Translations under genes and position numbers: made by a program
The notes under the pieces: model-generated
Database searches by the model: none
Told to the model about the DNA's origin: nothing
The model's input: only the letters and a program-made list of their open reading frames with translations
Assembly: GCA_951406725.2 (NCBI GenBank)
Contig: OX597824.1
Span: 11,098,001-11,162,000 of the forward strand
Origin: Octopus vulgaris
Lineage: Eukaryota
DNA length: 64,000 bases
Reading direction: 5' to 3'
In this document: positions 1 through 64,000 of the stretch, one piece after another
Layout: every line of letters starts with the position of its first letter
Numbering within the stretch: position 1 is the first letter of the stretch

Positions 1-175
1 GTTTCAGGAATATTTTTTTTATTGAATTTAAAATAACGCCATTATTCTTTTTGTATGCCATAAAGATGGTTATCTTTTTAATGGAGAAATATCAATATGC
101 TTTTTTATTAAAGGTCAACGATAAATATATTCATTCCATGACTCCTGCTTTAATATATATAGTTTTTATTCGCAT

Positions 176-660
<485 letters not shown>

Positions 661-1053
661 CATCCATTTTAACCCCTTGTCCATCCAAAGTATTTTCATA
701 AATTTGTCCCAAATTCCATGCTTGTTTTTAGATTTTAGTTAATTCTAAAGTCCTAATCTACTCTGGTGGTTCTAAAATAATTAGGAACGTGTATCATGTA
801 TGATGTGTGGATGTCAGAGAAATATGTTGTGTGTATCACTTGTGATACACAGGACAGGCAAAGAGTCAAGATAAAGGGTAGAATTTGAAGGAGATTTGGT
901 TGAAATTGTGGTAGGCAGAATGACCATATGGAGGACCCTTTGGTGGTTCATTTGGTTACTCAGCCAACTATTTGTGTACTATATTAGTACTCAGTCAGAA
1001 TGCTCAACCAGAGCTGAGCTGGTGCTACACAACACACAGCAACAACAACAGCA

Positions 1054-1435
1054 GTGGAGGCACAATGGCCCAATGGTTAGGGTAGCGGACTCGTGGTCAG
1101 AGGATCGTGGTTTCGATTCCCATACCGGATGTTGTGTGTGTTTATTGAGCGAAAACACCTAAAGCTCCACGACGCTCCGGCAGGGGGTGGTGGCGACCCC
1201 TGTTGTACTCTTTCGCTCTAACTTTCTCTCACTCTTTCTCCCTGTTTCTTGTCCCCGACTTCCTATGCAACCGCTGAGCCTGGATGCACATTCATCCATC
1301 CGTCGATGCTCTCGGTGTCAGGGGTTCTTCTGCAGGTCTTACGAATAGCAAAGGACCACATTTCAAACTTCTCCCAAAAGGACGAAGACCACTACGCTCA
1401 ACATCAACAACAACAACAACAACAACAACAACAAC
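1054..1435 (+). mobile_element. tRNA-derived SINE family C with (CAA)n tail
   Basis: A/B-box-like head tggcccaatggttag...gtttcgattcc; other copies 47472-47861 (+), 52811-53189 (-), 49243-49596 (-, disrupted); same head with other tails at 12799-13088 and 22960-23253. Confidence 0.88.
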
Positions 1436-1935
1436 CTATATCATCAATATTAATTTCTACAATCAAATGTTATCACTTTGGTTCAACAAACATTTTATTT
1501 TTCATGGAGTTTTACTTACTTAATGTTTTCATACCATCGCATTACATTTACTTGATAACAACACTACGGTTTTACCATTTGCGCTAAATTTTTACCATAT
1601 ATTAGTGATACAAGCATCTCATTTTCATTCTAGAATTTTCCTCTTGGTAATATTCATTAGAATATTATGTGAGAATATTCATAAATCATCAGGAAAGTAT
1701 GAGAGAATATTCATAATGCTACTCAACATTTCCATAACTTAACTATTTCTGACTATAGAAAGTTGAATTGATTGTAGATTATTCACTTGTCCCACATTTT
1801 TTTTCAGATTTCTCTTGCCCCACCTTTGGCCATTCAGTTTGTCCTTTGCACATTAACCCATTTACCATATTTTTTCCGAAATACACTACTTCTGTTTCAA
1901 TTAATTTGGAAAATAATGAAGAATTCAATAATATA

Positions 1936-2165
1936 TATTTCTTTACTACCCACAAGGGGCTAAACATAGAAGGGACAAACAAGGACAGACAAAGGGATTA
2001 AGTCGATTACATCAACCCAGTGTGAAACTGGTACTTTATTTATCGACCCCGAGAGGATGAAAGGCAAAGTCGACCTCGGCAGAATTTGAACTCAGAATGT
2101 AACGACAGACGAAATACTGCTAAGCATTTCGCCCGGTACGCTAATGTTTCTGCCAGCTCGCCACC
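1936..2165 (-). mobile_element. SINE family B monomer (head ggcggcgagctggcagaa, core gcctttcatcctttcggggtcgataaa, tail gtagtaaagaaata)
   Basis: TSD agaattcaataatata; other monomers at 3848-4060, 21284-21511, 34578-34811, 40068-40298, 43259-43489, 44002-44231, each with a visible TSD. Confidence 0.92.
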
Positions 2166-2948
2166 TATAGAATTCAATAATATAACTTAGTCAGTTGGTA
2201 TTTGGAACACAAATTACCATCAAACTTTGAGAGAAGGTTTTTAATTTAGGTTACTTTAAAATAAGAAGTATCACTGACCCATGGTCAGTTTCAGACAGGT
2301 TGATATCAAGAGTTAATCTTTTGTCCAACTTTTGGTCAAGTAGTCTGTGTTTTCCCTCATCTCACTATTGGTTGGCTAGTCTGTTCTTTACACATGAATC
2401 TCTCTCTCTTGTATACCTTTTGGTCTGCTAGTTTGTCCTACATAGACTAATCTTCTTATTGGACCCTGGTCAGTTAGGTTTTCTACCTACTCCCTCCACC
2501 ACTCACTATGAGTTGTCATCTAGGGTCTTTATCAATCTAGAATTTTCTGTAAGTTTTGAGTTCTTCCTTCCATGACAATTGGTTGATTTGATATTTTAAA
2601 GATAAATTTAAAAGAATGCTTCTGTAACTTAATCCCCAACGTTTTAAAAATAATCTTTTAAAAGATAAATATCTCTCTTAACATATAGATAGTGAGAGAA
2701 AGATATGCCTATGTGATATGTGCATATTAAGACGGATACGATATTTTCCTGTTCAACCCTACATAAGCCATGATCAAATGTGTCCCATTTGCAACCAACC
2801 CATTTTTTAATTCAAACAGTAGTGTGTCTTGGACTACATAATCCATTATGCCTTTTTTAAGTGATTTGGTTGCTATTTCTGGTTGGTTGAACCACCACAT
2901 AGAGACCCCTTCATTGTCAGATGTACATGTAACAGAATTATTATATAC

Positions 2949-3364
2949 CTATTTCTTTGCTAACCACAAGGGGCTAAACACAGAGAAGACAAAAAAGGAC
3001 AGACAAATGGATTAGTCGATTACATCAACCCCAGTGCGTAACTGGTACTTATTTAATCGATCCCGGAAGGATGAAAGGCAAAGTCGACCTTGGCGGAATT
3101 TGAACTCAGAACATAATGGCAGACGAAATACCTACTTCTTTACTACCCACAAGGGGCTAAATGCAAAGAGGACAAACAATGACAGACAAACGGATTAAGT
3201 CGATTATATCAACCCCAGTGCGTAACTGGTACTTATTTAATTGACCCTGAAAGGATGAAAGGCAAAGTCGACCTCGGCAGAATTTGAACTCAGAATGTAA
3301 TGGCAGACGAAATACCGTTAAGCATTTTGCTTGGCATGCTAACATTTCTGCCAGCTCACCACCT
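2949..3364 (-). mobile_element. SINE family B dimer
   Basis: One full unit plus one 5'-truncated unit, junction gaaatac|cta at about 3131. Confidence 0.9.
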
Positions 3365-4417
3365 TTCCAATAGGCCTTCTATTGGTTCATTGTATCACTG
3401 GTGGTGAGAGTGGAAAGGGATTGTCTGTATAACTGGAACAGAACAAATACCACACAGGGTGTGCTAATTCAAAGGCATTAGTTTTTCAATTTTGATAATT
3501 ATCTCTGTCCCTCTGCTATCCCCTAACTTCTCACCAGGCTCACAGCCACTTTTCTTGCTTCCATTCCTCTCTTAGCTGAGTGGTCTTTGTCTTACAAGCT
3601 ACCTGGTGACACCAATGGTGCCATACAAAAAGCACCCAGTACACATTAGGAAGGGCATCTAGCCATAGAAACCATGCCAAAACAGACAAATGGAGCCTGG
3701 TGTGGTTTCTGGCCTCACCAGCCCCTGTCAAACAATCCAACCCATGCCTGCATGGAAAATGGATTTTAAATCAAGATGATGTTACATAATGGCACCTCTT
3801 ATGGTTCATTTCACCAAATTTCACTTGTAAGGTATTTAATCAACAAAGGCGATGAGCTGGCAGAAACGTTAGAACGCTGGGCGAAATGCTTAGCAGTATT
3901 TCGTCTGCCGTTACATTCTGAGTTCAAATCCCGCCGAGGTCGACTTTGCCTTTCATCACTTCGGGGTTGATAAATTAAGTACCAGTTAATCGACTTAATC
4001 CGTTTGTCTGTCCTTGTTTGTCCCCTCTGTGTTTAGCCCCTTGTGAGTAGTAAAGAAATAGGTATTTAATCAACATAAGTCTATGGCAGAAGACACTTCC
4101 CCAAGATGTAGGGCTCTGTGATTGAACCTTGGAATCATTTGGTTACAACGCAAACTTCTTAATTATACAGCTATTCCTGAGCAGTGAGTTAAATAGTTGT
4201 TCAGCTGTCATCACTCTTGTGTTAACTGAGCTTGTTCAATTCCTACTTGAGTCATTTCAAATTCCTTTCATGCCCCCACCCTCCTTTTGTGCATTATACC
4301 TTTCTTCCCCCACACTTTCACCCCAACAGCCATCTTCACAAGTCAATCCAAAAGAGAGCAGCAAGCAAAGATAAGCACTAGTTTAATAGTCTGTGACATT
4401 CAGTGCAAAGTTTATAC

Positions 4418-5890
4418 TTAACCCTTTCATTACCAACCCGGCTGAAACCAGCTCTGGCTCTGAGTACAAATGTCTTGTTTTCATAAGTTTTGAATTAAAA
4501 TCTTCCACCAAACCTTAGTCAGAATTTATGTTCCTAACACTAGCTGAATGATAACTAAGTTATTTTACTAAATTCTTTGTTATATTTAAAGTAATAGAAA
4601 GAAACACAGAGCATCTCAACAGAAATATGGTAACTAAAGGGTTAAAGTCACCATGATATTTTTAATGAACCCTTCTGATACCAACCCGCCTTAAACTGCC
4701 TCTGGCTCTGTAGTACAAATGTCTTGTCTTCATAAGTTTTGAATTAAAATCTTCCACCAAACCTTAGTCAGAATTTATGTTCCTAACACTAGCTGAATGA
4801 TAACTAAGTTATTTTACTAAATTCTTTGTTATATTTAAAGTAATAGAAAGAAACACAGAGCATCTCAACAGAAATATGGTAACTAAAGGGTTAAAGTCAC
4901 CATGATATTTTTAATGAACCCTTCTGATACCAACCCGCCTTAAACTGCCTCTGGCTCTGTAGTACAAATGTCTTGTCTTCATAAGTTTTGAATTAAAATA
5001 TTCCACCAAACCTTAGTCAGAATTTATGTTCCTAACACTAGCTGAATGATAACTAAGTTATTTTACTAAATTCTTTGTTATATTTAAAGTAATAGAAAGA
5101 AACACAGAGCATCTCAACAGAAATATGGTAACTAAAGGGTTAAAGTCACCATGATATTTTTAATGAACCCTTCTGATACCAACCCGCCTTAAACTGCCTC
5201 TGGCTCTGTAGTACAAATGTCTTGTCTTCATAAGTTTTGAATTAAAATCTTCCACCAAACCTTAGTCAGAATTTATGTTCCTAACACTAGCTGAATGATA
5301 ACTAAGTTATTTTACTAAATTCTTTGTTATATTTAAAGTAATAGAAAGAAACACAGAGCATCTCAACAGAAATATGGTAACTAAAGGGTTAAAGTCACCA
5401 TGATATTTTTAATGAACCCTTCTGATACCAACCTGCCTTAAACTGCCTCTGGCTCTGTAGTACAAATGTCTTGTCTTCATAAGTTTTGAATTAAAATCTT
5501 CCACCAAACCTTAGTCAGAATTTATGTTCCTAACACTAGCTGAATGATAACTAAGTTATTTTACTAAATTCTTTGTTATATTTAAAGTAATAGAAAGAAA
5601 CACAGAGCATCTCAACAGAAATATGGTAACTAAAGGGTTAAAGTCACCATGATATTTTTAATGAACCCTTCTGATACCAACCCGCCTTAAACTGCCTCTG
5701 GCTCTGTAGTACAAATGTCTTGTCTTCATAAGTTTTGAATTAAAATCTTCCACCAAACCTTAGTCAGAATTTATGTTCCTAACACTAGCTGAATGATAAC
5801 TAAGTTATTTTACTAAATTCTTTGTTAAATTTAAAGTAACTGAAAGAAACACAGAGCATCTCAACAGAAATACAGTAATGAAAGGGTTAA
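4418..5890. repeat. Tandem array of six piggyBac-type (TTAA-CCC...GGG-TTAA) MITE units, period 249 bp
   Basis: Unit-end TTAA (after aaaggg) starts at 4642, 4891, 5140, 5389, 5638, 5887; internal units nearly identical. Confidence 0.95.
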
Positions 5891-6040
5891 ACAGAAGTAT
5901 AGTCTGTTTATACTGTAAATTTAGCAATTTTTTCAGCAGTTTAAGTGACAACAAAACATAGAGGCTTCATCATTGAGTTCATGGGATTTTTGCAATAGAA
6001 AAGAAACCCAAATGAAGCAAAGGTTTTGGTTTGTATTTAT

Positions 6041-6176
6041 CAAATCTGTAAGAACCTGTGGCCTGGGTAACTGCATAGTCCGTATACTATATGGAATATT
6101 TACAGTTCTTTCTTTTTGTAATAAAAACAGGGAAGAAAATGCAACTCAAAACAATCCACTTCGTTCAGCACCATTC
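6041..6176 (-). pseudogene. Decayed exon of a receptor-type protein tyrosine phosphatase (D2-like P-loop to Q-loop exon)
   Basis: Acceptor tttttttaacag, then 136 nt reading x|NGAERSGLF*VAFSSLFLLQKERTVNIPYSIRTMQLPRPQVLTDL. TGA at 6148-6146 where Cys is expected; donor position reads ATAAAT instead of GTAAAT. Confidence 0.7.
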
Positions 6177-6415
6177 CTGTTAAAAAAAAAATTTAAAGAA
6201 TTAAAAATTGGTTGTAAAAAACAAAAACACCCTTAATCTAGCACGGTCCATTGACTCTGCAGTGAGATTTAGAGCAAAGTAGACTCCAGTGAGATTTGAA
6301 CTCCTAATCACAAGATAACACTCTGGATAATGTAAAACCTTCCAGACTTTATTTATCTTCTCTGCTACCTCAATAGATTCAAAAGAATTAGTAATGACAG
6401 ACCAATTACAAATAC

Positions 6416-6547
6416 ATGTGGAACCATTATATTACAAAGAACATCATTTTAGCTGATTGACAACATTTCTGATATGATGTCTGCCACATATTTCCTTGAC
6501 AGGAATTGGTAATTATAGAGAGGAAGAACACATTCCATAAAGGTTAT
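6416..6547 (-). pseudogene. Probable preceding decayed exon of the same PTP pseudogene
   Basis: Acceptor ctctcacttcag, reads ITFMECVLPLYNYQFLSRKYVADIISEMLSIS*NDVLCNIMVPH, donor gtattt. In-frame TAA and a 1-nt phase mismatch; IMV-H falls where PTPs have I(V/L)VHC. Confidence 0.45.
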
Positions 6548-6944
6548 CTGAAGTGAGAGGAAGCAGCAAATAATGGCAAACCAAGTGTAAACACATGCGG
6601 ATACCTGGCTACAGAGAACAAATATCATTCTTGTCTTCAGAAATATACTTTGATAATATCTGTTACACACATATTTCCATTGGGGGAAACTATCACTCAT
6701 TGCTAAGAGTGAATCAACAAAGGAACCTCTACGTGGTTACTTTACATGCTGGAAATACCAGCCAAATGTTACCCAAATTACAGCCTGCTGTTTTTAAAGA
6801 TTAAAGAACATACTGGACAATAGTCTTCGATACACTGTCCGAATAAAAGATGGGATGGTCACAGCTAGAAAACCTTTGATCACAGGTATACTGGATTAAG
6901 ATTGACCTGGGGCTTAGCAAGAACTAGCTGATATTTAACAAATG

Positions 6945-7471
6945 TACTGTAAATCCTAAAGTATAAGTCTGCCCTTGAGTATAATAAGCAGGGGATTTTT
7001 AGGGGGCTGTACCTCTGAAAAACCTAAACCTTGTTTATAATACGCACCCCTTCTCTAACTTGAGTCGTGCGTAATTAAGCCAGCAGCACCTAGTTGAACA
7101 AACACTTCCGTGTATGTGTAATACAATAATGGTGATGTTCTTAACTGTTATATGGGAATGTAAATATGTTTGCAAATTGCTTTTGTTACATGTTATTCTG
7201 TGTTCTGAATACTTTTATTTTAATAAATGTTGCTTACTGCAAGTTAAGGATGACTCTTTTATGACTTCATTGCTTTCAGGCTTAGCTTAAGGTGTTTTCA
7301 TTCCCGACATCACAAAATGCGTCTGAATAAACATTGCCGGACAGCAAATAGAGACGCAGACATTGCTTAGAAAATAATTTTTATTTCTAACCTTATATAT
7401 TGTACGCACTAGGGATTTTGACCTTTAAATTTTGGGGAAAAAATGCGGATTATACTCGAGGATTTACAGTA
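6945..7471. mobile_element. Tc1/pogo-type MITE with TA target
   Basis: Termini TActgtaaatcct..agtataa / ttatactcgaggatttacagTA; second copy 56733-57248; lone terminus at about 10432. Confidence 0.85.
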
Positions 7472-7721
7472 TCTGTTTGCTTTACATTCTTGTTTCTTTC
7501 TAAGTAGAGGTCGGATGAGTAGTTATTGGGGCAATATCGTTACAGCTGGATACTCTTCCTGTCACTAACTCTTATCCTACTTTTACAATCCTTTATTTCA
7601 ATACTTTGAGAGAACAGAGCTTCGGGGTATATTGTTCACTAGGAGTGTAAACATGACAAAACCATTTTTTTTTCACTGAATCCAACATGAGAAATAGAAA
7701 CGACAACTTTCATGCCCTCAT

Positions 7722-7870
7722 GTGCATGTATTTGTGCACATGCCATGCATTTGTGCACATACATGCATTTGTGCACATACATGCATTTGTGCATATACAT
7801 GCATTTATGCACATGTCTGTATTTGTGCACATGCATGCATTTATGCACATGCATGCATTTGTGCACATAC
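7722..7870. repeat. 18-bp minisatellite (atgcatttgtgcacatac)n
   Basis: About 8 degenerate units at the microsatellite position of a family A SINE. Confidence 0.85.
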
Positions 7871-8131
7871 CCACGTACGACAGGCTGCTTCCAGTTAATC
7901 TGCTAAATCTAAATCCATATACAAAGCCTTGATCAGCCCAGAGCTATAGAAGACACTTGCCTCAAAGTGTCACACAATGAGATTGAACCCTAGACCTTAT
8001 TGTTAGTAAGCAAGCTTCTTCTTAACCACCCAGCTATGTTTTGGAATTTATGGCACAGACAAAGAAAGACTTGATTGACATGTTTTGTTTCTCACTAACA
8101 CCCATGCTAGCATGGAAAGCGGACGTTAAAC

Positions 8132-8231
8132 GGTGGTGGTAGTGGTGGTGGTGGTGGTGATGATGGTGATGGTGATGATGATGATGGTGATGATGATGAT
8201 GATGAAGATGATGATAATGATGATGATACTT

Positions 8232-8266
<35 letters not shown>

Positions 8267-8270
8267 GCTG

Positions 8271-8326
<56 letters not shown>

Positions 8327-8340
8327 ACTACTACTACTAC
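8132..8340. repeat. Compound trinucleotide microsatellite (GGT)n(GAT)n(CTA)n(CTG)n
   Basis: Directly visible; follows a SINE tail ending cggacgttaaac. Confidence 0.95.
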
Positions 8341-8579
8341 AACTTCTGACATCGACATGCCGTCTCCTCCCTCTGCCTATAATTTTGCTACAGCATTCAC
8401 ATTTACCCATTAGAGCTGGCTGATCTTTGGCTGCTATTTCTAGGAATTCGAGTAACTATGTAGCAGCTCCTTCTTTTGCTTGAACTATCAATTTTTCTAT
8501 TTAAAAGTTAACACTGATAATGCCCATTGGATGTCTCACATCATTATCATTTTTTTTTTTCTTCTTATTCCCTCTCTAG

Positions 8580-8610
8580 ATTGAATGTCAGCCAAAGCAC
8601 TGAACTGTGA
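8580..8610 (+). CDS. Candidate terminal coding exon (x-LNVSQSTEL*) of a plus-strand gene whose other exons were not found
   Basis: Long polypyrimidine tract plus AG at 8578-8579, short frame to TGA, repeat-free downstream sequence with AATAAA at about 8862-8897. Confidence 0.25.
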
Positions 8611-9196
8611 TAATTTCCTTTCCAGCTTAATTCCATTGATGTATTCCAAGAAACACCTGTTTTGTGGTTGTTTTTCTTTTATTTTTTTCTTTTGTTTTTA
8701 ATCCCAAACTTTGCCAAACTCTGCCAACTTCTGGCATTAACTGATTCCAAAGTAAATTAGGAAGGCATGGTTCTCTTTAAATGTTCCCAGATAACAGAAT
8801 GAAAGATGGAACAACGAAAGATAAAATAAGATGTACTTTCAGTTAGAACTCGTTTGATTCAAATAAATAAGGATAACCTAATTAAATAAATAAATAAGGT
8901 AACCTAATTACATAACAGCTGAGTTAATTCAGGATTAAACTTTTTTTAAATTCTTTGTTCTAATTAAATTAAGCATATGGTCTAGTAGTGTGAAGGTGCA
9001 TGGCTCAGTGGTTAGAGCGTCGAGTTTATGATCGTGAGGTTGTGACCTCGAATCCCGGATCGGGCTGCATGTTGTGTTCTTAAGCAAGACACTTTATTTC
9101 ACGTGGCTCCAGTTCACTCAGCTGTAGAAATGAGTTACGACGTCACAGGTGCCAAGTTGTATCAGCCTTTGCGTTTCCCTTGGATAACACAGGTGG

Positions 9197-9860
9197 TTAA
9201 TTTGTTGAACCTGGAAGGATGAAAGGCAAAGTTGACCTCGGCGGGATTTGAACTCAGAACATAACGGCAGATGAAATACCTATTTCTTTACTACCCACAA
9301 GAGAGGACAGAGAGGACAAACAAGGACAGACAAACGGATTAAGTTGATTATATAAACCCCAGTTAATATAATTTAATTTATCAACCCCGAAAGGATGAAA
9401 GGCAAAGTTGACCTCGGCGGAATTTGAACTCAGAACATAACGGCAGATAAAATACCTATTTCTTTACTACCCACAAGGGACTAAACACAGAGAGGACAAA
9501 CAAGGACAGACAAACGGATTAAGTCGATTATATAAACCCCAGTGCGTAACTGGTACTTAATTTATCGACCCCGAAAGGATGAAAGGCAAAGTCGACCTCG
9601 GCGGAATTTGAACTCAGAACGTAGCGGCAGATAAAATACCTATTTCTTTACTACCCACAAGAGAGGACAAACAAGGACAGACAAACGGATTAAGTCGATT
9701 ATATAAACCCCAGTGCGTAACTGGTACTTAATTTATCAACCCCGAAAGGATGAAAGGCAAAGTCGACCTCGGCGGAATTTGAACTCAGAACATAACGGCA
9801 GATGAAATACGGCTACGCATTTCGCCCGGCGTGCTAACGATTCTGCCAACTTGCTGCTTT
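9197..9860 (-). mobile_element. SINE family B tetramer
   Basis: Four tandem units (leftmost truncated), junctions at about 9280, 9455, 9640. Confidence 0.9.
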
Positions 9861-10022
9861 CCACACAGTTTCTATGTACCAAATTCACTCACAAGGCATT
9901 GGTTAACCTGGAATTATAACAGAAGTCACTGAAGGTGTCACACAGTGGGATTGAACTTAAAACCATGGGGTTGCAAAACAAGCTTCTCAACCACACAGCC
10001 ACTTCTAACTGAAGTTGTAAAG

Positions 10023-10347
10023 CTTTGGGCATCTGATGGTTCTTCTCTATGGATTAAAAAAATGTGATGTTACAGGAAAAACATCTATTTTCTCTCTGGA
10101 GATGTTTCAAAAGGAAAAATCCTTGAGAGTAAGAAAAGAAATATCTGAAATAACATTTTGATATTATGATGAATGAACAAATATAAATTATACAATTTTT
10201 TCCCGAGATTTCTAGACTAGATATTCCTCTATTCTTGGAAAGGTTGGATGATTCTAACCAGCAGTTGAGATGTTTGTGTACATATTTTCTCTCAGACAAT
10301 CTCGGTTAGATGCTTTTGATAATGTCAGCTACTCAAGTGTGATGCAA
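10023..10347 (-). pseudogene. Two further candidate decayed PTP exons (10259-10347 and about 10023-10144)
   Basis: Acceptors cttacag and ttatttcag; first segment ends ...ENMYTNISTA-G|gttaga, loosely like KNRY.NI.P.|D; both contain stops. Tentative. Confidence 0.3.
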
Positions 10348-10529
10348 CTGTAAGTAGAAAACTTAAGTAGCAGCTAACTAAGATAATACCGAGCAAGTTT
10401 GTAAAAGGAAACACCATTGCTTAATAAAAAGTACCGTAAATCCTTGTGTATAATCCGCATTCCAAGCATGGTCTATAATCCGCATTCCAAGCATGGAGAA
10501 GTGAGGATTATAATAACTATAATCTTGAA

Positions 10530-10531
<2 letters not shown>

Positions 10532-10592
<61 letters not shown>

Positions 10593-10790
10593 TGTGTACA
10601 GTGTTCAGGTGCACTACAACTCATCTAAAGTGTATATATAATCAGGTGTAGTTTCGGCGGATTTCGGAAAGCATGAGGGCCTTAAAGGATACAGTCTCAT
10701 GGCAGTCAACAACTGACGCAGGCAGATTATTCCATGCTTCAGCAACTCTGAGCGTGAAAAAATGTTTCCGAAAGTCATGGGAGCTGAGTT
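10532..10790 (-). mobile_element. CR1/L2-type LINE 3' fragment with (ATT)n tail
   Basis: Reverse complement of the 3' end of 44993-45442. Confidence 0.88.
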
Positions 10791-11607
10791 ATACAAATGT
10801 ATTGTTATTTTGTGAGGTGTTGGAAGTGGTAATGCTGTGTTCAAATCCTGTTTGAGCCAGCATTATCAGTAATCCTTCAGGCTTTGTTTTAGTATAAGAT
10901 TCAGCTTATCTTTAGAAGTTATCATATTTAGTTATTTATCATATCATAGTTATCATATTTAGTTATCATATTTCAGTTGAAATACACTGCCTTTGGTTAA
11001 ATTTATTTTGAAAAATAATGCAGACTTTACTAAAATATCTTCGTCGTTATTAAACAAAAGTTTGATACATTAATTAGAATGAAATTTTGACAGAAGCTTT
11101 TAATTAAGTTCATTGTAAAGCAGTAAGTTTGTATCAGAGAACCAGAGATGGGTTCAGGTGGGCTACTCTCTTTTTACTCTTTACTCTTTTACTGGTTTCA
11201 GTCATTTGACTATGGCCATGCTGGAGCACTGCCTTTAGTCGAGCAAATCACCCCCAGGACTTATTCTATCGGTTTCTTTTGCCGAAGGAATTGCAGACAA
11301 AGTTGACAGATGATAATGCAAGCGACACAAAAATTCTGAAAGTTAATATAAAGTCAAAAGAGCTGACATTCTGAAATAATCAGACTATCCTCAACCATCT
11401 GCAATGTGTCCTTCACTGAGAGAGACAATTTCTTTGTTTACACAGCATGTAATAAATGCCTTATGAGTTCCTTGAATTTTTTTCTAGATTATTCTGACAC
11501 TAGCTGCAATGCTATCAGAACATTATCTCCACTACTGATTAGGTTACTTAGTAACAAAAGCTATCAACTGCATCTAAGGAGCTTTTTGGTGATGTAAAAG
11601 ATGTATG

Positions 11608-11640
<33 letters not shown>

Positions 11641-11645
<5 letters not shown>

Positions 11646-12159
11646 AACTTATAAACAAGGGCAAAAGAAAATGATTTCTATGCCAATATGCCGATAACAG
11701 ACTTTTAAATCGTCAATTTCCATGTATTATTATACCCACTACAGAAATACGTTATGCTGAAATTGAGGAAAGCTAGCCAACAGAATTTTCTAAAAAGTTC
11801 GTTATTTCTATATTGAATCAATTTCGGAATTAATCTCATAATAGATTTATTTTCCTCTTCAGTAGAAAATACGAATAGAAATAAATAAAATACTTACATG
11901 CGCCCATGGAAAAAAAAGATGAAGCAAAAGTCATGAGTACATATAAGTACCCCAGATACATCTAAATATAAAATCCTATTATGGGATTAATTCCCAAATT
12001 GATTTAATATAGAAATAACAAACATTTTTAGAAAATTCTGTTGGCTAGCTTTCCTCGATTTCAGCACAACGTATATCGTGGAAATTGATGATTTAAAGTC
12101 TGTTCTCAGTATATTGGCATAGAAATAATTTTCTTTTGCCCTAGTTTATAAGTTGCTTA
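11641..12159. repeat. Fold-back: about 200-bp imperfect inverted arms around a 115-bp spacer, beside (TA)n
   Basis: E.g. gaggaaagctagccaacagaattttctaaaaa versus tttttagaaaattctgttggctagctttcctc. Confidence 0.9.
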
Positions 12160-12249
12160 TAATTTTAACCTTTAAAGGTATTTTAATAGGCTGCCACTTT
12201 GCTTTTGATGAAATTTTTTTCTGTAAAAAAACTTCATCCTATATTAGTA

Positions 12250-12290
<41 letters not shown>

Positions 12291-13530
12291 CATACATATA
12301 TATATATAATGGATGTTAAATTAAAAAAACAAGACAATTATCTGCAACAGTTCAAATTAATCTCATCCAAAATTCGTTGTCATTTTTTTTTTTAATTGTT
12401 TCAGTCGCTGGATTATGGCCATGTTGGGGCACTTCCTTAAAGGGTTTACTTGAACAAATCATTCTCAATACTTATTTTATTTTTTTTTCAAAGCCTGGTA
12501 TTTATTCTATCGGTCTCTTTTTTGCTGAATAGTTAAGTTACAGGGATATAAACAAACCAACACCAGTTGTCAAGTGATGGTGTGGGGATTAACACACACA
12601 CACACACACGCGACGGGTTTATTTCAGTTTCTATCTACCAAAATCACTTGCAAGGTTTTGGTTAGCTTTGGGCTTGTAATAGAAGACCAAAGGTGCCACA
12701 AGACGAGTTGTAAGTTTGGCATTCTACTGTGATATCCAAAGTATTAGCTTGATATGAAATAAATTTCTTTCAGGATAGGACACAGTATAATTACATGTGT
12801 GGAGGCGCAACGGCCCAATGGTTAGAGCAGCGGACTCGCGGTTTCGATTCCCAGACCGGGCGTTGTGAGTGTTTATTGAGTGAAAACACCTAAAAGGTCC
12901 ACAAGGCTCCGGCAGGGGGTGGTGGCGATCCCTGCTGTACTCTTTCGCCACAACTATCTCTCATTCTTTCTTCTGTTGGCCTGCTCGCTTAGTCAGCGGG
13001 GTGGCGTCATTTGAAGGCTAAAACAATGCAAAGCGCATTGTGACCAGCGACGTGTAGCAACATCTGCTTGTCTGGTCAGTCACGTGATAATTACATGTAT
13101 CTTTTCCATGCCTCAGGAATTGAACTTGTATTACTGTTTTGCAGCTGTGAGCCTCAATGTATACCACACCTCTTAGAGCTGGACGGACTGGGTTGTAGAG
13201 ATAGCTCTTCAACTGTTAATTTCTAATACTGTTGCTCAATAACCTATTGGTTCAGTTATTATCTATCTTTTCGCAAAGCTGGTGAATATGTACAAGGGAG
13301 GCAACTAGACGTAAAAATGCTAGTAATCTCCCATTACCTTTTTTTTTTTATATAAATATATAATTTCCGCGTTATCCTATTCTGTAGTGACTGGTAATTC
13401 TTACATGACTGATTATTCATTTAGAATATTGCTTCAAAATATTGTACAGACATTTATTATACCGTAATCAAGACACTTTTAGACATTTGAGCAGAATACC
13501 TTGTATGGAAGGGTATTAATGTTGGAAATA

Positions 13531-13918
13531 TATTTCTATATTACCCCCAAGGGGCAAAACACAGAGAGAACAAACGGATTAAGTCGATTATATCGTCCCC
13601 AGTACTTATTTAATCGATCCCGAAAGGATGAAAGGCAAAGTCGACCTCGGCGGAATTTGAACTCAGAACGTAGCGGGCAGACGAAATACCTATTTCTTTA
13701 CTACCCACAAGGGGCTAAAAACAGAGGGAACAAACAAGGACAGACATAGGTATTAAGTCGATTACATTGACCCCAGTTCGTAACTGGTACTTAATTTATC
13801 GACCCCGAAAGGATGAAAGGCAAAGTCGACCTCGGCGGAATTTGAACTCAGAACGTAACGGCAGACGAAATATGGCTACGCATTACGCCCGGCATGCTAA
13901 CGATTCTGCCAACTCGCC
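13531..13918 (-). mobile_element. SINE family B dimer with 30-32 bp TSD
   Basis: Direct repeat ccttgtatggaagggtattaatgttggaaata at 13499-13530 and 13917-13948. Confidence 0.92.
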
Positions 13919-14325
13919 TTGTATGGAAGGGTATTAATGTTGGAAATAGATGATTAGGCGATATATTACTGAAAAACAACCACTTCGCTGAATTCACAAA
14001 TTTCTACCGCCACACTTTTTACTTTCTCGCCCCTTGTACAATAACGTAATCTAAATACATGCACTTTTATACCAAGATGGCATGTTAGATGAAGGTTATT
14101 TCGTTGATCTGCAATATAAATTCACTGTGGACCTTTAGTTATTTATACAGATAGAATATATTTATCTCTACATATTTCACTTCATTGTTGAGAATAGATA
14201 CGATGTCTTGCGGAAATGTTGCATGGGACAGATCTCTCCCTGTAGAAAAAATTGCTAGTTTAATTCTCATACATGCATAACAACTTGATATCAGTTTTCA
14301 TCATAATCGTTTTAATGTCCACTTT

Positions 14326-14532
14326 GGTACTACTTAAGAAGCGTGGTCCCGGTGCGCGCACTCGCGCAAGCTAGTCGTGATTAGACAATCCTATGACTAC
14401 CTAGCAAAGTAAATAAAACACAAAAACACAAAGTAAATAATTTTTTTACACAAAGTAAGGATCAACTAGTCACGACTAGCTAGTGCGGGTGCGCGAGTGC
14501 GTGCACCGGGACCACTCTTCTTAAGCAGTACC
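14326..14532. mobile_element. Mutator-type MITE with long CpG-rich TIRs and 9-bp TSD
   Basis: TIR ggtactacttaagaagcgtggtcccggtgc / gcaccgggaccactcttcttaagcagtacc; TSD gtccacttt / gtctacttt. Confidence 0.8.
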
Positions 14533-15607
14533 GTCTACTTTTCCAGTTTGCATGGGTGAATGGAATTTATTGAGGTAGATATTCTACAGTTGGATGTCCT
14601 TCATGTTGTCAATCTTCATCTGTTTCCAAGCAAGGTAATATTTCCTCATAGCCAAAAATGTTCTTGCAGAATATAAGAATTGAATGATGTTGCTTCGATT
14701 ACAGTGACAATCATTTAAATCTACCATGTGATGTAAAGACTTACACACGCACACGCACGTGTAGAAGACACCCGAAGGTGCTACACAGTGGTTGAGAAGC
14801 AAACTCTGTAACCATACAACCACACCTACACCTTACAGTAAAATAAATTCTAGTGCTCACCTGCCCATTTACACACCACAAAGTACCTGTATTATTAATC
14901 AGGATGTTTAGCTTGTGTAACACACATGAAATGGTGCTCATTTCTAACAGTTAACTATAACTTTCTAACAGTGTGTTTAGATAGTTTGTACATATAAACA
15001 CAGAACGTTTGCAGTAGATTTGAACTAAAGATCCATGAGAGGGTACTCCTATACCAGGTTTGCACAGGAAGAACCATTTCTTATGTCACTATCTAGATGT
15101 AGGTATATTCTGAATTTTTCTGTTCATCACACAAGAGAAGAGTGTAGTTGATAGGACCAACCTTGCAAGGATAAAAAAGATAAAGGTGACCCTGAAAGGT
15201 TTTAAACTCCTGGCAGAGCTAAATATTGCCAGATGTGGCTGTGTGGTAAGAAGTTTGCTTCCCAACCATATGGTTCTGGGTATCATTACACTGTGTGGCA
15301 TCTGGGCAAGTGTCTCTTACACTAGCCTCAGACCAACCAAAGCCTTGTGAGTAGATTTGGAAGACAAACTAAAAGAAGCCTATATATGTGTGTGTGTGTG
15401 TTACTGTCTCCTTGCCTGCATGTGATAGCTGTAAATATCACAATCATCCTTGTGGTGTCCTTTGTTCTCAATCTTCTGTGAAAAACATGTTTGATCATGG
15501 TGAATAGTACTTTACTTGGGAATCAGTGAGGGTTGGTGATAGGAAGGGCATCCAACTGTAGGAAATCGACCTCAACAGATTCCATCTGACCCATGCAAGC
15601 ATGTAAA

Positions 15608-15900
15608 TCATCATCATCGTTTATCGTCTGCTTTCCATGCTAGCACAGGCTGGACGGTTCAACCGGGGTCTGGGAAGCCAGGAGGCTGCACCAGGCTCCA
15701 GTCTTATCTGGCAGTGTTTCTACAGCTGAATGCCCTTCCTAACGCCAACCACTCCATGAGTGTAGTGGGTGCTTTTTACGTGCCAGGGGAGGTTGGCAAC
15801 GGCCACAATCGGTTGCTGCCTTTTACGTGCCACCAGCACGGAAGCCAGTGAAGGTGGCACTGGCATTGGCCATGTTCGGATGGTGCTTTTTATGTGGTGG
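15608..15900 (-). mobile_element. SINE-like family E with (ATG)n tail and internal 60-70 nt subrepeats
   Basis: Shared core ctacagctggatgcccttcctaacgccaacc; copies at about 3600-3785, 24505-24940, 26268-26570, 33540-33785, 36112-36450, 38080-38237. Confidence 0.8.
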
Positions 15901-16260
15901 ATGATAAATGATGAGAAATTTTGTCTGATGCTTTTTGATAATGACTTAATATAGGCAGATTCTGAGGAAGGTAGTCAGTCAGATCAACTCCAGCATTCGG
16001 CCTGGTATTTATAGAATTCACAACAGAAGGATGAAAAGCAAAGTTGACTTCTCTTTTACTTGTTTCAGTTATTTGACTGTGGCCAGGCCGGAGTACCGCC
16101 TTTAGTCGAGCAAATTGACTCCAGGACTTATTCTTTGTAGGCCTAGTACTTATTCTATCGTTCTCTTTTGCTGAACCGCTAAGTTTACAGGGACGTAAAC
16201 ACACCAGTATTGGTTGTCAAGTGATGTTGGGGGGACAAACACAGACACAAACATATGCAC

Positions 16261-16322
16261 ACACATATATATACATATATATATATACATACATACATAT
16301 ATACATACATATATACACATAC

Positions 16323-16355
<33 letters not shown>

Positions 16356-16362
16356 CAAATAC

Positions 16363-16395
<33 letters not shown>

Positions 16396-16610
16396 CATAT
16401 ATATATATACATACATATATATATATATACATACATATATATATATATACATACATATATATATATACATACATACATATATATATATACATACATACAT
16501 ATATATATATACATACATACATATATATATATATACATACATATATATATATACATATATATACATACATACATATATATATATATACATACATATATAT
16601 ATATACATAC

Positions 16611-16687
<77 letters not shown>

Positions 16688-16743
16688 CATATATATATAT
16701 ACATATATATACATACATACATATATATATATATACATACATA

Positions 16744-16816
<73 letters not shown>

Positions 16817-16827
16817 ATACATACATA

Positions 16828-16860
<33 letters not shown>
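16261..16860. repeat. 600-bp compound (TA)n/(TACA)n microsatellite
   Basis: Directly visible; source of the 213-260 aa Y/I/H/T pseudo-ORFs. Confidence 0.97.
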
Positions 16861-16861
<1 letters not shown>

Positions 16862-17234
16862 CTCTTTTTACTCTTTTTACTCTTTTACTCTTTTACTTGT
16901 TTCAGCCATCCGGCCGAGGCCATGCTGGGGCACCGCCCTTGTTGCTACCCTCTCTAAGTCCAGTTTGCCGTGGCTGGCCACTGATCTAAGAGAGAGTTTG
17001 TAGCTGCTGCCCTTAGGTTACCTTCGTACCTTACAGTGGGTTCATCTGGGATCCCGGAAAGCAGCTTGTCTAGATGTTTTTTGAAAATGTCCACATCTGC
17101 ATCATGTAGATCTCTTAGTTTTCTTGGCAGTTTGTTGAAAAGCTGAGGGCCCCTGAACCCCAGGCTATTACAGTATCTGCTCCTTACCCTGGATGTGGAA
17201 GACGGGACCTTTGGCACCACACAGTGACGTCCTG

Positions 17235-17235
<1 letters not shown>
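16861..17235 (-). mobile_element. LINE 3' fragment (ORF2 C-terminus plus tail) inserted in a family A SINE
   Basis: Reads [10 protein letters not shown]...[15 protein letters not shown]...[16 protein letters not shown]...[21 protein letters not shown]1/L2/Jockey-group style, then (taaaagag)n. Confidence 0.85.
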
Positions 17236-17299
<64 letters not shown>

Positions 17300-17378
17300 C
17301 ATATATATACACATATATATATATACACGTATATATATACACACACACACACATATATATATATACATACATATATAT

Positions 17379-17411
<33 letters not shown>

Positions 17412-18860
17412 CATATATACGATGGGCTTCCTTCAGTTTCCGTCTACCAAATCCACTCACAAGGTTTTGGTTGGCCTGAGGCTATAGTAGAAGACACTTG
17501 CCCAAGGTACCACTCAGTGGGACTGAACCTGGAACCATGTGGTTGGTAAGCAAACTACTTACCACACAGCCACTCCTGCATCGAATTTCTAAACACTGCA
17601 CAAAATTACAGCATATTCTGATTCTGCAGTCTTGATGATAATGACAGCTGTTTCTAATTTAAGCACAATTAATAATGAGACATCTTCCTAAGATCAACTT
17701 TATTGTTTATATTGATTTCGAAGTCAATATAAAAACAAGAGTTAATCTCAGGGAGATTTGAACTCAGAGCAAAGAATAACAACAAATGACATTGTTTTTA
17801 GTAGTTTAATAATACAATCTTTAAGAAAAGTCAAAAAAAAAAAGGAATGTAGTTAGAAATAGTTTTCTTCTGTCAAATGAAGAGAATATTACACAGCAGC
17901 TAGACCAGTATCTTCTACTGGCCTGTTCGTTGTCCCTTAAGGTGAGACAGTGAACAGGTAAGTTTGTCTGGTTAGTAAAAAATGTATGGTGAACATAACA
18001 GAACAAAGATCATATCTCCAGATAAACAGTATTTAAAAAAAACAACAATTACTATAATGAATGATTTCTAAGATAGGCACATGGCCACATTTTTTGGTGG
18101 GGAAAGGATCGGTTGATTAAGTAAACTCCAGTGCTTGACCGGTGTTTGTTGAATCGATCCTGAATGGATGAAATGCGAAGTTGATATCGGCAGCATTCGA
18201 ACTCAGAAAGTAAAGAGGAAATGCAAGTTAGCATCACAAATCGTCTTTTTTCTGTTGCTCTACTAGTTCTGCGACCCACCGTCTCAAACAACTATAAATT
18301 CTCCTTCCAATCACATTCTACCATCTCGAAAAAAAGAAAGACAAAAAAAAAATGAATTGGACAATGTACCCTAGATATAGAAAACAAACAGGATAGCCAT
18401 AAATAGAATGTTTTTGACCATAGGCCTGTCTGATCATTTAAGGGCCTAGGGCTAAATGACAACAACTGATGATAATAAAAATACAAATATTCTCAATAAG
18501 TTAAGATATGAAAATCTCCAACAATGTAAAGTAGAAAAATGATTACGACAAATCTGTGTTTAAAATGTCTCAAACCATTGACCAAGTGAACGGTAAATGG
18601 TTTGTCAGCTTATTGTGGAGAGTGACTGATGGAAAACAAGTGAAATACAAACTTCCCGTTACTTCGAGGGAAGTTCTGTGATTTTCTTTGCAAGATCATT
18701 CTGTATAATTAGTAAAAGTGACAGGGTGACTAAACAAGAACAACATTTTATATTCCTAGAACATGCAATGTTATTTTTTCACAAAAACACATACATATAT
18801 CTGATAACTGTGTCATCAACATGTATGAATGTACAAGACACACAAAAAACAGACATTAAA

Positions 18861-18948
18861 TTAAAGTTCTTCTTTAGTTTTGTCAATCCACTTCTTCATT
18901 GAGTGAATATCTTTGTTAATTTCCTCGGTGTCGTGGAATGGCAATGCA
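18861..18948 (-). CDS. HRC-like gene terminal exon (S-ALPFHDTEEINKDIHSMKKWIDKTKEEL*)
   Basis: Acceptor tttctttcttccag, phase 2 start, TAA at 18863-18861, KDEL-type KEEL terminus. Confidence 0.93.
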
Positions 18949-21900
18949 CTGGAAGAAAGAAAAAAAGAGAAAAAATATTGATAATTTCAGTTTATATGTA
19001 TTTTTTTTTCAACCATGGAATAACTTAATAAACTTTTGGATAATTTTCAACTATGAAAAAAAGAAAATGAAAAACTGCTTTCATATAACAAGCAAGTCTC
19101 CCTCCAATCACAGCCTCCTCTCTTAAAAAACAACAACAACAAAAAAAATACCCATTGTACTGTGTAGTCGCAGATATAAAAAGATAAGATGGTTAATTAG
19201 TTTACAACCGGAATACCTTTGATCATAAATCTGCATGATCAAGGCTGACTTGAGGTTAAGCATCAGGTATAATTGAGTACTTTGAAAGAATTATCTCTCT
19301 ATATATATAAAGCTGAAGTTGTCAGTGTATTGCAGGTTTGGTAGCCTTCAACTAACACTATCTCCTCTGAAACCCTGCGGCACAAGTTGACCAAAATTGA
19401 GAGTATGATAGAAGAAGGCTTGCTCTTCCTTCCGCAGAAGAAAAAAAATTCAAATTGGACCATGTTAACAAAAAGGTGCTTTTTTTCTATGAAAATCCCT
19501 ATTTTTTACGATTTTTTGACTGCTGTGTTGCCATTTTTTGGTGTATTTCAACCAGAAAAATGTTCACCTAAAGAGAATAACAAGCTACATAATGCAAAAT
19601 TTTTACTTTTCAAAAATTCCAATTCTAAAGGGTCGAAAGGAAAACAAGCCCAAGCAACACTGGGCTATACTGCTAGTGGTAGATAAAAACATATTAAGAT
19701 TAACTAACTTTCACTTCACAAAAGAAAACCTCCTGAATGGTATTTCACTATCTCAGCAAGCTAAATTATAGCTTGTTGCGAATTTTAGGGAGAGAATCAT
19801 TATCATCATCATTTAACATCCATTTCCTATGCTGGCATCTGTTGAGTGGTTAGACAGGAGCTGGCTAGCCAGAGGACTGTATCAAGCTGTTTATTTTTAC
19901 ATAGCTTCGGATCTTTTCAGTTTGAACGGCAGTTTTTAACATAATTTCTAGGTAACTAAAAAATTTTAAACCTCGTATACTGGTAGAACGTGTTAATAAA
20001 ACATCTTTTTCTCTTGGCTTTATTGAGAAAATTCTATAGTTTGTAAGATATTTGTTGTTTTTTTTCCTTCAATTTCTGCAATTTCAACCAATCACTGACG
20101 TCTATTGAGGTAAAAAAACATTCTGTGCCATATGAATATGTCCCTCGTTTAAGAAACAGATTAGGTTTATTTACATTTGTGATGAAAAAAGATACCCTTC
20201 CCCTAACCCTAACCCTAAAACAAATTGAAATGCAATAGATCGATACTAGGGTCATAATTATGGGTGACAATTTCATATGACATAGAGGCTAATCAACTCC
20301 CCTTTATATTTGATGAGTACATTTGACAACAGTAAGATGTGAACTCAGATTAATATGGCAAGAACCTGACTCAACTCTGACTGGTTATGTTCATACAAAG
20401 CCACAAATTTTAGAGGAATGGGTCTAATCAACAAACTAACTCCAGTACATGACGAGGTAGTTTCTTCGACTTTCTGTCAAGTTGTCTGTCTTCTGTTGTG
20501 CATAAACAGTACAGATGGCAGTGTGTATAGGATATCAGTAACAAAGAATAATGCCCCATAATGGAGTGTGAATGAACTGTTACTCATCATCCTCGTAATC
20601 ATCTATTAATGTCCATGTTGACATGGGTTGACATGATCTAACATGTCTGAGAACTGCATCTTGCTCTAATGTCTGCTGTGGTATGGTTTCTATGACTGGA
20701 TGCCCTTCGTAATATCAACTACTCAATAGATTGTAGGTGTTTTTTTTCATAGCACCAACACTTGGGAGGTCATCATGAATCTTGCAACACTAAGATACTC
20801 CTTGGCAGTGTGAGACTACAATAGAGGAAGGCAGCTTTGAATCAGGAGATGAGAAGTTTAGGTATGAAAGAAGAGACCAGAACAGAGCAGGTTCCTTGCT
20901 TTAGAGGAGCTACATGGCTAAAATAAGAAACTTGAAGCAACAAATACTTCTTGGCTTTCTAAGAAAATCTATATCTCATTGAAGCATTCACTGTTGGAAA
21001 AAGTTATGAAATTAAGGTTTCCAGGTGAGGTCAGTGGAGATGATCTCTGAAAAGTGTGGAAGGAGGATCTATTTCAGGTTTATGATGTGTTCCAGCATTC
21101 CTTGTAGTAAATATGTAATGCCATTAAACATTGAGATCCTATGGAATAATGATAAAAAAAAACAGCAAAAAACTTATGTAACCCCGAGGTAGCTATGAAT
21201 CAGCAATCCTATGGCATACAAGTAGGCCCAACCCACAGAACTCTTTCAGATATATTATGTCTTTACCTAGCTAAAGAAAATACTTATTTCTTTATTGCCC
21301 ACAAGGGGCTAAACATAGAGAGGACAAACAAGGACAAACAAAGAGATTAAGTCAATTACATCGACCCCAGTGTGTAACTGGTACTTAATTTATTGACCCC
21401 GAAAGGATGAAAGGCAAAGTCGACCTTGGCGGAATTGAACTCAGACTGTAGCAGCAGACGAAATACCACTAAGCATTTCGTCCGGCGTGCTAACGATTCT
21501 GCCAGCTCACCAGCTAAAGAAAATACTGTGCACTCTGGATATTATTCAATATATTTTTGTATGCTTGTCAATTGTGATGATAACCACAGTGGAGGTGGGC
21601 AAGGTGGACTCAGATTGTTATAGTTTGTTTTACCATAAATCCTTGACTGTTAAGAGCAATGGATTATCTGGTACAAGTCCTGGTGTAAAGATTTAAGGAA
21701 AAGAATATGGTATAGTGCTACTGGTAATTAACATTGAGATAATGAGGGAGTTGACAAATCTATGAGAAATTTAGAGTTAATGGAGGTGTGGGGTTGGGTG
21801 GCTGAATGGGTCACAGGTAACATCTCTCTATATATAAATGGCAAAATGCGTGTGTGTGTGTCCTTTATACAAATCCCCAATTTTTCAGTTAGAGGGCTCG

Positions 21901-24900
21901 CACTTTCTATGGTCATTCAAAACCGTCCAAGGGTGGTCGTGCACATCTTTACATTTCCCCAGTCACCCCGCAAAGCCATTAAAAAATCAATAGAAGTGAC
22001 TGTTTTGTGAATTTTCTATCCAAAACCCAATCAAAATGCATGAAACTAGATATGCCAATTGAATGCCAGCTAGCTGTATGTAATTGGTCGGAGATTTGGA
22101 CAGTACTTGCGTGTATGTGTGCACGCATGCAGCTGTATATGCATGCACTAGCACTATGACCCGGCGTTGCCGGGTCATAGTGCTAGTAAATGAATAAATC
22201 AGAAATGTTCTGAATCCATCAGGAGTAAAAAAAAAAAACAAAAACAAAAACAAAACAAATAGTGAAAGTAAGACAAAACACTCTTATGTATTAATTTTAA
22301 AAGAGGGAACAGGTGGTGCCACCACTTAACAATTTGTGTTCATTAAAATAAATAAAATGCAAAATATTTACCTGATGATAGCAGCTGATACTTTATCAAC
22401 ATATCCACCTGAGAAAAAAATACAGAAATGATCAGTAAAAATATATGACAAGGATTATAATATTATTTCTTTATATATTTATATTGGCTTCAAATTTTGG
22501 CACAAAGCCAGCAATTTCAGGGGAGGGGGTAAGTTGATTATATCGACTCCAGTGCTCAACTGGTATTTATTTCACTGACCCTGAATGGATGGAAGGCAAT
22601 GTCAACCTTGGTAACATTTTAAGTAAAGACAGATGAAATACTGCTAAGCATTTTGCCTGGTATAATAACAATTCTGTCAGCTCACCACCTTATTTTCTTC
22701 TTCAAAGCATCCACTTGTTACAAGGTCCTTAGACCACTGAAAACATAAGAGCTACTAGAATAAAATGGACGCTAGACAGAAGGCAATAGGTGACGATGTA
22801 CATTAGACTTAAAAAAACTGGAGGTCATATTGAAGAGGAAAACAAGACTGTGGAAGGGAATTCCAAAGTTCAGAGGTGTAAGGGAAGAAACTGGTACTGT
22901 GAAGTGCTTTACGGCACTTAGGAGGTAGCACAGTATACCTTATAAAGTTATAAAACGTAACATCATCCTTTTCAAGCCTAGCCAGGCTCATGGGCCCGTC
23001 TTCTGTGGCATATGTGTTCCCCCCAGCTGGACGGGACGCCAGTCCATCGCAGTGTTATTCAAGAAACAGGAAGAGAGAGCGAGAGAAAGTTGTGGCGAAA
23101 TAGTACAACAGGGGTCGCCAGCACCCCCTGCCAGAGCCTCATGGAGCTTTAGGTGTTTTCACTCAATAAACACACAACGCCTGGTTTGGGAATCAAAACC
23201 GCGATCCTCCAACCGTGAGTCCACTGCCCTAACCACTGGGCCATTGCACCTCCTTATACAGTTATATTAAAAGCTATTTCCATCAGTACTTATACTCTCT
23301 TTTCTCTTTTACTTGTTTCAGTCATTTGACTGCGGCCATGCTGGAGCACCACCTTTAATCGACAACTCGACCCTGGGACTTATTCTTTTTGTAAGCCTAG
23401 TACTTATTCTATCGGTCTCTTTTGCCGAACCGCTAAGTAACGGGGACAGAAACACACCAGCATCGGTTGTCAAGCAATGCTAGGGGGACAAACACAGACA
23501 CACACATGCATATATATACATATATACGACGGGCTTCTTTTCAGTTTCTGTCTACAAAATCCACTCACAAGGCTTTGGTCGGCCCAAGGCTATAATAGAA
23601 GACACTTGTCCAAGGTGCCACGCAGTGGGACTGAACCCGGAACCTTGTGGTTGGTAAACAAGCTACTTACCACACAGCCACTCCTGCTATTATATACTAA
23701 TATATAAGACTAAGATTACAATGTTATTCCTTCGTATATTTATAAGTAAAAACTACAATCTGTGAGCATCGTTTCTAATAAAGGAAGTCATCAACTATTG
23801 ACATGGAACTTAATTCTCAGCTCAGTAGAAATCCAGTTTATCTCTATTTGCATTGGCAATGAATTGAATGAACAAGATAATTTCAGCATTTCAAGGAAAG
23901 AATTCACAGTTGAATGCATTTCAGCAAACACCAGCCATGGAACCATTAAGTCAAACTGGTATTATTACACAGACTATCATGTTAGTAGTATAAAGCAATT
24001 TCTTTTAAGTCTACAAATTATCATTTCACATTCCAAGGAGACACATATCTGACAACCTTCACCACTTAGTCTGGAATATAATTATCTTACAGCATATTTT
24101 GAGATAATTAAGTTTGATTAACGTTAATTTCGAACTTGCCCAGGCAAGATTTTCAAGAACCTACAGGATATTACTGTTTCATCTTTTGTAAAGTTATAAA
24201 GATTACATGCAGTAATCTAAGCAACAAGTGAATTAGACAAAAGCTATTATGAAAAAGCAATCAAAATAATTATGACTTTTATAATAGAACATCTCTCTTT
24301 CTGTCAACATCTCATCAAACAAGAGAATGGTTTATATTTATCTCGGATTACAGCAGCAGGCAAAGTAGAAATTACATGTCTAAAATTTCTTATCGTCAAA
24401 AATTTCAAGTACTTATACAATCTTATGTTAAATGAGCACATTTGTTCCATAATGGTCAATTACTTATTACAAGGCACAATAGAACTTCAGCTTGCTTAAG
24501 TTCATCGTCATCATCATCATTTAATGTCCGCTTTCCATTTGACTGAGGACTGGCAAACCAGATGGCTGCACCAGACTCCAATCTGATCTGGCAGAGTTTC
24601 TACAGCTTGATGCCCTTACTAACGCCAACCACTCCGAGAGTGTAGTGGGTGTTTTTATGTGCCACCAGCACGGGGGCCAGTTTGGTGGTACTGGCAACGG
24701 CCACGCCCAAATGGTACTTTTTACATGCCACCTGCACAAGAGCCAGTCCAGTAGCACTGGCGACAACCTCGCTCGAATATTTCACATGCCACCAGCACAA
24801 GTGCCAGTAAAGTGACGCAGTAATGATCATGCTCGAATGGTGTGCTTATCGTGCCATCAGCATGAAGGCCAGCTTGTTGCTCTGGCAACGATCTCACTCA

Positions 24901-27900
24901 TATGGTACTCTTAGTGCTGCACTAGCAACGGATGCCAGTCTAAGACATATACTCAATAAAAACATTACTTATATCCCATCAGTGTTATAGATAGGAGCAC
25001 TACACAGTGAGTATTCTATATTAGTATGTTGGGCTCAAATCTTCCCCTGGATCACAGAGATATCATTCATATCACTTGAAGCTTTTTTTAAAATATATTT
25101 TCCTTGAGCCATAGGACTCATAAGGCTGGTTGCTCAGTTCCCATGATGTATAAATGACTGAGATCACAACATCCTCCCTTGATTAGGATGCAGATCTTTT
25201 GCAGGGTGCAAGGCTAGTAATTTTGAAGGAAAGGGACAAATTGATTACATCAACCCCAGTACTTGACTGGTACTATATTTCAATGACCCTGAAAAGAGGA
25301 ATGGCAAAGTTGACCATGGCAGGATTTGAACTCAGAACTTAAAGAGCTGGAAGAAGTATCACTAAGTACTTTGTCTGACATGCTAACAATTCTGCCAGAT
25401 TTCTGACTCAATTGTTGTATCTAAGACATTAAAAATAATATTATGAAGATTCTAATTTAACATCCTGCCAAAGATTTGGTCATTCAGAATATGGGATATA
25501 CAATATTGATTTCTAGCAGTGACACAAGGCCTGAGCTTTTTAGAAAAGACACTCGATGGAAGTGACCCCAGTATATTACTGTCAATCAACTTATGGTTAA
25601 CTTAATCATCACCATCAGAGTAGACAAAAAAACAGAGTGATGCCTTTCGTTTCTGAAAGGCTGTCAATTAAGAAAACTTTTAATAAACCACCCTTAATCA
25701 TACTTCAGGATGAAAAGTTGAAAATATCTTACCAGGTTTACAGAAGGTGTCACAGACAGCTGAACAAAGATAGCAGTATTTACAATACTGAAAGTGAAAA
25801 AAAAAAGCATCATTATTACATCAATTTTCACCATACAACATCACCATTTTAATTCTTTCTACTGGAATTCTTGGGGAGGGGGCTAGTTAATTACTGGTAC
25901 TCAAATTGTATTTACTTTACTGACCCTGAAAGGATGAAAGGCAAAGTCAGCCTCAATTAAATTTGAACTTGGAACATTAATTCTTTTAATACCAACCTTC
26001 TAAAGCCCCTACTTAAATAAAAATTTTGATGAAATTCATAGAAATATTACAAGATTTCAGTTGATCAATACTAGCACTGATATATAAAATTAGAGATTTT
26101 ATTTTAAAAAAATCTTGATTCTGTTGAAAACATAGGCAGTCTATTCATTAGAAATATAAAATCAACAAGAGTTAAGACCATTCTTCATACCAGACTTTGC
26201 AGCAGCTATAGAGTCTCTCCAGACTTCAAAAAGTGAGCAAATTCAACTGATTACACTAGTCTGATTTCATCATCATCATCATCGTCTAATGTCCGCTTTC
26301 CATGCTAGCATGGGTTGGACGGTTCAACTGGGGTCTGAGAAGCCAGGAGGCTGCACCAGGCTCCAGTCTGATCTGGCAGTGTTTCTACAGCTAGATGCCC
26401 TTCCTAACGCCAACCACTCAGTGAGTGTAGTGAGTGCTTTTTACGTGCCACCGGCACAGGGGCCAGAGGAGGCTGGCAAACGGCCACGATCGGTTGGTGT
26501 TTTTACGTGTCACCGACACGGACGCCAGTCAGGCGGTGCTGGCATCTGCTACGTTTGGACGGTGCCAACAATTCTATTTGGATATTTGTTCCAGCTTTAA
26601 GCCACTATTTTGAATGAAAATCAAAATACAACACATTAATTTTATACTTGAGGTAAAATCTGGTGGTACCAATAGAAACTGTTTTACTTACTTTACACAT
26701 TTCGCAATTGGGTTTCTGAGGAGATACTAAACAGGGGCAGTCTTTATCACAGAGGCTGCAGAACTGAAACAGAAATAGAATCGGGATTTTATTTCATTTC
26801 ACATAGCTAAGATAATACAAAAATTCTGTTTTTAAGTTTTTACTTACTCGACGAAACATAGCTTATACAGTAAAGTGATTTACTATCAGCAATACTGAAT
26901 ACAAAGATTTTGATTAAAATGTAGTGAACTGATATAATTCAATATGAAAACAATTTTTGTTTGTCTAGGCACAGAGCCAGTAACAGAAAGTGCAAAATAT
27001 TTCATTGAGAAATTTTTGTGAATGGTCCTCCTAGGCTTACAAATGACATTTGTAGAAGGGAAATTAATGAGGGTGGTGTAAGCAAAGTTATGTTCGCAGT
27101 TAATCCAGTGAGAAATATAAATAATAATGGAATTATTGTATACAGTGCTCAGGTGCACCACAACTTGTCAAAAGTGCGTATAAAGCATATGCAGTAATGT
27201 ACAAATGTCTGGAAAGCGAACAGTGTATGAGTCAGATACATGCTTGCATGTGTATGGAGGGGAGAAAATCAAGTGTAGTGTTGGCAAATCTCAGGAAGCA
27301 TGGAAGTTTTGAAGGATGCAGTGCTCTGACAACTAACAACTGATGCTGGCAGTTTGTTCCATGCTTCAGCAACTCTTAGCGTGAAAAAATGTTTCAGAAA
27401 GTCATGGGAGCTGTGCTGTTTTCTGACTTTGTAAATATGTCCACGGGTTTTAGACAGGTGGAATTTGAAAAGGTGCTCAGAGTTATTGTTTGTAAGATGG
27501 TTTGTAATTTTATGGGTGTCTGCCAAGTCAGCTGCCAGACATCGGTATTCAGATTACTGTTTCAAATATAATGCTTATGATTTCACATTATTTTCAATTA
27601 ATCATGCATTACTTCATAGCTTTCAGATTTTGATGATGAGATTGTTTATTTTCAAAATGACTTTGTAGGGTAGGTATGAAAGGCCAGATATGACAATTTT
27701 GAAGATAAAACAAGTAGAATATTTTGGCTGGATATGGCTGGTTTAAATGCCAAAGGGTTAAAGAGGTGATTCTATTCACTGCAGTCCTTGAAACTATGGC
27801 ACAGGAATTCAGGACTGGCCATTTTGGGAAATGTCTGAATATTTATAACCTTATACTGAAAACAGTCAAAATGTTGCATAAAAAGTTCTCTACTCAGAAG

Positions 27901-30522
27901 AATGACCTAATATTTAAAGGTCAACATGAGAAAAACCAAAGAAACTCAAAACATTCGTGCAACATATGAAGTGGTCATATTTTATGTAAGGACTTTGAAT
28001 ATACCAAACTGCTGTGAGATTTCTATGAAGCTAATAAAAAAAACAAAAAACAGGATTTTAGATGTGATGGGATATACAAGAGTCACTTGTTGGTGCACTT
28101 GTGAATTGAAGTTTATACATTAGTGGATATAGCAAAAGGATGGTATACTAGAGTAAGAAGTGAAAAATCTCTTTTCCTCTATTGGCAACAAAATTTCTCT
28201 TTTCATGCAGAAGATTACATGATTCATTAAAAAAGCATTGATAACATGGAGGTGAGATACAGAAAGCAAGCGTGGAAGATGTATGGAATCTGGGGGGAAA
28301 AAAATGAAGCAACCAGCATGAAAGGTGGAATACGAATGGGCTGATAGAGTGGTTAAGTATTAGATATAAGCTGATGTATACAAGTGAGACAATTATTCTG
28401 ATGATAGACGTGATGTGAATAGGTAATGAATATTCAATAAAAAACGTGCTGTGAGCTCTCCAAAGAGGAGACTAATGCCATCGGAAGACTGAATAAATAG
28501 TGGAATTCAATCTGAGGATGCTGAGTCATAGGTTAGGTGACAAAAATTAGGTCATGTAAGGATATGTTGTATGGTAGGCACATCTATCAATAACTAGATG
28601 ATAAAATGATGAACATTGATTTGATGATTATAAGAATTATCTATACTATAATTGAGAAAGCTGCTTATTATTATTATTATTCTTAGCTATTATCTAGTCC
28701 CAAGTCAGCCCTGAGTGAGCAGGCTATAATCAAAGACATTCCAACTGTGGCCATATTGTCTTTTATGTAGATCTTATTAAACTTTTCAAAGGATCCTTTT
28801 CACAATAGTATGGCATTAAATGAAAGAGAATTGACTGCTGTTTCTAGCAGGCTGAGGGACTAAATAGAGAGTTCTATTAGTTCAAAATTTTGATTCAGCC
28901 TGATAGCTACCTTAAAGCCATACATATCTGTCAACAGTTCAACCTTACATATTAAACATTAATCTAAAGAGTAGATCGTTCAGTTGGTTGAACAACTGAA
29001 AATTCAATGTCAAAACTAACAGATCCATTAAATATGAAAACAATAATATTTGAAAGACAACCCTCACAAACAGATACTGAGAGATATACATCAGAACTTA
29101 AAAATAAACTCTTTGTAGTAATTTTAAGTCAGATCATTGTCATCAAACAACAATACTTAGATTAATAAAGTATCTTCTCACACAGAAATTTTTCATTTTT
29201 CATTTGTTTTAGTTGACTGCTGTCATGCTTGGGCACTGCCTTGAAGAATTTTAGTCAAACAAATTGACTCCAGCACTTGTATTTTTCTGAGGCTGGTACT
29301 TATGCTCTAGGTCTGTTTTGCTGAACTGCTAAGCTATGGGGATGTAAACACACCAGCACCAGTAGTCAAATGGTAGTGGGGGATAAACAGACAAACACAC
29401 ACACAACAGGCTTCTTTCAGTTTCTGTAAATCAAATCCATTCGCAAGGCTTTGATCAGCCCAAGGCTATGGTAGAAGACACTTGCCCAAGGTGCCAGAAC
29501 CATGTGGTTGGCAAGCAAGCTTCTTATTTCTTTATTGCCCACAAGGGGCTAAACGTAGAGGGAACAAACAAGGACAGACAAAGGGATTAAGTTGATTACA
29601 TCGATCCCAGTGCTGTAACTGGTACTTAATTTATCGACCCTGAAAGGATGAAAGGCAAAGTCAACCTCGGCGGAATTTGGACTCAGAACGTAGCGGCAGA
29701 CGGAATACCTATTTCTTTACTACCCACAAGGGGACAAACAAGGACAGATAAACGGATTATGTTGATTATATCGACCCCAGTGCTTAACTGGTACTTAATT
29801 TATCGACCCCAAAAGGATGAAAGGCAAAGTCAACCTTGGTGGAATTTGAACTCAGAACGTAGCGGCAGACGAAATACCAGTAAGCATTTCAACCGGCCTG
29901 CTAATGTTTCTGCCACCTCACTGCCTTACAAGCAAACTTCTTACCACACAGCCAAAACAGCACCTATAATACTCTACAACTTGCTTCAGTTTCAAAGCTG
30001 CAGTCATGCTGGGGCACCACCATGAAATGCTGGTGTTTCTTTCATTTATTAAATAGCATTACAATTAGGATGGAATGAATCTATAAATTACAAATGCTTG
30101 TTTATGAATTATCAGACCAAGTACTTCTAACAGTTTGATCTCTCAGTTTCGTGATACTTATTCAATTGTAAAGTAGCACTGGTTTCCAATTTTATCAGGA
30201 AAGGTGAAACAAATAATACTTCACCCCAAAATATAGAAATACAAGGTTAAACTGCAATTTTTTCCTGTTTTCTTTTCCTTTTGTAGTTTACCCTGTACCT
30301 TCTTGCATTGGTCCAGCCTTATGCAACAACATTCTTTAAAATAATACAACTATAATGCAGGTGCAGGAGCGGTTGTGTGGTAAGTAGCTTGCTTACCAGC
30401 CACATGGTTCCAGGTTCATTCCCACTGCGTGGCACCTTGGGCAAGTGTCTTCTACTATAGCCTCGGGCCGACCAAAGCCTTGTGAGTGGATTTGGTAGAT
30501 GGAAACTGAAAGAAGCCCGTCG

Positions 30523-30577
<55 letters not shown>

Positions 30578-33500
30578 ATGTTTATGAGTCTGTGTTTGTT
30601 CCCTCAACATCGCTTAACAACCGATGCTGGTGTGTTTGTGTCCCTGTAACTTAGCAGTTCGGCAAAAGAGACAGATAGAATAAGTACTTGGCTTACAAAG
30701 AACAAGTCCTGGGGTTGATTTGCTTGTCTAAAGGTGGTGCTCCAGCATGGCCGCAGTCAAATGACTGAAGCAGAGTCTGAAATTTTGGGTGAGTGGTCAA
30801 GTTGATTACATCGACCCTAGTGCTCTGCTGGTACTTATTTCTATCAACCTTGAAGGGATGACAGGCAAAAATCAACCTTGGCAGAATCTGAACTCAGAAT
30901 GGAAAGCAAGAAGAAATGCCACTAAGAATTTTGTCTTGCATGCTAATGAATCTACCAGTTTGCTGTCTGAACGATGGACAGAATTTGTCGAGGCAGATTT
31001 TTCTACAGCTGGATGCCCTTCCTGTTGCTAACCCTCATCTGTTTTCCAAACAAGGCAATACTTTTCCCATAGGAAAATATGTTTTACTTGAAAAACTGGA
31101 AACGAGCAACTTCAACTTGGCAGACAATGATACTCATTTACAACTATTATGTGATATCTAGATAAAGGCACACGAAAACATAAATACACACATATATGAC
31201 AGGCTTCTTTCAGTTTTGGTCTAGTAAATCCACCTTGGTCAACTCAAGGTTATAGTAGAAGTTTATCCAAGGTGCTGTGTAGTGGGACAGAACCCAAGAA
31301 CACATGGTTGAGAAGCAAGCTTTTTAACCACACAGCAGTTTAACCCTTTCATGTTCAGATTACTCTGTTAATTGTAATGCTTTTTCACTCAAATTGTTTT
31401 GAATTAATCCTGCATTATCTCACAGCTTTGAGGTTTCAATGATGTGATTATTTATTTTTAGAATGTCAATGTAGGTTAGGTGTGAGAGGTTGGATATGGC
31501 TAGTTCAAATATAAAACATGTAGAATATTTTGGGCTGGATGTGGCCGGATTAAACACTAAAGGGTTAAACCAACAGCCACTCTGCTTCATGTTCCCTCTT
31601 CTCTGTTAGAAGGCACAAGCACTTACACCCACATGTACACACATGACAGAAACTTCTGCCTAGCAAAATCAATCGCCAAAGGCTATAGCATAAAACACTT
31701 GCCCAAGGTGCCACGTGTCTTAAATTCAATGAAACAGCTTTGACTATCATAATTCTTAAATGTCATCCAGAGAGACCTGCTGTCACAATATTTTATGTAT
31801 GGGATGTTACAAACAAAGTAGAAAAAATATGAGGCCAGATGAAAAAATATGCATGCATGTACATACATACATGTGTGTGTGTACATACATACATTTTCCC
31901 AGCAAGAAAATATCTCTTAAAGTTTCTGTCTTTCTTAAACTTCTTCCAGGAAACCTTGACATAATTTACTTCATTACATTTTCCAAAGCATTTTAATTTA
32001 TTTTAGCATTGTAAAGCTCCATAAAATAAGCTGACAGTTGGAGTTTGGACAGCTCCCGGTTAGCCAACTCATATATATCTTAATTTTCTTCCAAGAATGT
32101 AAATTAATTTACTCTTTTACTTGTTTCAGTCATTTGACTGTGGCCATGCTGGAGCACCGCCTTGAGTCGAGCAAATTGACCCCAGGAATTATTCTTTGTA
32201 AGCCTAGTACTTATTCTATCGGTATCTTTTGCTGAACTTCTAAGTTACAGGGACATAAACATACCAGCATCGGTTGTCAAGCGATGTTGAGGGGACAAAC
32301 ACAGACACACAAACACATAAACACACACACACATATATATACATATACACGACGGGCTTCTTTCAGTTTCCTCTACCAAATCCACTCGCAAGTCTTTGGT
32401 CAGCCCGAGGCTATAGTAGAAGACACTTGCCCAAGGTGCCATGCAGTGGGACTGAACCTGGAACCATGTGGTTCGTAATCAAGTTACTTACCACACAGCC
32501 ACTCCTATGCCTAGTGAAATTTAGTGAAATTAATTTTTAAAAATTATTTCCTCTTTCTGCAAGCTGCTAAGAATTATCTTATGTTTCAGTTATTGGAATG
32601 TGGCCAAGCTGGGGCAACACTTTGAAGGGTTTTAGTTGAACAAATCAACCCCAGTACTTATATTTTAAAGCCTGGTACTTAATCTATTAGTCACTGTTGT
32701 CAAACTGATAAGTTATGGGGACATCAACAAACCAACAATGGTTGTGTATGCATGTATATATCCAATGGGTGTCTTTCAGGTTCTGTCTACTACATCCACT
32801 CAGGTGGCTTGGGTTGATAGAAGATACTTGCCAAAAGTGCCATGCAGTGGGACTGAACCTGAAATCATGTGGTTGGGAAGCAAGCTTCTTATCACACAAC
32901 CATGCCCACTTGTTTATTTATTTATATTTTACTCAATTAAGAGGAAGATTTGAATTGAGAAGGATCTTTAGCATGCACCATTCAGTATATCAGTCCATAA
33001 CTTATTTACTTAAAATCAAGCCAATGGTCCACTTGAGTGATTTCCCTTGGTTAATAATATTTTGAATTATATACACACACCTCCACACTGAAAGGATAGA
33101 TTTATAAAAGACTTCAGTTCAATCCTGTATCAAGTTAGTTTCAGCAGTATATATATTTATTAGAACTGATAACAAAATCATAGTTTGATTTCATGAGAGA
33201 CAACCTACTAAGTGATTATTAGACTTTTTCCATGCAGGAAAAGTTTAAAACTTCTTAAGGGAGTCAATATAGGTTCTTTCTGATCATGGACATAGATAAC
33301 ATTGACCAATTACTGCAGCAGCGACAGGAAATTCTGCACAAAGTTATTGTAATATTTCCAATGACATCTCAATTGTTTTTAATTGGTTTTTTTTTCGTAA
33401 GCCAGTCAAACACACACTTGAAACTTGACCACCTTGCTGTATCAAATCCACAAGCTGCCTACTTGTTGTTTAACTAGCTAGAAAATAGCAGCCACTAAAA

Positions 33501-36500
33501 CCATACCCTACCATTTCAGACAAGTCTGGTTCCACTTAAAAAGCACCTGTGCTGGTGCTGCATTAATGCACCCGTGTCAGTGCAGCATAAATGCAGTCAT
33601 ACTGGTGACACATAGAAAACACCTATCATACTCTGTTAAGTGGTTGGTTCTAGAAAGGGCATCCAGCCGTAGAAACCTTGCCACACAACAGATAGTTGGA
33701 GTCAGGACAGCTCCCTGCTAACCACCTCCATGTCAAACCATCCGACCCATGGAAAGCAGACATTAAGCGATGATGATGATGATGAGACGTGATGGCGAAT
33801 ATGGTCCTGGGTTTGTGTGAAGGGAAAAGAGGGGATGGTCATATCTGGAATACCTTTGATCACAAATCTACTTGATCAGGGCTAACCTAATATTAACCCT
33901 TTAGGATTCAGATTATTCTGTCGAATGCAATGTTTATTTATTCAAATTGTTTTGAATTAATCATGTGTTATCTCGGAGCTTGGAGATTTTAAGGCTGTGT
34001 GGTTAGGGAGCTTGCTTCCTAGCTATATGGTTTCGGGTTCAGACCCACTGCGTGGCACTTTGGGCAGGTGTCGTCTGCTATAGCCCCGAGCCGACCGAAG
34101 CTTTGTGATTGAATTCGGCAGGCGGAAGTTACTGCCATGTGCGTGTAGGTGCTTGTACCTCTCCGAAAGAGAGAGAGGATTGTTTATTTTAGGATGACAT
34201 TGTAGCATAGGTGTGAGAGGCCAGATCTTGTTACTTTTGACATAAAATAGGTAATATATTTGGGCTGGATATGGCTGGTTTAAATGCTAAAGGGTTAAAC
34301 AAGAACTTACCACTTAGTTTCTCAAATATAGCTGGGGATAAAATATTAGATCTCAAGAGGGTGTACGGGTAGATTTCAACCACTAAATGACTGTGTACCT
34401 TATGTTTCCAGACCTCTGAATGAGGATAGCTCATATAAAGGAGTGGTTTACTTATTAAACATTCACTGCTGCCCACCACTATAGAAGTTATGTATTTTCT
34501 CTCCAAGACCTACTCTGATTACACAAAACCACTACAGCAAACAAGCAGGCATTTTGACACTCATAACTGGTAAATACTTATTTCTTTACTACCCACAAGG
34601 GGCTAAACACAGAGAGGACAAACAAGGACAGACAAACGGATTAAGTCGATTATATTGACCCCAGTGCGTAACTGGTACTTAATTTATCGACCCCCGAAAG
34701 GATGAAAGGCAAAGTCAACCTCGGCGGAATTTGAACTCAGAACGAAACGGCAGACGAAATACCGCTTAGCATTTCGCCCGGCGTGCTAACGTTTCTGCCA
34801 GCAAGCCACCTTATAACTGGTAAATACTGAAGGACCAAACCTAGAAGCTGCAGATCTATTATATTGATATTTGTCTAGACTGACCCCAACCTCAATCATC
34901 TCTCCTCCAGCAATTGTAGAACACTTCAACCTTTAACCTACTTCTCCCAAATTTACCACTGCCAGTTTTTTTTTGGTCCTTTTTTTTTATTATTATTATA
35001 TCAATTTCAATCAATGAGATTGAAAGGCTGTTGGCTTTGGCACCCAGACATTTGTAATCTATTAAACAAAGAAGCATTGTTTTGAATTTGATCCAGAACA
35101 CGTATGATTCAGGAAAGTGTATATAAGAAACAGAAAAATTCAGTTGTTAAAAAGAAGCACATTTCTTTTACATCGACCACCAAACACATACAGGAGTACC
35201 GATGTAAAAATATAAATACTTATTGAGATCAAATAAGTTTAGAATGTTTGCTCCCTAAATTTTTCTAACAAATCTTACCAACTATCTTCATGTAGTCGTC
35301 TATCATTCTCTCTCTCTTCTATTATGTCTTCCTCTTATCTATATCTCTCTTGTTCTAATTCTCTTTCGTCACTCACTATATTTCTGCCAAGAATGAGATA
35401 TCATAGAGTAACCTTACTATGGGCAAGGTAACCCCTCTAGTGCTGGAGTCACAATAAAATGTCTTGTCTACATTTTGTAAAGTGACTGGCAATAGGAAGA
35501 GTATCCAGCCATATTACACTATGCCAAAAATAGAATATACAAGTGAGATGTCTTTGACGCGTCTAAGGGAGCAGTAATTCTAAATAAGAAGTGACGTAGA
35601 CAGTGAGGATTGTTGTGAACATCTCTATGCCAACATAGAAAAAGACCACAAAGATGGCACTATGTTCTCTCTCTCTCTCTCACACACACGGATAGAGATT
35701 AATAGTGATACCATTGAGAACTTAGAATTAAACTGCTGGAGTAAGAAAAAGTTCTTTCTTATTAGAGAAGTGTAACACACACACACAGATATTAGTAAAT
35801 ATGCATGGAATTGAAATAATTCGAGTTAATTCTACAGTTAAAATACTTCTTCAAAAACCCAAAATGTTAGTAAAAAAAAAAAAAACAACACAGATCTACA
35901 TTAAACTTTCTAATTAGAGATGATACAGTGTCATGGATTACACAAAAGTTGTTACCAAAACATATATTTTGATAAACTTTTCATGTTTTAAATTAATTTT
36001 GTTTTCATCTTTTAGTCAAGGAGAAAGGTATTCTAGCCTGTGTTTTGGAAACAACTGGATTCCACTAAAGATATCCAACATGCCAAGTGATGGTGAACTA
36101 CTCTACATCAATCATCATCATCATCATTGTTTAACGTCCGTTTTACGTGCTAGCACGGGTTGGATGGTTCGACCGGGGTCTGGGAAGCAAGAAGGCTGCA
36201 CCAGGCTCCAGTCTGATCTGGCAGTGTTTCTACAGCTGGATGCCCTTCCTAACACCAACCACTCCGTGAGTGTAGTGGGTGCTTTTTATGTGCCACCGGC
36301 ACAGGTGCCAGGGGAGGCTGGCAATGGCCATGATCAGTTGGTGCTTTTTACATGCCACCTGCACAGAAGCCAGTCAAGGCGGTGCTGGCAGCGTCCACGA
36401 TCGGTTGGTGCTTTTTACATGCCGTCGGCACAGGGATCACAACTACAATTTCCATTTGATATTTTTTTTTATGTTGATCAAATTACTTCCAGTTTATTAT

Positions 36501-38018
36501 CTGTCAGTAATTTTGACGATATTGACAACTTTGGCAATATTTTGATGACAAAAATTAAAAACCCATTAATATGGTACCCCAATACAAACATGTTTTATAA
36601 AGCAAAACTGCCAAAATAATAATCCTTTCTACTATAGGCACAAGGCCTGAAATTTTTGGAAGGTGGGGGCTAGTCGATTACAGGTACTTGTTTTATTGAC
36701 CTCAAAGGAATGAAAGGAAAAGTCAGCCGTGGTGTAATTTGAACTCAGAATGTAAAGACGACAGATGAAATGCCACGAAGCATTTTGCCTGGTGTGCCAA
36801 CGATTCTACCAGCTTACTGCCTTACTGACCCAAATAATAATAATCTTCCAATTTCAGAAACTACTTTCATTGGTTTTTTAATTAAAAAAAAAAAAAAAAA
36901 AACTGATTTCAGTAATCCCTGTAATTAGCTTTATCTTTCTTAATTGTAAATTCACACCATGGTGTTAACACACATAATGCAAGGACCATTAAAAAGGTAA
37001 CTTGAAATAATTATGCATGGAGGAAAACAACACCCAAACAACATTAGTCAGCGACTAATATTATTTTAGGTAAATTGGGAAAAATGTGAGTCAACTCTGG
37101 ACATGTCCTAATCTTATTATGACCTCATTAGCATGACACAGATTTCAGTGTGCATGCTAAAAAAAATGGTGCAAGTATTAGTAAATAAATGTATAAGTTT
37201 GTACACCAAGTGATATAGAAAAAGCTGTTTGTTTAGCATTATATTTGTTTTCTTTTTAACTTTTTTTTTGAGATGAGAAATCAATAAAGTACATGAATTC
37301 CACACCTATAAATTGAAAGCCTTGTCTCTAATCTATCTGTATTATCATTATATTTTGGAAAGAAGTAATCATTAAAAAGTGAGAATATTCTCTCTATGTC
37401 TTGCTGTTAAAGAAATCTAGTTGTCAATGATGTAGCATTTTATTCTTTTACTTGTTTCAGTCATTTGACTGTGGCCATGCTGGAGCACCGCCTTTAGTCA
37501 AATCAAATCAACCCCAGGACTTGTTCTTTGTAAGCCTAGTACTTATTCTATCAGTCTCTTTTGTCAAACCACTAAGTTATATATATATATATATATGTAT
37601 ACATGATGGGCTTCTTTCAGTTTCTGTCTACCAAATCCACTCACAAGGCTTTGGTCGGCCCGAGGCTATAGAAGAAGACACTTGCACAAGGTGCCATGCA
37701 GTGGGACTGAACCTGGAACCATGTTGTTCATAAGCAAGCTACTTACCACACAGCCACTCCTATATATATATGTGTGTGTGTGTGTATGAGTTGTCTAAGA
37801 GACCATAAGTCAGGGAAAAGATGGAAACATAGTAGAATGGGTATATTATCCAAAATGTATAGTATTAAATATCCTCCATGGCTGGTCTTACCAATTGCTT
37901 TCGTGTAAAGAACACAAAGGAATCAGTCTGTTACCTAACACTCCATTGTATTCTTTATGCAAAACCGATTGGTAGGACCAGCCACGTGATGGATATTTAA
38001 TACTATACATTTCAGATA

Positions 38019-38082
<64 letters not shown>

Positions 38083-38586
38083 TCATCATCGTTTAACGTC
38101 CGTTTTCCGTGCTAGCACGGGTTGGACGGTTCCACCGGGGTCTGGGAAGCCAGGGGCTGCACCAGGCTCCAGTCTGATCTGGCAGTGTTTCTACAGCTGG
38201 ATGCCCTTCCTAATGCCAACCACTCCGCGAGTGTAGTATATATATATATATATATATACACACACTTGTGCCATGCATCACCAAATTTGTATGGCAATAT
38301 CTGAACTTAAAAGACATGCTAGTTCGCAAAAAGATTCCTTCAGAATCAGATTCCAATGGGCAAAGATATAGAAAAAACTTGAATAATATCTGTTACTTGT
38401 GTTTTAAACCCAGTCAGTCAGCAGCTGGTCTTAAAAGTCATCTAAGGACTCATCAACGGAGTAATTGTGGTTTGTGTGTTGATGGGATGGCTATCATCTG
38501 TCAAGATGAAGCATCATCATATATATACATATATAGTCCAACCCATGCCAGCATGGAAGGCAGATGCTAAATGATGACGATGATGA

Positions 38587-38636
<50 letters not shown>

Positions 38637-41600
38637 CAGGTTTTTTCCAGTTTCCGTCTATGAAATCCACTCACAAGGCTTTGGTCGGCCCAAAACTATA
38701 GTAGAAGACACTTGCCCAAGTTGCCATGCAGTAGGACTGAATCTGAAACCATGTAGTTGGGAGGTAAACTTTTTGCCATGCAGCCATGCCAGCGCCTTAA
38801 TAATTTCAACTTAAACTAGTTATATTTGCTCAAAGAATTTCTTTTGCAAGAGGCAATAGCTACTTGATTAAAGAATGTGAATCATTCTCTCCAACCCTCA
38901 TCTAATATTGGAAGTTTTTTTTGGGGGGTGGTGGAACGGGGTAGTTAATGTTAAAGACAGAAACGACAGCAGTAATGCTCTCTCTCCACGCATAAATCAA
39001 TGAACGGTTGAAAGATGGTTGAAAGCTATGTTGAAGCCAATATTATTCCACATGTTTTGATCACATTGCAGTATTGTGCTGTATATCACACTGCATGTAA
39101 GGGTTTGGTGAGTGTATAAATCAGAAATGGACAGAAATCATTTAGATCAATGGTTCTCAACCATTTGTTTGCCAATGGATCTCTTTGATTCCTATTTTAC
39201 ACTACTGGACCCTCACAGCTATTCACCATACGTAAAAAGATCTTACTATGTTTTTATAATTATATATTATCAGGAATTAGGATCTTTTCGGTTTGAATGG
39301 CAATTTTTTCTAGCGGTGTCATATGAAATTGTCACCCATAATTATGACCCTAGTATCGATCTATTGCATTTCAATCTGTTTTAGGGTTAGGGTTAGTTAG
39401 GGTTAGGGTATCTTTTTTTCTTCACAAATGTAAATAAACCCAATCTGTTTCTTAAACGAGGGACATATTCATACGGCACAGAATGTTTTTTTACCTCAAT
39501 GGAGGTCATTGATTGGTTGAAATTGCAGAAAAAAAATAACAAATATCTTACAAACTATAGAATTTTCTCAAGAAAGCCAAGAGAAAAAGATATTTTATAA
39601 ACACATTCTACCAGTATACGAAGTTTAAAATTTTTTAGTTACCTAGAAATTATGTTAAAAAATGCCGTTCAAACCAAAAAGATCCAGGAATTGTATAAAA
39701 AAAATTAAAATAGTGTTTTGTAAAAGTATAACCAATCTATTGCACATAATAAAATCTTATATGGGTCCCAGTTGAAAATCAATGATTTAGATTATTTTTT
39801 ATGAGCAAGAGTCTAACTGATAAATAATGATGACTTCTAACTTGATCACAACTTCTTGAGGTAGAGGGTAATCGATCAAAGCGATACTAGTACTTATTTT
39901 ATAGACTCAAGTAAGAATTCAAGTCTCAGTCAATATTGGCGGAATTTGAAACCAACGCAAATAAATAAAATCGTAATATTGATTTCTAACAGACACAAGG
40001 TCTCGATCTGAAGGGGTAAATTCAATTATAATCAACCACAGTACTTGACCAGTATTAGGCGGAAAAAGGCGGCGAACTGGCAGAAACGTTAGCACGCCGG
40101 GCGAAATGCTTAGCGGTATTTTGTCTGCCGCTACGTTCTGAGTTCAAATTCCGCCGAGGTCGACTTTGCCTGTCATCTTTTCGAGGTCAATTAAATAAGA
40201 ACCAGTTATGTACCGGGGTCGATATAATCGACTTAATCTGTTTGTCTGTCCTTGTTTGTCCTCTCTGTGTTTAGCCCCTTGTGGGTAGTAAAGAAATAAG
40301 TATTAGTCGGAAATCAAAGTTGGCTTCGTCGGGATTTGAACTTAGAACGTAAAAAGGCAATAACTAAACACTGTAAGACAATCCATATTAGTTTCTTAAA
40401 GTTTAAGAGTGAATGAAGGGTATTGAAATAAGTTGATCGTCCTGCACGACGCCCCAAAGCCTGTGAATAGAAATACTGTGTTCCCGTAATCGGTGGTCGA
40501 AATTAGGTCGCCGGCATAGTTCGAAGGGTGCGTCTTTTTTCTGCACTGCGGCGTTCACCCAGGAACAGCCAAAAAAGCCAATATCGCAATATCGATGATG
40601 ATCGTTGTCATCAATCACCGCCGCGACGATTATTATTATTATTATAACCAGGCACCACCATCATCATCATCATCGCTTACATAACGTAATGCATGAAACA
40701 TCCCGTGTCTATAGGAATTTATTTAGGACACACACACATGCGCGAAAAGTAATTTAACAAATGTCAACGTTAATTGAAACATAAATAAAAAAAATGAGAA
40801 GGAAGTATCGGGACATAAATAGATTAGATCTGTTAAATGAATATATGCATGTGTATATATATATATATGTATGTTATGACAGCTTAAGTAAACTTGTAAA
40901 TATTGTTTGATGTTCTTTCTTATCTTGTTAGACACAGGTGAAAAAGAACCGATTGAAGTCGTTACAGATTGTTTCCAATTATTTTAAGGAGCGTCATAGT
41001 TTGAAAAGTAGATTACCGAATTTTTGGTCAGAGCTGATAACAAGATTTATGGCGAGATTAGGTTAGATATGGGGATCTGTATGTTATAAGATGAAGTTTA
41101 TAAAGAGGCATGGGAAGATTCATAGGGATCTAAAGGAATTTACAAGCCTGAAAGATGTTGAGGAATTTCAAGATTCGCAGAGAGATTTCATAAAAGGCCA
41201 AGTAATCAGGAATTGACATTTACAAAAGGAATTTAGAAACGAGGAACATGGTAGAATTTATCAACGGAATAAGATCTGCAGCATTTTGTAACATATTCAA
41301 ATATATAGATTTATGGGGTTTCTGATTTCTTTTTTTTTATACTAGGCACACAATCAAATTGATCGAGAGAAAAGCCTGCAATATTAGAGGTGCTTAATTT
41401 CATCGATCCAGCGGTATGTTATTGGTACTTTAATCGATTAGAATAGTATGACTTGTGGTTATTCCATCGACAGCAAGATATTATTGGTAAATTGTTTCAT
41501 CGGTACCAAATTGATGATGGCGGAATTCGAACACAAGAGATGGTTGTATTAAACTAAATAAAACACAGACAACAACAGAGGCGTTCTCAACCGTCATCGC

Positions 41601-42422
41601 CATTTCCAAAATCTCAAATGAATGAATTGACCAATTCCTTATACAGAAAACAGAACTGTTCTAATCTTATCTGCTTTTAATCCATTTTTTTTTTTGCGTA
41701 TGTCTCGGGTCTTTATAGTTTGTCCGGACAGTTAAGTTTTTAAAGGAAAAAAATAAGACACAGTCGTGATTTCAATAAATTTTAAACAGAAAAGTTGTTT
41801 CCCATGCTTTAACCAGTTCTTATAAATACAGAATGGTATTTCGGGGGGAAAATATCAAGTTATCAGTTAAGTGTGTTGAGAAATAAAATTACAAATTCTT
41901 ATATAAATAGATTATGATATCGTGAAGTAATGTTGCACAGTTTTAGGTAAATCGCATTTTATGTTTGGATAAGACTTGGCAGTGTCGACTTCCAAGAAGT
42001 TCCGGAATTTACAGGGAATCAATAAAAATGGGATCAGTGACAGGTTGAAGGAATGCGGTGAGGTGGGGGCGATGTTTGGACTAAAATAAACCTAATCAAG
42101 ACTAAAATAAACCTAATCTCGACTCATTGATAAAACCTGTCGAGATAGGACAGATAGGATAGATAGATGGATAGATAGAAGGATAGATATAACGAAGTGA
42201 AGGAAAGAGCTTTTATCGATCCTGGTTCGCACCTACCTTACAATATTCACAGTAGCCGCAAACTGAACCCCGAGCATATTCAATTTTTTCATCGTCTACT
42301 TGGACTTTTTCCGCTGTATCTTTTGCCTCCGAACTCTGTTCTTTCACATCGGCTTCGGCCTTAATTAGATTTAATAAACAAACCAAGAAGAGGAAACCTG
42401 CGACAAGATTGCGGGACAACAT
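18861..42422 (-). CDS. Spliced 5-exon gene: 145-aa ER-luminal cysteine-rich protein, HRC (sarcoplasmic reticulum histidine-rich calcium-binding protein) C-terminal-domain-like
   Basis: Exons of 186+72+55+37+88 = 438 nt join in frame with GT-AG introns: MLSRNLVAGFLFLVCLLNLIKAEADVKEQSSEAKDTAEKVQVDDEKIEYARGSVCGYCEYCKFCSLCDKDCPCLVSPQKPNCEMCKYCKYCYLCSAVCDTFCKPGGYVDKVSAAIISALPFHDTEEINKDIHSMKKWIDKTKEEL*. Hydrophobic N-terminus, 14 Cys, KEEL end. CGYC...CYLC...C.PG.YVD resembles HRC as I recall it. Confidence 0.93.
19294..19676 (+). mobile_element. Non-autonomous Helitron
   Basis: A|TC start, CTAG|T end, subterminal hairpin gcccaagcaacactgggc, no TSD. Confidence 0.8.
19909..20284. mobile_element. 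Truncated copy of a TIR element carrying (TTAGGG)n
   Basis: Reverse-complement match to 39280-39685; ccctaaccctaaccctaa at about 20201-20218. Confidence 0.82.
21823..22186 (+). mobile_element. Non-autonomous Helitron with extended terminal palindrome
   Basis: A|TCtctctatatataaa start, CTAG|T end, perfect 19-bp-arm hairpin 22147-22187. Confidence 0.8.
22372..22408 (-). CDS. HRC-like gene exon 4 (G-GYVDKVSAAII-S)
   Basis: Acceptor ttttttctcag, donor gtaaat, 37 nt, phase 1/2, compatible with both neighbours. Confidence 0.92.
22735..22945 (-). mobile_element. LINE 3' fragment (Jockey/CR1-group ORF2 end)
   Basis: Reads ...SFFPYTSELWNSLPQSCFPLQYDLQFF, a typical non-LTR ORF2 C-terminal motif (SFF..T..LWNSLP). 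Confidence 0.75.
23293..23688 (-). mobile_element. SINE family A, near full length, in intron 3
   Basis: Same head, body and tail as 176-660. Confidence 0.9.
25733..25787 (-). CDS. HRC-like gene exon 3 (YCKYCYLCSAVCDTFCKP-G)
   Basis: Acceptor ttttcactttcag, donor gtaaga, 55 nt, phase 0/1. Confidence 0.95.
26692..26763 (-). CDS. HRC-like gene exon 2 (FCSLCDKDCPCLVSPQKPNCEMCK)
   Basis: Acceptor ttctatttctgtttcag, donor gtaagt, 72 nt, phase 0/0; continues the CxxC periodicity. Confidence 0.95.
27120..27545 (-). mobile_element. CR1/L2-type LINE 3' fragment
   Basis: ORF 27269..27526: TRGHIYKV...FFTLRVAEAWNKLP; related to 44993-45442. Confidence 0.9.
29525..29925 (-). mobile_element. SINE family B dimer nested in a family A head
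   Basis: TSD caagcaa(g/a)cttctta; junction about 29709. Confidence 0.88.
30358..30770 (+). mobile_element. SINE family A
   Basis: Same sequence in plus orientation with internal (TA)n. Confidence 0.88.
31340..31568. mobile_element. piggyBac-type MITE (TTAA-CCCTTT...AAAGGG-TTAA)
   Basis: TTAA at both ends; related copies 57472-57701, 33893-34298 (SINE piece inside), partial 27545-27761. Confidence 0.82.
37842..38023. repeat. Fold-back with about 75-bp arms next to (TA)n, in intron 1
   Basis: aaatgtatagtattaaatatcc...tggctggtcttaccaat versus attggtaggaccagcca...ggatatttaatactatacattt. Confidence 0.88.
38268..38520 (+). mobile_element. RTE-type LINE 3' fragment with C-terminal C2H2 finger
   Basis: ICYLCFKPSQSAAGLKSHLRTH in ORF 38268..38570, followed by a short-repeat tail; no splice context. 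Confidence 0.65.
39148..39784. mobile_element. hAT (Charlie-like) MITE with nested insertion
   Basis: Termini caatggttctcaacc / gttgaaaatcaatg, 8-bp TSD atttagat; uninterrupted relative at 53587-53819 (TSD atgtagat/atgaagat). Confidence 0.82.
39280..39685. mobile_element. TIR element (GGATCTTTT...AAAAGATCC) with internal telomeric repeats
   Basis: About 22-bp TIRs, flanking duplication aggaatt(a/g), ttagggttagggttagttagggttaggg at about 39381-39408. Confidence 0.85.
42237..42422 (-). CDS. HRC-like gene coding exon 1 (aa 1-62: signal peptide, acidic linker, CGYCEYCK)
   Basis: ATG at 42422-42420; ends AAG|GTAGGT, phase 0; lies within ORF 42213..42452. Confidence 0.93.
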
Positions 42423-42549
42423 GCTTCCACGATGTTCCTCGGCAACTAACAACTGTCTAGTAGTACGGGGTTACCTCCCTTATCTTCTTTTTTTTTTTCA
42501 GCGCTTCACTGCGATGCTTGTGTTCAAGTGTTTAACCAGTGCCAGTTAA

Positions 42550-42568
42550 CGTGGGTTGATTCTATTGG
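42550..42568 (-). promoter_or_regulatory. ER stress response element (ERSE, CCAAT-N9-CCACG)
   Basis: Minus strand reads CCAAT agaatcaac CCACG with an exact 9-nt spacer, about 130 nt upstream of the ATG of the KEEL protein. Confidence 0.8.
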
Positions 42569-42592
42569 CTGCTATCTGGCACCTCGCCGAGC

Positions 42593-42599
42593 TGACTCA
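42593..42599. promoter_or_regulatory. AP-1-type site TGACTCA
   Basis: Exact 7-mer about 25 nt beyond the ERSE; a 7-mer alone is weak evidence. Confidence 0.3.
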
Positions 42600-44490
42600 A
42601 GCGATTTTATGTTAATCATAGTAGATTTGAAAATAACTATTTAGCTAGTAGTCTTTCTTAGCCTTTTTTTGTTTTTCTAGTCCCAACTACATATAAGAAA
42701 AATGCAGTCTGGTATGCAACGCAATTTATTGTATAAAATTAGCAGTAACCTCCTCCAAAAATAAATTTAGCAAAAATAATGTGATAAAAATAATTTCCAC
42801 ATGGGATTCCCCTAAATTTCCCTGCTTGTTATGAATGGCAGACTTGGATGAAAGCCGGAAATTAATTAGCTGGATATCTGAATGAGGCCAGTTAAAAGAT
42901 ATTGGTAATGATGGTAGGCTTCTTACCTGAGTAATTAGTATTCTATAGTGCATTAGTTTATTACAGTCATGGCCATGGTAGAATACTGCCTTCAGTGGCT
43001 GTTGTTGTTGTTGTTTAATCCCAGGTCAATCTGAGTGAGCAAACCTATGATCAATGGCTCTCTAGCCATGACCATCATGCTATATTTTCAGATATGGTTT
43101 GGAGGGATTTTGGTTAGCTGGGGTGGGTGGGGGTTGAGTGATTGGTTGGGATGAATTTTGCTGCGTGCTGTTTCCTAAATACATCCAAGTCCATTTTAAT
43201 TTTTTGATAAGTCTGTTCATTTGTACATAAACTTTTCTATATTTACAATATTTACAAAGGCGGCGAGCTGGCAGACACGTTAGCACGCTGGGCAAAATGC
43301 TTAGCGGTATTTCGTCTGTCATTACGTTCTGAGTTCAAATTCCGCCGAGGTCAACTTTGCCTTTCATCCTTTTAGGGTCGATAAATAAAGTACCAGTTTC
43401 GCACTGGGGTCGATGTAATCGACTTAATCCCTTTGTCTGTCCTTGTTTGTCCCCTCTATGTTTAGCCCCTTGTGGGGCAATAAAGAAATATATATTTACA
43501 ATGCTTACTTGCTTGAGGTTGTATCATTGTTTACCAGTACGGAATCAGGAATATATGATGTGTTTTGGCTAAATTGCAATGGTCACAAGATGCAAAGAAA
43601 ATTCTAGGAAAATAGAAATAAGAAATTAGTGGAAATTTTACCAGTGAGTGTATTAAATTATAAAGCACAAAAAGAAAATGACTCTCCCCAGACACAACAA
43701 AATATGCTTCAACACACGAACTCACATAAAGAATCTTGCAAACAAAATCCAAAAAACGAAATTAAATAGGTACTTATTCATGATGTGAGAGGTGGGAAAA
43801 TTATACGTTCATGGCAGACAAATGATTCTATTTAACCCAGGAACAAGCAGAAACCAAAAGAACCTGTCTTCTCACTAATTGCTAATTCCTCTCTCTCTTT
43901 TGATTGTGGTGCACATCTTGATTTATAAGCAAGTGTTTGTAGAAAGTCATGGAAAATTCCATTTGAAATCATACAGTTGAATGATTACAGCTGAAATATT
44001 ATATTTCTTTACTACCCACAAAGGGCTAAACACAGAGGGGACAAATAAGGACAGATAAGGGATTAGTCGATTACATCGACCCCAGTGCGTAACTGGTACT
44101 TATTTAATCGACCCCGAAAGGATGCAAGGCAAAGTCGACCTCGGCGGAATTTGAACTCAGAACGTAACGGCAGACGAAATACGGTTACGCATTTCGCCCA
44201 ACGTGCTAACGTTTCTGCCAGCTCGCCGCCCTACAGCTGAAATATTATGTGCTGACCAATACGCTGAGCATTGGTTGATGTGCTGTGGCCTATCTCTCGT
44301 TACTGAGCTAATACAGTTTCAATTCTACACTTCACTACAATAATATATCTAAGTCTACATTATCCAATATTCCTTGTTCAAGATCGTAGGTGTAATCTAC
44401 TGCTATTTCTTGCAGGCTGTGTGACCACTTGGGTGCTTCCTTTATTGATGAACAAGAATAAATTTGAATAGATAAGAGATGAAGAATTAT

Positions 44491-44805
44491 GTACATTATT
44501 TACATTAGACAGATATTTGTCCTCATCTTAATCACTATGCCATATACCCACGGGCATATGGCGTAGTGGTTAAAAGCATGGGCTATTAACCCCAAGATTC
44601 CGAGTTCAATTCCAAGCAGTGACCTGACCAATAATAATAATAATAATAATAACATTGAAAAATACCTTAGGAATGAGAACCCAAGATCGAAATTTCCCGA
44701 AGACACCTGATGCAGGCTGGAGAGTATATCAGCTGAAACATTGTGTTAACAACAAACATGATGAGGACAAATATCCATCAAATGTAAATAATGTAAATAA
44801 TGAAG
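44491..44805 (+). mobile_element. tRNA-headed element with Penelope-like 3' body, joined head-to-head to an internally deleted inverted copy
   Basis: A box tggcgtagtgg and B-box-like gagttcaattcc from 44552; 44529-44549 is the reverse complement of 44552-44572; 44491-44529 is the reverse complement of the tail at about 44759-44795. Confidence 0.75.
44702..44747 (+). ncRNA. Degenerate minimal type I hammerhead ribozyme motif
   Basis: GACAC-CTGATG(C)-A-GGCTG...CAGCT-GAAA-CAT-T-GTGTT: stems I and II pair; core A9 is C and stem III is ACAT, so this copy is probably inactive. Confidence 0.55.
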
Positions 44806-44992
44806 AATAAATTTATTTTTGTTATTTAGCGGTTCATAATTGTTAGAAATTTCATACCTAGAATTATCAGAGAGAGAGAGAGAGGTGAGTGAATACAGAG
44901 ATTACAGTCTAGGTTTAACAAGAATTTTGCCAAAGTGCTTCATATATTTCGAGTTGTGAATGTAATTTCTAATTACTTTGGCATCAATGTTG

Positions 44993-45442
44993 ACCTCCTG
45001 GAATCTGTCCAGAGACGTGCAACCAAATGCATACCCTCCATCAGACACCTACCATATTCTGAGCGCCTTGTTTCCCTGGGCATGGATTCACTGAAGCTCC
45101 GGCGTTTGGCGACGGACTTGGTAAACACCCACAAAGTTATCAACCACCTCACCAACAACACTGAACACCTTTTTGATCTCCATGTGTCTAACACACGTGG
45201 ACATGCCTACAAAGTCAGAAAACAATACAGCTCCCATGACTTTCGGAAACATTTTTTCACGCTCAGAATTGCTGAAGCATGGAATAAACTGCCTGCGTCA
45301 GTTGTTGACTGCCATGACACTGCATCTTTTAAGGCCCTCATGCTTTCCGAAATCCGCCGAAACTACACCTGATTATATATACACTTTAGATGAGTTGTAG
45401 TGCACCTGAGCACTGTACACAATTATTATTATTATTATTATT
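44993..45442 (+). mobile_element. 5'-truncated CR1/L2-type LINE with (ATT)n tail and 51-bp flanking direct repeat
   Basis: Open frame LLESVQRRATK...YSERL..LGMDSLKLRR...TRGH...FFTLRIAEAWNKLP...*; repeat at 44942-44992 and 45443-45493. Confidence 0.93.
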
Positions 45443-45654
45443 ATATATTTCGAGTTGTGAATGTAATTTCTAATTACTTTGGCATCAATGTTGTCTTTGT
45501 TGTGTAACATAGCTGTCCAGCTAAGAAGTTTGCCCCCCAACCACATGATTTTGAGTTTATCTTAACTGAGTGGTACTTTGGGGTAGTGTTTCTAACTATA
45601 GCCCAAAGCCAACCAGAGCCCTGTAAGTAGATTTCGTAGACAGAAAGTTGCCCC

Positions 45655-46350
45655 TCTCGTCATAAAAGGAAGAAAGAAGAGAAAAAAGAAAAACGAGGCA
45701 TTGCCGGCGACGGCATGTCCTGAAACCCCTTCGGTGGGATGTGTGCCACCTGAGGCGGGGAAGAAGATAACCTCGTCAGTGGGATGTGTGCCACTGAGCG
45801 AGGGAGTTGAGGCCCCTCCCAGTGAAAGTGGTGAAGAATATATGTTCTCCTATCTCAGGGGAGAGGCTATTAACAGTTTTGTGGAGTATAATATGGATAG
45901 TCAGGTCCTAGGGGATCCGACTTACATTGACAGCCCAGAGTGGCCTCTGCAGGTGGCTGCTCAGGTGCTGGAAAGAAAGTATTGTGATCTCATAATTGAC
46001 TTGTGTAAAAACGAAAATTATAGAATGTTATTTTGGGAGCCCCAGATTACAGTTGCAGGAATGCCTGCACGTTGCAAGAAAATTACTCAGGGAAGGATTA
46101 TAGAGGTTTATCGCCTCCAATTTATGTATAAATTGTGTTTTATAATCGTATGGACATTCTAGTCCAAATATATTGTATTTTAAATTGTAAGATGCTTAAT
46201 ACCTCTGTGTATGATGTTTGTAAAGAACAATGTTTTAGAGAAGCAGAGGGTCGGCGGGCGCTTTCTGTCTTCTCCCATCTTTATCATTTTTGTATCATAA
46301 TTATTCGCCTCATCAATGTCCTATGTCCAGCCCGCAAAGCTACCTTATCT
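45655..46350 (+). mobile_element. Probable LINE-derived insert (ORF1-like remnant) inside a family A SINE
   Basis: Interrupts a family A SINE at its gcccc/gcccatc position; GC-richer frame 45701..46162 with duplicated SVGCVP; no ATG start or splice context. Family assignment is a guess. Confidence 0.4.
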
Positions 46351-48231
46351 ATGTGCTGCGTATATGGCAAATTTAATGAATAAAAGTAGCCCATCATATA
46401 TATATATGTGTGTCCATGTATGGTAGCTGTATATAAGTGCCACTGGCATACAGGTAGTATTATTCATTTCCAATATTTTACAAAAACATATCTGGCCTTG
46501 GGGAAATATCACCTTGCTTGGAAACAGATGAGGGTTGCCAACAGGAAGGGCATCTAGCCATAGAAAATCTGCTTCAATAAACTCTATCCAACCCAAGCAA
46601 GCATGAAAAAGTGGGCATAAAAGTGATGATGATGTTTAACCCCTTATAACTTTTGGTCAGGGACACTTCAATCATGAGCCTTTTTCTTTCTTTTGTTTTT
46701 CACTTTACAGTTAGGGTTAGGGTTAGTATCTTGGGCTTCACATGGTTAGGGTTGACTATGTATCTTCAGTAAGATATTGCTCAAAAGGGAACTGACTTGA
46801 AACCAGTTTGCAGTTGAAATGTGATGGGAGTTTACAAATTGCTCCATTGTAACCACCACCACCAACAACAACAACAACAACAACAACAGCAGCAACAACA
46901 GTGGAGGCACAATTCCACCAGGCTTCGGCAGGGGGTGGTGGCAATCCCTCCCGAGAACTACGTTAAGGGTACACGTGTCTGTGGAGTACTCAACCACTTA
47001 CACGTTAATTTCACGAGCAGGCTGTTCCGTTGATTCGGATCAACCGGAACCCTCGTCGTCGTAACCGACGGAGTGCTTCCACATATGTAATTATTATATC
47101 AAATCATCTAAGTTTTCAGTACCAGTTATATACTGGGTTGATTCCAATCCAAGTACCTACAAAGTTTTACACTGTTGTTACTGACAGTTTCCTTGTAAGA
47201 AAACTCTGAATAATGCCATGGGAAGATTTTGGCATTCATTTTACATTGAATACTTTTAAATGTATTTGTTTTTTTTTTCCTTTTATTACAAAATTCACAG
47301 CTTCATATTTTTTAAGGGAGAGAAAAATGTAACCTTGTAACAGTAAGATATTGCTCAAAAGGGAACTGACTTGAAACCAGTTTGCAGTTGAAATGTGATG
47401 GGAGTTTACAAATTGCTCCATTGTAACCACCACCACCAACAACAACAACAACAACAACAGCAGCAGCAAGAGTGGAGGCACAATGGCCCAGTGGTTAGGG
47501 CAGCAGACTCGCGGTTGGAGGATTGCGGTTTCGATTCCCAGACCGGGCGTTGTGTGTGTTTATTGAGCAAAAACACCTAAAGCTCCACCAGGCTTCGGCA
47601 GGGGGTGGTGGCAATCCCTGCTGTACTCTTTCGCTACAACTTTCTCTCGCTCTTTCTTCCTGTTTCTTGTCCCCGATTTCCTACGCAACCGCTGAGCCTG
47701 GATGCGCATTCATCCATCCATCGATGCTCTCGGTGTCGGGGGTTGACCTGCTTTCTCTTCTGCGGGTCTTACAAATAGCAAAGGACCACGTTTCTGACTT
47801 CTCCCATCTTGCGAGCTCTAGGACGAAGACCGTTCGCTCAACAGCAACAGCAGCAGCAACAATAAACTGATGAGAAAGCATCTATATGCTTTGCTTTGCC
47901 ATAAATAGCACCAAATCTCCCTTAAAACTATACCTTACTACCTTAAAAAAAAAAGAACACGTATGATAATGAAGTCCTAGATACATCATCTACGTAAATG
48001 GGATGGTCACAGGTGGAGTGCTAGTGTTCACATCATTCACTTTAGAATGAAAGACATAAGAGAATCGCTTCTAAATATACTTATGTAGTAATAAATAAAA
48101 TAAAGCAACAGGAATTTTATTGTTAACTGTAAACATTAACTGGAATTAGTAACTTTCTGAATTCACATAATGGGCAATAAATAAAAAAATATTTCAGTAC
48201 ACACAGTTACTTGTAAGGTGTTGTGGCTATG

Positions 48232-48648
48232 TCACACACACACACACATACACACATGACAAACACACATACACACTCACATATATGCACACACACACAT
48301 ATATACACACATGCACATACACACACATACACACACATGCACATACACACACATATGCACACACATACACATACACACACACACACAAGCACACACACAC
48401 AGACACGCACACACATACACACGCACATACACACACACATACATACACACACACAGACACACACATACACACACACACACACACATACATACACACATAC
48501 ATACATACACACACATGGACACATGCAGACACACACATGCACACACACATACACACACACTCATACATACACACACAAACACATGCATACACACATACAC
48601 ACACATATACACGCACACACACACACACACACACATACACACATATAT
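48232..48648. repeat. Degenerate (CA)n-rich microsatellite
   Basis: Directly visible. Confidence 0.96.
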
Positions 48649-48980
48649 TTAGATTATGCACTAAAACAGGAATAACGTTTTTGTTTTTGTTTTTTGTTTT
48701 TTAACTGTAATATTTTTTTTGGGTGTTCATATTATTCATTCCTTTATCCTTTGTTCTGTCTTTGCTATTTTCTACTTTCCGTTCCCTTTGATGTTCTCCA
48801 CAATAACTTTTACACACACTTTTGACCAACGAAAATAACTCTTTCCAAACTGCAGTACACTTACCTACTGACCCACATCCTATGTTTCTCTATCGCCATT
48901 CTCTATCCAACATTCACCTTTGACCTTGAATGTACACCTTCACTGCCTCGTTCTTTCCCTCTCCAGCTAAGAAAGTCATG

Positions 48981-49864
48981 TACATGGCCTGATCAATAAG
49001 TATCCGGATGGTTACCATAGTAACAAAGCTAAAGCATGCAGAGTGAAGCTGCTTGGCACAAATTGACCTTGGACTTTGCTGTGTATGTGCACGAAGTTTT
49101 AACGTTCCAGCTCACTTCTGCTGTTTGCAGCAGGGCTCGGAAGGAAGGTGTGTAGCATGTGATCATTGCATTGACCATGACAGAGAAAGTTGAGCAGAGA
49201 ATCTGATCTGCATCCAATTTTGCCAAAAGATTGATGGTAGCTGCTGTTGCTGTTGCTGCTGAGCGAACGGTCTTTGTCACAGAGCTCGCAAGATGGGAGA
49301 AGTCTGAAACGTGGTCCTTTTGCTGTTCGTAAGACCCGCAGAAGAGAAACCAGGTCAACCCCCGACACTGAGAGCATCAACGGATGGATGAATGCACATC
49401 CAGGCTCAGCGGTTGTGTAGGAAGTCGGGGACAACTGAACCGTAACTAATCTGCACATCCTCTGATAACTCATGGATGGTGATTTGATGATTTCCCCTCA
49501 TAGATACACGTACCCTTAACATCGGTTTGGGAATCGAAACCGCGATCCTCCAACCGCGAGTCTGCTGCCCTAACCAAGGGGCCATTGCGCCTCCACAATG
49601 GTAGCTGGTCAGAGGCCTATGCAAAGTTTTCAAAAAGCTTTCATTGTTCTTAACACAATCAAGGAGATCTTGTGCAACTGAAACCCAAGTGTCTTTTTGA
49701 TCAGCTGAAAGCAGTTTTGGCACAAACTTGGAAGACACGCATCACATAACCAAATCTTCATTGATAATGGACTGAACTGAACCGTAACTAATCTGCACAT
49801 CCTCTGATAACTCATGGATGGTGATTTGATGATTTCCCCTCATAGATACACGTACCCTTAACAT
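48981..49864. mobile_element. Rearranged mariner transposon remnant
   Basis: Left end tacatggcctgatcaataagtatccgga; plus-strand MTEKVEQRI(C)IQFCQK at about 49177; minus-strand HTH segment ITIHELSEDVQISYGSVQSIINEDLVMRRVSSKFVPKLLSADQK at about 49620-49845. Confidence 0.85.
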
Positions 49865-51112
49865 AGTTCTCAGGGAGATTCAATGTGACTCAGAATGTGA
49901 CAAAGCTGGCCCTTTGAATAACAGGTACAACTAATTTTTGCCAGCTGAGTAGACTGGAGCAACATGAAACAAAGTGTCTTGCTTAAGGACACATGTTGCC
50001 AGGAACTGAACTCATGCCCTAATGACCACAAGTGGAATACCTTAACCACTAAGCCACATGCCATCACATAGTAATACATACACACACAAATAGATATATG
50101 ACAGTCTTCTTTTAATTTCTGTCCACCAACTCCACTCACAAGGATTCGGTCAGCCCAATGTGCCATGCAGAGTAATTGAACTGAAGACCATGTGGTTGAG
50201 AAGGAAACTTAACACACAGCCTCATCTTTACCTCCTTACATATCTTCTAATTATAAAAAAAGCATGAATTGGGAGTCCTCCAGCATTCAATATTGGGAGG
50301 ATTGCTATCTTCTATTTCTGTAGATAATACTAAAATATTCTTAAAAGATGAATCAGTCTTACTGACGACTGTTAAATTACTTAACTTGTAACAAATGGTT
50401 CAGATCAAAATACGTTTTCATCATTATTTTAATGTTCACTTTTCCATAATTGCAAGGGTCAGGTGGTGTTTATTGAGGGAGATTTTCTATAGCTGGATGC
50501 CTTTCCTGTCACCAATCCTTATCTGTTTCCAAGCAAGGTAATGTTAACCCATGGCCAGACATGTTTTTGTAGAATATTGGAAATTAATGACATTTATTTA
50601 CAGTAATCACACAATATATCAAGACAAGGAAAAACAAACATACATTCATACACATATACTCACACATACATGGTAGGCTTCTTTCAGTTTCCATCTACTA
50701 AATCCATTCACAAGATATTGGTCAGCCCAGGGCTATAATAAAAGACACTTGTCCAATGTGCTATGAATTGGGACTGAACCCGGAACCATGCAGTTGGGAA
50801 GCAAACTTCTTAACCACACAGCCATGCCTGTGCCTATACCAGTTTTTCCTCTCTTGGCAGAAGGCTCAAATAACTGCACTGCCAAGGCCCTACACCCTTG
50901 TCTGTCCCTTGCCTATGCTACACCTGTCACTTAATTTTGATAAAATTCAAATAATCAGAAATTCTAAATTCAAAAATCCTAGAATCAGAAACAAGGATTC
51001 TTATTCATAAATGATATTGAAATTGGTCAACTCTGTACTTCAGTGGAAACAACACGTTATAAGTATATACTTGTGTGGGATAATATATTTAATATAATGA
51101 GTAAAAAAAAAA

Positions 51113-51478
51113 GCAAGAGCACTCAGAGAGAGCAAACCTCCTTTAGGGCAACATCAACTTCCTCTCAATGATTAGCCAGAGATGATTTTTAAAATGAAAA
51201 TATCTGAAATAAACTCGATTGTTCTCACAGATGAGAATAATAAAATTGAACCTGACTGCTCTCAAAAATTAAGTAAAAAAACAGAAAAAATAATCTAGAA
51301 TCCTTGTCCAGTACTGGATCAATCCCCAACTCTAATCAGTTCATGCCAGTCATGAGGCCAAACATCCCTGAAAGTTTCATTTGAATGCATCCAGCGGTTC
51401 TTGAGATATCTTGTCCATGGACAAACAAACAAATCCAACTGAAAACAATACCTCTGCCTTTACAAAGGTGGAGGTAAT
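51113..51478. mobile_element. Helentron/HINE-like non-autonomous element
   Basis: Terminal hairpin acctctgcctt...aaggtggaggt plus related subterminal acctcc motif; second copy 54234-54597. Classification is inference. Confidence 0.6.
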
Positions 51479-51574
51479 AAGCCAAAAGATTTTAATCAGT
51501 TGAAATTACACTCATAAAGGAAAATAATTTGTGTTATTTGACAAGAGAGGCAAAGGAGCACCGCTACTTGAAGG

Positions 51575-52430
51575 GTGCATATCTTGGAGACCAGGGAGTC
51601 TCTCCAGGTTGAGACACAACTTCTCCACAGTGAAGTGTCACAGCCCTGGTACTATGGCTATGTGGTCAGGATGCTACAGAAAAGAAGCATAAGACAAATT
51701 TTTCAAGCTGAGCCAACTGACAGGAAACATAGGGGTAGACCAGTGGTTCCTAAAGTAGGTGGTATTGCCCCGACCCCTGGGGACAGTGGAAAGTTCCAAG
51801 GAAGCGCTGAAGAACAGTGGGGCAGTAATGGGGTAGCGATTCATGTAAAACCAAGAAAATAATGGGGTCATAAGGTTAAGTTTTATTTGTGAAATACAGT
51901 TGCTTTGAATTTGCTTTAGAAAGAGGTCTATGTTTATAATGGCTAGTTGGGATGAGGGGGCACTAGGAATGTGGTCTGGGTGCCAGGGGGCAGCAGCCCA
52001 AAAATGTTTGGGAACCACTGGGGTAGACCATGAGCAAGATGGTTAGTTAATATCTATGGTCGCAGCGAGCTGGCAGAATTATTATCATGCTGGACAAGAT
52101 GGTGAGTGGCATTTCGTCCATCTGCCACTATGTTTTGAGTTCAAATTCTTCCGGGGTCAACCTTGCCTCCTTTCATCCTTTAAGGGTCAATAAAATAAGT
52201 ATCTGTAGAGCAGGTGGGGTTGATGTAATTGACTTATTCCCACCCACCTGAACTTGCTGATCTTGTACCAAAATTTGAAACAAATATTTATAGTCTCAGT
52301 TGGTCATATTCGTGAATTCAGTAGGGAAGTTTTATGACTGTTGTTTTTGATAGGACCCTAGGGAGGAGGTACCTGAGGACTCAACTCCCATGACCTTTCC
52401 AGGAATAGTGGGCGGCGAAAATGAATGCAT
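51575..52430 (+). mobile_element. Old RTE-type LINE 3' fragment interrupted by a hAT MITE and a SINE
   Basis: WYYGYVVRM...RKHRGRP (cf. LRWFGHV.RM...KR.RGRP..W) resumes after 52020. Confidence 0.7.
51741..52020. mobile_element. hAT (Charlie-like) MITE
   Basis: TIR cagtggttcctaaa / tttgggaaccactg; perfect 8-bp TSD gggtagac. Confidence 0.9.
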
Positions 52431-55049
52431 GGATAAAAATTAATTGGAAACATGCAGTTGGAAGTAAATCTGTTCTTTACTTATATTCTAAGGCAATAAA
52501 TTATCTTTAAAATGTAGACCCTTTAAAAACTAAACATGAAATGATATGAAACAGGACCAAAATATCTTGCGGCAGCGAGTTTCTTCTATCTACATTACGA
52601 ATTCAGATCACGCCTGAATTTACCTTTAACTTTTATCTCATTGGGATTGGTAAAAAGGAAATACCAATCATAGAAGCAAGTTGATTCTTGTCGACTTGTC
52701 GCTCGGTAAAAATAAAGAGATCAATAACTCCATGCTGCTATAAATTTCCAGACTAAAACTTAGAGGAAGCACAAAGTTGTTTCCCTTTACATAATAGAAA
52801 TTGATGGTCATGCTTGTTTGTTGGTTTGTTGAGCGAAGCGGTCTTCGTCCCTGTGGGAGAAGTCCGAAACGTGGTCCTTTGCTATTCGTAAGACCCGCAG
52901 AAGAGAAAGCAAGTTAACCCCCGACACCGAGAGCATCGACGGATGGATGAAATGCGCATCCAGGCTCAGCGGTTGCGTTGGAAGTCGGGGACACGAAACA
53001 GGAAGAAAGAGTGAGAGAAAGTTGGAGCGAAAGAGTACAATAGGGATCGCCACCATCCCCTGCCGGAGCCTCGTGGAACTTTAGGTGTTTTTGCTCAATA
53101 AACACACACAACGCCCTGTCTGGGAATCGAAACCGCGATCCTCCGACCGCAAGTGCGCTGCCCTAATCACTGGACCATTGCGCCTCCACTTGCTGGTCAT
53201 GCTCCCCACCGCCATCGTCCCAACATCACTTTCTTTCCTTTTGTAAATTGATAGATTTGTGTTAAGAGTTCCTTAAATATAGAATAGAAAGAACAAAAGC
53301 CTACAGAGTAAAGCATTGTGGTACAAACATTTGGGTTTCGAGTTCGGATCAACTTCAAGCATTTTGTTACTTTTCTGGACACGATGGTTAATTGCACAGG
53401 TTGTTTAAACTGAAGTCAGTTTCTGTAAAAACACATCAAAAGTGTTCCTCCTCTCCCTCTCTCTCTCCAGAATACATTACTGAATGTATCTTGTTTATTT
53501 AAAAAAATAGAAAGAAAACGTTAGTTGGTTACTATTTGAGTCTAGATTTAGCAGCTATTTTTAGCAGACCAAGTGATTATGTAGATCAGTGTTTCTCCCC
53601 CACCTTTTTTTTTCATATGGACCCTGTCGATTCTTATTTTGCTCAGGTGAACTCACAGAACCATTCAATGTTTAAAAAATCATTATATTTTTATAATTGA
53701 GTATAAGGAATTACATTAAAAATTTTTTTAATAGTTTGTGTCTTGAAGAAATATAACCAATTTATAGCATATAAATTTTAACAGCAAGATCTTCTATGAA
53801 CTCTGGTTGAGAACCCCTGATGAAGATTTTCTGTCAATTCGGTTAAATAACAGGAATTGTATCACATTTTCTGAAAATACTCTCTGATGTCCTGGACAAG
53901 AAGGTACTAATTTTGAGTTGATTAGAGGCTTTGAAGACACATTGGCATAAAATTATCAAGTCTTAGCATGATGTTGGCAATCTTTGAGGTATGATGATAG
54001 TGTAGAAGAATCTTATACAAGAAATCTTCATCCTTATCATCAGAATATTCGACATAGATGCAGGTGTGGCTGTGTGGTTAAGAAACATGCTTTGCAGCTA
54101 CATAGTTTTCTGAAAAGATGAAAGGGGAAGCCGACCTTGGAGTTTGAATTCAGAATCTGAAGATGAAATACTGTTAAGCATTTTGCCCAGCATGCAAACA
54201 ATTCTGCCAGCTGGTTGCCTTATAATAATAGTAACAAAAGCACTCAGAGGGTGCAAACCTCCCACTAAGGCAACACCAATGTCCTCTCAACAATTAGCTA
54301 GAGATGGTTTTTTTTTAAAATGAGAATATCTGAAATAAACTTGACTGCTCTCACAAACGAGAAAGCTAAAAATGAACCTGACCATTGTCAAAGATTAAGT
54401 CAAAAAAACAAGAAAAATAATCCAAAATCCTTGTCCAGTACTGGATCAATCCCAAAATATAATCAGTTTGTGCCAGTCACAAGGCCAAGCATCTCTGAAA
54501 GTTTCATCCGAATCCATCCAGTGGTACAAGAGATATCTTGTACACAAACAAACAAACATGACTGAAAATACTGCCACCTTCGTTAAGGCGGAGATAATAA
54601 CAATGACTTCAAATTTTGGCAAAAAAAGGCAGTAATTTTAGTGAGTGAGGATTAGTTACATGATTATTTATTTTGATTTAAATTTGCATATTTCTGAAAT
54701 AAGTAAATATTGAAGTTAAACAAAATTTCATATATTTTAGAGGATTAATTAAGCTTGTTGATTAGTTTTCATTAGTCATATTCATGCAACTTTTTGCAAG
54801 AAGCAAATCAATTTTATGAATTAATCTACAGCACAGCTTAGAAAGCAAGCTTGCTAGTATTCTTTTGATGACTGTTCCCATCTCCATGCCCTACCATCCT
54901 CTTAGTTTAAATGTCAGATTTCTTGAGAAATATTACCTAGGAAAATCCTTCCTATATGGATTATTCTTTTTCTGGAAGATTTTGGGAGAGTCAAAAAGCT
55001 GGTGTTATTTTCTTAATCCTATGAACCCGGAAAAATTTAAAACAGAGGG

Positions 55050-55362
55050 TTACGTACTTGCAAACAAGTGTTAACAGGTGACATTATTGACCGAGGTTAC
55101 CATGGTCTTTTCCATAAGCTTTTCTTTCCACGGATAAACCCTATCTGCTTCCCCCTTTACACCTTACATCATGACATTTCTGTGATACACGATCCCTATT
55201 GATCGTTTTATTTCTTTTTCCTTTTCTTTCCCTTTTATGATCCCTTTTGATCGAAAACCTACCCCTCTTTTTTTTTTTTCTTCTTTTCTCCCCATAAAGA
55301 AAAGCTCTACTTTGTAATCTGTCCCGTCTGTGTGCAGCCCTGTGTGGCTAATAAAGAAACAT
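55050..55362 (+). mobile_element. Probable LINE 3' UTR fragment
   Basis: Pyrimidine-rich body ending gtctgtgtgcagccctgtgtggctaataaagaaa; same short tail at about 61656-61680. Confidence 0.55.
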
Positions 55363-56732
55363 AATAATGATTGGAATGTTACAATGAAATTATATTTATG
55401 CATGTTGTGCCCCTCCCCTCCCAAAGAACTGAAGAATATATGAAGATGTTAAACAAAAGAAGCAATTGAAGCAAGTGAACTTACCAGGAAGATGTGAGAG
55501 AGATTAAAATATAACAGAAAGCAGTTATAATAATAAAAAATATTTTATTCAACTGGGGGTAAAAGCAAGCAGATAGTTTGTGCAAATATAATTGCAATAA
55601 AAAATGGAATATGAAATCAGTTTTATAGGAAAACCAGTAAAAATTGTGAGTAAACGAATACTCCATTAGTGATTAGCAATGCTTTGAGAACAAATCAGTT
55701 ATTGAAATATATTTGAGAGCTGGAAGGTTTCTGATTAAATAAACTCAGATCATTTGAGAATTTAAAAGGTACCAATGAAACTATTGACAAAAGCATAGTT
55801 TTGATTTTTACACATTCTGCTTCTCTTGCAAATTTTAACTACTTTCATTTGTTTTACAATTCAATAAAGCAAATGATTGTGGCAGGAAAATATTGAGGTT
55901 GGATGAAATAAACATGGGAAAAGTGAATGCTGCAGAATATGCTGTTTTGAACTATTTTAGAAAGACAGAGACAAACCATGAAATCAATAATGTTCGTAGA
56001 CAATAACATCATGGAACTGCAAATTTCATAGTCATTATTTACAGGTTTGTAGTAAATTATTGCTTGGTAAAGTAAAACGAAATTACCAGAACATGTTAAA
56101 AATTAATTTTTCACACAAAATGATGACTGCTTCTGCCTTTTTAGTATCAATATTTTGTTACTATTAAGCATGGTAGCTTTAAAAAATGCTGGGGGATGAG
56201 GGATGGGAAGAAGTAGCAGCAGATATTCATAAAGAAACCGTTTGAGGCATGAAAATGGAAGACAAAAATATCATTGAAACAAGAGTCAGAACAACATGGC
56301 TTATAACTGAAATGCAGTGATTTAATACTAATTACTGAGGGTGGGGTAAATACCCAAAGCTTTTTAGTTTAAATTATATTTGCATATGTTTCAACAAATA
56401 AATAGCAATATATACTGTTTTTATCTTGTTTTTTTTTTCTTCACTTTCACACAATACTTTCTGGATCTGTTGACTTACAAATTCAAACAAACCAGATTAA
56501 GTTTTTTTTTTAACCATCTGTCAAATTATTATCAGAGTAACAAAAGTATGAAATATATACATATAAAAAAAAAAAAAAAAAGAATTAAGGGAAATACAAG
56601 CCCTTTTTGTAGAAATCTTGAAAGACAATTGAACTTCAGTTCAAATTAGCTTTTTATAAATATTTTATCACCCTAAATACGATAAATGTTAGTGGAAACC
56701 ATTGAGCAATGCAGATGGGGAGTTAAGGAAAA

Positions 56733-57248
56733 TACCATAAATCCTCAAGTATAGTCTGCCCTTGAGTATAACATGTAGGGGATTTTTAGGGGGCTGTACC
56801 TTTGAAAAACCTAAACCTTATGTATGATACGTACCCCTTCTCTAACTTGAGTCAAGGAGGTCTATATAACGTCCTTGGTTTGTAAAAATGCATATGGTAA
56901 TGTCCTTTATTATTATTGTATATATAACATAATGCAAACATGTAACTTTTTTGTGCATTTTGTTTGCAGAAAATAAAGAAATAACAGTAATAACGTTTAA
57001 TAAATGTTGTTTACTGCAAGTTATGGATGATTCTTTTATGACTTCATTGCTTTCAGGCTTAGCTTAAGGTATTTTCACGCCCGACATCACAAAATTCGTC
57101 TGAATAAACATTGCCAGACAGCAAATTGAGACTTGGACATTGCTCAGAAAATAATTTTCATTTTTAACCTCGTATATAGTACGCATTAGGGATTTTGACC
57201 TTTATATTTTGGGAAAAAAATGCAGATTATACTCGAGGAGTTACGGTA
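56733..57248. mobile_element. Tc1/pogo-type MITE, second copy
   Basis: Same termini and shared internal sequence with 6945-7471. Confidence 0.85.
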
Positions 57249-59729
57249 TATAAGATGATGTCAATGAATGGAAACAAAGATAAAAAAACTTATTGTATCA
57301 TTTTAGATTGTTTAATGAGTGAATAATATTTTGAGAAAAATCTCCCTTCTCAAAATACAAGAAAGAAAACAACGAAAGAGTTTGGTAACATGCTAAAATG
57401 GCCTGAGCTCCTTGGTTATTTTTTTTCTTCTATTTGAAAAGGACAAATTTTCATGAGATATTACAAACTCATTAACCCTTTAGGGTTCAGATTACTCTGT
57501 TAAATGTAATACTTTTTCACTCAAATTGTTTTGAATTACTCATGCATTATCTTACAGCTTTGAGGTTTCAATGATGTGATTGCTTATTTTTAGAATGTCA
57601 ATGTAGGTTAGGTGTGAGAGGCTAGATATGGCTAGTTCAAATATAAAACAAGTAGATTATCTGGGCCAGATGTGGCTGGTTAAAAAAAACTAAAGGGTTA
57701 AACAAATTTCATGAAATTATCTTTTTCTCTGTTTTCATTTATTGACATCATCACCTTAGATATTTTGCTTAAAATCTCACCTGCGTTTCTCAGGTTTTAG
57801 CTAACATCTTTATTACACATATTGCAATGCTTCAAGCCAATTACAATACTACTTTGTCATTAACAGAGAGATTCATAATTAGAAAGTTAGTCCAAAACAT
57901 AAGAATTTACTTGATCTTTTCTGCTTTTATCTTGTGTATTAACACCCACCTCCTACAAAAGGTTGATGTTTGTGGTAAAAATAATAGAAAGTTGGTGAAG
58001 GTTATTTTCTCAGTGAGTCAAATTTTGGTGTTATTAGATAAGTTTTAAAAATAAAAAAAAGCAGATATGCTATCTGTAAATTCAAAGATAATATATTTCT
58101 TGGTTTTTTCTTCATAAGAATCTGTCAAATTGAAAATGCTTCAACTCTGAACAGCAAATACATTTAATGGTCTCTTGTTCATAGCTTTTCAAGTTCTTTT
58201 AAAAAAACAAATAATAAACTCGAGCTAAGAGTTAGGATTGGTTTACAAGAAGAAAAAAAAAAAAAGGAATCAAGTGGTAAGAAGTTTGCTTTCCAACCAC
58301 ATAGTTCCTGGTTCAGTCCCACTACTTGGCACCTTGGATATGTGTTTTTTTTACTACAGTCCTGGACTGACCAAAGCCTTGTGAGTGGATTTGGTAGATG
58401 GAAACTGAAAGCCCATCACACACACATATATATATCTCGTCAGCATATCATATATCCAAAAAAGAAAAATACGGTAAAGCATAGAGTGACCAATGGTTTC
58501 GCATCCTTGCAAAACCATTGATCATACTATGACTGGACATGTACTTAACAGCTCACACACACACACACATATTGTTATTATTATGTTAAACTGTCGTATG
58601 TCCAAGTTTGGCTAAGTACATATATTTTTCAATATTTCTTCTTGTTTGCAAAAGCTGGTTCTTTTGATCAAACTATCGTATCTCCAGCTGCTTCAGATGC
58701 CAAGATATCAAAAATTGTCAAAGTACAACAGTTTGGCTATGGAATGGTGAAACTACTTCTTCATTTTCTGAAAAAGCAACGTTTTGGATTTACACTACTT
58801 TTGCATAATAGCAACAATAGGATTTTGTATATATATCTATGCAGGTGTCTTGTGCTGGTATTGTGCCCTCCCCACCTGCTTGACAACTGGTGTTAGTTTG
58901 TTTATGTCCCTATGACCTAATAGTTTGGTAAAAGAGACCAATAAAATAAGTAACAAATTTTTAAAATAAAGTACTGGGGGTCAGTCTGTCCAGCTAAATT
59001 TTTTAAGGCAGGGCTCCAGAATGGTCACAGTCTAATGATTGAAACAAGCAAAATATATTCCTATTCTTGTAAAATCATCAGAAATAACTACTTGTAATGT
59101 ATTGAAGTCAAATTCAGTTGAGTATACTGCACCACCTTCAAAAATTAATTTAGAGTGTAATCAAAAGATAATTAGTTAATAAGAATGTCTAACTTTGTAT
59201 AAGTAGTGGAATCAATTACAGTAAATACAGTAGGTATTTCAAGATCATTGTAGGGTTTGCACTTAGGTTATAAAGATACGTAACTAAATACTACAAGGCA
59301 TTTGATTCAGTACTATTGTTTCTACCATTTACTGCCCTAAAAATTGTTTCAAATTTTGGCACAAGGCCAGCAATTTTAAGGGGAACAGGGTTAGTTGATT
59401 ACATCAACCTTATTGTTAAACTGGTACTTGTTTTATCAACCCCGAAAGGATGAAAGACAAAGATGACCATGGTGAAATTTTACTGAAACACACTGTCTTT
59501 GTTTTGTCTAATTTCGAAAGTACTGAAGAATTTGGGAAAATAACTGATTATTAAGCTGGTGTTTGAAACAAATTAACTTGAAATTTTAATGGAAAGTTAT
59601 AATTTATACGACCTTTAAAACAGGAAATTTGTACTATTGACCCAGGGTGGTCTCAAACATGTAGACATCAAAAGTGTTACAGAGCCAGAAGAAATGCCAC
59701 TAAGATATACAAACAATTCTGCCAGTTCT

Positions 59730-60144
59730 TATTTCTTTATTGCCCACAAGGGGCTAAACATAGAGGGGACAAACAAGGACAGACAAAAGGATTAAGTCGA
59801 TTACAGCGACCCCAGTGTGTAACTGGTACTTAATTTATTGACCCCGTAAGGATGAAAGGCAAAGTCGATCGCGGTGGAACTTGAACTCAGAACCTAACGG
59901 CAGACGAAATACCTATTTCTTTACTACCCTCAAGGGGCTAAACACAGAGAGGCCAAACAAGGACAGACAAAATGATTAAGTCGATTATATCGACCCCAGT
60001 GCGTAACTGGTATTTATTTAATCGACCCCGAAAGGATGAAAGGCAAAGTCAACCTTGGCGGAATTTGAACTCAGAACATAGCAGCAGACAAAATACCTCT
60101 AAGCATTTCGCCCGGCGTGCTAACGATTCTGCCAGCTCGCCGCC
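59730..60144 (-). mobile_element. SINE family B dimer
   Basis: TSD caattctgccagttc; junction about 59913. Confidence 0.9.
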
Positions 60145-61215
60145 TTTTGCCAATTCTGCCAGTTCATCAGCTTCCTTACTACACTATGATTGCTAACTAA
60201 AGAACAAGGTCACTTATTTTAGAGTGGAGGTAGAGTACAATTGATGAGATCACAGTCCTTTGCTAGTTACCTATTTTATCAAAGCTGGAAAGACGAAATG
60301 CAAAGTTAGCCTTGGCAGAATTTGAATTCACAATATAATTAAACAGAACGAGGCATATATACCATCTGTTATTTACTAGCCTAATAATAGGATTCTTTTT
60401 TTCTAATTTAGGAACAAGACCAGTAATTTTTGTGGGGAGGATGTTAGTTCATACCATGGCCTCATTAATAGACTGTTTATTTATTTTATCAACCCTGAAA
60501 TGATGGAAAGCAAAAACAATCCTAATAGGATTCAAACTCAGAACATTACTAAACAGCACAAAGTATTTACTCCAGGCCACACCATCTGTTATCACCATAA
60601 TAATGATACTTACACGCTTTCTTAAGCTTTAGTATTAAACACCAACAAAAAAATAAACATTCCATTTCCTTTCATGAGCAAGGACGAATATTATATAACA
60701 TCTCGTAAAGGTGTCTAAATGGGAAGAAAATGAAAAATTAGAAAGAGAAAAAAACTATTGCCAGGTATAAACATAGCTATATTCTTTCAGGTTCAATTCC
60801 ACTATGTAGCACCTTAGGTAAGTGTCTTCTTTGGTAGACTTAAGAATGAGATTTTATAGTTGGAAATTATATTAAATCTGTTGTGTGTGTGTGAGTGTAT
60901 ATATATATACAAATTGAGATAGGGGTTGCAAATTCAACCCTCCATGGGATAACATATATCCAATATACTGCTGTTTTGTTATATATTTTTATGTTTAACC
61001 CTAATGTTCTTATGTGGTGGTTTAATAAAGTATTGTATTGGGTATTATCTGGTAGTTGATAAATGATTTAGATGTATTTCTCCATTTTCTTATCTTGTAT
61101 ATATATAAATATATATATATGTATATATGTGTGTGTGTGTATATATATATATATGCGTGTGTGTGTGCGTGCCAGCATGGATAACAGATGTTAAATGATG
61201 ATGATGATATATGCA

Positions 61216-61246
<31 letters not shown>

Positions 61247-61476
61247 TTATGTTGGGATTTCAAATTGTATCCCTTTATATCAAAACACTAACAGCTGTCT
61301 GATGTGCAGACAAAGGCTGTGATTAAGAAATTAGGTTTGTAGCTCTATCGCTTCAAGCTTGATCTTGTTGTGTGGCACTTTGAGCATGTGTCTTCTGCTA
61401 TTACCTTGAGTCAACGTAAGGGTGAAATTCAATAGACCAGAACCCATCATTGTATATATATATATATCATCATCAT

Positions 61477-61525
<49 letters not shown>

Positions 61526-64000
61526 ATTTTTACTGATATAAACTAATTAACTAGTAAGTGGGGAAAAAAAAAGTTGCTTTGCAACCACATGGTTCTGGGT
61601 TCAGTTCCAATGTGTGGCACTATGGGCAGACAGAAACCGAAAGAAGCCTGGGTTCAGCCCTGTGTGGCCAATAAAGAAAGTTATGAAGTATTAAAGGTCA
61701 ACTTATTGAGTTATCTCCCTTGTCACCTTTGTCCACCATGCATATCGTAACTTACAAGAACAATGAAATAATTACCAGACAAAACCTTAGGGTCAATACA
61801 ATTGATTAAAACCTTTAAAGGGTGTACTCCAGCATGACCGGAGTACACCCATTGAAAACTAGTAAAAGAATGCTACGGTTGTTTTTTCCTACATAGTGTA
61901 TTTTAGGACTACACATTCAACATTCTTCCCTTTAGTTTTTTTTTTTTAAAAAAAAGGTGTAATTTGAGGGTGTTTTGCTGCTATGACTAACAGTCTGGGG
62001 GTAGTGATCAACAACTTTTTATAATGGCCTACTTGATATTTTTAGATGTGTTTATGGCTTATATGTTAATCATATCTTACAGATAATAATATCCTTGCAT
62101 GCCCACCACCTATCTTTTTTTCCCATCCCTGGCAATGTTTATGTAAGCAAAAATCAAATTATTACAAAAGACTGTTTAAAAGCCATCAACTGTTCAGTGG
62201 CTTGGGTTAGAAGATCACTTCTAAACCAAATGGTTTTGGGTTCAGTCCCTCTGCACAGCACCTTGGGTAAGTGTCTTTTTACAATAACCCCAAATCAACC
62301 AATGCCTTGAGAGTGAATTTGGTAGATGGAAACTGTATGGAAGCCCATCATATGTACACATGTATGCGTGTGTGTGTGTGTGTGTTGGTATTGGTGCCCC
62401 TGCCACATGACAACAGGTGTTGGTTTATTTATGTTCTTGTAACTTAACAGTTCAGCAAAAAAGGCCAACAGAATGTGCTAGACTTAAAAAAAAAAGTACT
62501 GAGGTTGATTCAAAACGGTGCTTCAGCATGGCCACAGTCCAGTGACTGAAACAAATAAAAGAAAATAAAGATAAATGTTTGAGACTCAAAGAGAATATTT
62601 CAGTGGTCCACCTGCAACCAATCCTTAGCACAGAAGCTCCCTTATTGGTTTAGTTGTATTAGCAAATAAATAAAGTCACGTACATTGAACCTGAATCTAA
62701 GAGGGAGTTCAAAACTTAGGCCTCAGTGAAATACTTTACTGGTATTTTGTATATTAGTTTTCATTGAAATCAACCAGTAACAAGTAAAATTTGAGCCAAC
62801 AGCCCTAAGACCTCAACCTGAATACCAAGAAGAATTTGGATTCTTTGAAAACAAACATCAACTTGTAGAAATTGTGAGCCGAGTAATCAGCTGTGCCAGT
62901 CTTATCAAGCTTTTGCTTGACCTTTCTGTCTCATTCTCAAGTCTAGCAAACGACCATAAGGGTCAGGCCAGCATTTCTTATTCAGACTGATAATTATTTA
63001 TTACATAGGCACAAGCCACAAACTTTTGGTTGAAGTACTTATATTTTGCCTCATGCCAAGACTAAAAAAAACCCCCAAAAAACAGCCCCTGCTGACCAAA
63101 CACAACACTATGATTAATATCAACTGTCATTGATAATTAAAAAAAAATCAAACATTAAAAAAAATATTTATTAACAGTGAAACAATAGCTGTTGCTGTTT
63201 ATGAGGATAGCCATGGGTCAGTTTTGCTGTATTACACACAAAACAGAAGCAGAAAACCAAAGATGTTAAGCTGAACAGATCTTTGTTACAACACCCACCC
63301 TATTTCACTAACCGAGATGATTATTTGGTTAAGGGTTCTAATCATGGCATTCTGGTCTAAAATGTGATCACATTTTGAAAACTGGTAAAATAGTCATTGA
63401 TAAAGATTTAGCTGTTACACTGTAAGGGTTGAAAGGAGAACATAACATTTTCTTCACTGACATGTAACAGCTCACATTCTTGGTTAAAATAGATCTACGT
63501 GATAAAATGGTTTACACAATGCTTGGAAATTCTTAACTGCTGCAACTTTATAAGCAAATAACCAGCAGAACTGAATAAGCTTTGGTAAAATGTGAACTCA
63601 AAATAACGAAGCACTAATTAATTAAACAGTGCAGTAAGGCTGATTTTGTAACAAAGGTTTGTCTTCCCTTAATACCGAATTTCAGCTACTCATATGAACT
63701 GTGTGAGTATTAAAAGGAACCGTGTGAAGTATCTGCAGGATACGGAACTTCAAGGAGTTACTAAACTGGGAATCATAGACTGGAGTAACCATTCACTGAA
63801 CCAGTGGTCCAAAAATGAAAAGGGAAAGTGAAAGTACATTTTAAATTTAACAATTTGTGCCCAAAGCTCTCTTTCAAAAGAATATGTGTTAAATCCCTGA
63901 TCAAGCTCCTTTATTTTCCGATTTCAGTTCCAGTATTTTTTTTTTTTTCTGTTGCACCAGACAAAAGAAGAATACGGCCGGGATTAAAACATAAAAAATG

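Follow-up and report, generated by a model that had tools for sequence, protein, structure and literature searches.

On the minus strand of an Octopus vulgaris contig (OX597824.1), in the 64,000 nucleotides from position 11,098,001 to 11,162,000 that we call the window, lies a gene for a 145-aa protein. We read this protein as an ancestral-type relative of HRC that resides in the ER lumen and whose 14 cysteines would form a seven-disulfide hairpin, a stable binding module for the folding machinery. The probability of this reading is roughly one half. Its parts differ in strength and are given where their evidence is discussed.

Splicing of the window sequence joins five exons (Table 1) into a single ORF. 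The joined product, which the first-pass annotation had assembled from exon 1 and four small exons, is 100% identical to GenBank CAI9729702.1 (Octopus vulgaris), and differs by 1 aa from RefSeq XP_029643130.1, already named HRC, and by 6 aa from XP_014789142.1. Given these identities the exon joining is not due to chance, and the gene is real beyond reasonable doubt. It is not a new one, since RefSeq and GenBank already hold it under the HRC name. The four introns (15473, 904, 3324 and 3423 nt; phases 0, 0, 1 and 2) all have GT-AG borders and a pyrimidine tract, and the exon 1 donor is GTAGGT. Exon 1 is indeed the only exon detected as an ATG ORF (42213-42422), which is ordinary for a spliced gene; exon-1-type fragments with the same end point make up 56/148 search matches. 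No tRNA or Rfam match was found in the window.

Table 1. Features of the gene and its upstream region (positions in the window).
Feature	Position	Strand	Details
ER stress response element (ERSE), perfect CCAAT-N9-CCACG, putative	42550..42568	-	128 nt upstream of ATG, on the gene strand
TGAGTCAGC	42591..42599	-	next to the ERSE on its upstream side; 2 in the window vs 0.61 expected (weak)
Exon 1, coding part, 186 nt	42237..42422	-	signal peptide (~1-22), short acidic linker, C55-C61
Exon 2, 72 nt	26692..26763	-	C64-C73, CPC turn, loop, C82, C85
Exon 3, 55 nt	25733..25787	-	C88-C102
Exon 4, 37 nt	22372..22408	-	GG-x-x-D motif, predicted amphipathic helix 107-118
Exon 5, coding part, 88 nt including TAA stop	18861..18948	-	predicted helix 124-144, KEEL
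3' UTR, at least ~1 kb	17835..18860	-	contigs of 4 runs extend to 17834-17852

Read support for the splicing is indirect. In each of four runs (from four studies, presumed to be RNA) one contig spans the last exon and the 3' UTR, its alignment ends exactly at the acceptor at 18948, and the depth of the exon 2 bin matches 72 nt of that contig. Beyond the acceptor these contigs carry 366-511 letters, compared with 350 coding nt in exons 1-4. We call the support indirect because the 15 rows shown include no junction rows, 569 are hidden by repeats, and intron 1 lies beyond the aligned stretch. The 3' UTR length is a lower bound because a repeat adjoins its far side.

The cysteines of the joined product fall at exactly the 14 positions first annotated (55, 58, 61, 64, 67, 71, 73 and 82, 85, 88, 91, 94, 98, 102) and make up both CxxCxxCxxCxxCxxxC runs; a further one, C15, is within the signal peptide. 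All 14 are invariant in 22 close relatives. The Cys core is neutral and aromatic-rich, with Tyr/Phe recurring at every third position. The protein has 2 His overall and none in its 32-aa linker (10 D/E, one S-x-E site), so the reported lack of a His-rich region holds. The N-terminus has the character of a signal sequence (hydropathy 2.35-2.49 at residues 5-19, peak 2.49; predicted helix 2-24). The protein matched no family in Pfam or NCBIfam, and a thioredoxin domain with a CxxC active site is absent by both Pfam and the structure model, which is all helical.

A profile search found 209 proteins at E<=0.001 among 1.84 billion, with similarity to vertebrate HRC-like proteins at E 3.6e-18 for P0040. 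In a two-sequence comparison the octopus protein is 47% identical over 68 aa (E 4e-22) to the His-rich tortoise HRC-like protein XP_032624441.1, and in octopus and vertebrate HRC-like proteins a GG/GS-x-x-D helix follows the 14-Cys domain. The octopus protein is thus, on sequence similarity, almost certainly an HRC homolog, and the kinship with the HRC C-terminus pointed to in the first-pass annotation is borne out. The family also reaches beyond animals, a point absent from that annotation. Named members include a tortoise, a newt, two fishes, two sponges, Chloroparvula and Pelomyxa, and short forms (signal peptide, 14 Cys, xDEL/xEL) occur in molluscs, an annelid, cnidarians, sponges, Pelomyxa and a green alga, as well as in ~45 further sequences without an organism name. 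Long acidic expansions recur in the invertebrate-type members L011, L012, P0034 and P0042. Longer forms of 654-2000 aa were found in 0/5342 candidates, which is weak evidence; mammalian HRC was not among the sequences compared. The ESM Atlas gave one lead at 0.83, named HRC, and nothing for P0048. In the main texts of largely open-access papers we found no study of the short forms. Candidates rejected as generic CxxC repeats or unrelated comprised 8 viral, 3 prokaryotic and 2 metagenome loci (L013, L014), and L024 had no frame with three CxxCxxC matches.

The tree was built on 80 rows, with near-duplicates and faulty or truncated models omitted (P0001, P0002, P0005, P0008, P0009, P0012, P0014, P0020, P0026, P0065, P0074, P0133 and P0171-P0174). 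Animals fall on one side of a branch in 996/1000 bootstraps, and the vertebrate HRC-like proteins nest among the short animal forms. Of the non-animal-side proteins looked up, 2/13 carry an organism name. Because vertebrates nest inside short animal forms and short forms also occur outside animals, the short form is very probably ancestral to the HRC family, as had been proposed for the stand-alone domain. Vertebrates would then have drawn out the acidic linker into Ca2+-binding His/acidic repeats; the ER tail would have disappeared, and the core would have turned acidic and become the docking site for triadin. The non-animal look-alikes might instead be convergent CxxC repeats, with the family confined to animals and the short form either reduced or ancestral within Metazoa alone. 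Repeats of the generic (CxY)n type also come through the same searches, as the rejected loci show, most non-animal rows are unnamed, and a transcriptome record can be contaminated. Convergence is nonetheless quite improbable: the non-animal-side rows have a fixed 7+7 Cys count, a CPC in 46/48, a signal-like N-terminus in 46/48 and an ER-type tail in 36/48. Similarity extends to the Cys-free tail, which for Pelomyxa scores 15.9 bits where shuffles reach at most 8.4. The tail alone exceeds the 99th percentile of shuffles in 21/48 non-animal-side and 5/5 vertebrate rows, scores with an upward bias, since the profile used to find these rows itself covered the tail.

The ER-retention tail first noted in the octopus protein is conserved across its relatives. 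Tails ending in EL, DL or YL are present in 25/26 invertebrate-type rows, besides the non-animal-side rows just counted, and in 0/5 vertebrate rows; a strict PROSITE-type tail occurs in 13, 15 and 0 rows, respectively. Among 77 complete rows, near-duplicates counted, the tails are KDEL in 22, KEEL in 4, RDEL in 3 and HDEL in 3. KEEL is described as a known but somewhat leaky retrieval signal (PMC7506106, PMC8276033). The octopus protein combines a signal peptide with this conserved C-terminal motif, as KDEL-type residents do, and is very likely located in the ER lumen. It would be imported through its signal peptide and then retrieved by the KDEL receptor via KEEL.

Cysteine losses in the family are informative on pairing. 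Cys are missing in 10/80 rows: seven lack positions 3 and 12 (C61 and C94), two lack positions 2 and 13 (C58 and C98), and one, P0044, lacks a single Cys (C64 to W). Thus 9/10 Cys-losing relatives have lost mirror pairs, and the chance of both loss types being mirror pairs is 0.006-0.02. The Cys lost in pairs become Ala, Thr, Val, Lys or Arg, never His, Asp or Glu, and every paired loss sits in non-animal-side rows. The position-2 loss in P0073 is inferred because its N-terminus is cut. Automatic loss calls in P0035, P0078 and P0115 proved to be spacing variants with all 14 Cys present, and an apparent third loss in P0097 was likewise a matter of spacing; P0031 (C61 to A, second run missing) is uninformative for the count. 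When the trait columns are masked, at least 3 changes are needed to explain the loss of 3+12 in 1000/1000 bootstraps; without masking, one origin is compatible with the AU test (p=0.26). Covariation of non-Cys columns gave no antiparallel signal (p=0.56) and no parallel-register signal.

AlphaFold with 71 sequences predicts a helix (54-70), a turn and a second helix (80-98), with core pLDDT 85-91 and pTM 0.51; with 22 sequences the pLDDT was 52. A homodimer prediction for residues 46-145 without an alignment was uninformative (score 0.01). No fold match was found in PDB Foldseek, VIA-wide (best Z 2.6) or BFVD, which does not in itself show the fold to be novel. Together, the mirror-paired losses and the predicted helical hairpin favour a nested ladder of seven disulfides over a metal site, and we consider such a ladder probable. 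Run 1 (C55-C73) would double back onto run 2 (C82-C102) and pair each Cys i with Cys 15-i, giving the predicted rungs 55-102, 58-98, 61-94, 64-91, 67-88, 71-85 and 73-82. The evidence covers two of these rungs, and the other five are extrapolated.

The cysteines could alternatively bind Zn, Cu or Cd as ER thiolate clusters, as has been proposed for HRC, with a role in metal buffering or delivery. This reading, also put forward in the first-pass annotation, is disfavoured by the exact pairing of the losses and by their replacement with non-ligand residues. A site deprived of two of its four ligands would be left with orphan Cys, the ER lumen is oxidising, and no metal-response element was found in 42200-43100; we regard metal binding as unlikely. 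The stretch C61-x2-C64-x2-C67-x3-C71-P also resembles a ferredoxin-type 4Fe-4S site, and a PDB sequence search gave weak ferredoxin-motif matches to NuoI and FwdF (best E 0.032 over 29 residues) and no solved relative of the HRC 14-Cys domain. An iron-sulfur site is extremely improbable, as C61 is missing in seven relatives, the spacing is often x2 rather than x3, the protein has a signal peptide and an ER tail, and the Foldseek and VIA rows contain no ferredoxin fold.

A luminal redox or Ca2+ sensor is about as doubtful as the metal reading. Some rungs would open and close, and the protein would regulate SERCA or release channels as HRC does, without a Ca2+ store. The Cys-rich domain of HRC (aa 609-699) binds triadin in a Ca2+-dependent manner (PMC6171002), and the acidic linker with its S-x-E site and the recurrent acidic expansions would suit such a sensor. 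However, the His/Glu region to which SERCA binding of HRC maps (320-460; PMC6171002) is missing, the vertebrate core is acidic (-3 to -8) whereas the octopus core is neutral, the linker of non-animal members is almost without acidic residues (median 8% D/E), and rungs can be lost. The octopus protein lacks the parts of HRC to which Ca2+ and SERCA binding are ascribed, and judging from its sequence its role would lie in folding rather than in Ca2+ storage.

A link to folding is suggested by the upstream region and by one relative. The ERSE near the gene start, first spotted by eye, is the sole match in the 64 kb (0.04 expected per window). Against a promoter role, one contig would run through it; a look for it at further loci, mostly transcripts or unrelated, gave 0/25. 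The neighbouring TGAGTCAGC we take to be an AP-1/antioxidant-response-like site. The ERSE consensus follows PMC2821749. P0082 is a fusion of the 14-Cys domain with two thioredoxin domains of the PDI type and KDEL, and its best PDB match is TXNDC5 (E 1e-50); the fusion is known from one sequence without an organism name (2 contigs). The gene may be induced together with chaperones by ATF6/XBP1 at the ERSE, and the exposed Tyr/Phe stripe and the amphipathic helix could bind clients or a PDI-family partner. A folding-helper role is tentative, somewhat less likely than not. For the ER thiol redox role suggested earlier, the ERSE and the one fusion support a redox or folding context indirectly; the activity itself is conjectural.

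In its widest and rather speculative form, the finding would be an undescribed ER-lumen family that arose before animals, amoebae and green algae diverged, with a new seven-disulfide hairpin fold that acts as a UPR-induced PDI-type partner or client-binding module. Vertebrate HRC, a gene of cardiac arrhythmia, would be this module with Ca2+-binding repeats grafted on, and its triadin-binding domain a ladder, not a metal site. If the family is as old as it appears, a conserved ER component has no Pfam model and is mislabelled 'histidine-rich calcium-binding' in many genomes. Natural Cys variation yields a specific, testable disulfide pairing map, and at 145 aa the protein is far more tractable for structural work than the acidic HRC of 700 aa. 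Should the ordinary part alone hold, what remains is an octopus gene that is already annotated and whose name misleads.

The octopus protein shares with vertebrate HRC a signal peptide, an acidic stretch, the C-terminal 14-Cys CxxC cluster and the GG/GS-x-x-D helix. It differs in its size (145 aa vs ~700 aa), in a linker without His-rich/acidic tandem repeats or polyglutamate, and in an added C-terminal helix and KEEL. Short proteins named HRC in the databases, to three Octopus records of which our product is identical or nearly so, belong to the same family; their names are automatic transfers, and the records carry no Pfam or NCBIfam model. Plant TaHRC/StHRC share the name alone and are set apart by their description as having a calmodulin-binding motif and a nuclear signal (PMC9701806). 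With the PDI family (TXNDC5/ERp46, PDIA4) the octopus protein has in common a signal peptide and a retrieval tail, KEEL being paralleled in ERp29, but it has no thioredoxin domain and its CxxC motifs are predicted to be structural rungs. Two antiparallel helices with nested i to n-i disulfides are found in the twin CX9C/CHCH proteins and the alpha-hairpinins. The same nesting is predicted here; the fold searches gave no structural match (best Z 2.6), and the octopus hairpin would differ from these in having seven rungs at three-residue spacing.

All five exons of the octopus gene were found when the minus strand was searched for AG-exon-GT blocks (see the table). Joined, they encode a 145 aa protein with two histidines, a cysteine in the signal peptide (C15), the 14 domain cysteines at the places given in the first-pass annotation, and a C-terminal KEEL. 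The gene, which is real and already in databases, is missing from the ORF track because it is spliced, and splicing alone explains the invisibility noted earlier. Read support for the splicing is indirect. In 4/4 sequencing runs, whose RNA label is a guess, a contig spans 17835-18948 and no longer aligns beyond the acceptor, the same contigs extend 366-511 letters past it versus 350 nt for exons 1-4, and read depth in the exon 2 bin agrees with 72 nt; read rows spanning the junctions were masked by repeats.

Coding exons and possibly repeat-derived frames in the window
Feature	Position	Strand	Basis
Exon 1, coding	42422-42237	-	AG-exon-GT block search
Exon 2	26763-26692	-	AG-exon-GT block search
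Exon 3	25787-25733	-	AG-exon-GT block search
Exon 4	22408-22372	-	AG-exon-GT block search
Exon 5, coding	18948-18861	-	AG-exon-GT block search
Short frame	44893-45372	+	Likeness to C-terminal tail of LINE reverse transcriptase
Short frame, intron 1	27272-27553	-	Likeness to C-terminal tail of LINE reverse transcriptase
Short frame	about 16957-17230	-	Likeness to C-terminal tail of LINE reverse transcriptase
Short frame, intron 3	22809-22991	-	Likeness to C-terminal tail of LINE reverse transcriptase
Frame with single C2H2-like finger, intron 1	38214-38567	+	Weak Pfam scores, E 0.03-0.07
Frame like Mariner-type transposase fragment	49409-49741	-	Likeness to Mariner-type transposase

The composition of the window is octopus-like (37% GC), with abundant microsatellites and dispersed repeats. 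Repeats shared within the window make up 35% of the locus and none overlaps an exon. The four short frames resemble LINE reverse transcriptase tails and the frame at 49409-49741 a Mariner-type transposase fragment; a Pfam scan of two of the former and of the latter gave no match. The C2H2-like frame is probably a retroelement remnant. CpG observed/expected is 0.8-1.5 across 40001-42500, a stretch that takes in exon 1 and the adjoining 5' part of intron 1, versus about 0.5 on both flanks.

A single-sequence search returned 20 proteins, including those of molluscs, an annelid and cnidarians, with 14/14 cysteines invariant. A profile search of 1.84 billion representatives gave 209 matches at E<=0.001, 150 of them listed; among the matches listed are tortoise, newt, Takifugu, Denticeps, the sponges Sycon and Corticium, the amoebozoan Pelomyxa and the green alga Chloroparvula. 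Mammalian HRC was not among the proteins recovered, and the link to HRC runs via the reptile, amphibian and fish proteins. The tortoise relative (322 aa) has 28 histidines N-terminal to the Cys domain and shares 47% identity with the octopus protein across 68 aa, and the layout agrees with the account of HRC in PMC6171002. Judged by homology, the octopus protein is a member of the HRC Cys-domain family, and the similarity to the HRC C-terminus that the first-pass annotation pointed out is upheld. Pfam and NCBIfam hold no model for this family.

Generic CxxC repeats can also pass such searches, and we therefore examined other features of the rows lying across the tree branch from animals. CPC and a signal-like N-terminus each occur in 46/48 of them, and an EL/DL/YL C-terminus in 36/48. 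A Cys-free profile of the animal tail scored above the 99th percentile of shuffles in 21/48 of these rows and 5/5 vertebrate rows, a count biased upward by row selection. That the non-animal rows are convergent look-alikes is improbable. Look-alikes do exist: loci L013 and L014 were rejected as a 9-bp tandem repeat whose translation, (CKY)n, mimics the domain, and phage loci L015-L017:808-2180 as three tandem genes that have no relation to the family, each with a conserved N-terminal domain and a CxYCxYC-rich tail. Viral proteins at L018-L022, around 2000, carry 13-30 consecutive CxxC repeats.

On the 80- and 78-row trees a single branch sets animals apart from the other rows (98/100; 996/1000 bootstraps), and within the short invertebrate forms the five vertebrate rows make up one clade; these trees have few columns, a midpoint root and a long vertebrate branch. 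The Cys domain starts just after the signal peptide in non-animal rows (median 28 residues), and invertebrates have an extra acidic linker before it (median 56). The ER tail occurs in 0/5 vertebrate rows, some of whose models may have faulty ends, and the vertebrate Cys core is acidic. From the nesting, the linker lengths and the tail loss, the short, tailed form is therefore likely the ancestor of the family, as the first-pass annotation proposed; taking the non-animal rows at face value, it would predate animals. Long acidic extensions occur in several places in the family (e.g., the 570-aa L011). L011:1-1722 and L012:1-880, which are of invertebrate type, have very long Glu-rich repeat N-termini, the 14-Cys domain and a KEDL end, an HRC-like architecture apparently reached separately from that of vertebrates. 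Octopus residues 30-32 (42333-42325) are S-S-E in the acidic linker, a Fam20C-type site; by raw count, S-x-E occurs at that place in 18/29 animal rows.

Cysteines are lost in 10/80 rows. The 3rd and 12th (octopus C61, C94) are absent together in seven, the 2nd and 13th (C58, C98) in two, one of which (P0073) is cut there and half inferred, and C64 alone in one. Substitutes are Ala, Thr, Val, Lys and Arg. In both lost pairs the two positions mirror each other, i against 15-i in order along the domain (chance of two such pair types, 0.006-0.02). Loss of the 3rd and 12th needs 2-4 changes on 1000/1000 bootstrap trees and 3-6 once the trait columns are masked, two or more of them being required by strong branches; on the unmasked tree an AU test did not reject a single origin (p=0.26). 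AlphaFold (71 sequences) predicts helices at 54-70 and 80-98 joined by a turn, and two more helices, with core pLDDT 85-91 and pTM 0.51. Together, the mirror-pair losses and the predicted hairpin suggest an antiparallel helical hairpin with seven nested disulfides, of which two rungs come from the data and five from symmetry. The single loss of C64 and the lack of any covariation signal among non-Cys columns count against this ladder. Fold searches gave no match, a result that carries little weight in either direction.

A role in ER protein folding is hinted at by three features: the tail, an ERSE and a PDI-type fusion. The octopus KEEL is KDEL in most close relatives; KEEL is a known but leaky retrieval signal (PMC7506106, PMC8276033). 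A cnidarian/sponge-type group (P0021, P0025, P0029, P0032-P0035, P0042, L007, L009, L010) has a conserved K-E/S/D-Y-L end, not KDEL, possibly a variant signal. A perfect ERSE, first spotted by eye, occupies 42550-42568 on the same strand as the gene and is the sole match in 64 kb versus 0.04 expected. The element drives mammalian GRP78, GRP94 and calreticulin (PMC2821749), and we assume that molluscs use it. In one relative, P0082, the 14-Cys domain is fused to two PDI-type thioredoxin domains ending in KDEL. Tyr/Phe is conserved at each third position, and this stripe and the amphipathic helix 107-118 would form a binding surface. The explanation we prefer is an ER binding module, stabilised by disulfides and induced by stress, which would assist the folding machinery, a picture to which, as a whole, we give a probability of about 0.5. 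The helper role taken alone is tentative. Of the rival readings, metal binding by the Cys domain is unlikely, as is a part in controlling Ca2+ pumps or channels of the ER, and an Fe-S site at the Cys motif is barely credible.

The octopus gene itself is ordinary and annotated. We found no study of the short forms in the literature searched, mostly non-subscription papers, among which PMC9026860, PMC4757803, PMC7581897 and PMC9701806 were also consulted. A testable case about this domain, which is uncharacterised and occurs in a cardiac protein, can be built on its deep range, the pairing map and the ERSE. Unlike HRC proper, the octopus protein has no His-rich repeats, and therefore the database name HRC misdescribes it.

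Follow-up and report, generated by a model that had tools for sequence, protein, structure and literature searches.

The window, that is the whole 64,000-nt stretch of Octopus vulgaris DNA analysed here, carries on its minus strand a gene of five GT-AG exons spread over 23.5 kb, encoding a 145-aa protein that ends in KEEL and shares 144 of its 145 residues with a named Octopus sinensis protein. Upstream of the first coding exon lies an exact ERSE, and the features of the locus are as follows:

42423..42586, minus strand: unspliced 5' leader, gap-free in one RNA-type contig (X9 record 25, 42237-42586, depth 107)
42550..42568, minus strand: exact ERSE (CCAAT-N9-CCACG) found by motif scan, at -146 to -128 from the ATG
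42568-42550, minus strand, parts of the element: CCAAT box at 42568-42564, 9-nt spacer, CCACG at 42554-42550, then T
42237..42422, minus strand: coding exon 1, with a signal-like N-terminus, a short acidic linker and the first three cysteines of the Cys-rich domain
26692..26763, minus strand: coding exon 2, Cys-rich domain including the CPC turn; agrees with P0001
25733..25787, minus strand: coding exon 3, second CxxC run; agrees with P0001
22372..22408, minus strand: coding exon 4, amphipathic helix after the Cys domain; agrees with P0001
18861..18948, minus strand: coding part of exon 5, ending in KEEL-stop (KEEL codons 18875-18864)
41600..42600, no strand: CpG-undepleted patch over exon 1 and the ERSE (CpG observed/expected 0.83-1.1 in 200-nt bins)

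Exon 1 matches the genome once, and its junction with exon 2 is present in two runs, X9 and X10, which we guess to be of RNA type; the loose end of the X9 contig at 42237 is the start of exon 2. Because this contig is gap-free over 42237-42586, the leader is unspliced and the promoter lies here. The contig begins upstream of the CCAAT box, so that at least some transcripts contain the ERSE, and a second contig, from run X10, ends at 42438; contigs retain the furthest read and hence cannot fix the main start site. The first-pass annotation would count a transcription start far from the element against its reading; the ERSE sits at the transcript 5' end with no 5'-UTR intron, and the X9 contig runs 18 nt past it. 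The CpG-undepleted patch is as expected of a promoter region and suggestive only, the ratio for the window as a whole being 0.46 and a separate high 200-nt bin at 43200 reaching 1.28. Just upstream of the ERSE, a separate low-depth contig (3.4) of RNA-type run X10 covers 42635-42791 and represents either a divergent transcript or DNA carry-over.

The element is, as had been described, an exact CCAAT-N9-CCACG on the strand of the gene, and its distance of about 130 nt to the start codon was likewise borne out, the ATG lying at 42422 and the 3' end of the element 127 nt upstream. It is the single match in the window, shuffled versions of which yielded on average 0.04 exact copies and at least one copy in 4 of 100 shuffles. 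Across the 2.8-Gb genome we counted 984 exact matches, or one per 2.85 Mb, against 1,227 for the reversed pattern used as control; most matches are therefore noise, and a match alone means little. The chance of an exact ERSE is about 2% per 64-kb window and 1.2e-4 within 350 nt of a given ATG, with some 3-4 gene starts per genome expected to carry one by chance (25-30 thousand genes assumed), a number that would be higher if CpG-rich promoters are richer in half-sites. The weight of the ERSE thus comes from its standing at a gene that encodes a product with ER-type ends, and genes for such products form a small class. An origin of the element in a repeat was ruled out, the 181 nt around it having one genomic match, which makes the region single-copy at the sensitivity of the search. 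Contigs from two other organisms have both half-sites identical and one spacer base changed, at an overall divergence (about 2%) too shallow for this constancy to count as more than weak evidence.

In order to read the element in its genomic context, ER chaperone and foldase genes were located in the same genome (G000) by Pfam searches and their upstream DNA was read; the gene names used here are assignments from the Pfam match and the exon peptides. Eight of these genes have a located start, and an ERSE is present at six of the eight (exact at 2, with one mismatch at 4), a count favoured by several starts having been located beside a motif match, although their signal-peptide exons are clear. 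The exact copies belong to calreticulin (at -212, antisense) and PDIA6 (at -186); GRP94, P4HB and PDIA4 have a one-mismatch ERSE and BiP has two above a non-coding first exon, the mismatch falling in the CCACG half in all four genes. PDIA3, the seventh, has an exact ERSE-II, and MANF a one-mismatch ERSE-II only. The statement that the ERSE marks ER chaperone genes thus holds in octopus. About 20 kb from MANF lies an HSP70-family gene in head-to-head arrangement with it (G000:C1:165870306-165903848), and a separate locus (G000:C18:43283161-43363951) holds a cluster of eight HSP70 copies that lack introns and occur in both orientations, one of them interrupted by a stop codon.

The start was not located for four further genes (calnexin, a DUF3456 gene, an SDF2-like and an ERdj5-like gene). 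About 20 kb before the calnexin coding start there is a GT donor with an exact ERSE 85 nt above it, and a further exact ERSE lies 5.5 kb upstream of the DUF3456 exon, just above a GT donor. An exact ERSE 42 kb above the ERdj5-like gene and a one-mismatch copy near the SDF2-like gene could not be linked to either gene. Over 444 kb of DNA from this genome, the exact pattern occurs six times at spacer 9 and at none of the spacers 6-8 and 10-12, two of the six sites having been chosen for the motif and one looking repeat-borne. Nine 10-kb non-ER loci, mostly of the HSP70 and HSP90 families and with promoters not located, contained no ERSE within one mismatch.

The candidate factors are also encoded in this genome, as an ATF6-like gene with a bZIP exon at C10:34863527 and downstream exons with luminal motifs, and as an XBP1-like bZIP exon, both assigned by their sequence motifs. 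A PDB search with the ATF6-like exon returned CREB only (E 0.036), and no database name confirming ATF6. Taken together with the chaperone ERSEs, these genes indicate that the ERSE code and its factors are in place in octopus. Octopus chaperone promoters keep a vertebrate-type ERSE code, which is useful for work on the invertebrate UPR.

Orthologous upstream regions were sought in metagenomes with a degenerate pattern built on the last part of exon 1 together with its donor, giving 37 loci, from which four were dropped (two incomplete, two outside the family); the other 33 yielded 26 non-redundant regions from about seven lineages (14 from a His-rich clade, 6 coral-like, 1 identical to Paralvinella and 5 unplaced, with no confirmed mollusc). 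Within 500 nt of the ATG, which here stands in for a mapped start, two of the 26 regions contain an exact ERSE in the octopus orientation (L033 at -61 and L038 at -391). Shuffled regions gave a mean of 0.01 and never reached two in 400 shuffles, and two in 26 is above chance (P ~1e-3) even at ten times the octopus rate. The exact pattern was absent from the same 26 regions at four other spacers, and an exact ERSE from the distal (16.7 kb) and intron (32 kb) DNA of the orthologous loci. The other 24 regions lack an exact copy, one of them having a one-mismatch copy, and the L038 element is missing from 13 sister regions of its clade. The expectation that orthologous promoters share the element is hence supported above chance and fails in most of them; the sequences suggest a link of the ERSE to this family that is recurrent yet not universal. 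Searches of GTDB genomes and viral contigs gave no further orthologous promoters.

The UPRE (TGACGTGG/A) occurs in four of the 26 regions against a shuffle mean of 0.56, and was not counted because four intron-1 regions carry it too and its matches fall in two related groups. Two regions, L028 and L036, have a common block with an antisense UPRE-type octamer at about -165 from the ATG, with diverged flanks; XBP1 control may replace the ERSE in some lineages. At its start (positions 1-240) the L033 contig repeats the end of exon 1 in inverted orientation, probably an assembly artefact; this duplication does not take in the L033 ERSE.

In the 145-aa product the N-terminus is hydrophobic (Kyte-Doolittle mean 2.5 over the 11 residues 9-19), and no further hydrophobic stretch follows residue 20; the 14 cysteines, at residues 55-102, make up eight overlapping CxxC motifs. 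Its ends were correctly described from the outset as a signal peptide, here judged by hydropathy only, and KEEL; the 20 closest proteins include 17 with KDEL, RDEL or KEEL ends. With a predicted signal, no internal span and a KDEL-like end that orthologues keep, the protein has the features of a soluble, KDEL-retrieved ER resident, as far as these can be read from sequence. The first-pass annotation went too far in counting three independent signals for membership of the ER-stress regulon, since the signal peptide and KEEL concern location and not regulation, which leaves one regulatory signal.

Pfam gave no match to the full protein up to E 1, and for eight of nine relatives none beyond one sub-cutoff Toprim match; the PDB sequence search found no solved relative (best E 0.18). 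In the AlphaFold model, which is all-helical, a helical hairpin (54-70, 80-100) is followed by two helices, with a pLDDT of about 90 over the Cys domain and an overall pTM of 0.40. Four fold searches with two models (pTM 0.40 and 0.45) returned nothing at E <= 0.001 (best Z 4.1), an outcome that demonstrates neither a new nor a known fold. The ESM Atlas gave one lead at 0.83, in an HRC cluster, and nothing for P0050. A PDI or thioredoxin-fold oxidoreductase was considered and rejected, the protein having no thioredoxin domain (Pfam up to E 1) and an all-helical model.

A profile search recovered 209 cluster representatives at E <= 0.001, of which the 150 listed were used here, and taxon names were looked up for 30 proteins, most of which have none. 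The named members come from molluscs, an annelid, cnidarians, vertebrates, Sphaeroforma, Pelomyxa, Planoprotostelium, Vitrella and Ancoracysta, so that among the members looked up the family reaches amoebozoans, an alveolate and Ancoracysta. A hydrophobic N-terminus is seen in 79 of the 87 sequences with a whole Cys domain and tail, and the C-terminal end is xxEL or xxDL in 58 (strict [KHR][DE]EL in 33) and YL in nine, including named cnidarian members. The cnidarian and related proteins P0019, P0020, P0023, P0025, P0027, P0030-P0032 and P0040 end in EYL or SYL and not in KDEL; this variant is conserved and may still serve retrieval. In a quick tree with few forks resolved, the vertebrate HRC-like rows, which have no retrieval tail, group on one long branch nested within the animal clade; judging by sequence, vertebrate HRC would be a derived branch of a pan-eukaryotic family and its long-branch exception. 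One member of 88, P0080, is a 373-aa protein with the Cys domain ahead of two thioredoxin domains and a KDEL end. This PDI-like architecture was not found elsewhere and is, as a single sequence, a hint of a possible tie to oxidative folding; scoring 7,999 candidates for longer or fused forms gave none, a weak negative.

Since the gene shares the ERSE with octopus chaperone genes, it is likely switched on when proteins misfold, and we consider it a likely new ATF6/NF-Y target and member of a known regulon. Like that regulon, it combines an exact CCAAT-N9-CCACG near the 5' end with an ER-type product, in a genome whose chaperone genes carry the ERSE; it differs in that its ERSE is single copy, crossed by at least one RNA-type contig and patchy among orthologues, and in that its product is not among the known chaperones, foldases or ERAD factors. 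In mammals, ATF6(N) acts with NF-Y through the CCACG half, according to the available text of PMC1475745. By the same scheme, NF-Y would sit on the CCAAT of the octopus element, ER stress would lead cleaved ATF6 to join it on CCACG, and the two would raise the gene alongside calreticulin, calnexin, BiP, GRP94 and the PDIs. Once in the ER, the product would acquire as many as seven disulfides and be returned there by KEEL-dependent retrieval, as a predicted disulfide-stapled, luminal, non-catalytic adaptor that aids PDIs and chaperones. We hold this adaptor or folding role tentatively, below even chances in our own estimate, and favour it over a calcium-channel regulator, a metal buffer and an HRC-like calcium store. 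MANF, CRELD2 and SDF2L1 are small non-catalytic ER-luminal UPR targets, and the octopus protein resembles them, by analogy only, as a small cysteine-containing or adaptor-like protein with a KDEL-variant tail and an ERSE-type promoter; it differs from them in that Pfam and PDB searches found no sequence or fold match.

The alternative that survives best, rather unlikely in our judgement, accepts regulation through the ERSE and makes the product a regulator of an ER calcium channel or pump, by an ancestral HRC-triadin interaction, in place of a folding helper. The defining features of HRC are a signal sequence, His/acidic repeats, polyglutamate and 14 cysteines in a CxxC pattern, and the homologous human Cys domain (residues 609-699) binds triadin (both in the available text of PMC6171002). 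The octopus protein has in common with vertebrate HRC the signal sequence (by hydropathy only) and the C-terminal cluster of 14 CxxC cysteines, and is 47% identical to a tortoise HRC-like protein over 68 aa; it differs in being 145 aa long, in having an extra C-terminal helix and KEEL, and in lacking His-rich/acidic tandem repeats and polyglutamate. In liver cancer cells human HRC lowers PERK-ATF4-CHOP signalling, an effect that the authors relate to SERCA2 (PMC8364458, in the part available, from which the word promoter is absent). An ER-stress role had been thought undescribed for the family, which this link in print contradicts for human HRC and leaves standing as regards a promoter or ATF6 result. 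SERCA2 binding maps, in the sources as available, to the His/Glu-rich region that the octopus protein lacks; protists without muscle have family members, and one member is fused to thioredoxin domains, all of which argues against a channel or pump regulator.

It is less probable still, and in our view unlikely, that the CCAAT box works alone as an ordinary NF-Y element of a constitutive ER gene that is not stress-induced, with CCACG a chance match or a weak remnant. The missing exact ERSE in 24 of 26 orthologous regions, the 984 matches genome-wide and the RNA-type contig that crosses the element all suit this reading, as does the lack of an induction record in mollusc heat-stress supplements. 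The name HRC is absent from four of these (PMC12070547, PMC10869415, PMC11505284 and PMC4657243, as far as available; older annotations may differ), two of which list calreticulin as up. Scallop ATF6, IRE1 and GRP78 are reported to be heat-induced (PMC9680081, from the part available), and in an ER-stress study of conjunctiva HRC is unchanged (1.19-fold, p 0.21; PMC11008754, likewise in part). Against a CCAAT box acting alone stand the chance of 1.2e-4 at the observed distance from the ATG, the coincidence with a gene whose product has ER-type ends, the strict 9-nt spacing at octopus ER genes and the two further animals with an ERSE in the same orientation.

Improbable, and more so than the two preceding readings, is a luminal metal buffer induced together with the chaperones, in which the CxxC runs bind zinc or copper. 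The eight overlapping CxxC motifs invite this reading, the HRC cysteine pattern has been described as suggestive of heavy-metal binding (PMC6171002, in the text available), and His-rich inserts were gained in an invertebrate orthologue clade. The pattern of cysteine loss speaks against it: seven of 77 aligned sequences have lost both C61 and C94 and none has lost just one of the two, the losses falling at three places on the quick tree, C58 and C98 are lost together in P0088, and the number of cysteines is even (14 or 12) in all 82 pattern-matched domains. That cysteines vanish in fixed pairs across the hairpin points to disulfides, as does the oxidising ER lumen, and a nested disulfide ladder would fit these sequences better than metal sites or redox CxxC pairs. 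Finally, a muscle SR calcium-storage protein like vertebrate HRC, as the automatic NCBI/UniRef names, the homologous Cys domain and the 23 acidic residues of 145 would have it, is very improbable, as the first-pass annotation had also concluded, because His/acidic repeats are missing and protists have the family, and in view of two histidines, a length of 145 aa against 170 kDa, a near-neutral charge (23 D+E, 19 K+R) and KEEL/KDEL ends that vertebrate rows lack.

Additions to the soluble part of the ATF6 regulon are uncommon. The protein described here falls into no Pfam family, has no relative of solved structure and goes by a database name that misleads; if its membership is true, an ancient HRC relative joins the protein-folding stress response. 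The literature search found nothing on ERSE or ATF6 control of any HRC-family gene and nothing on the short KDEL form, in texts available in part; subscription papers and bioRxiv supplements lay outside it and may hold expression data. A C. elegans gene is labelled HRC in a table row of PMC3048360, in the part available. Confirmed induction would give a function lead for a pan-eukaryotic ER protein, recast the Cys domain of cardiac HRC as an ancient core and provide an ER-stress marker for molluscs. The wider interest is the Cys-rich KEEL/KDEL family itself. It is conceivable, if doubtful, that the protein is a very old ER folding component, a seven-disulfide hairpin found from protists to molluscs, KDEL-retrieved, partnered with PDI-type enzymes, to which it is fused in one lineage, and wired to ATF6 in animals. 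Vertebrate HRC would then have branched off late and become specialised for muscle, acquiring the calcium-binding repeats and dropping the retrieval tail; if so, the HRC Cys domain would have an unstudied proteostasis function.

Several minor observations were made along the way. Exon 1 of one invertebrate clade (L020, L022-L025, L029, L032, L034, L035, L038, L040, L041, L044, L045, L047, L048, L051, L053 and L056) encodes, after the signal peptide and ahead of the Cys domain, a His-rich and acidic insert in the same place as the vertebrate HRC repeats and possibly a parallel gain. Between about -145 and -45 from the ATG, loci of this clade have a common CAAGAAC core (15 of 19) and then TGACGTG (9 of 19), perhaps a core promoter peculiar to this clade that includes a UPRE- or CRE-like site. 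In the window, open frames at 44893-45372, 27269-27553 and 16954-17481 resemble decayed ends of LINE-type retrotransposons. Elsewhere in it there are many SINE-like copies, long microsatellites at 16100-17000 and 48200-48700, and short TTAGGG-like runs in introns at about 39380-39410 and 20200.
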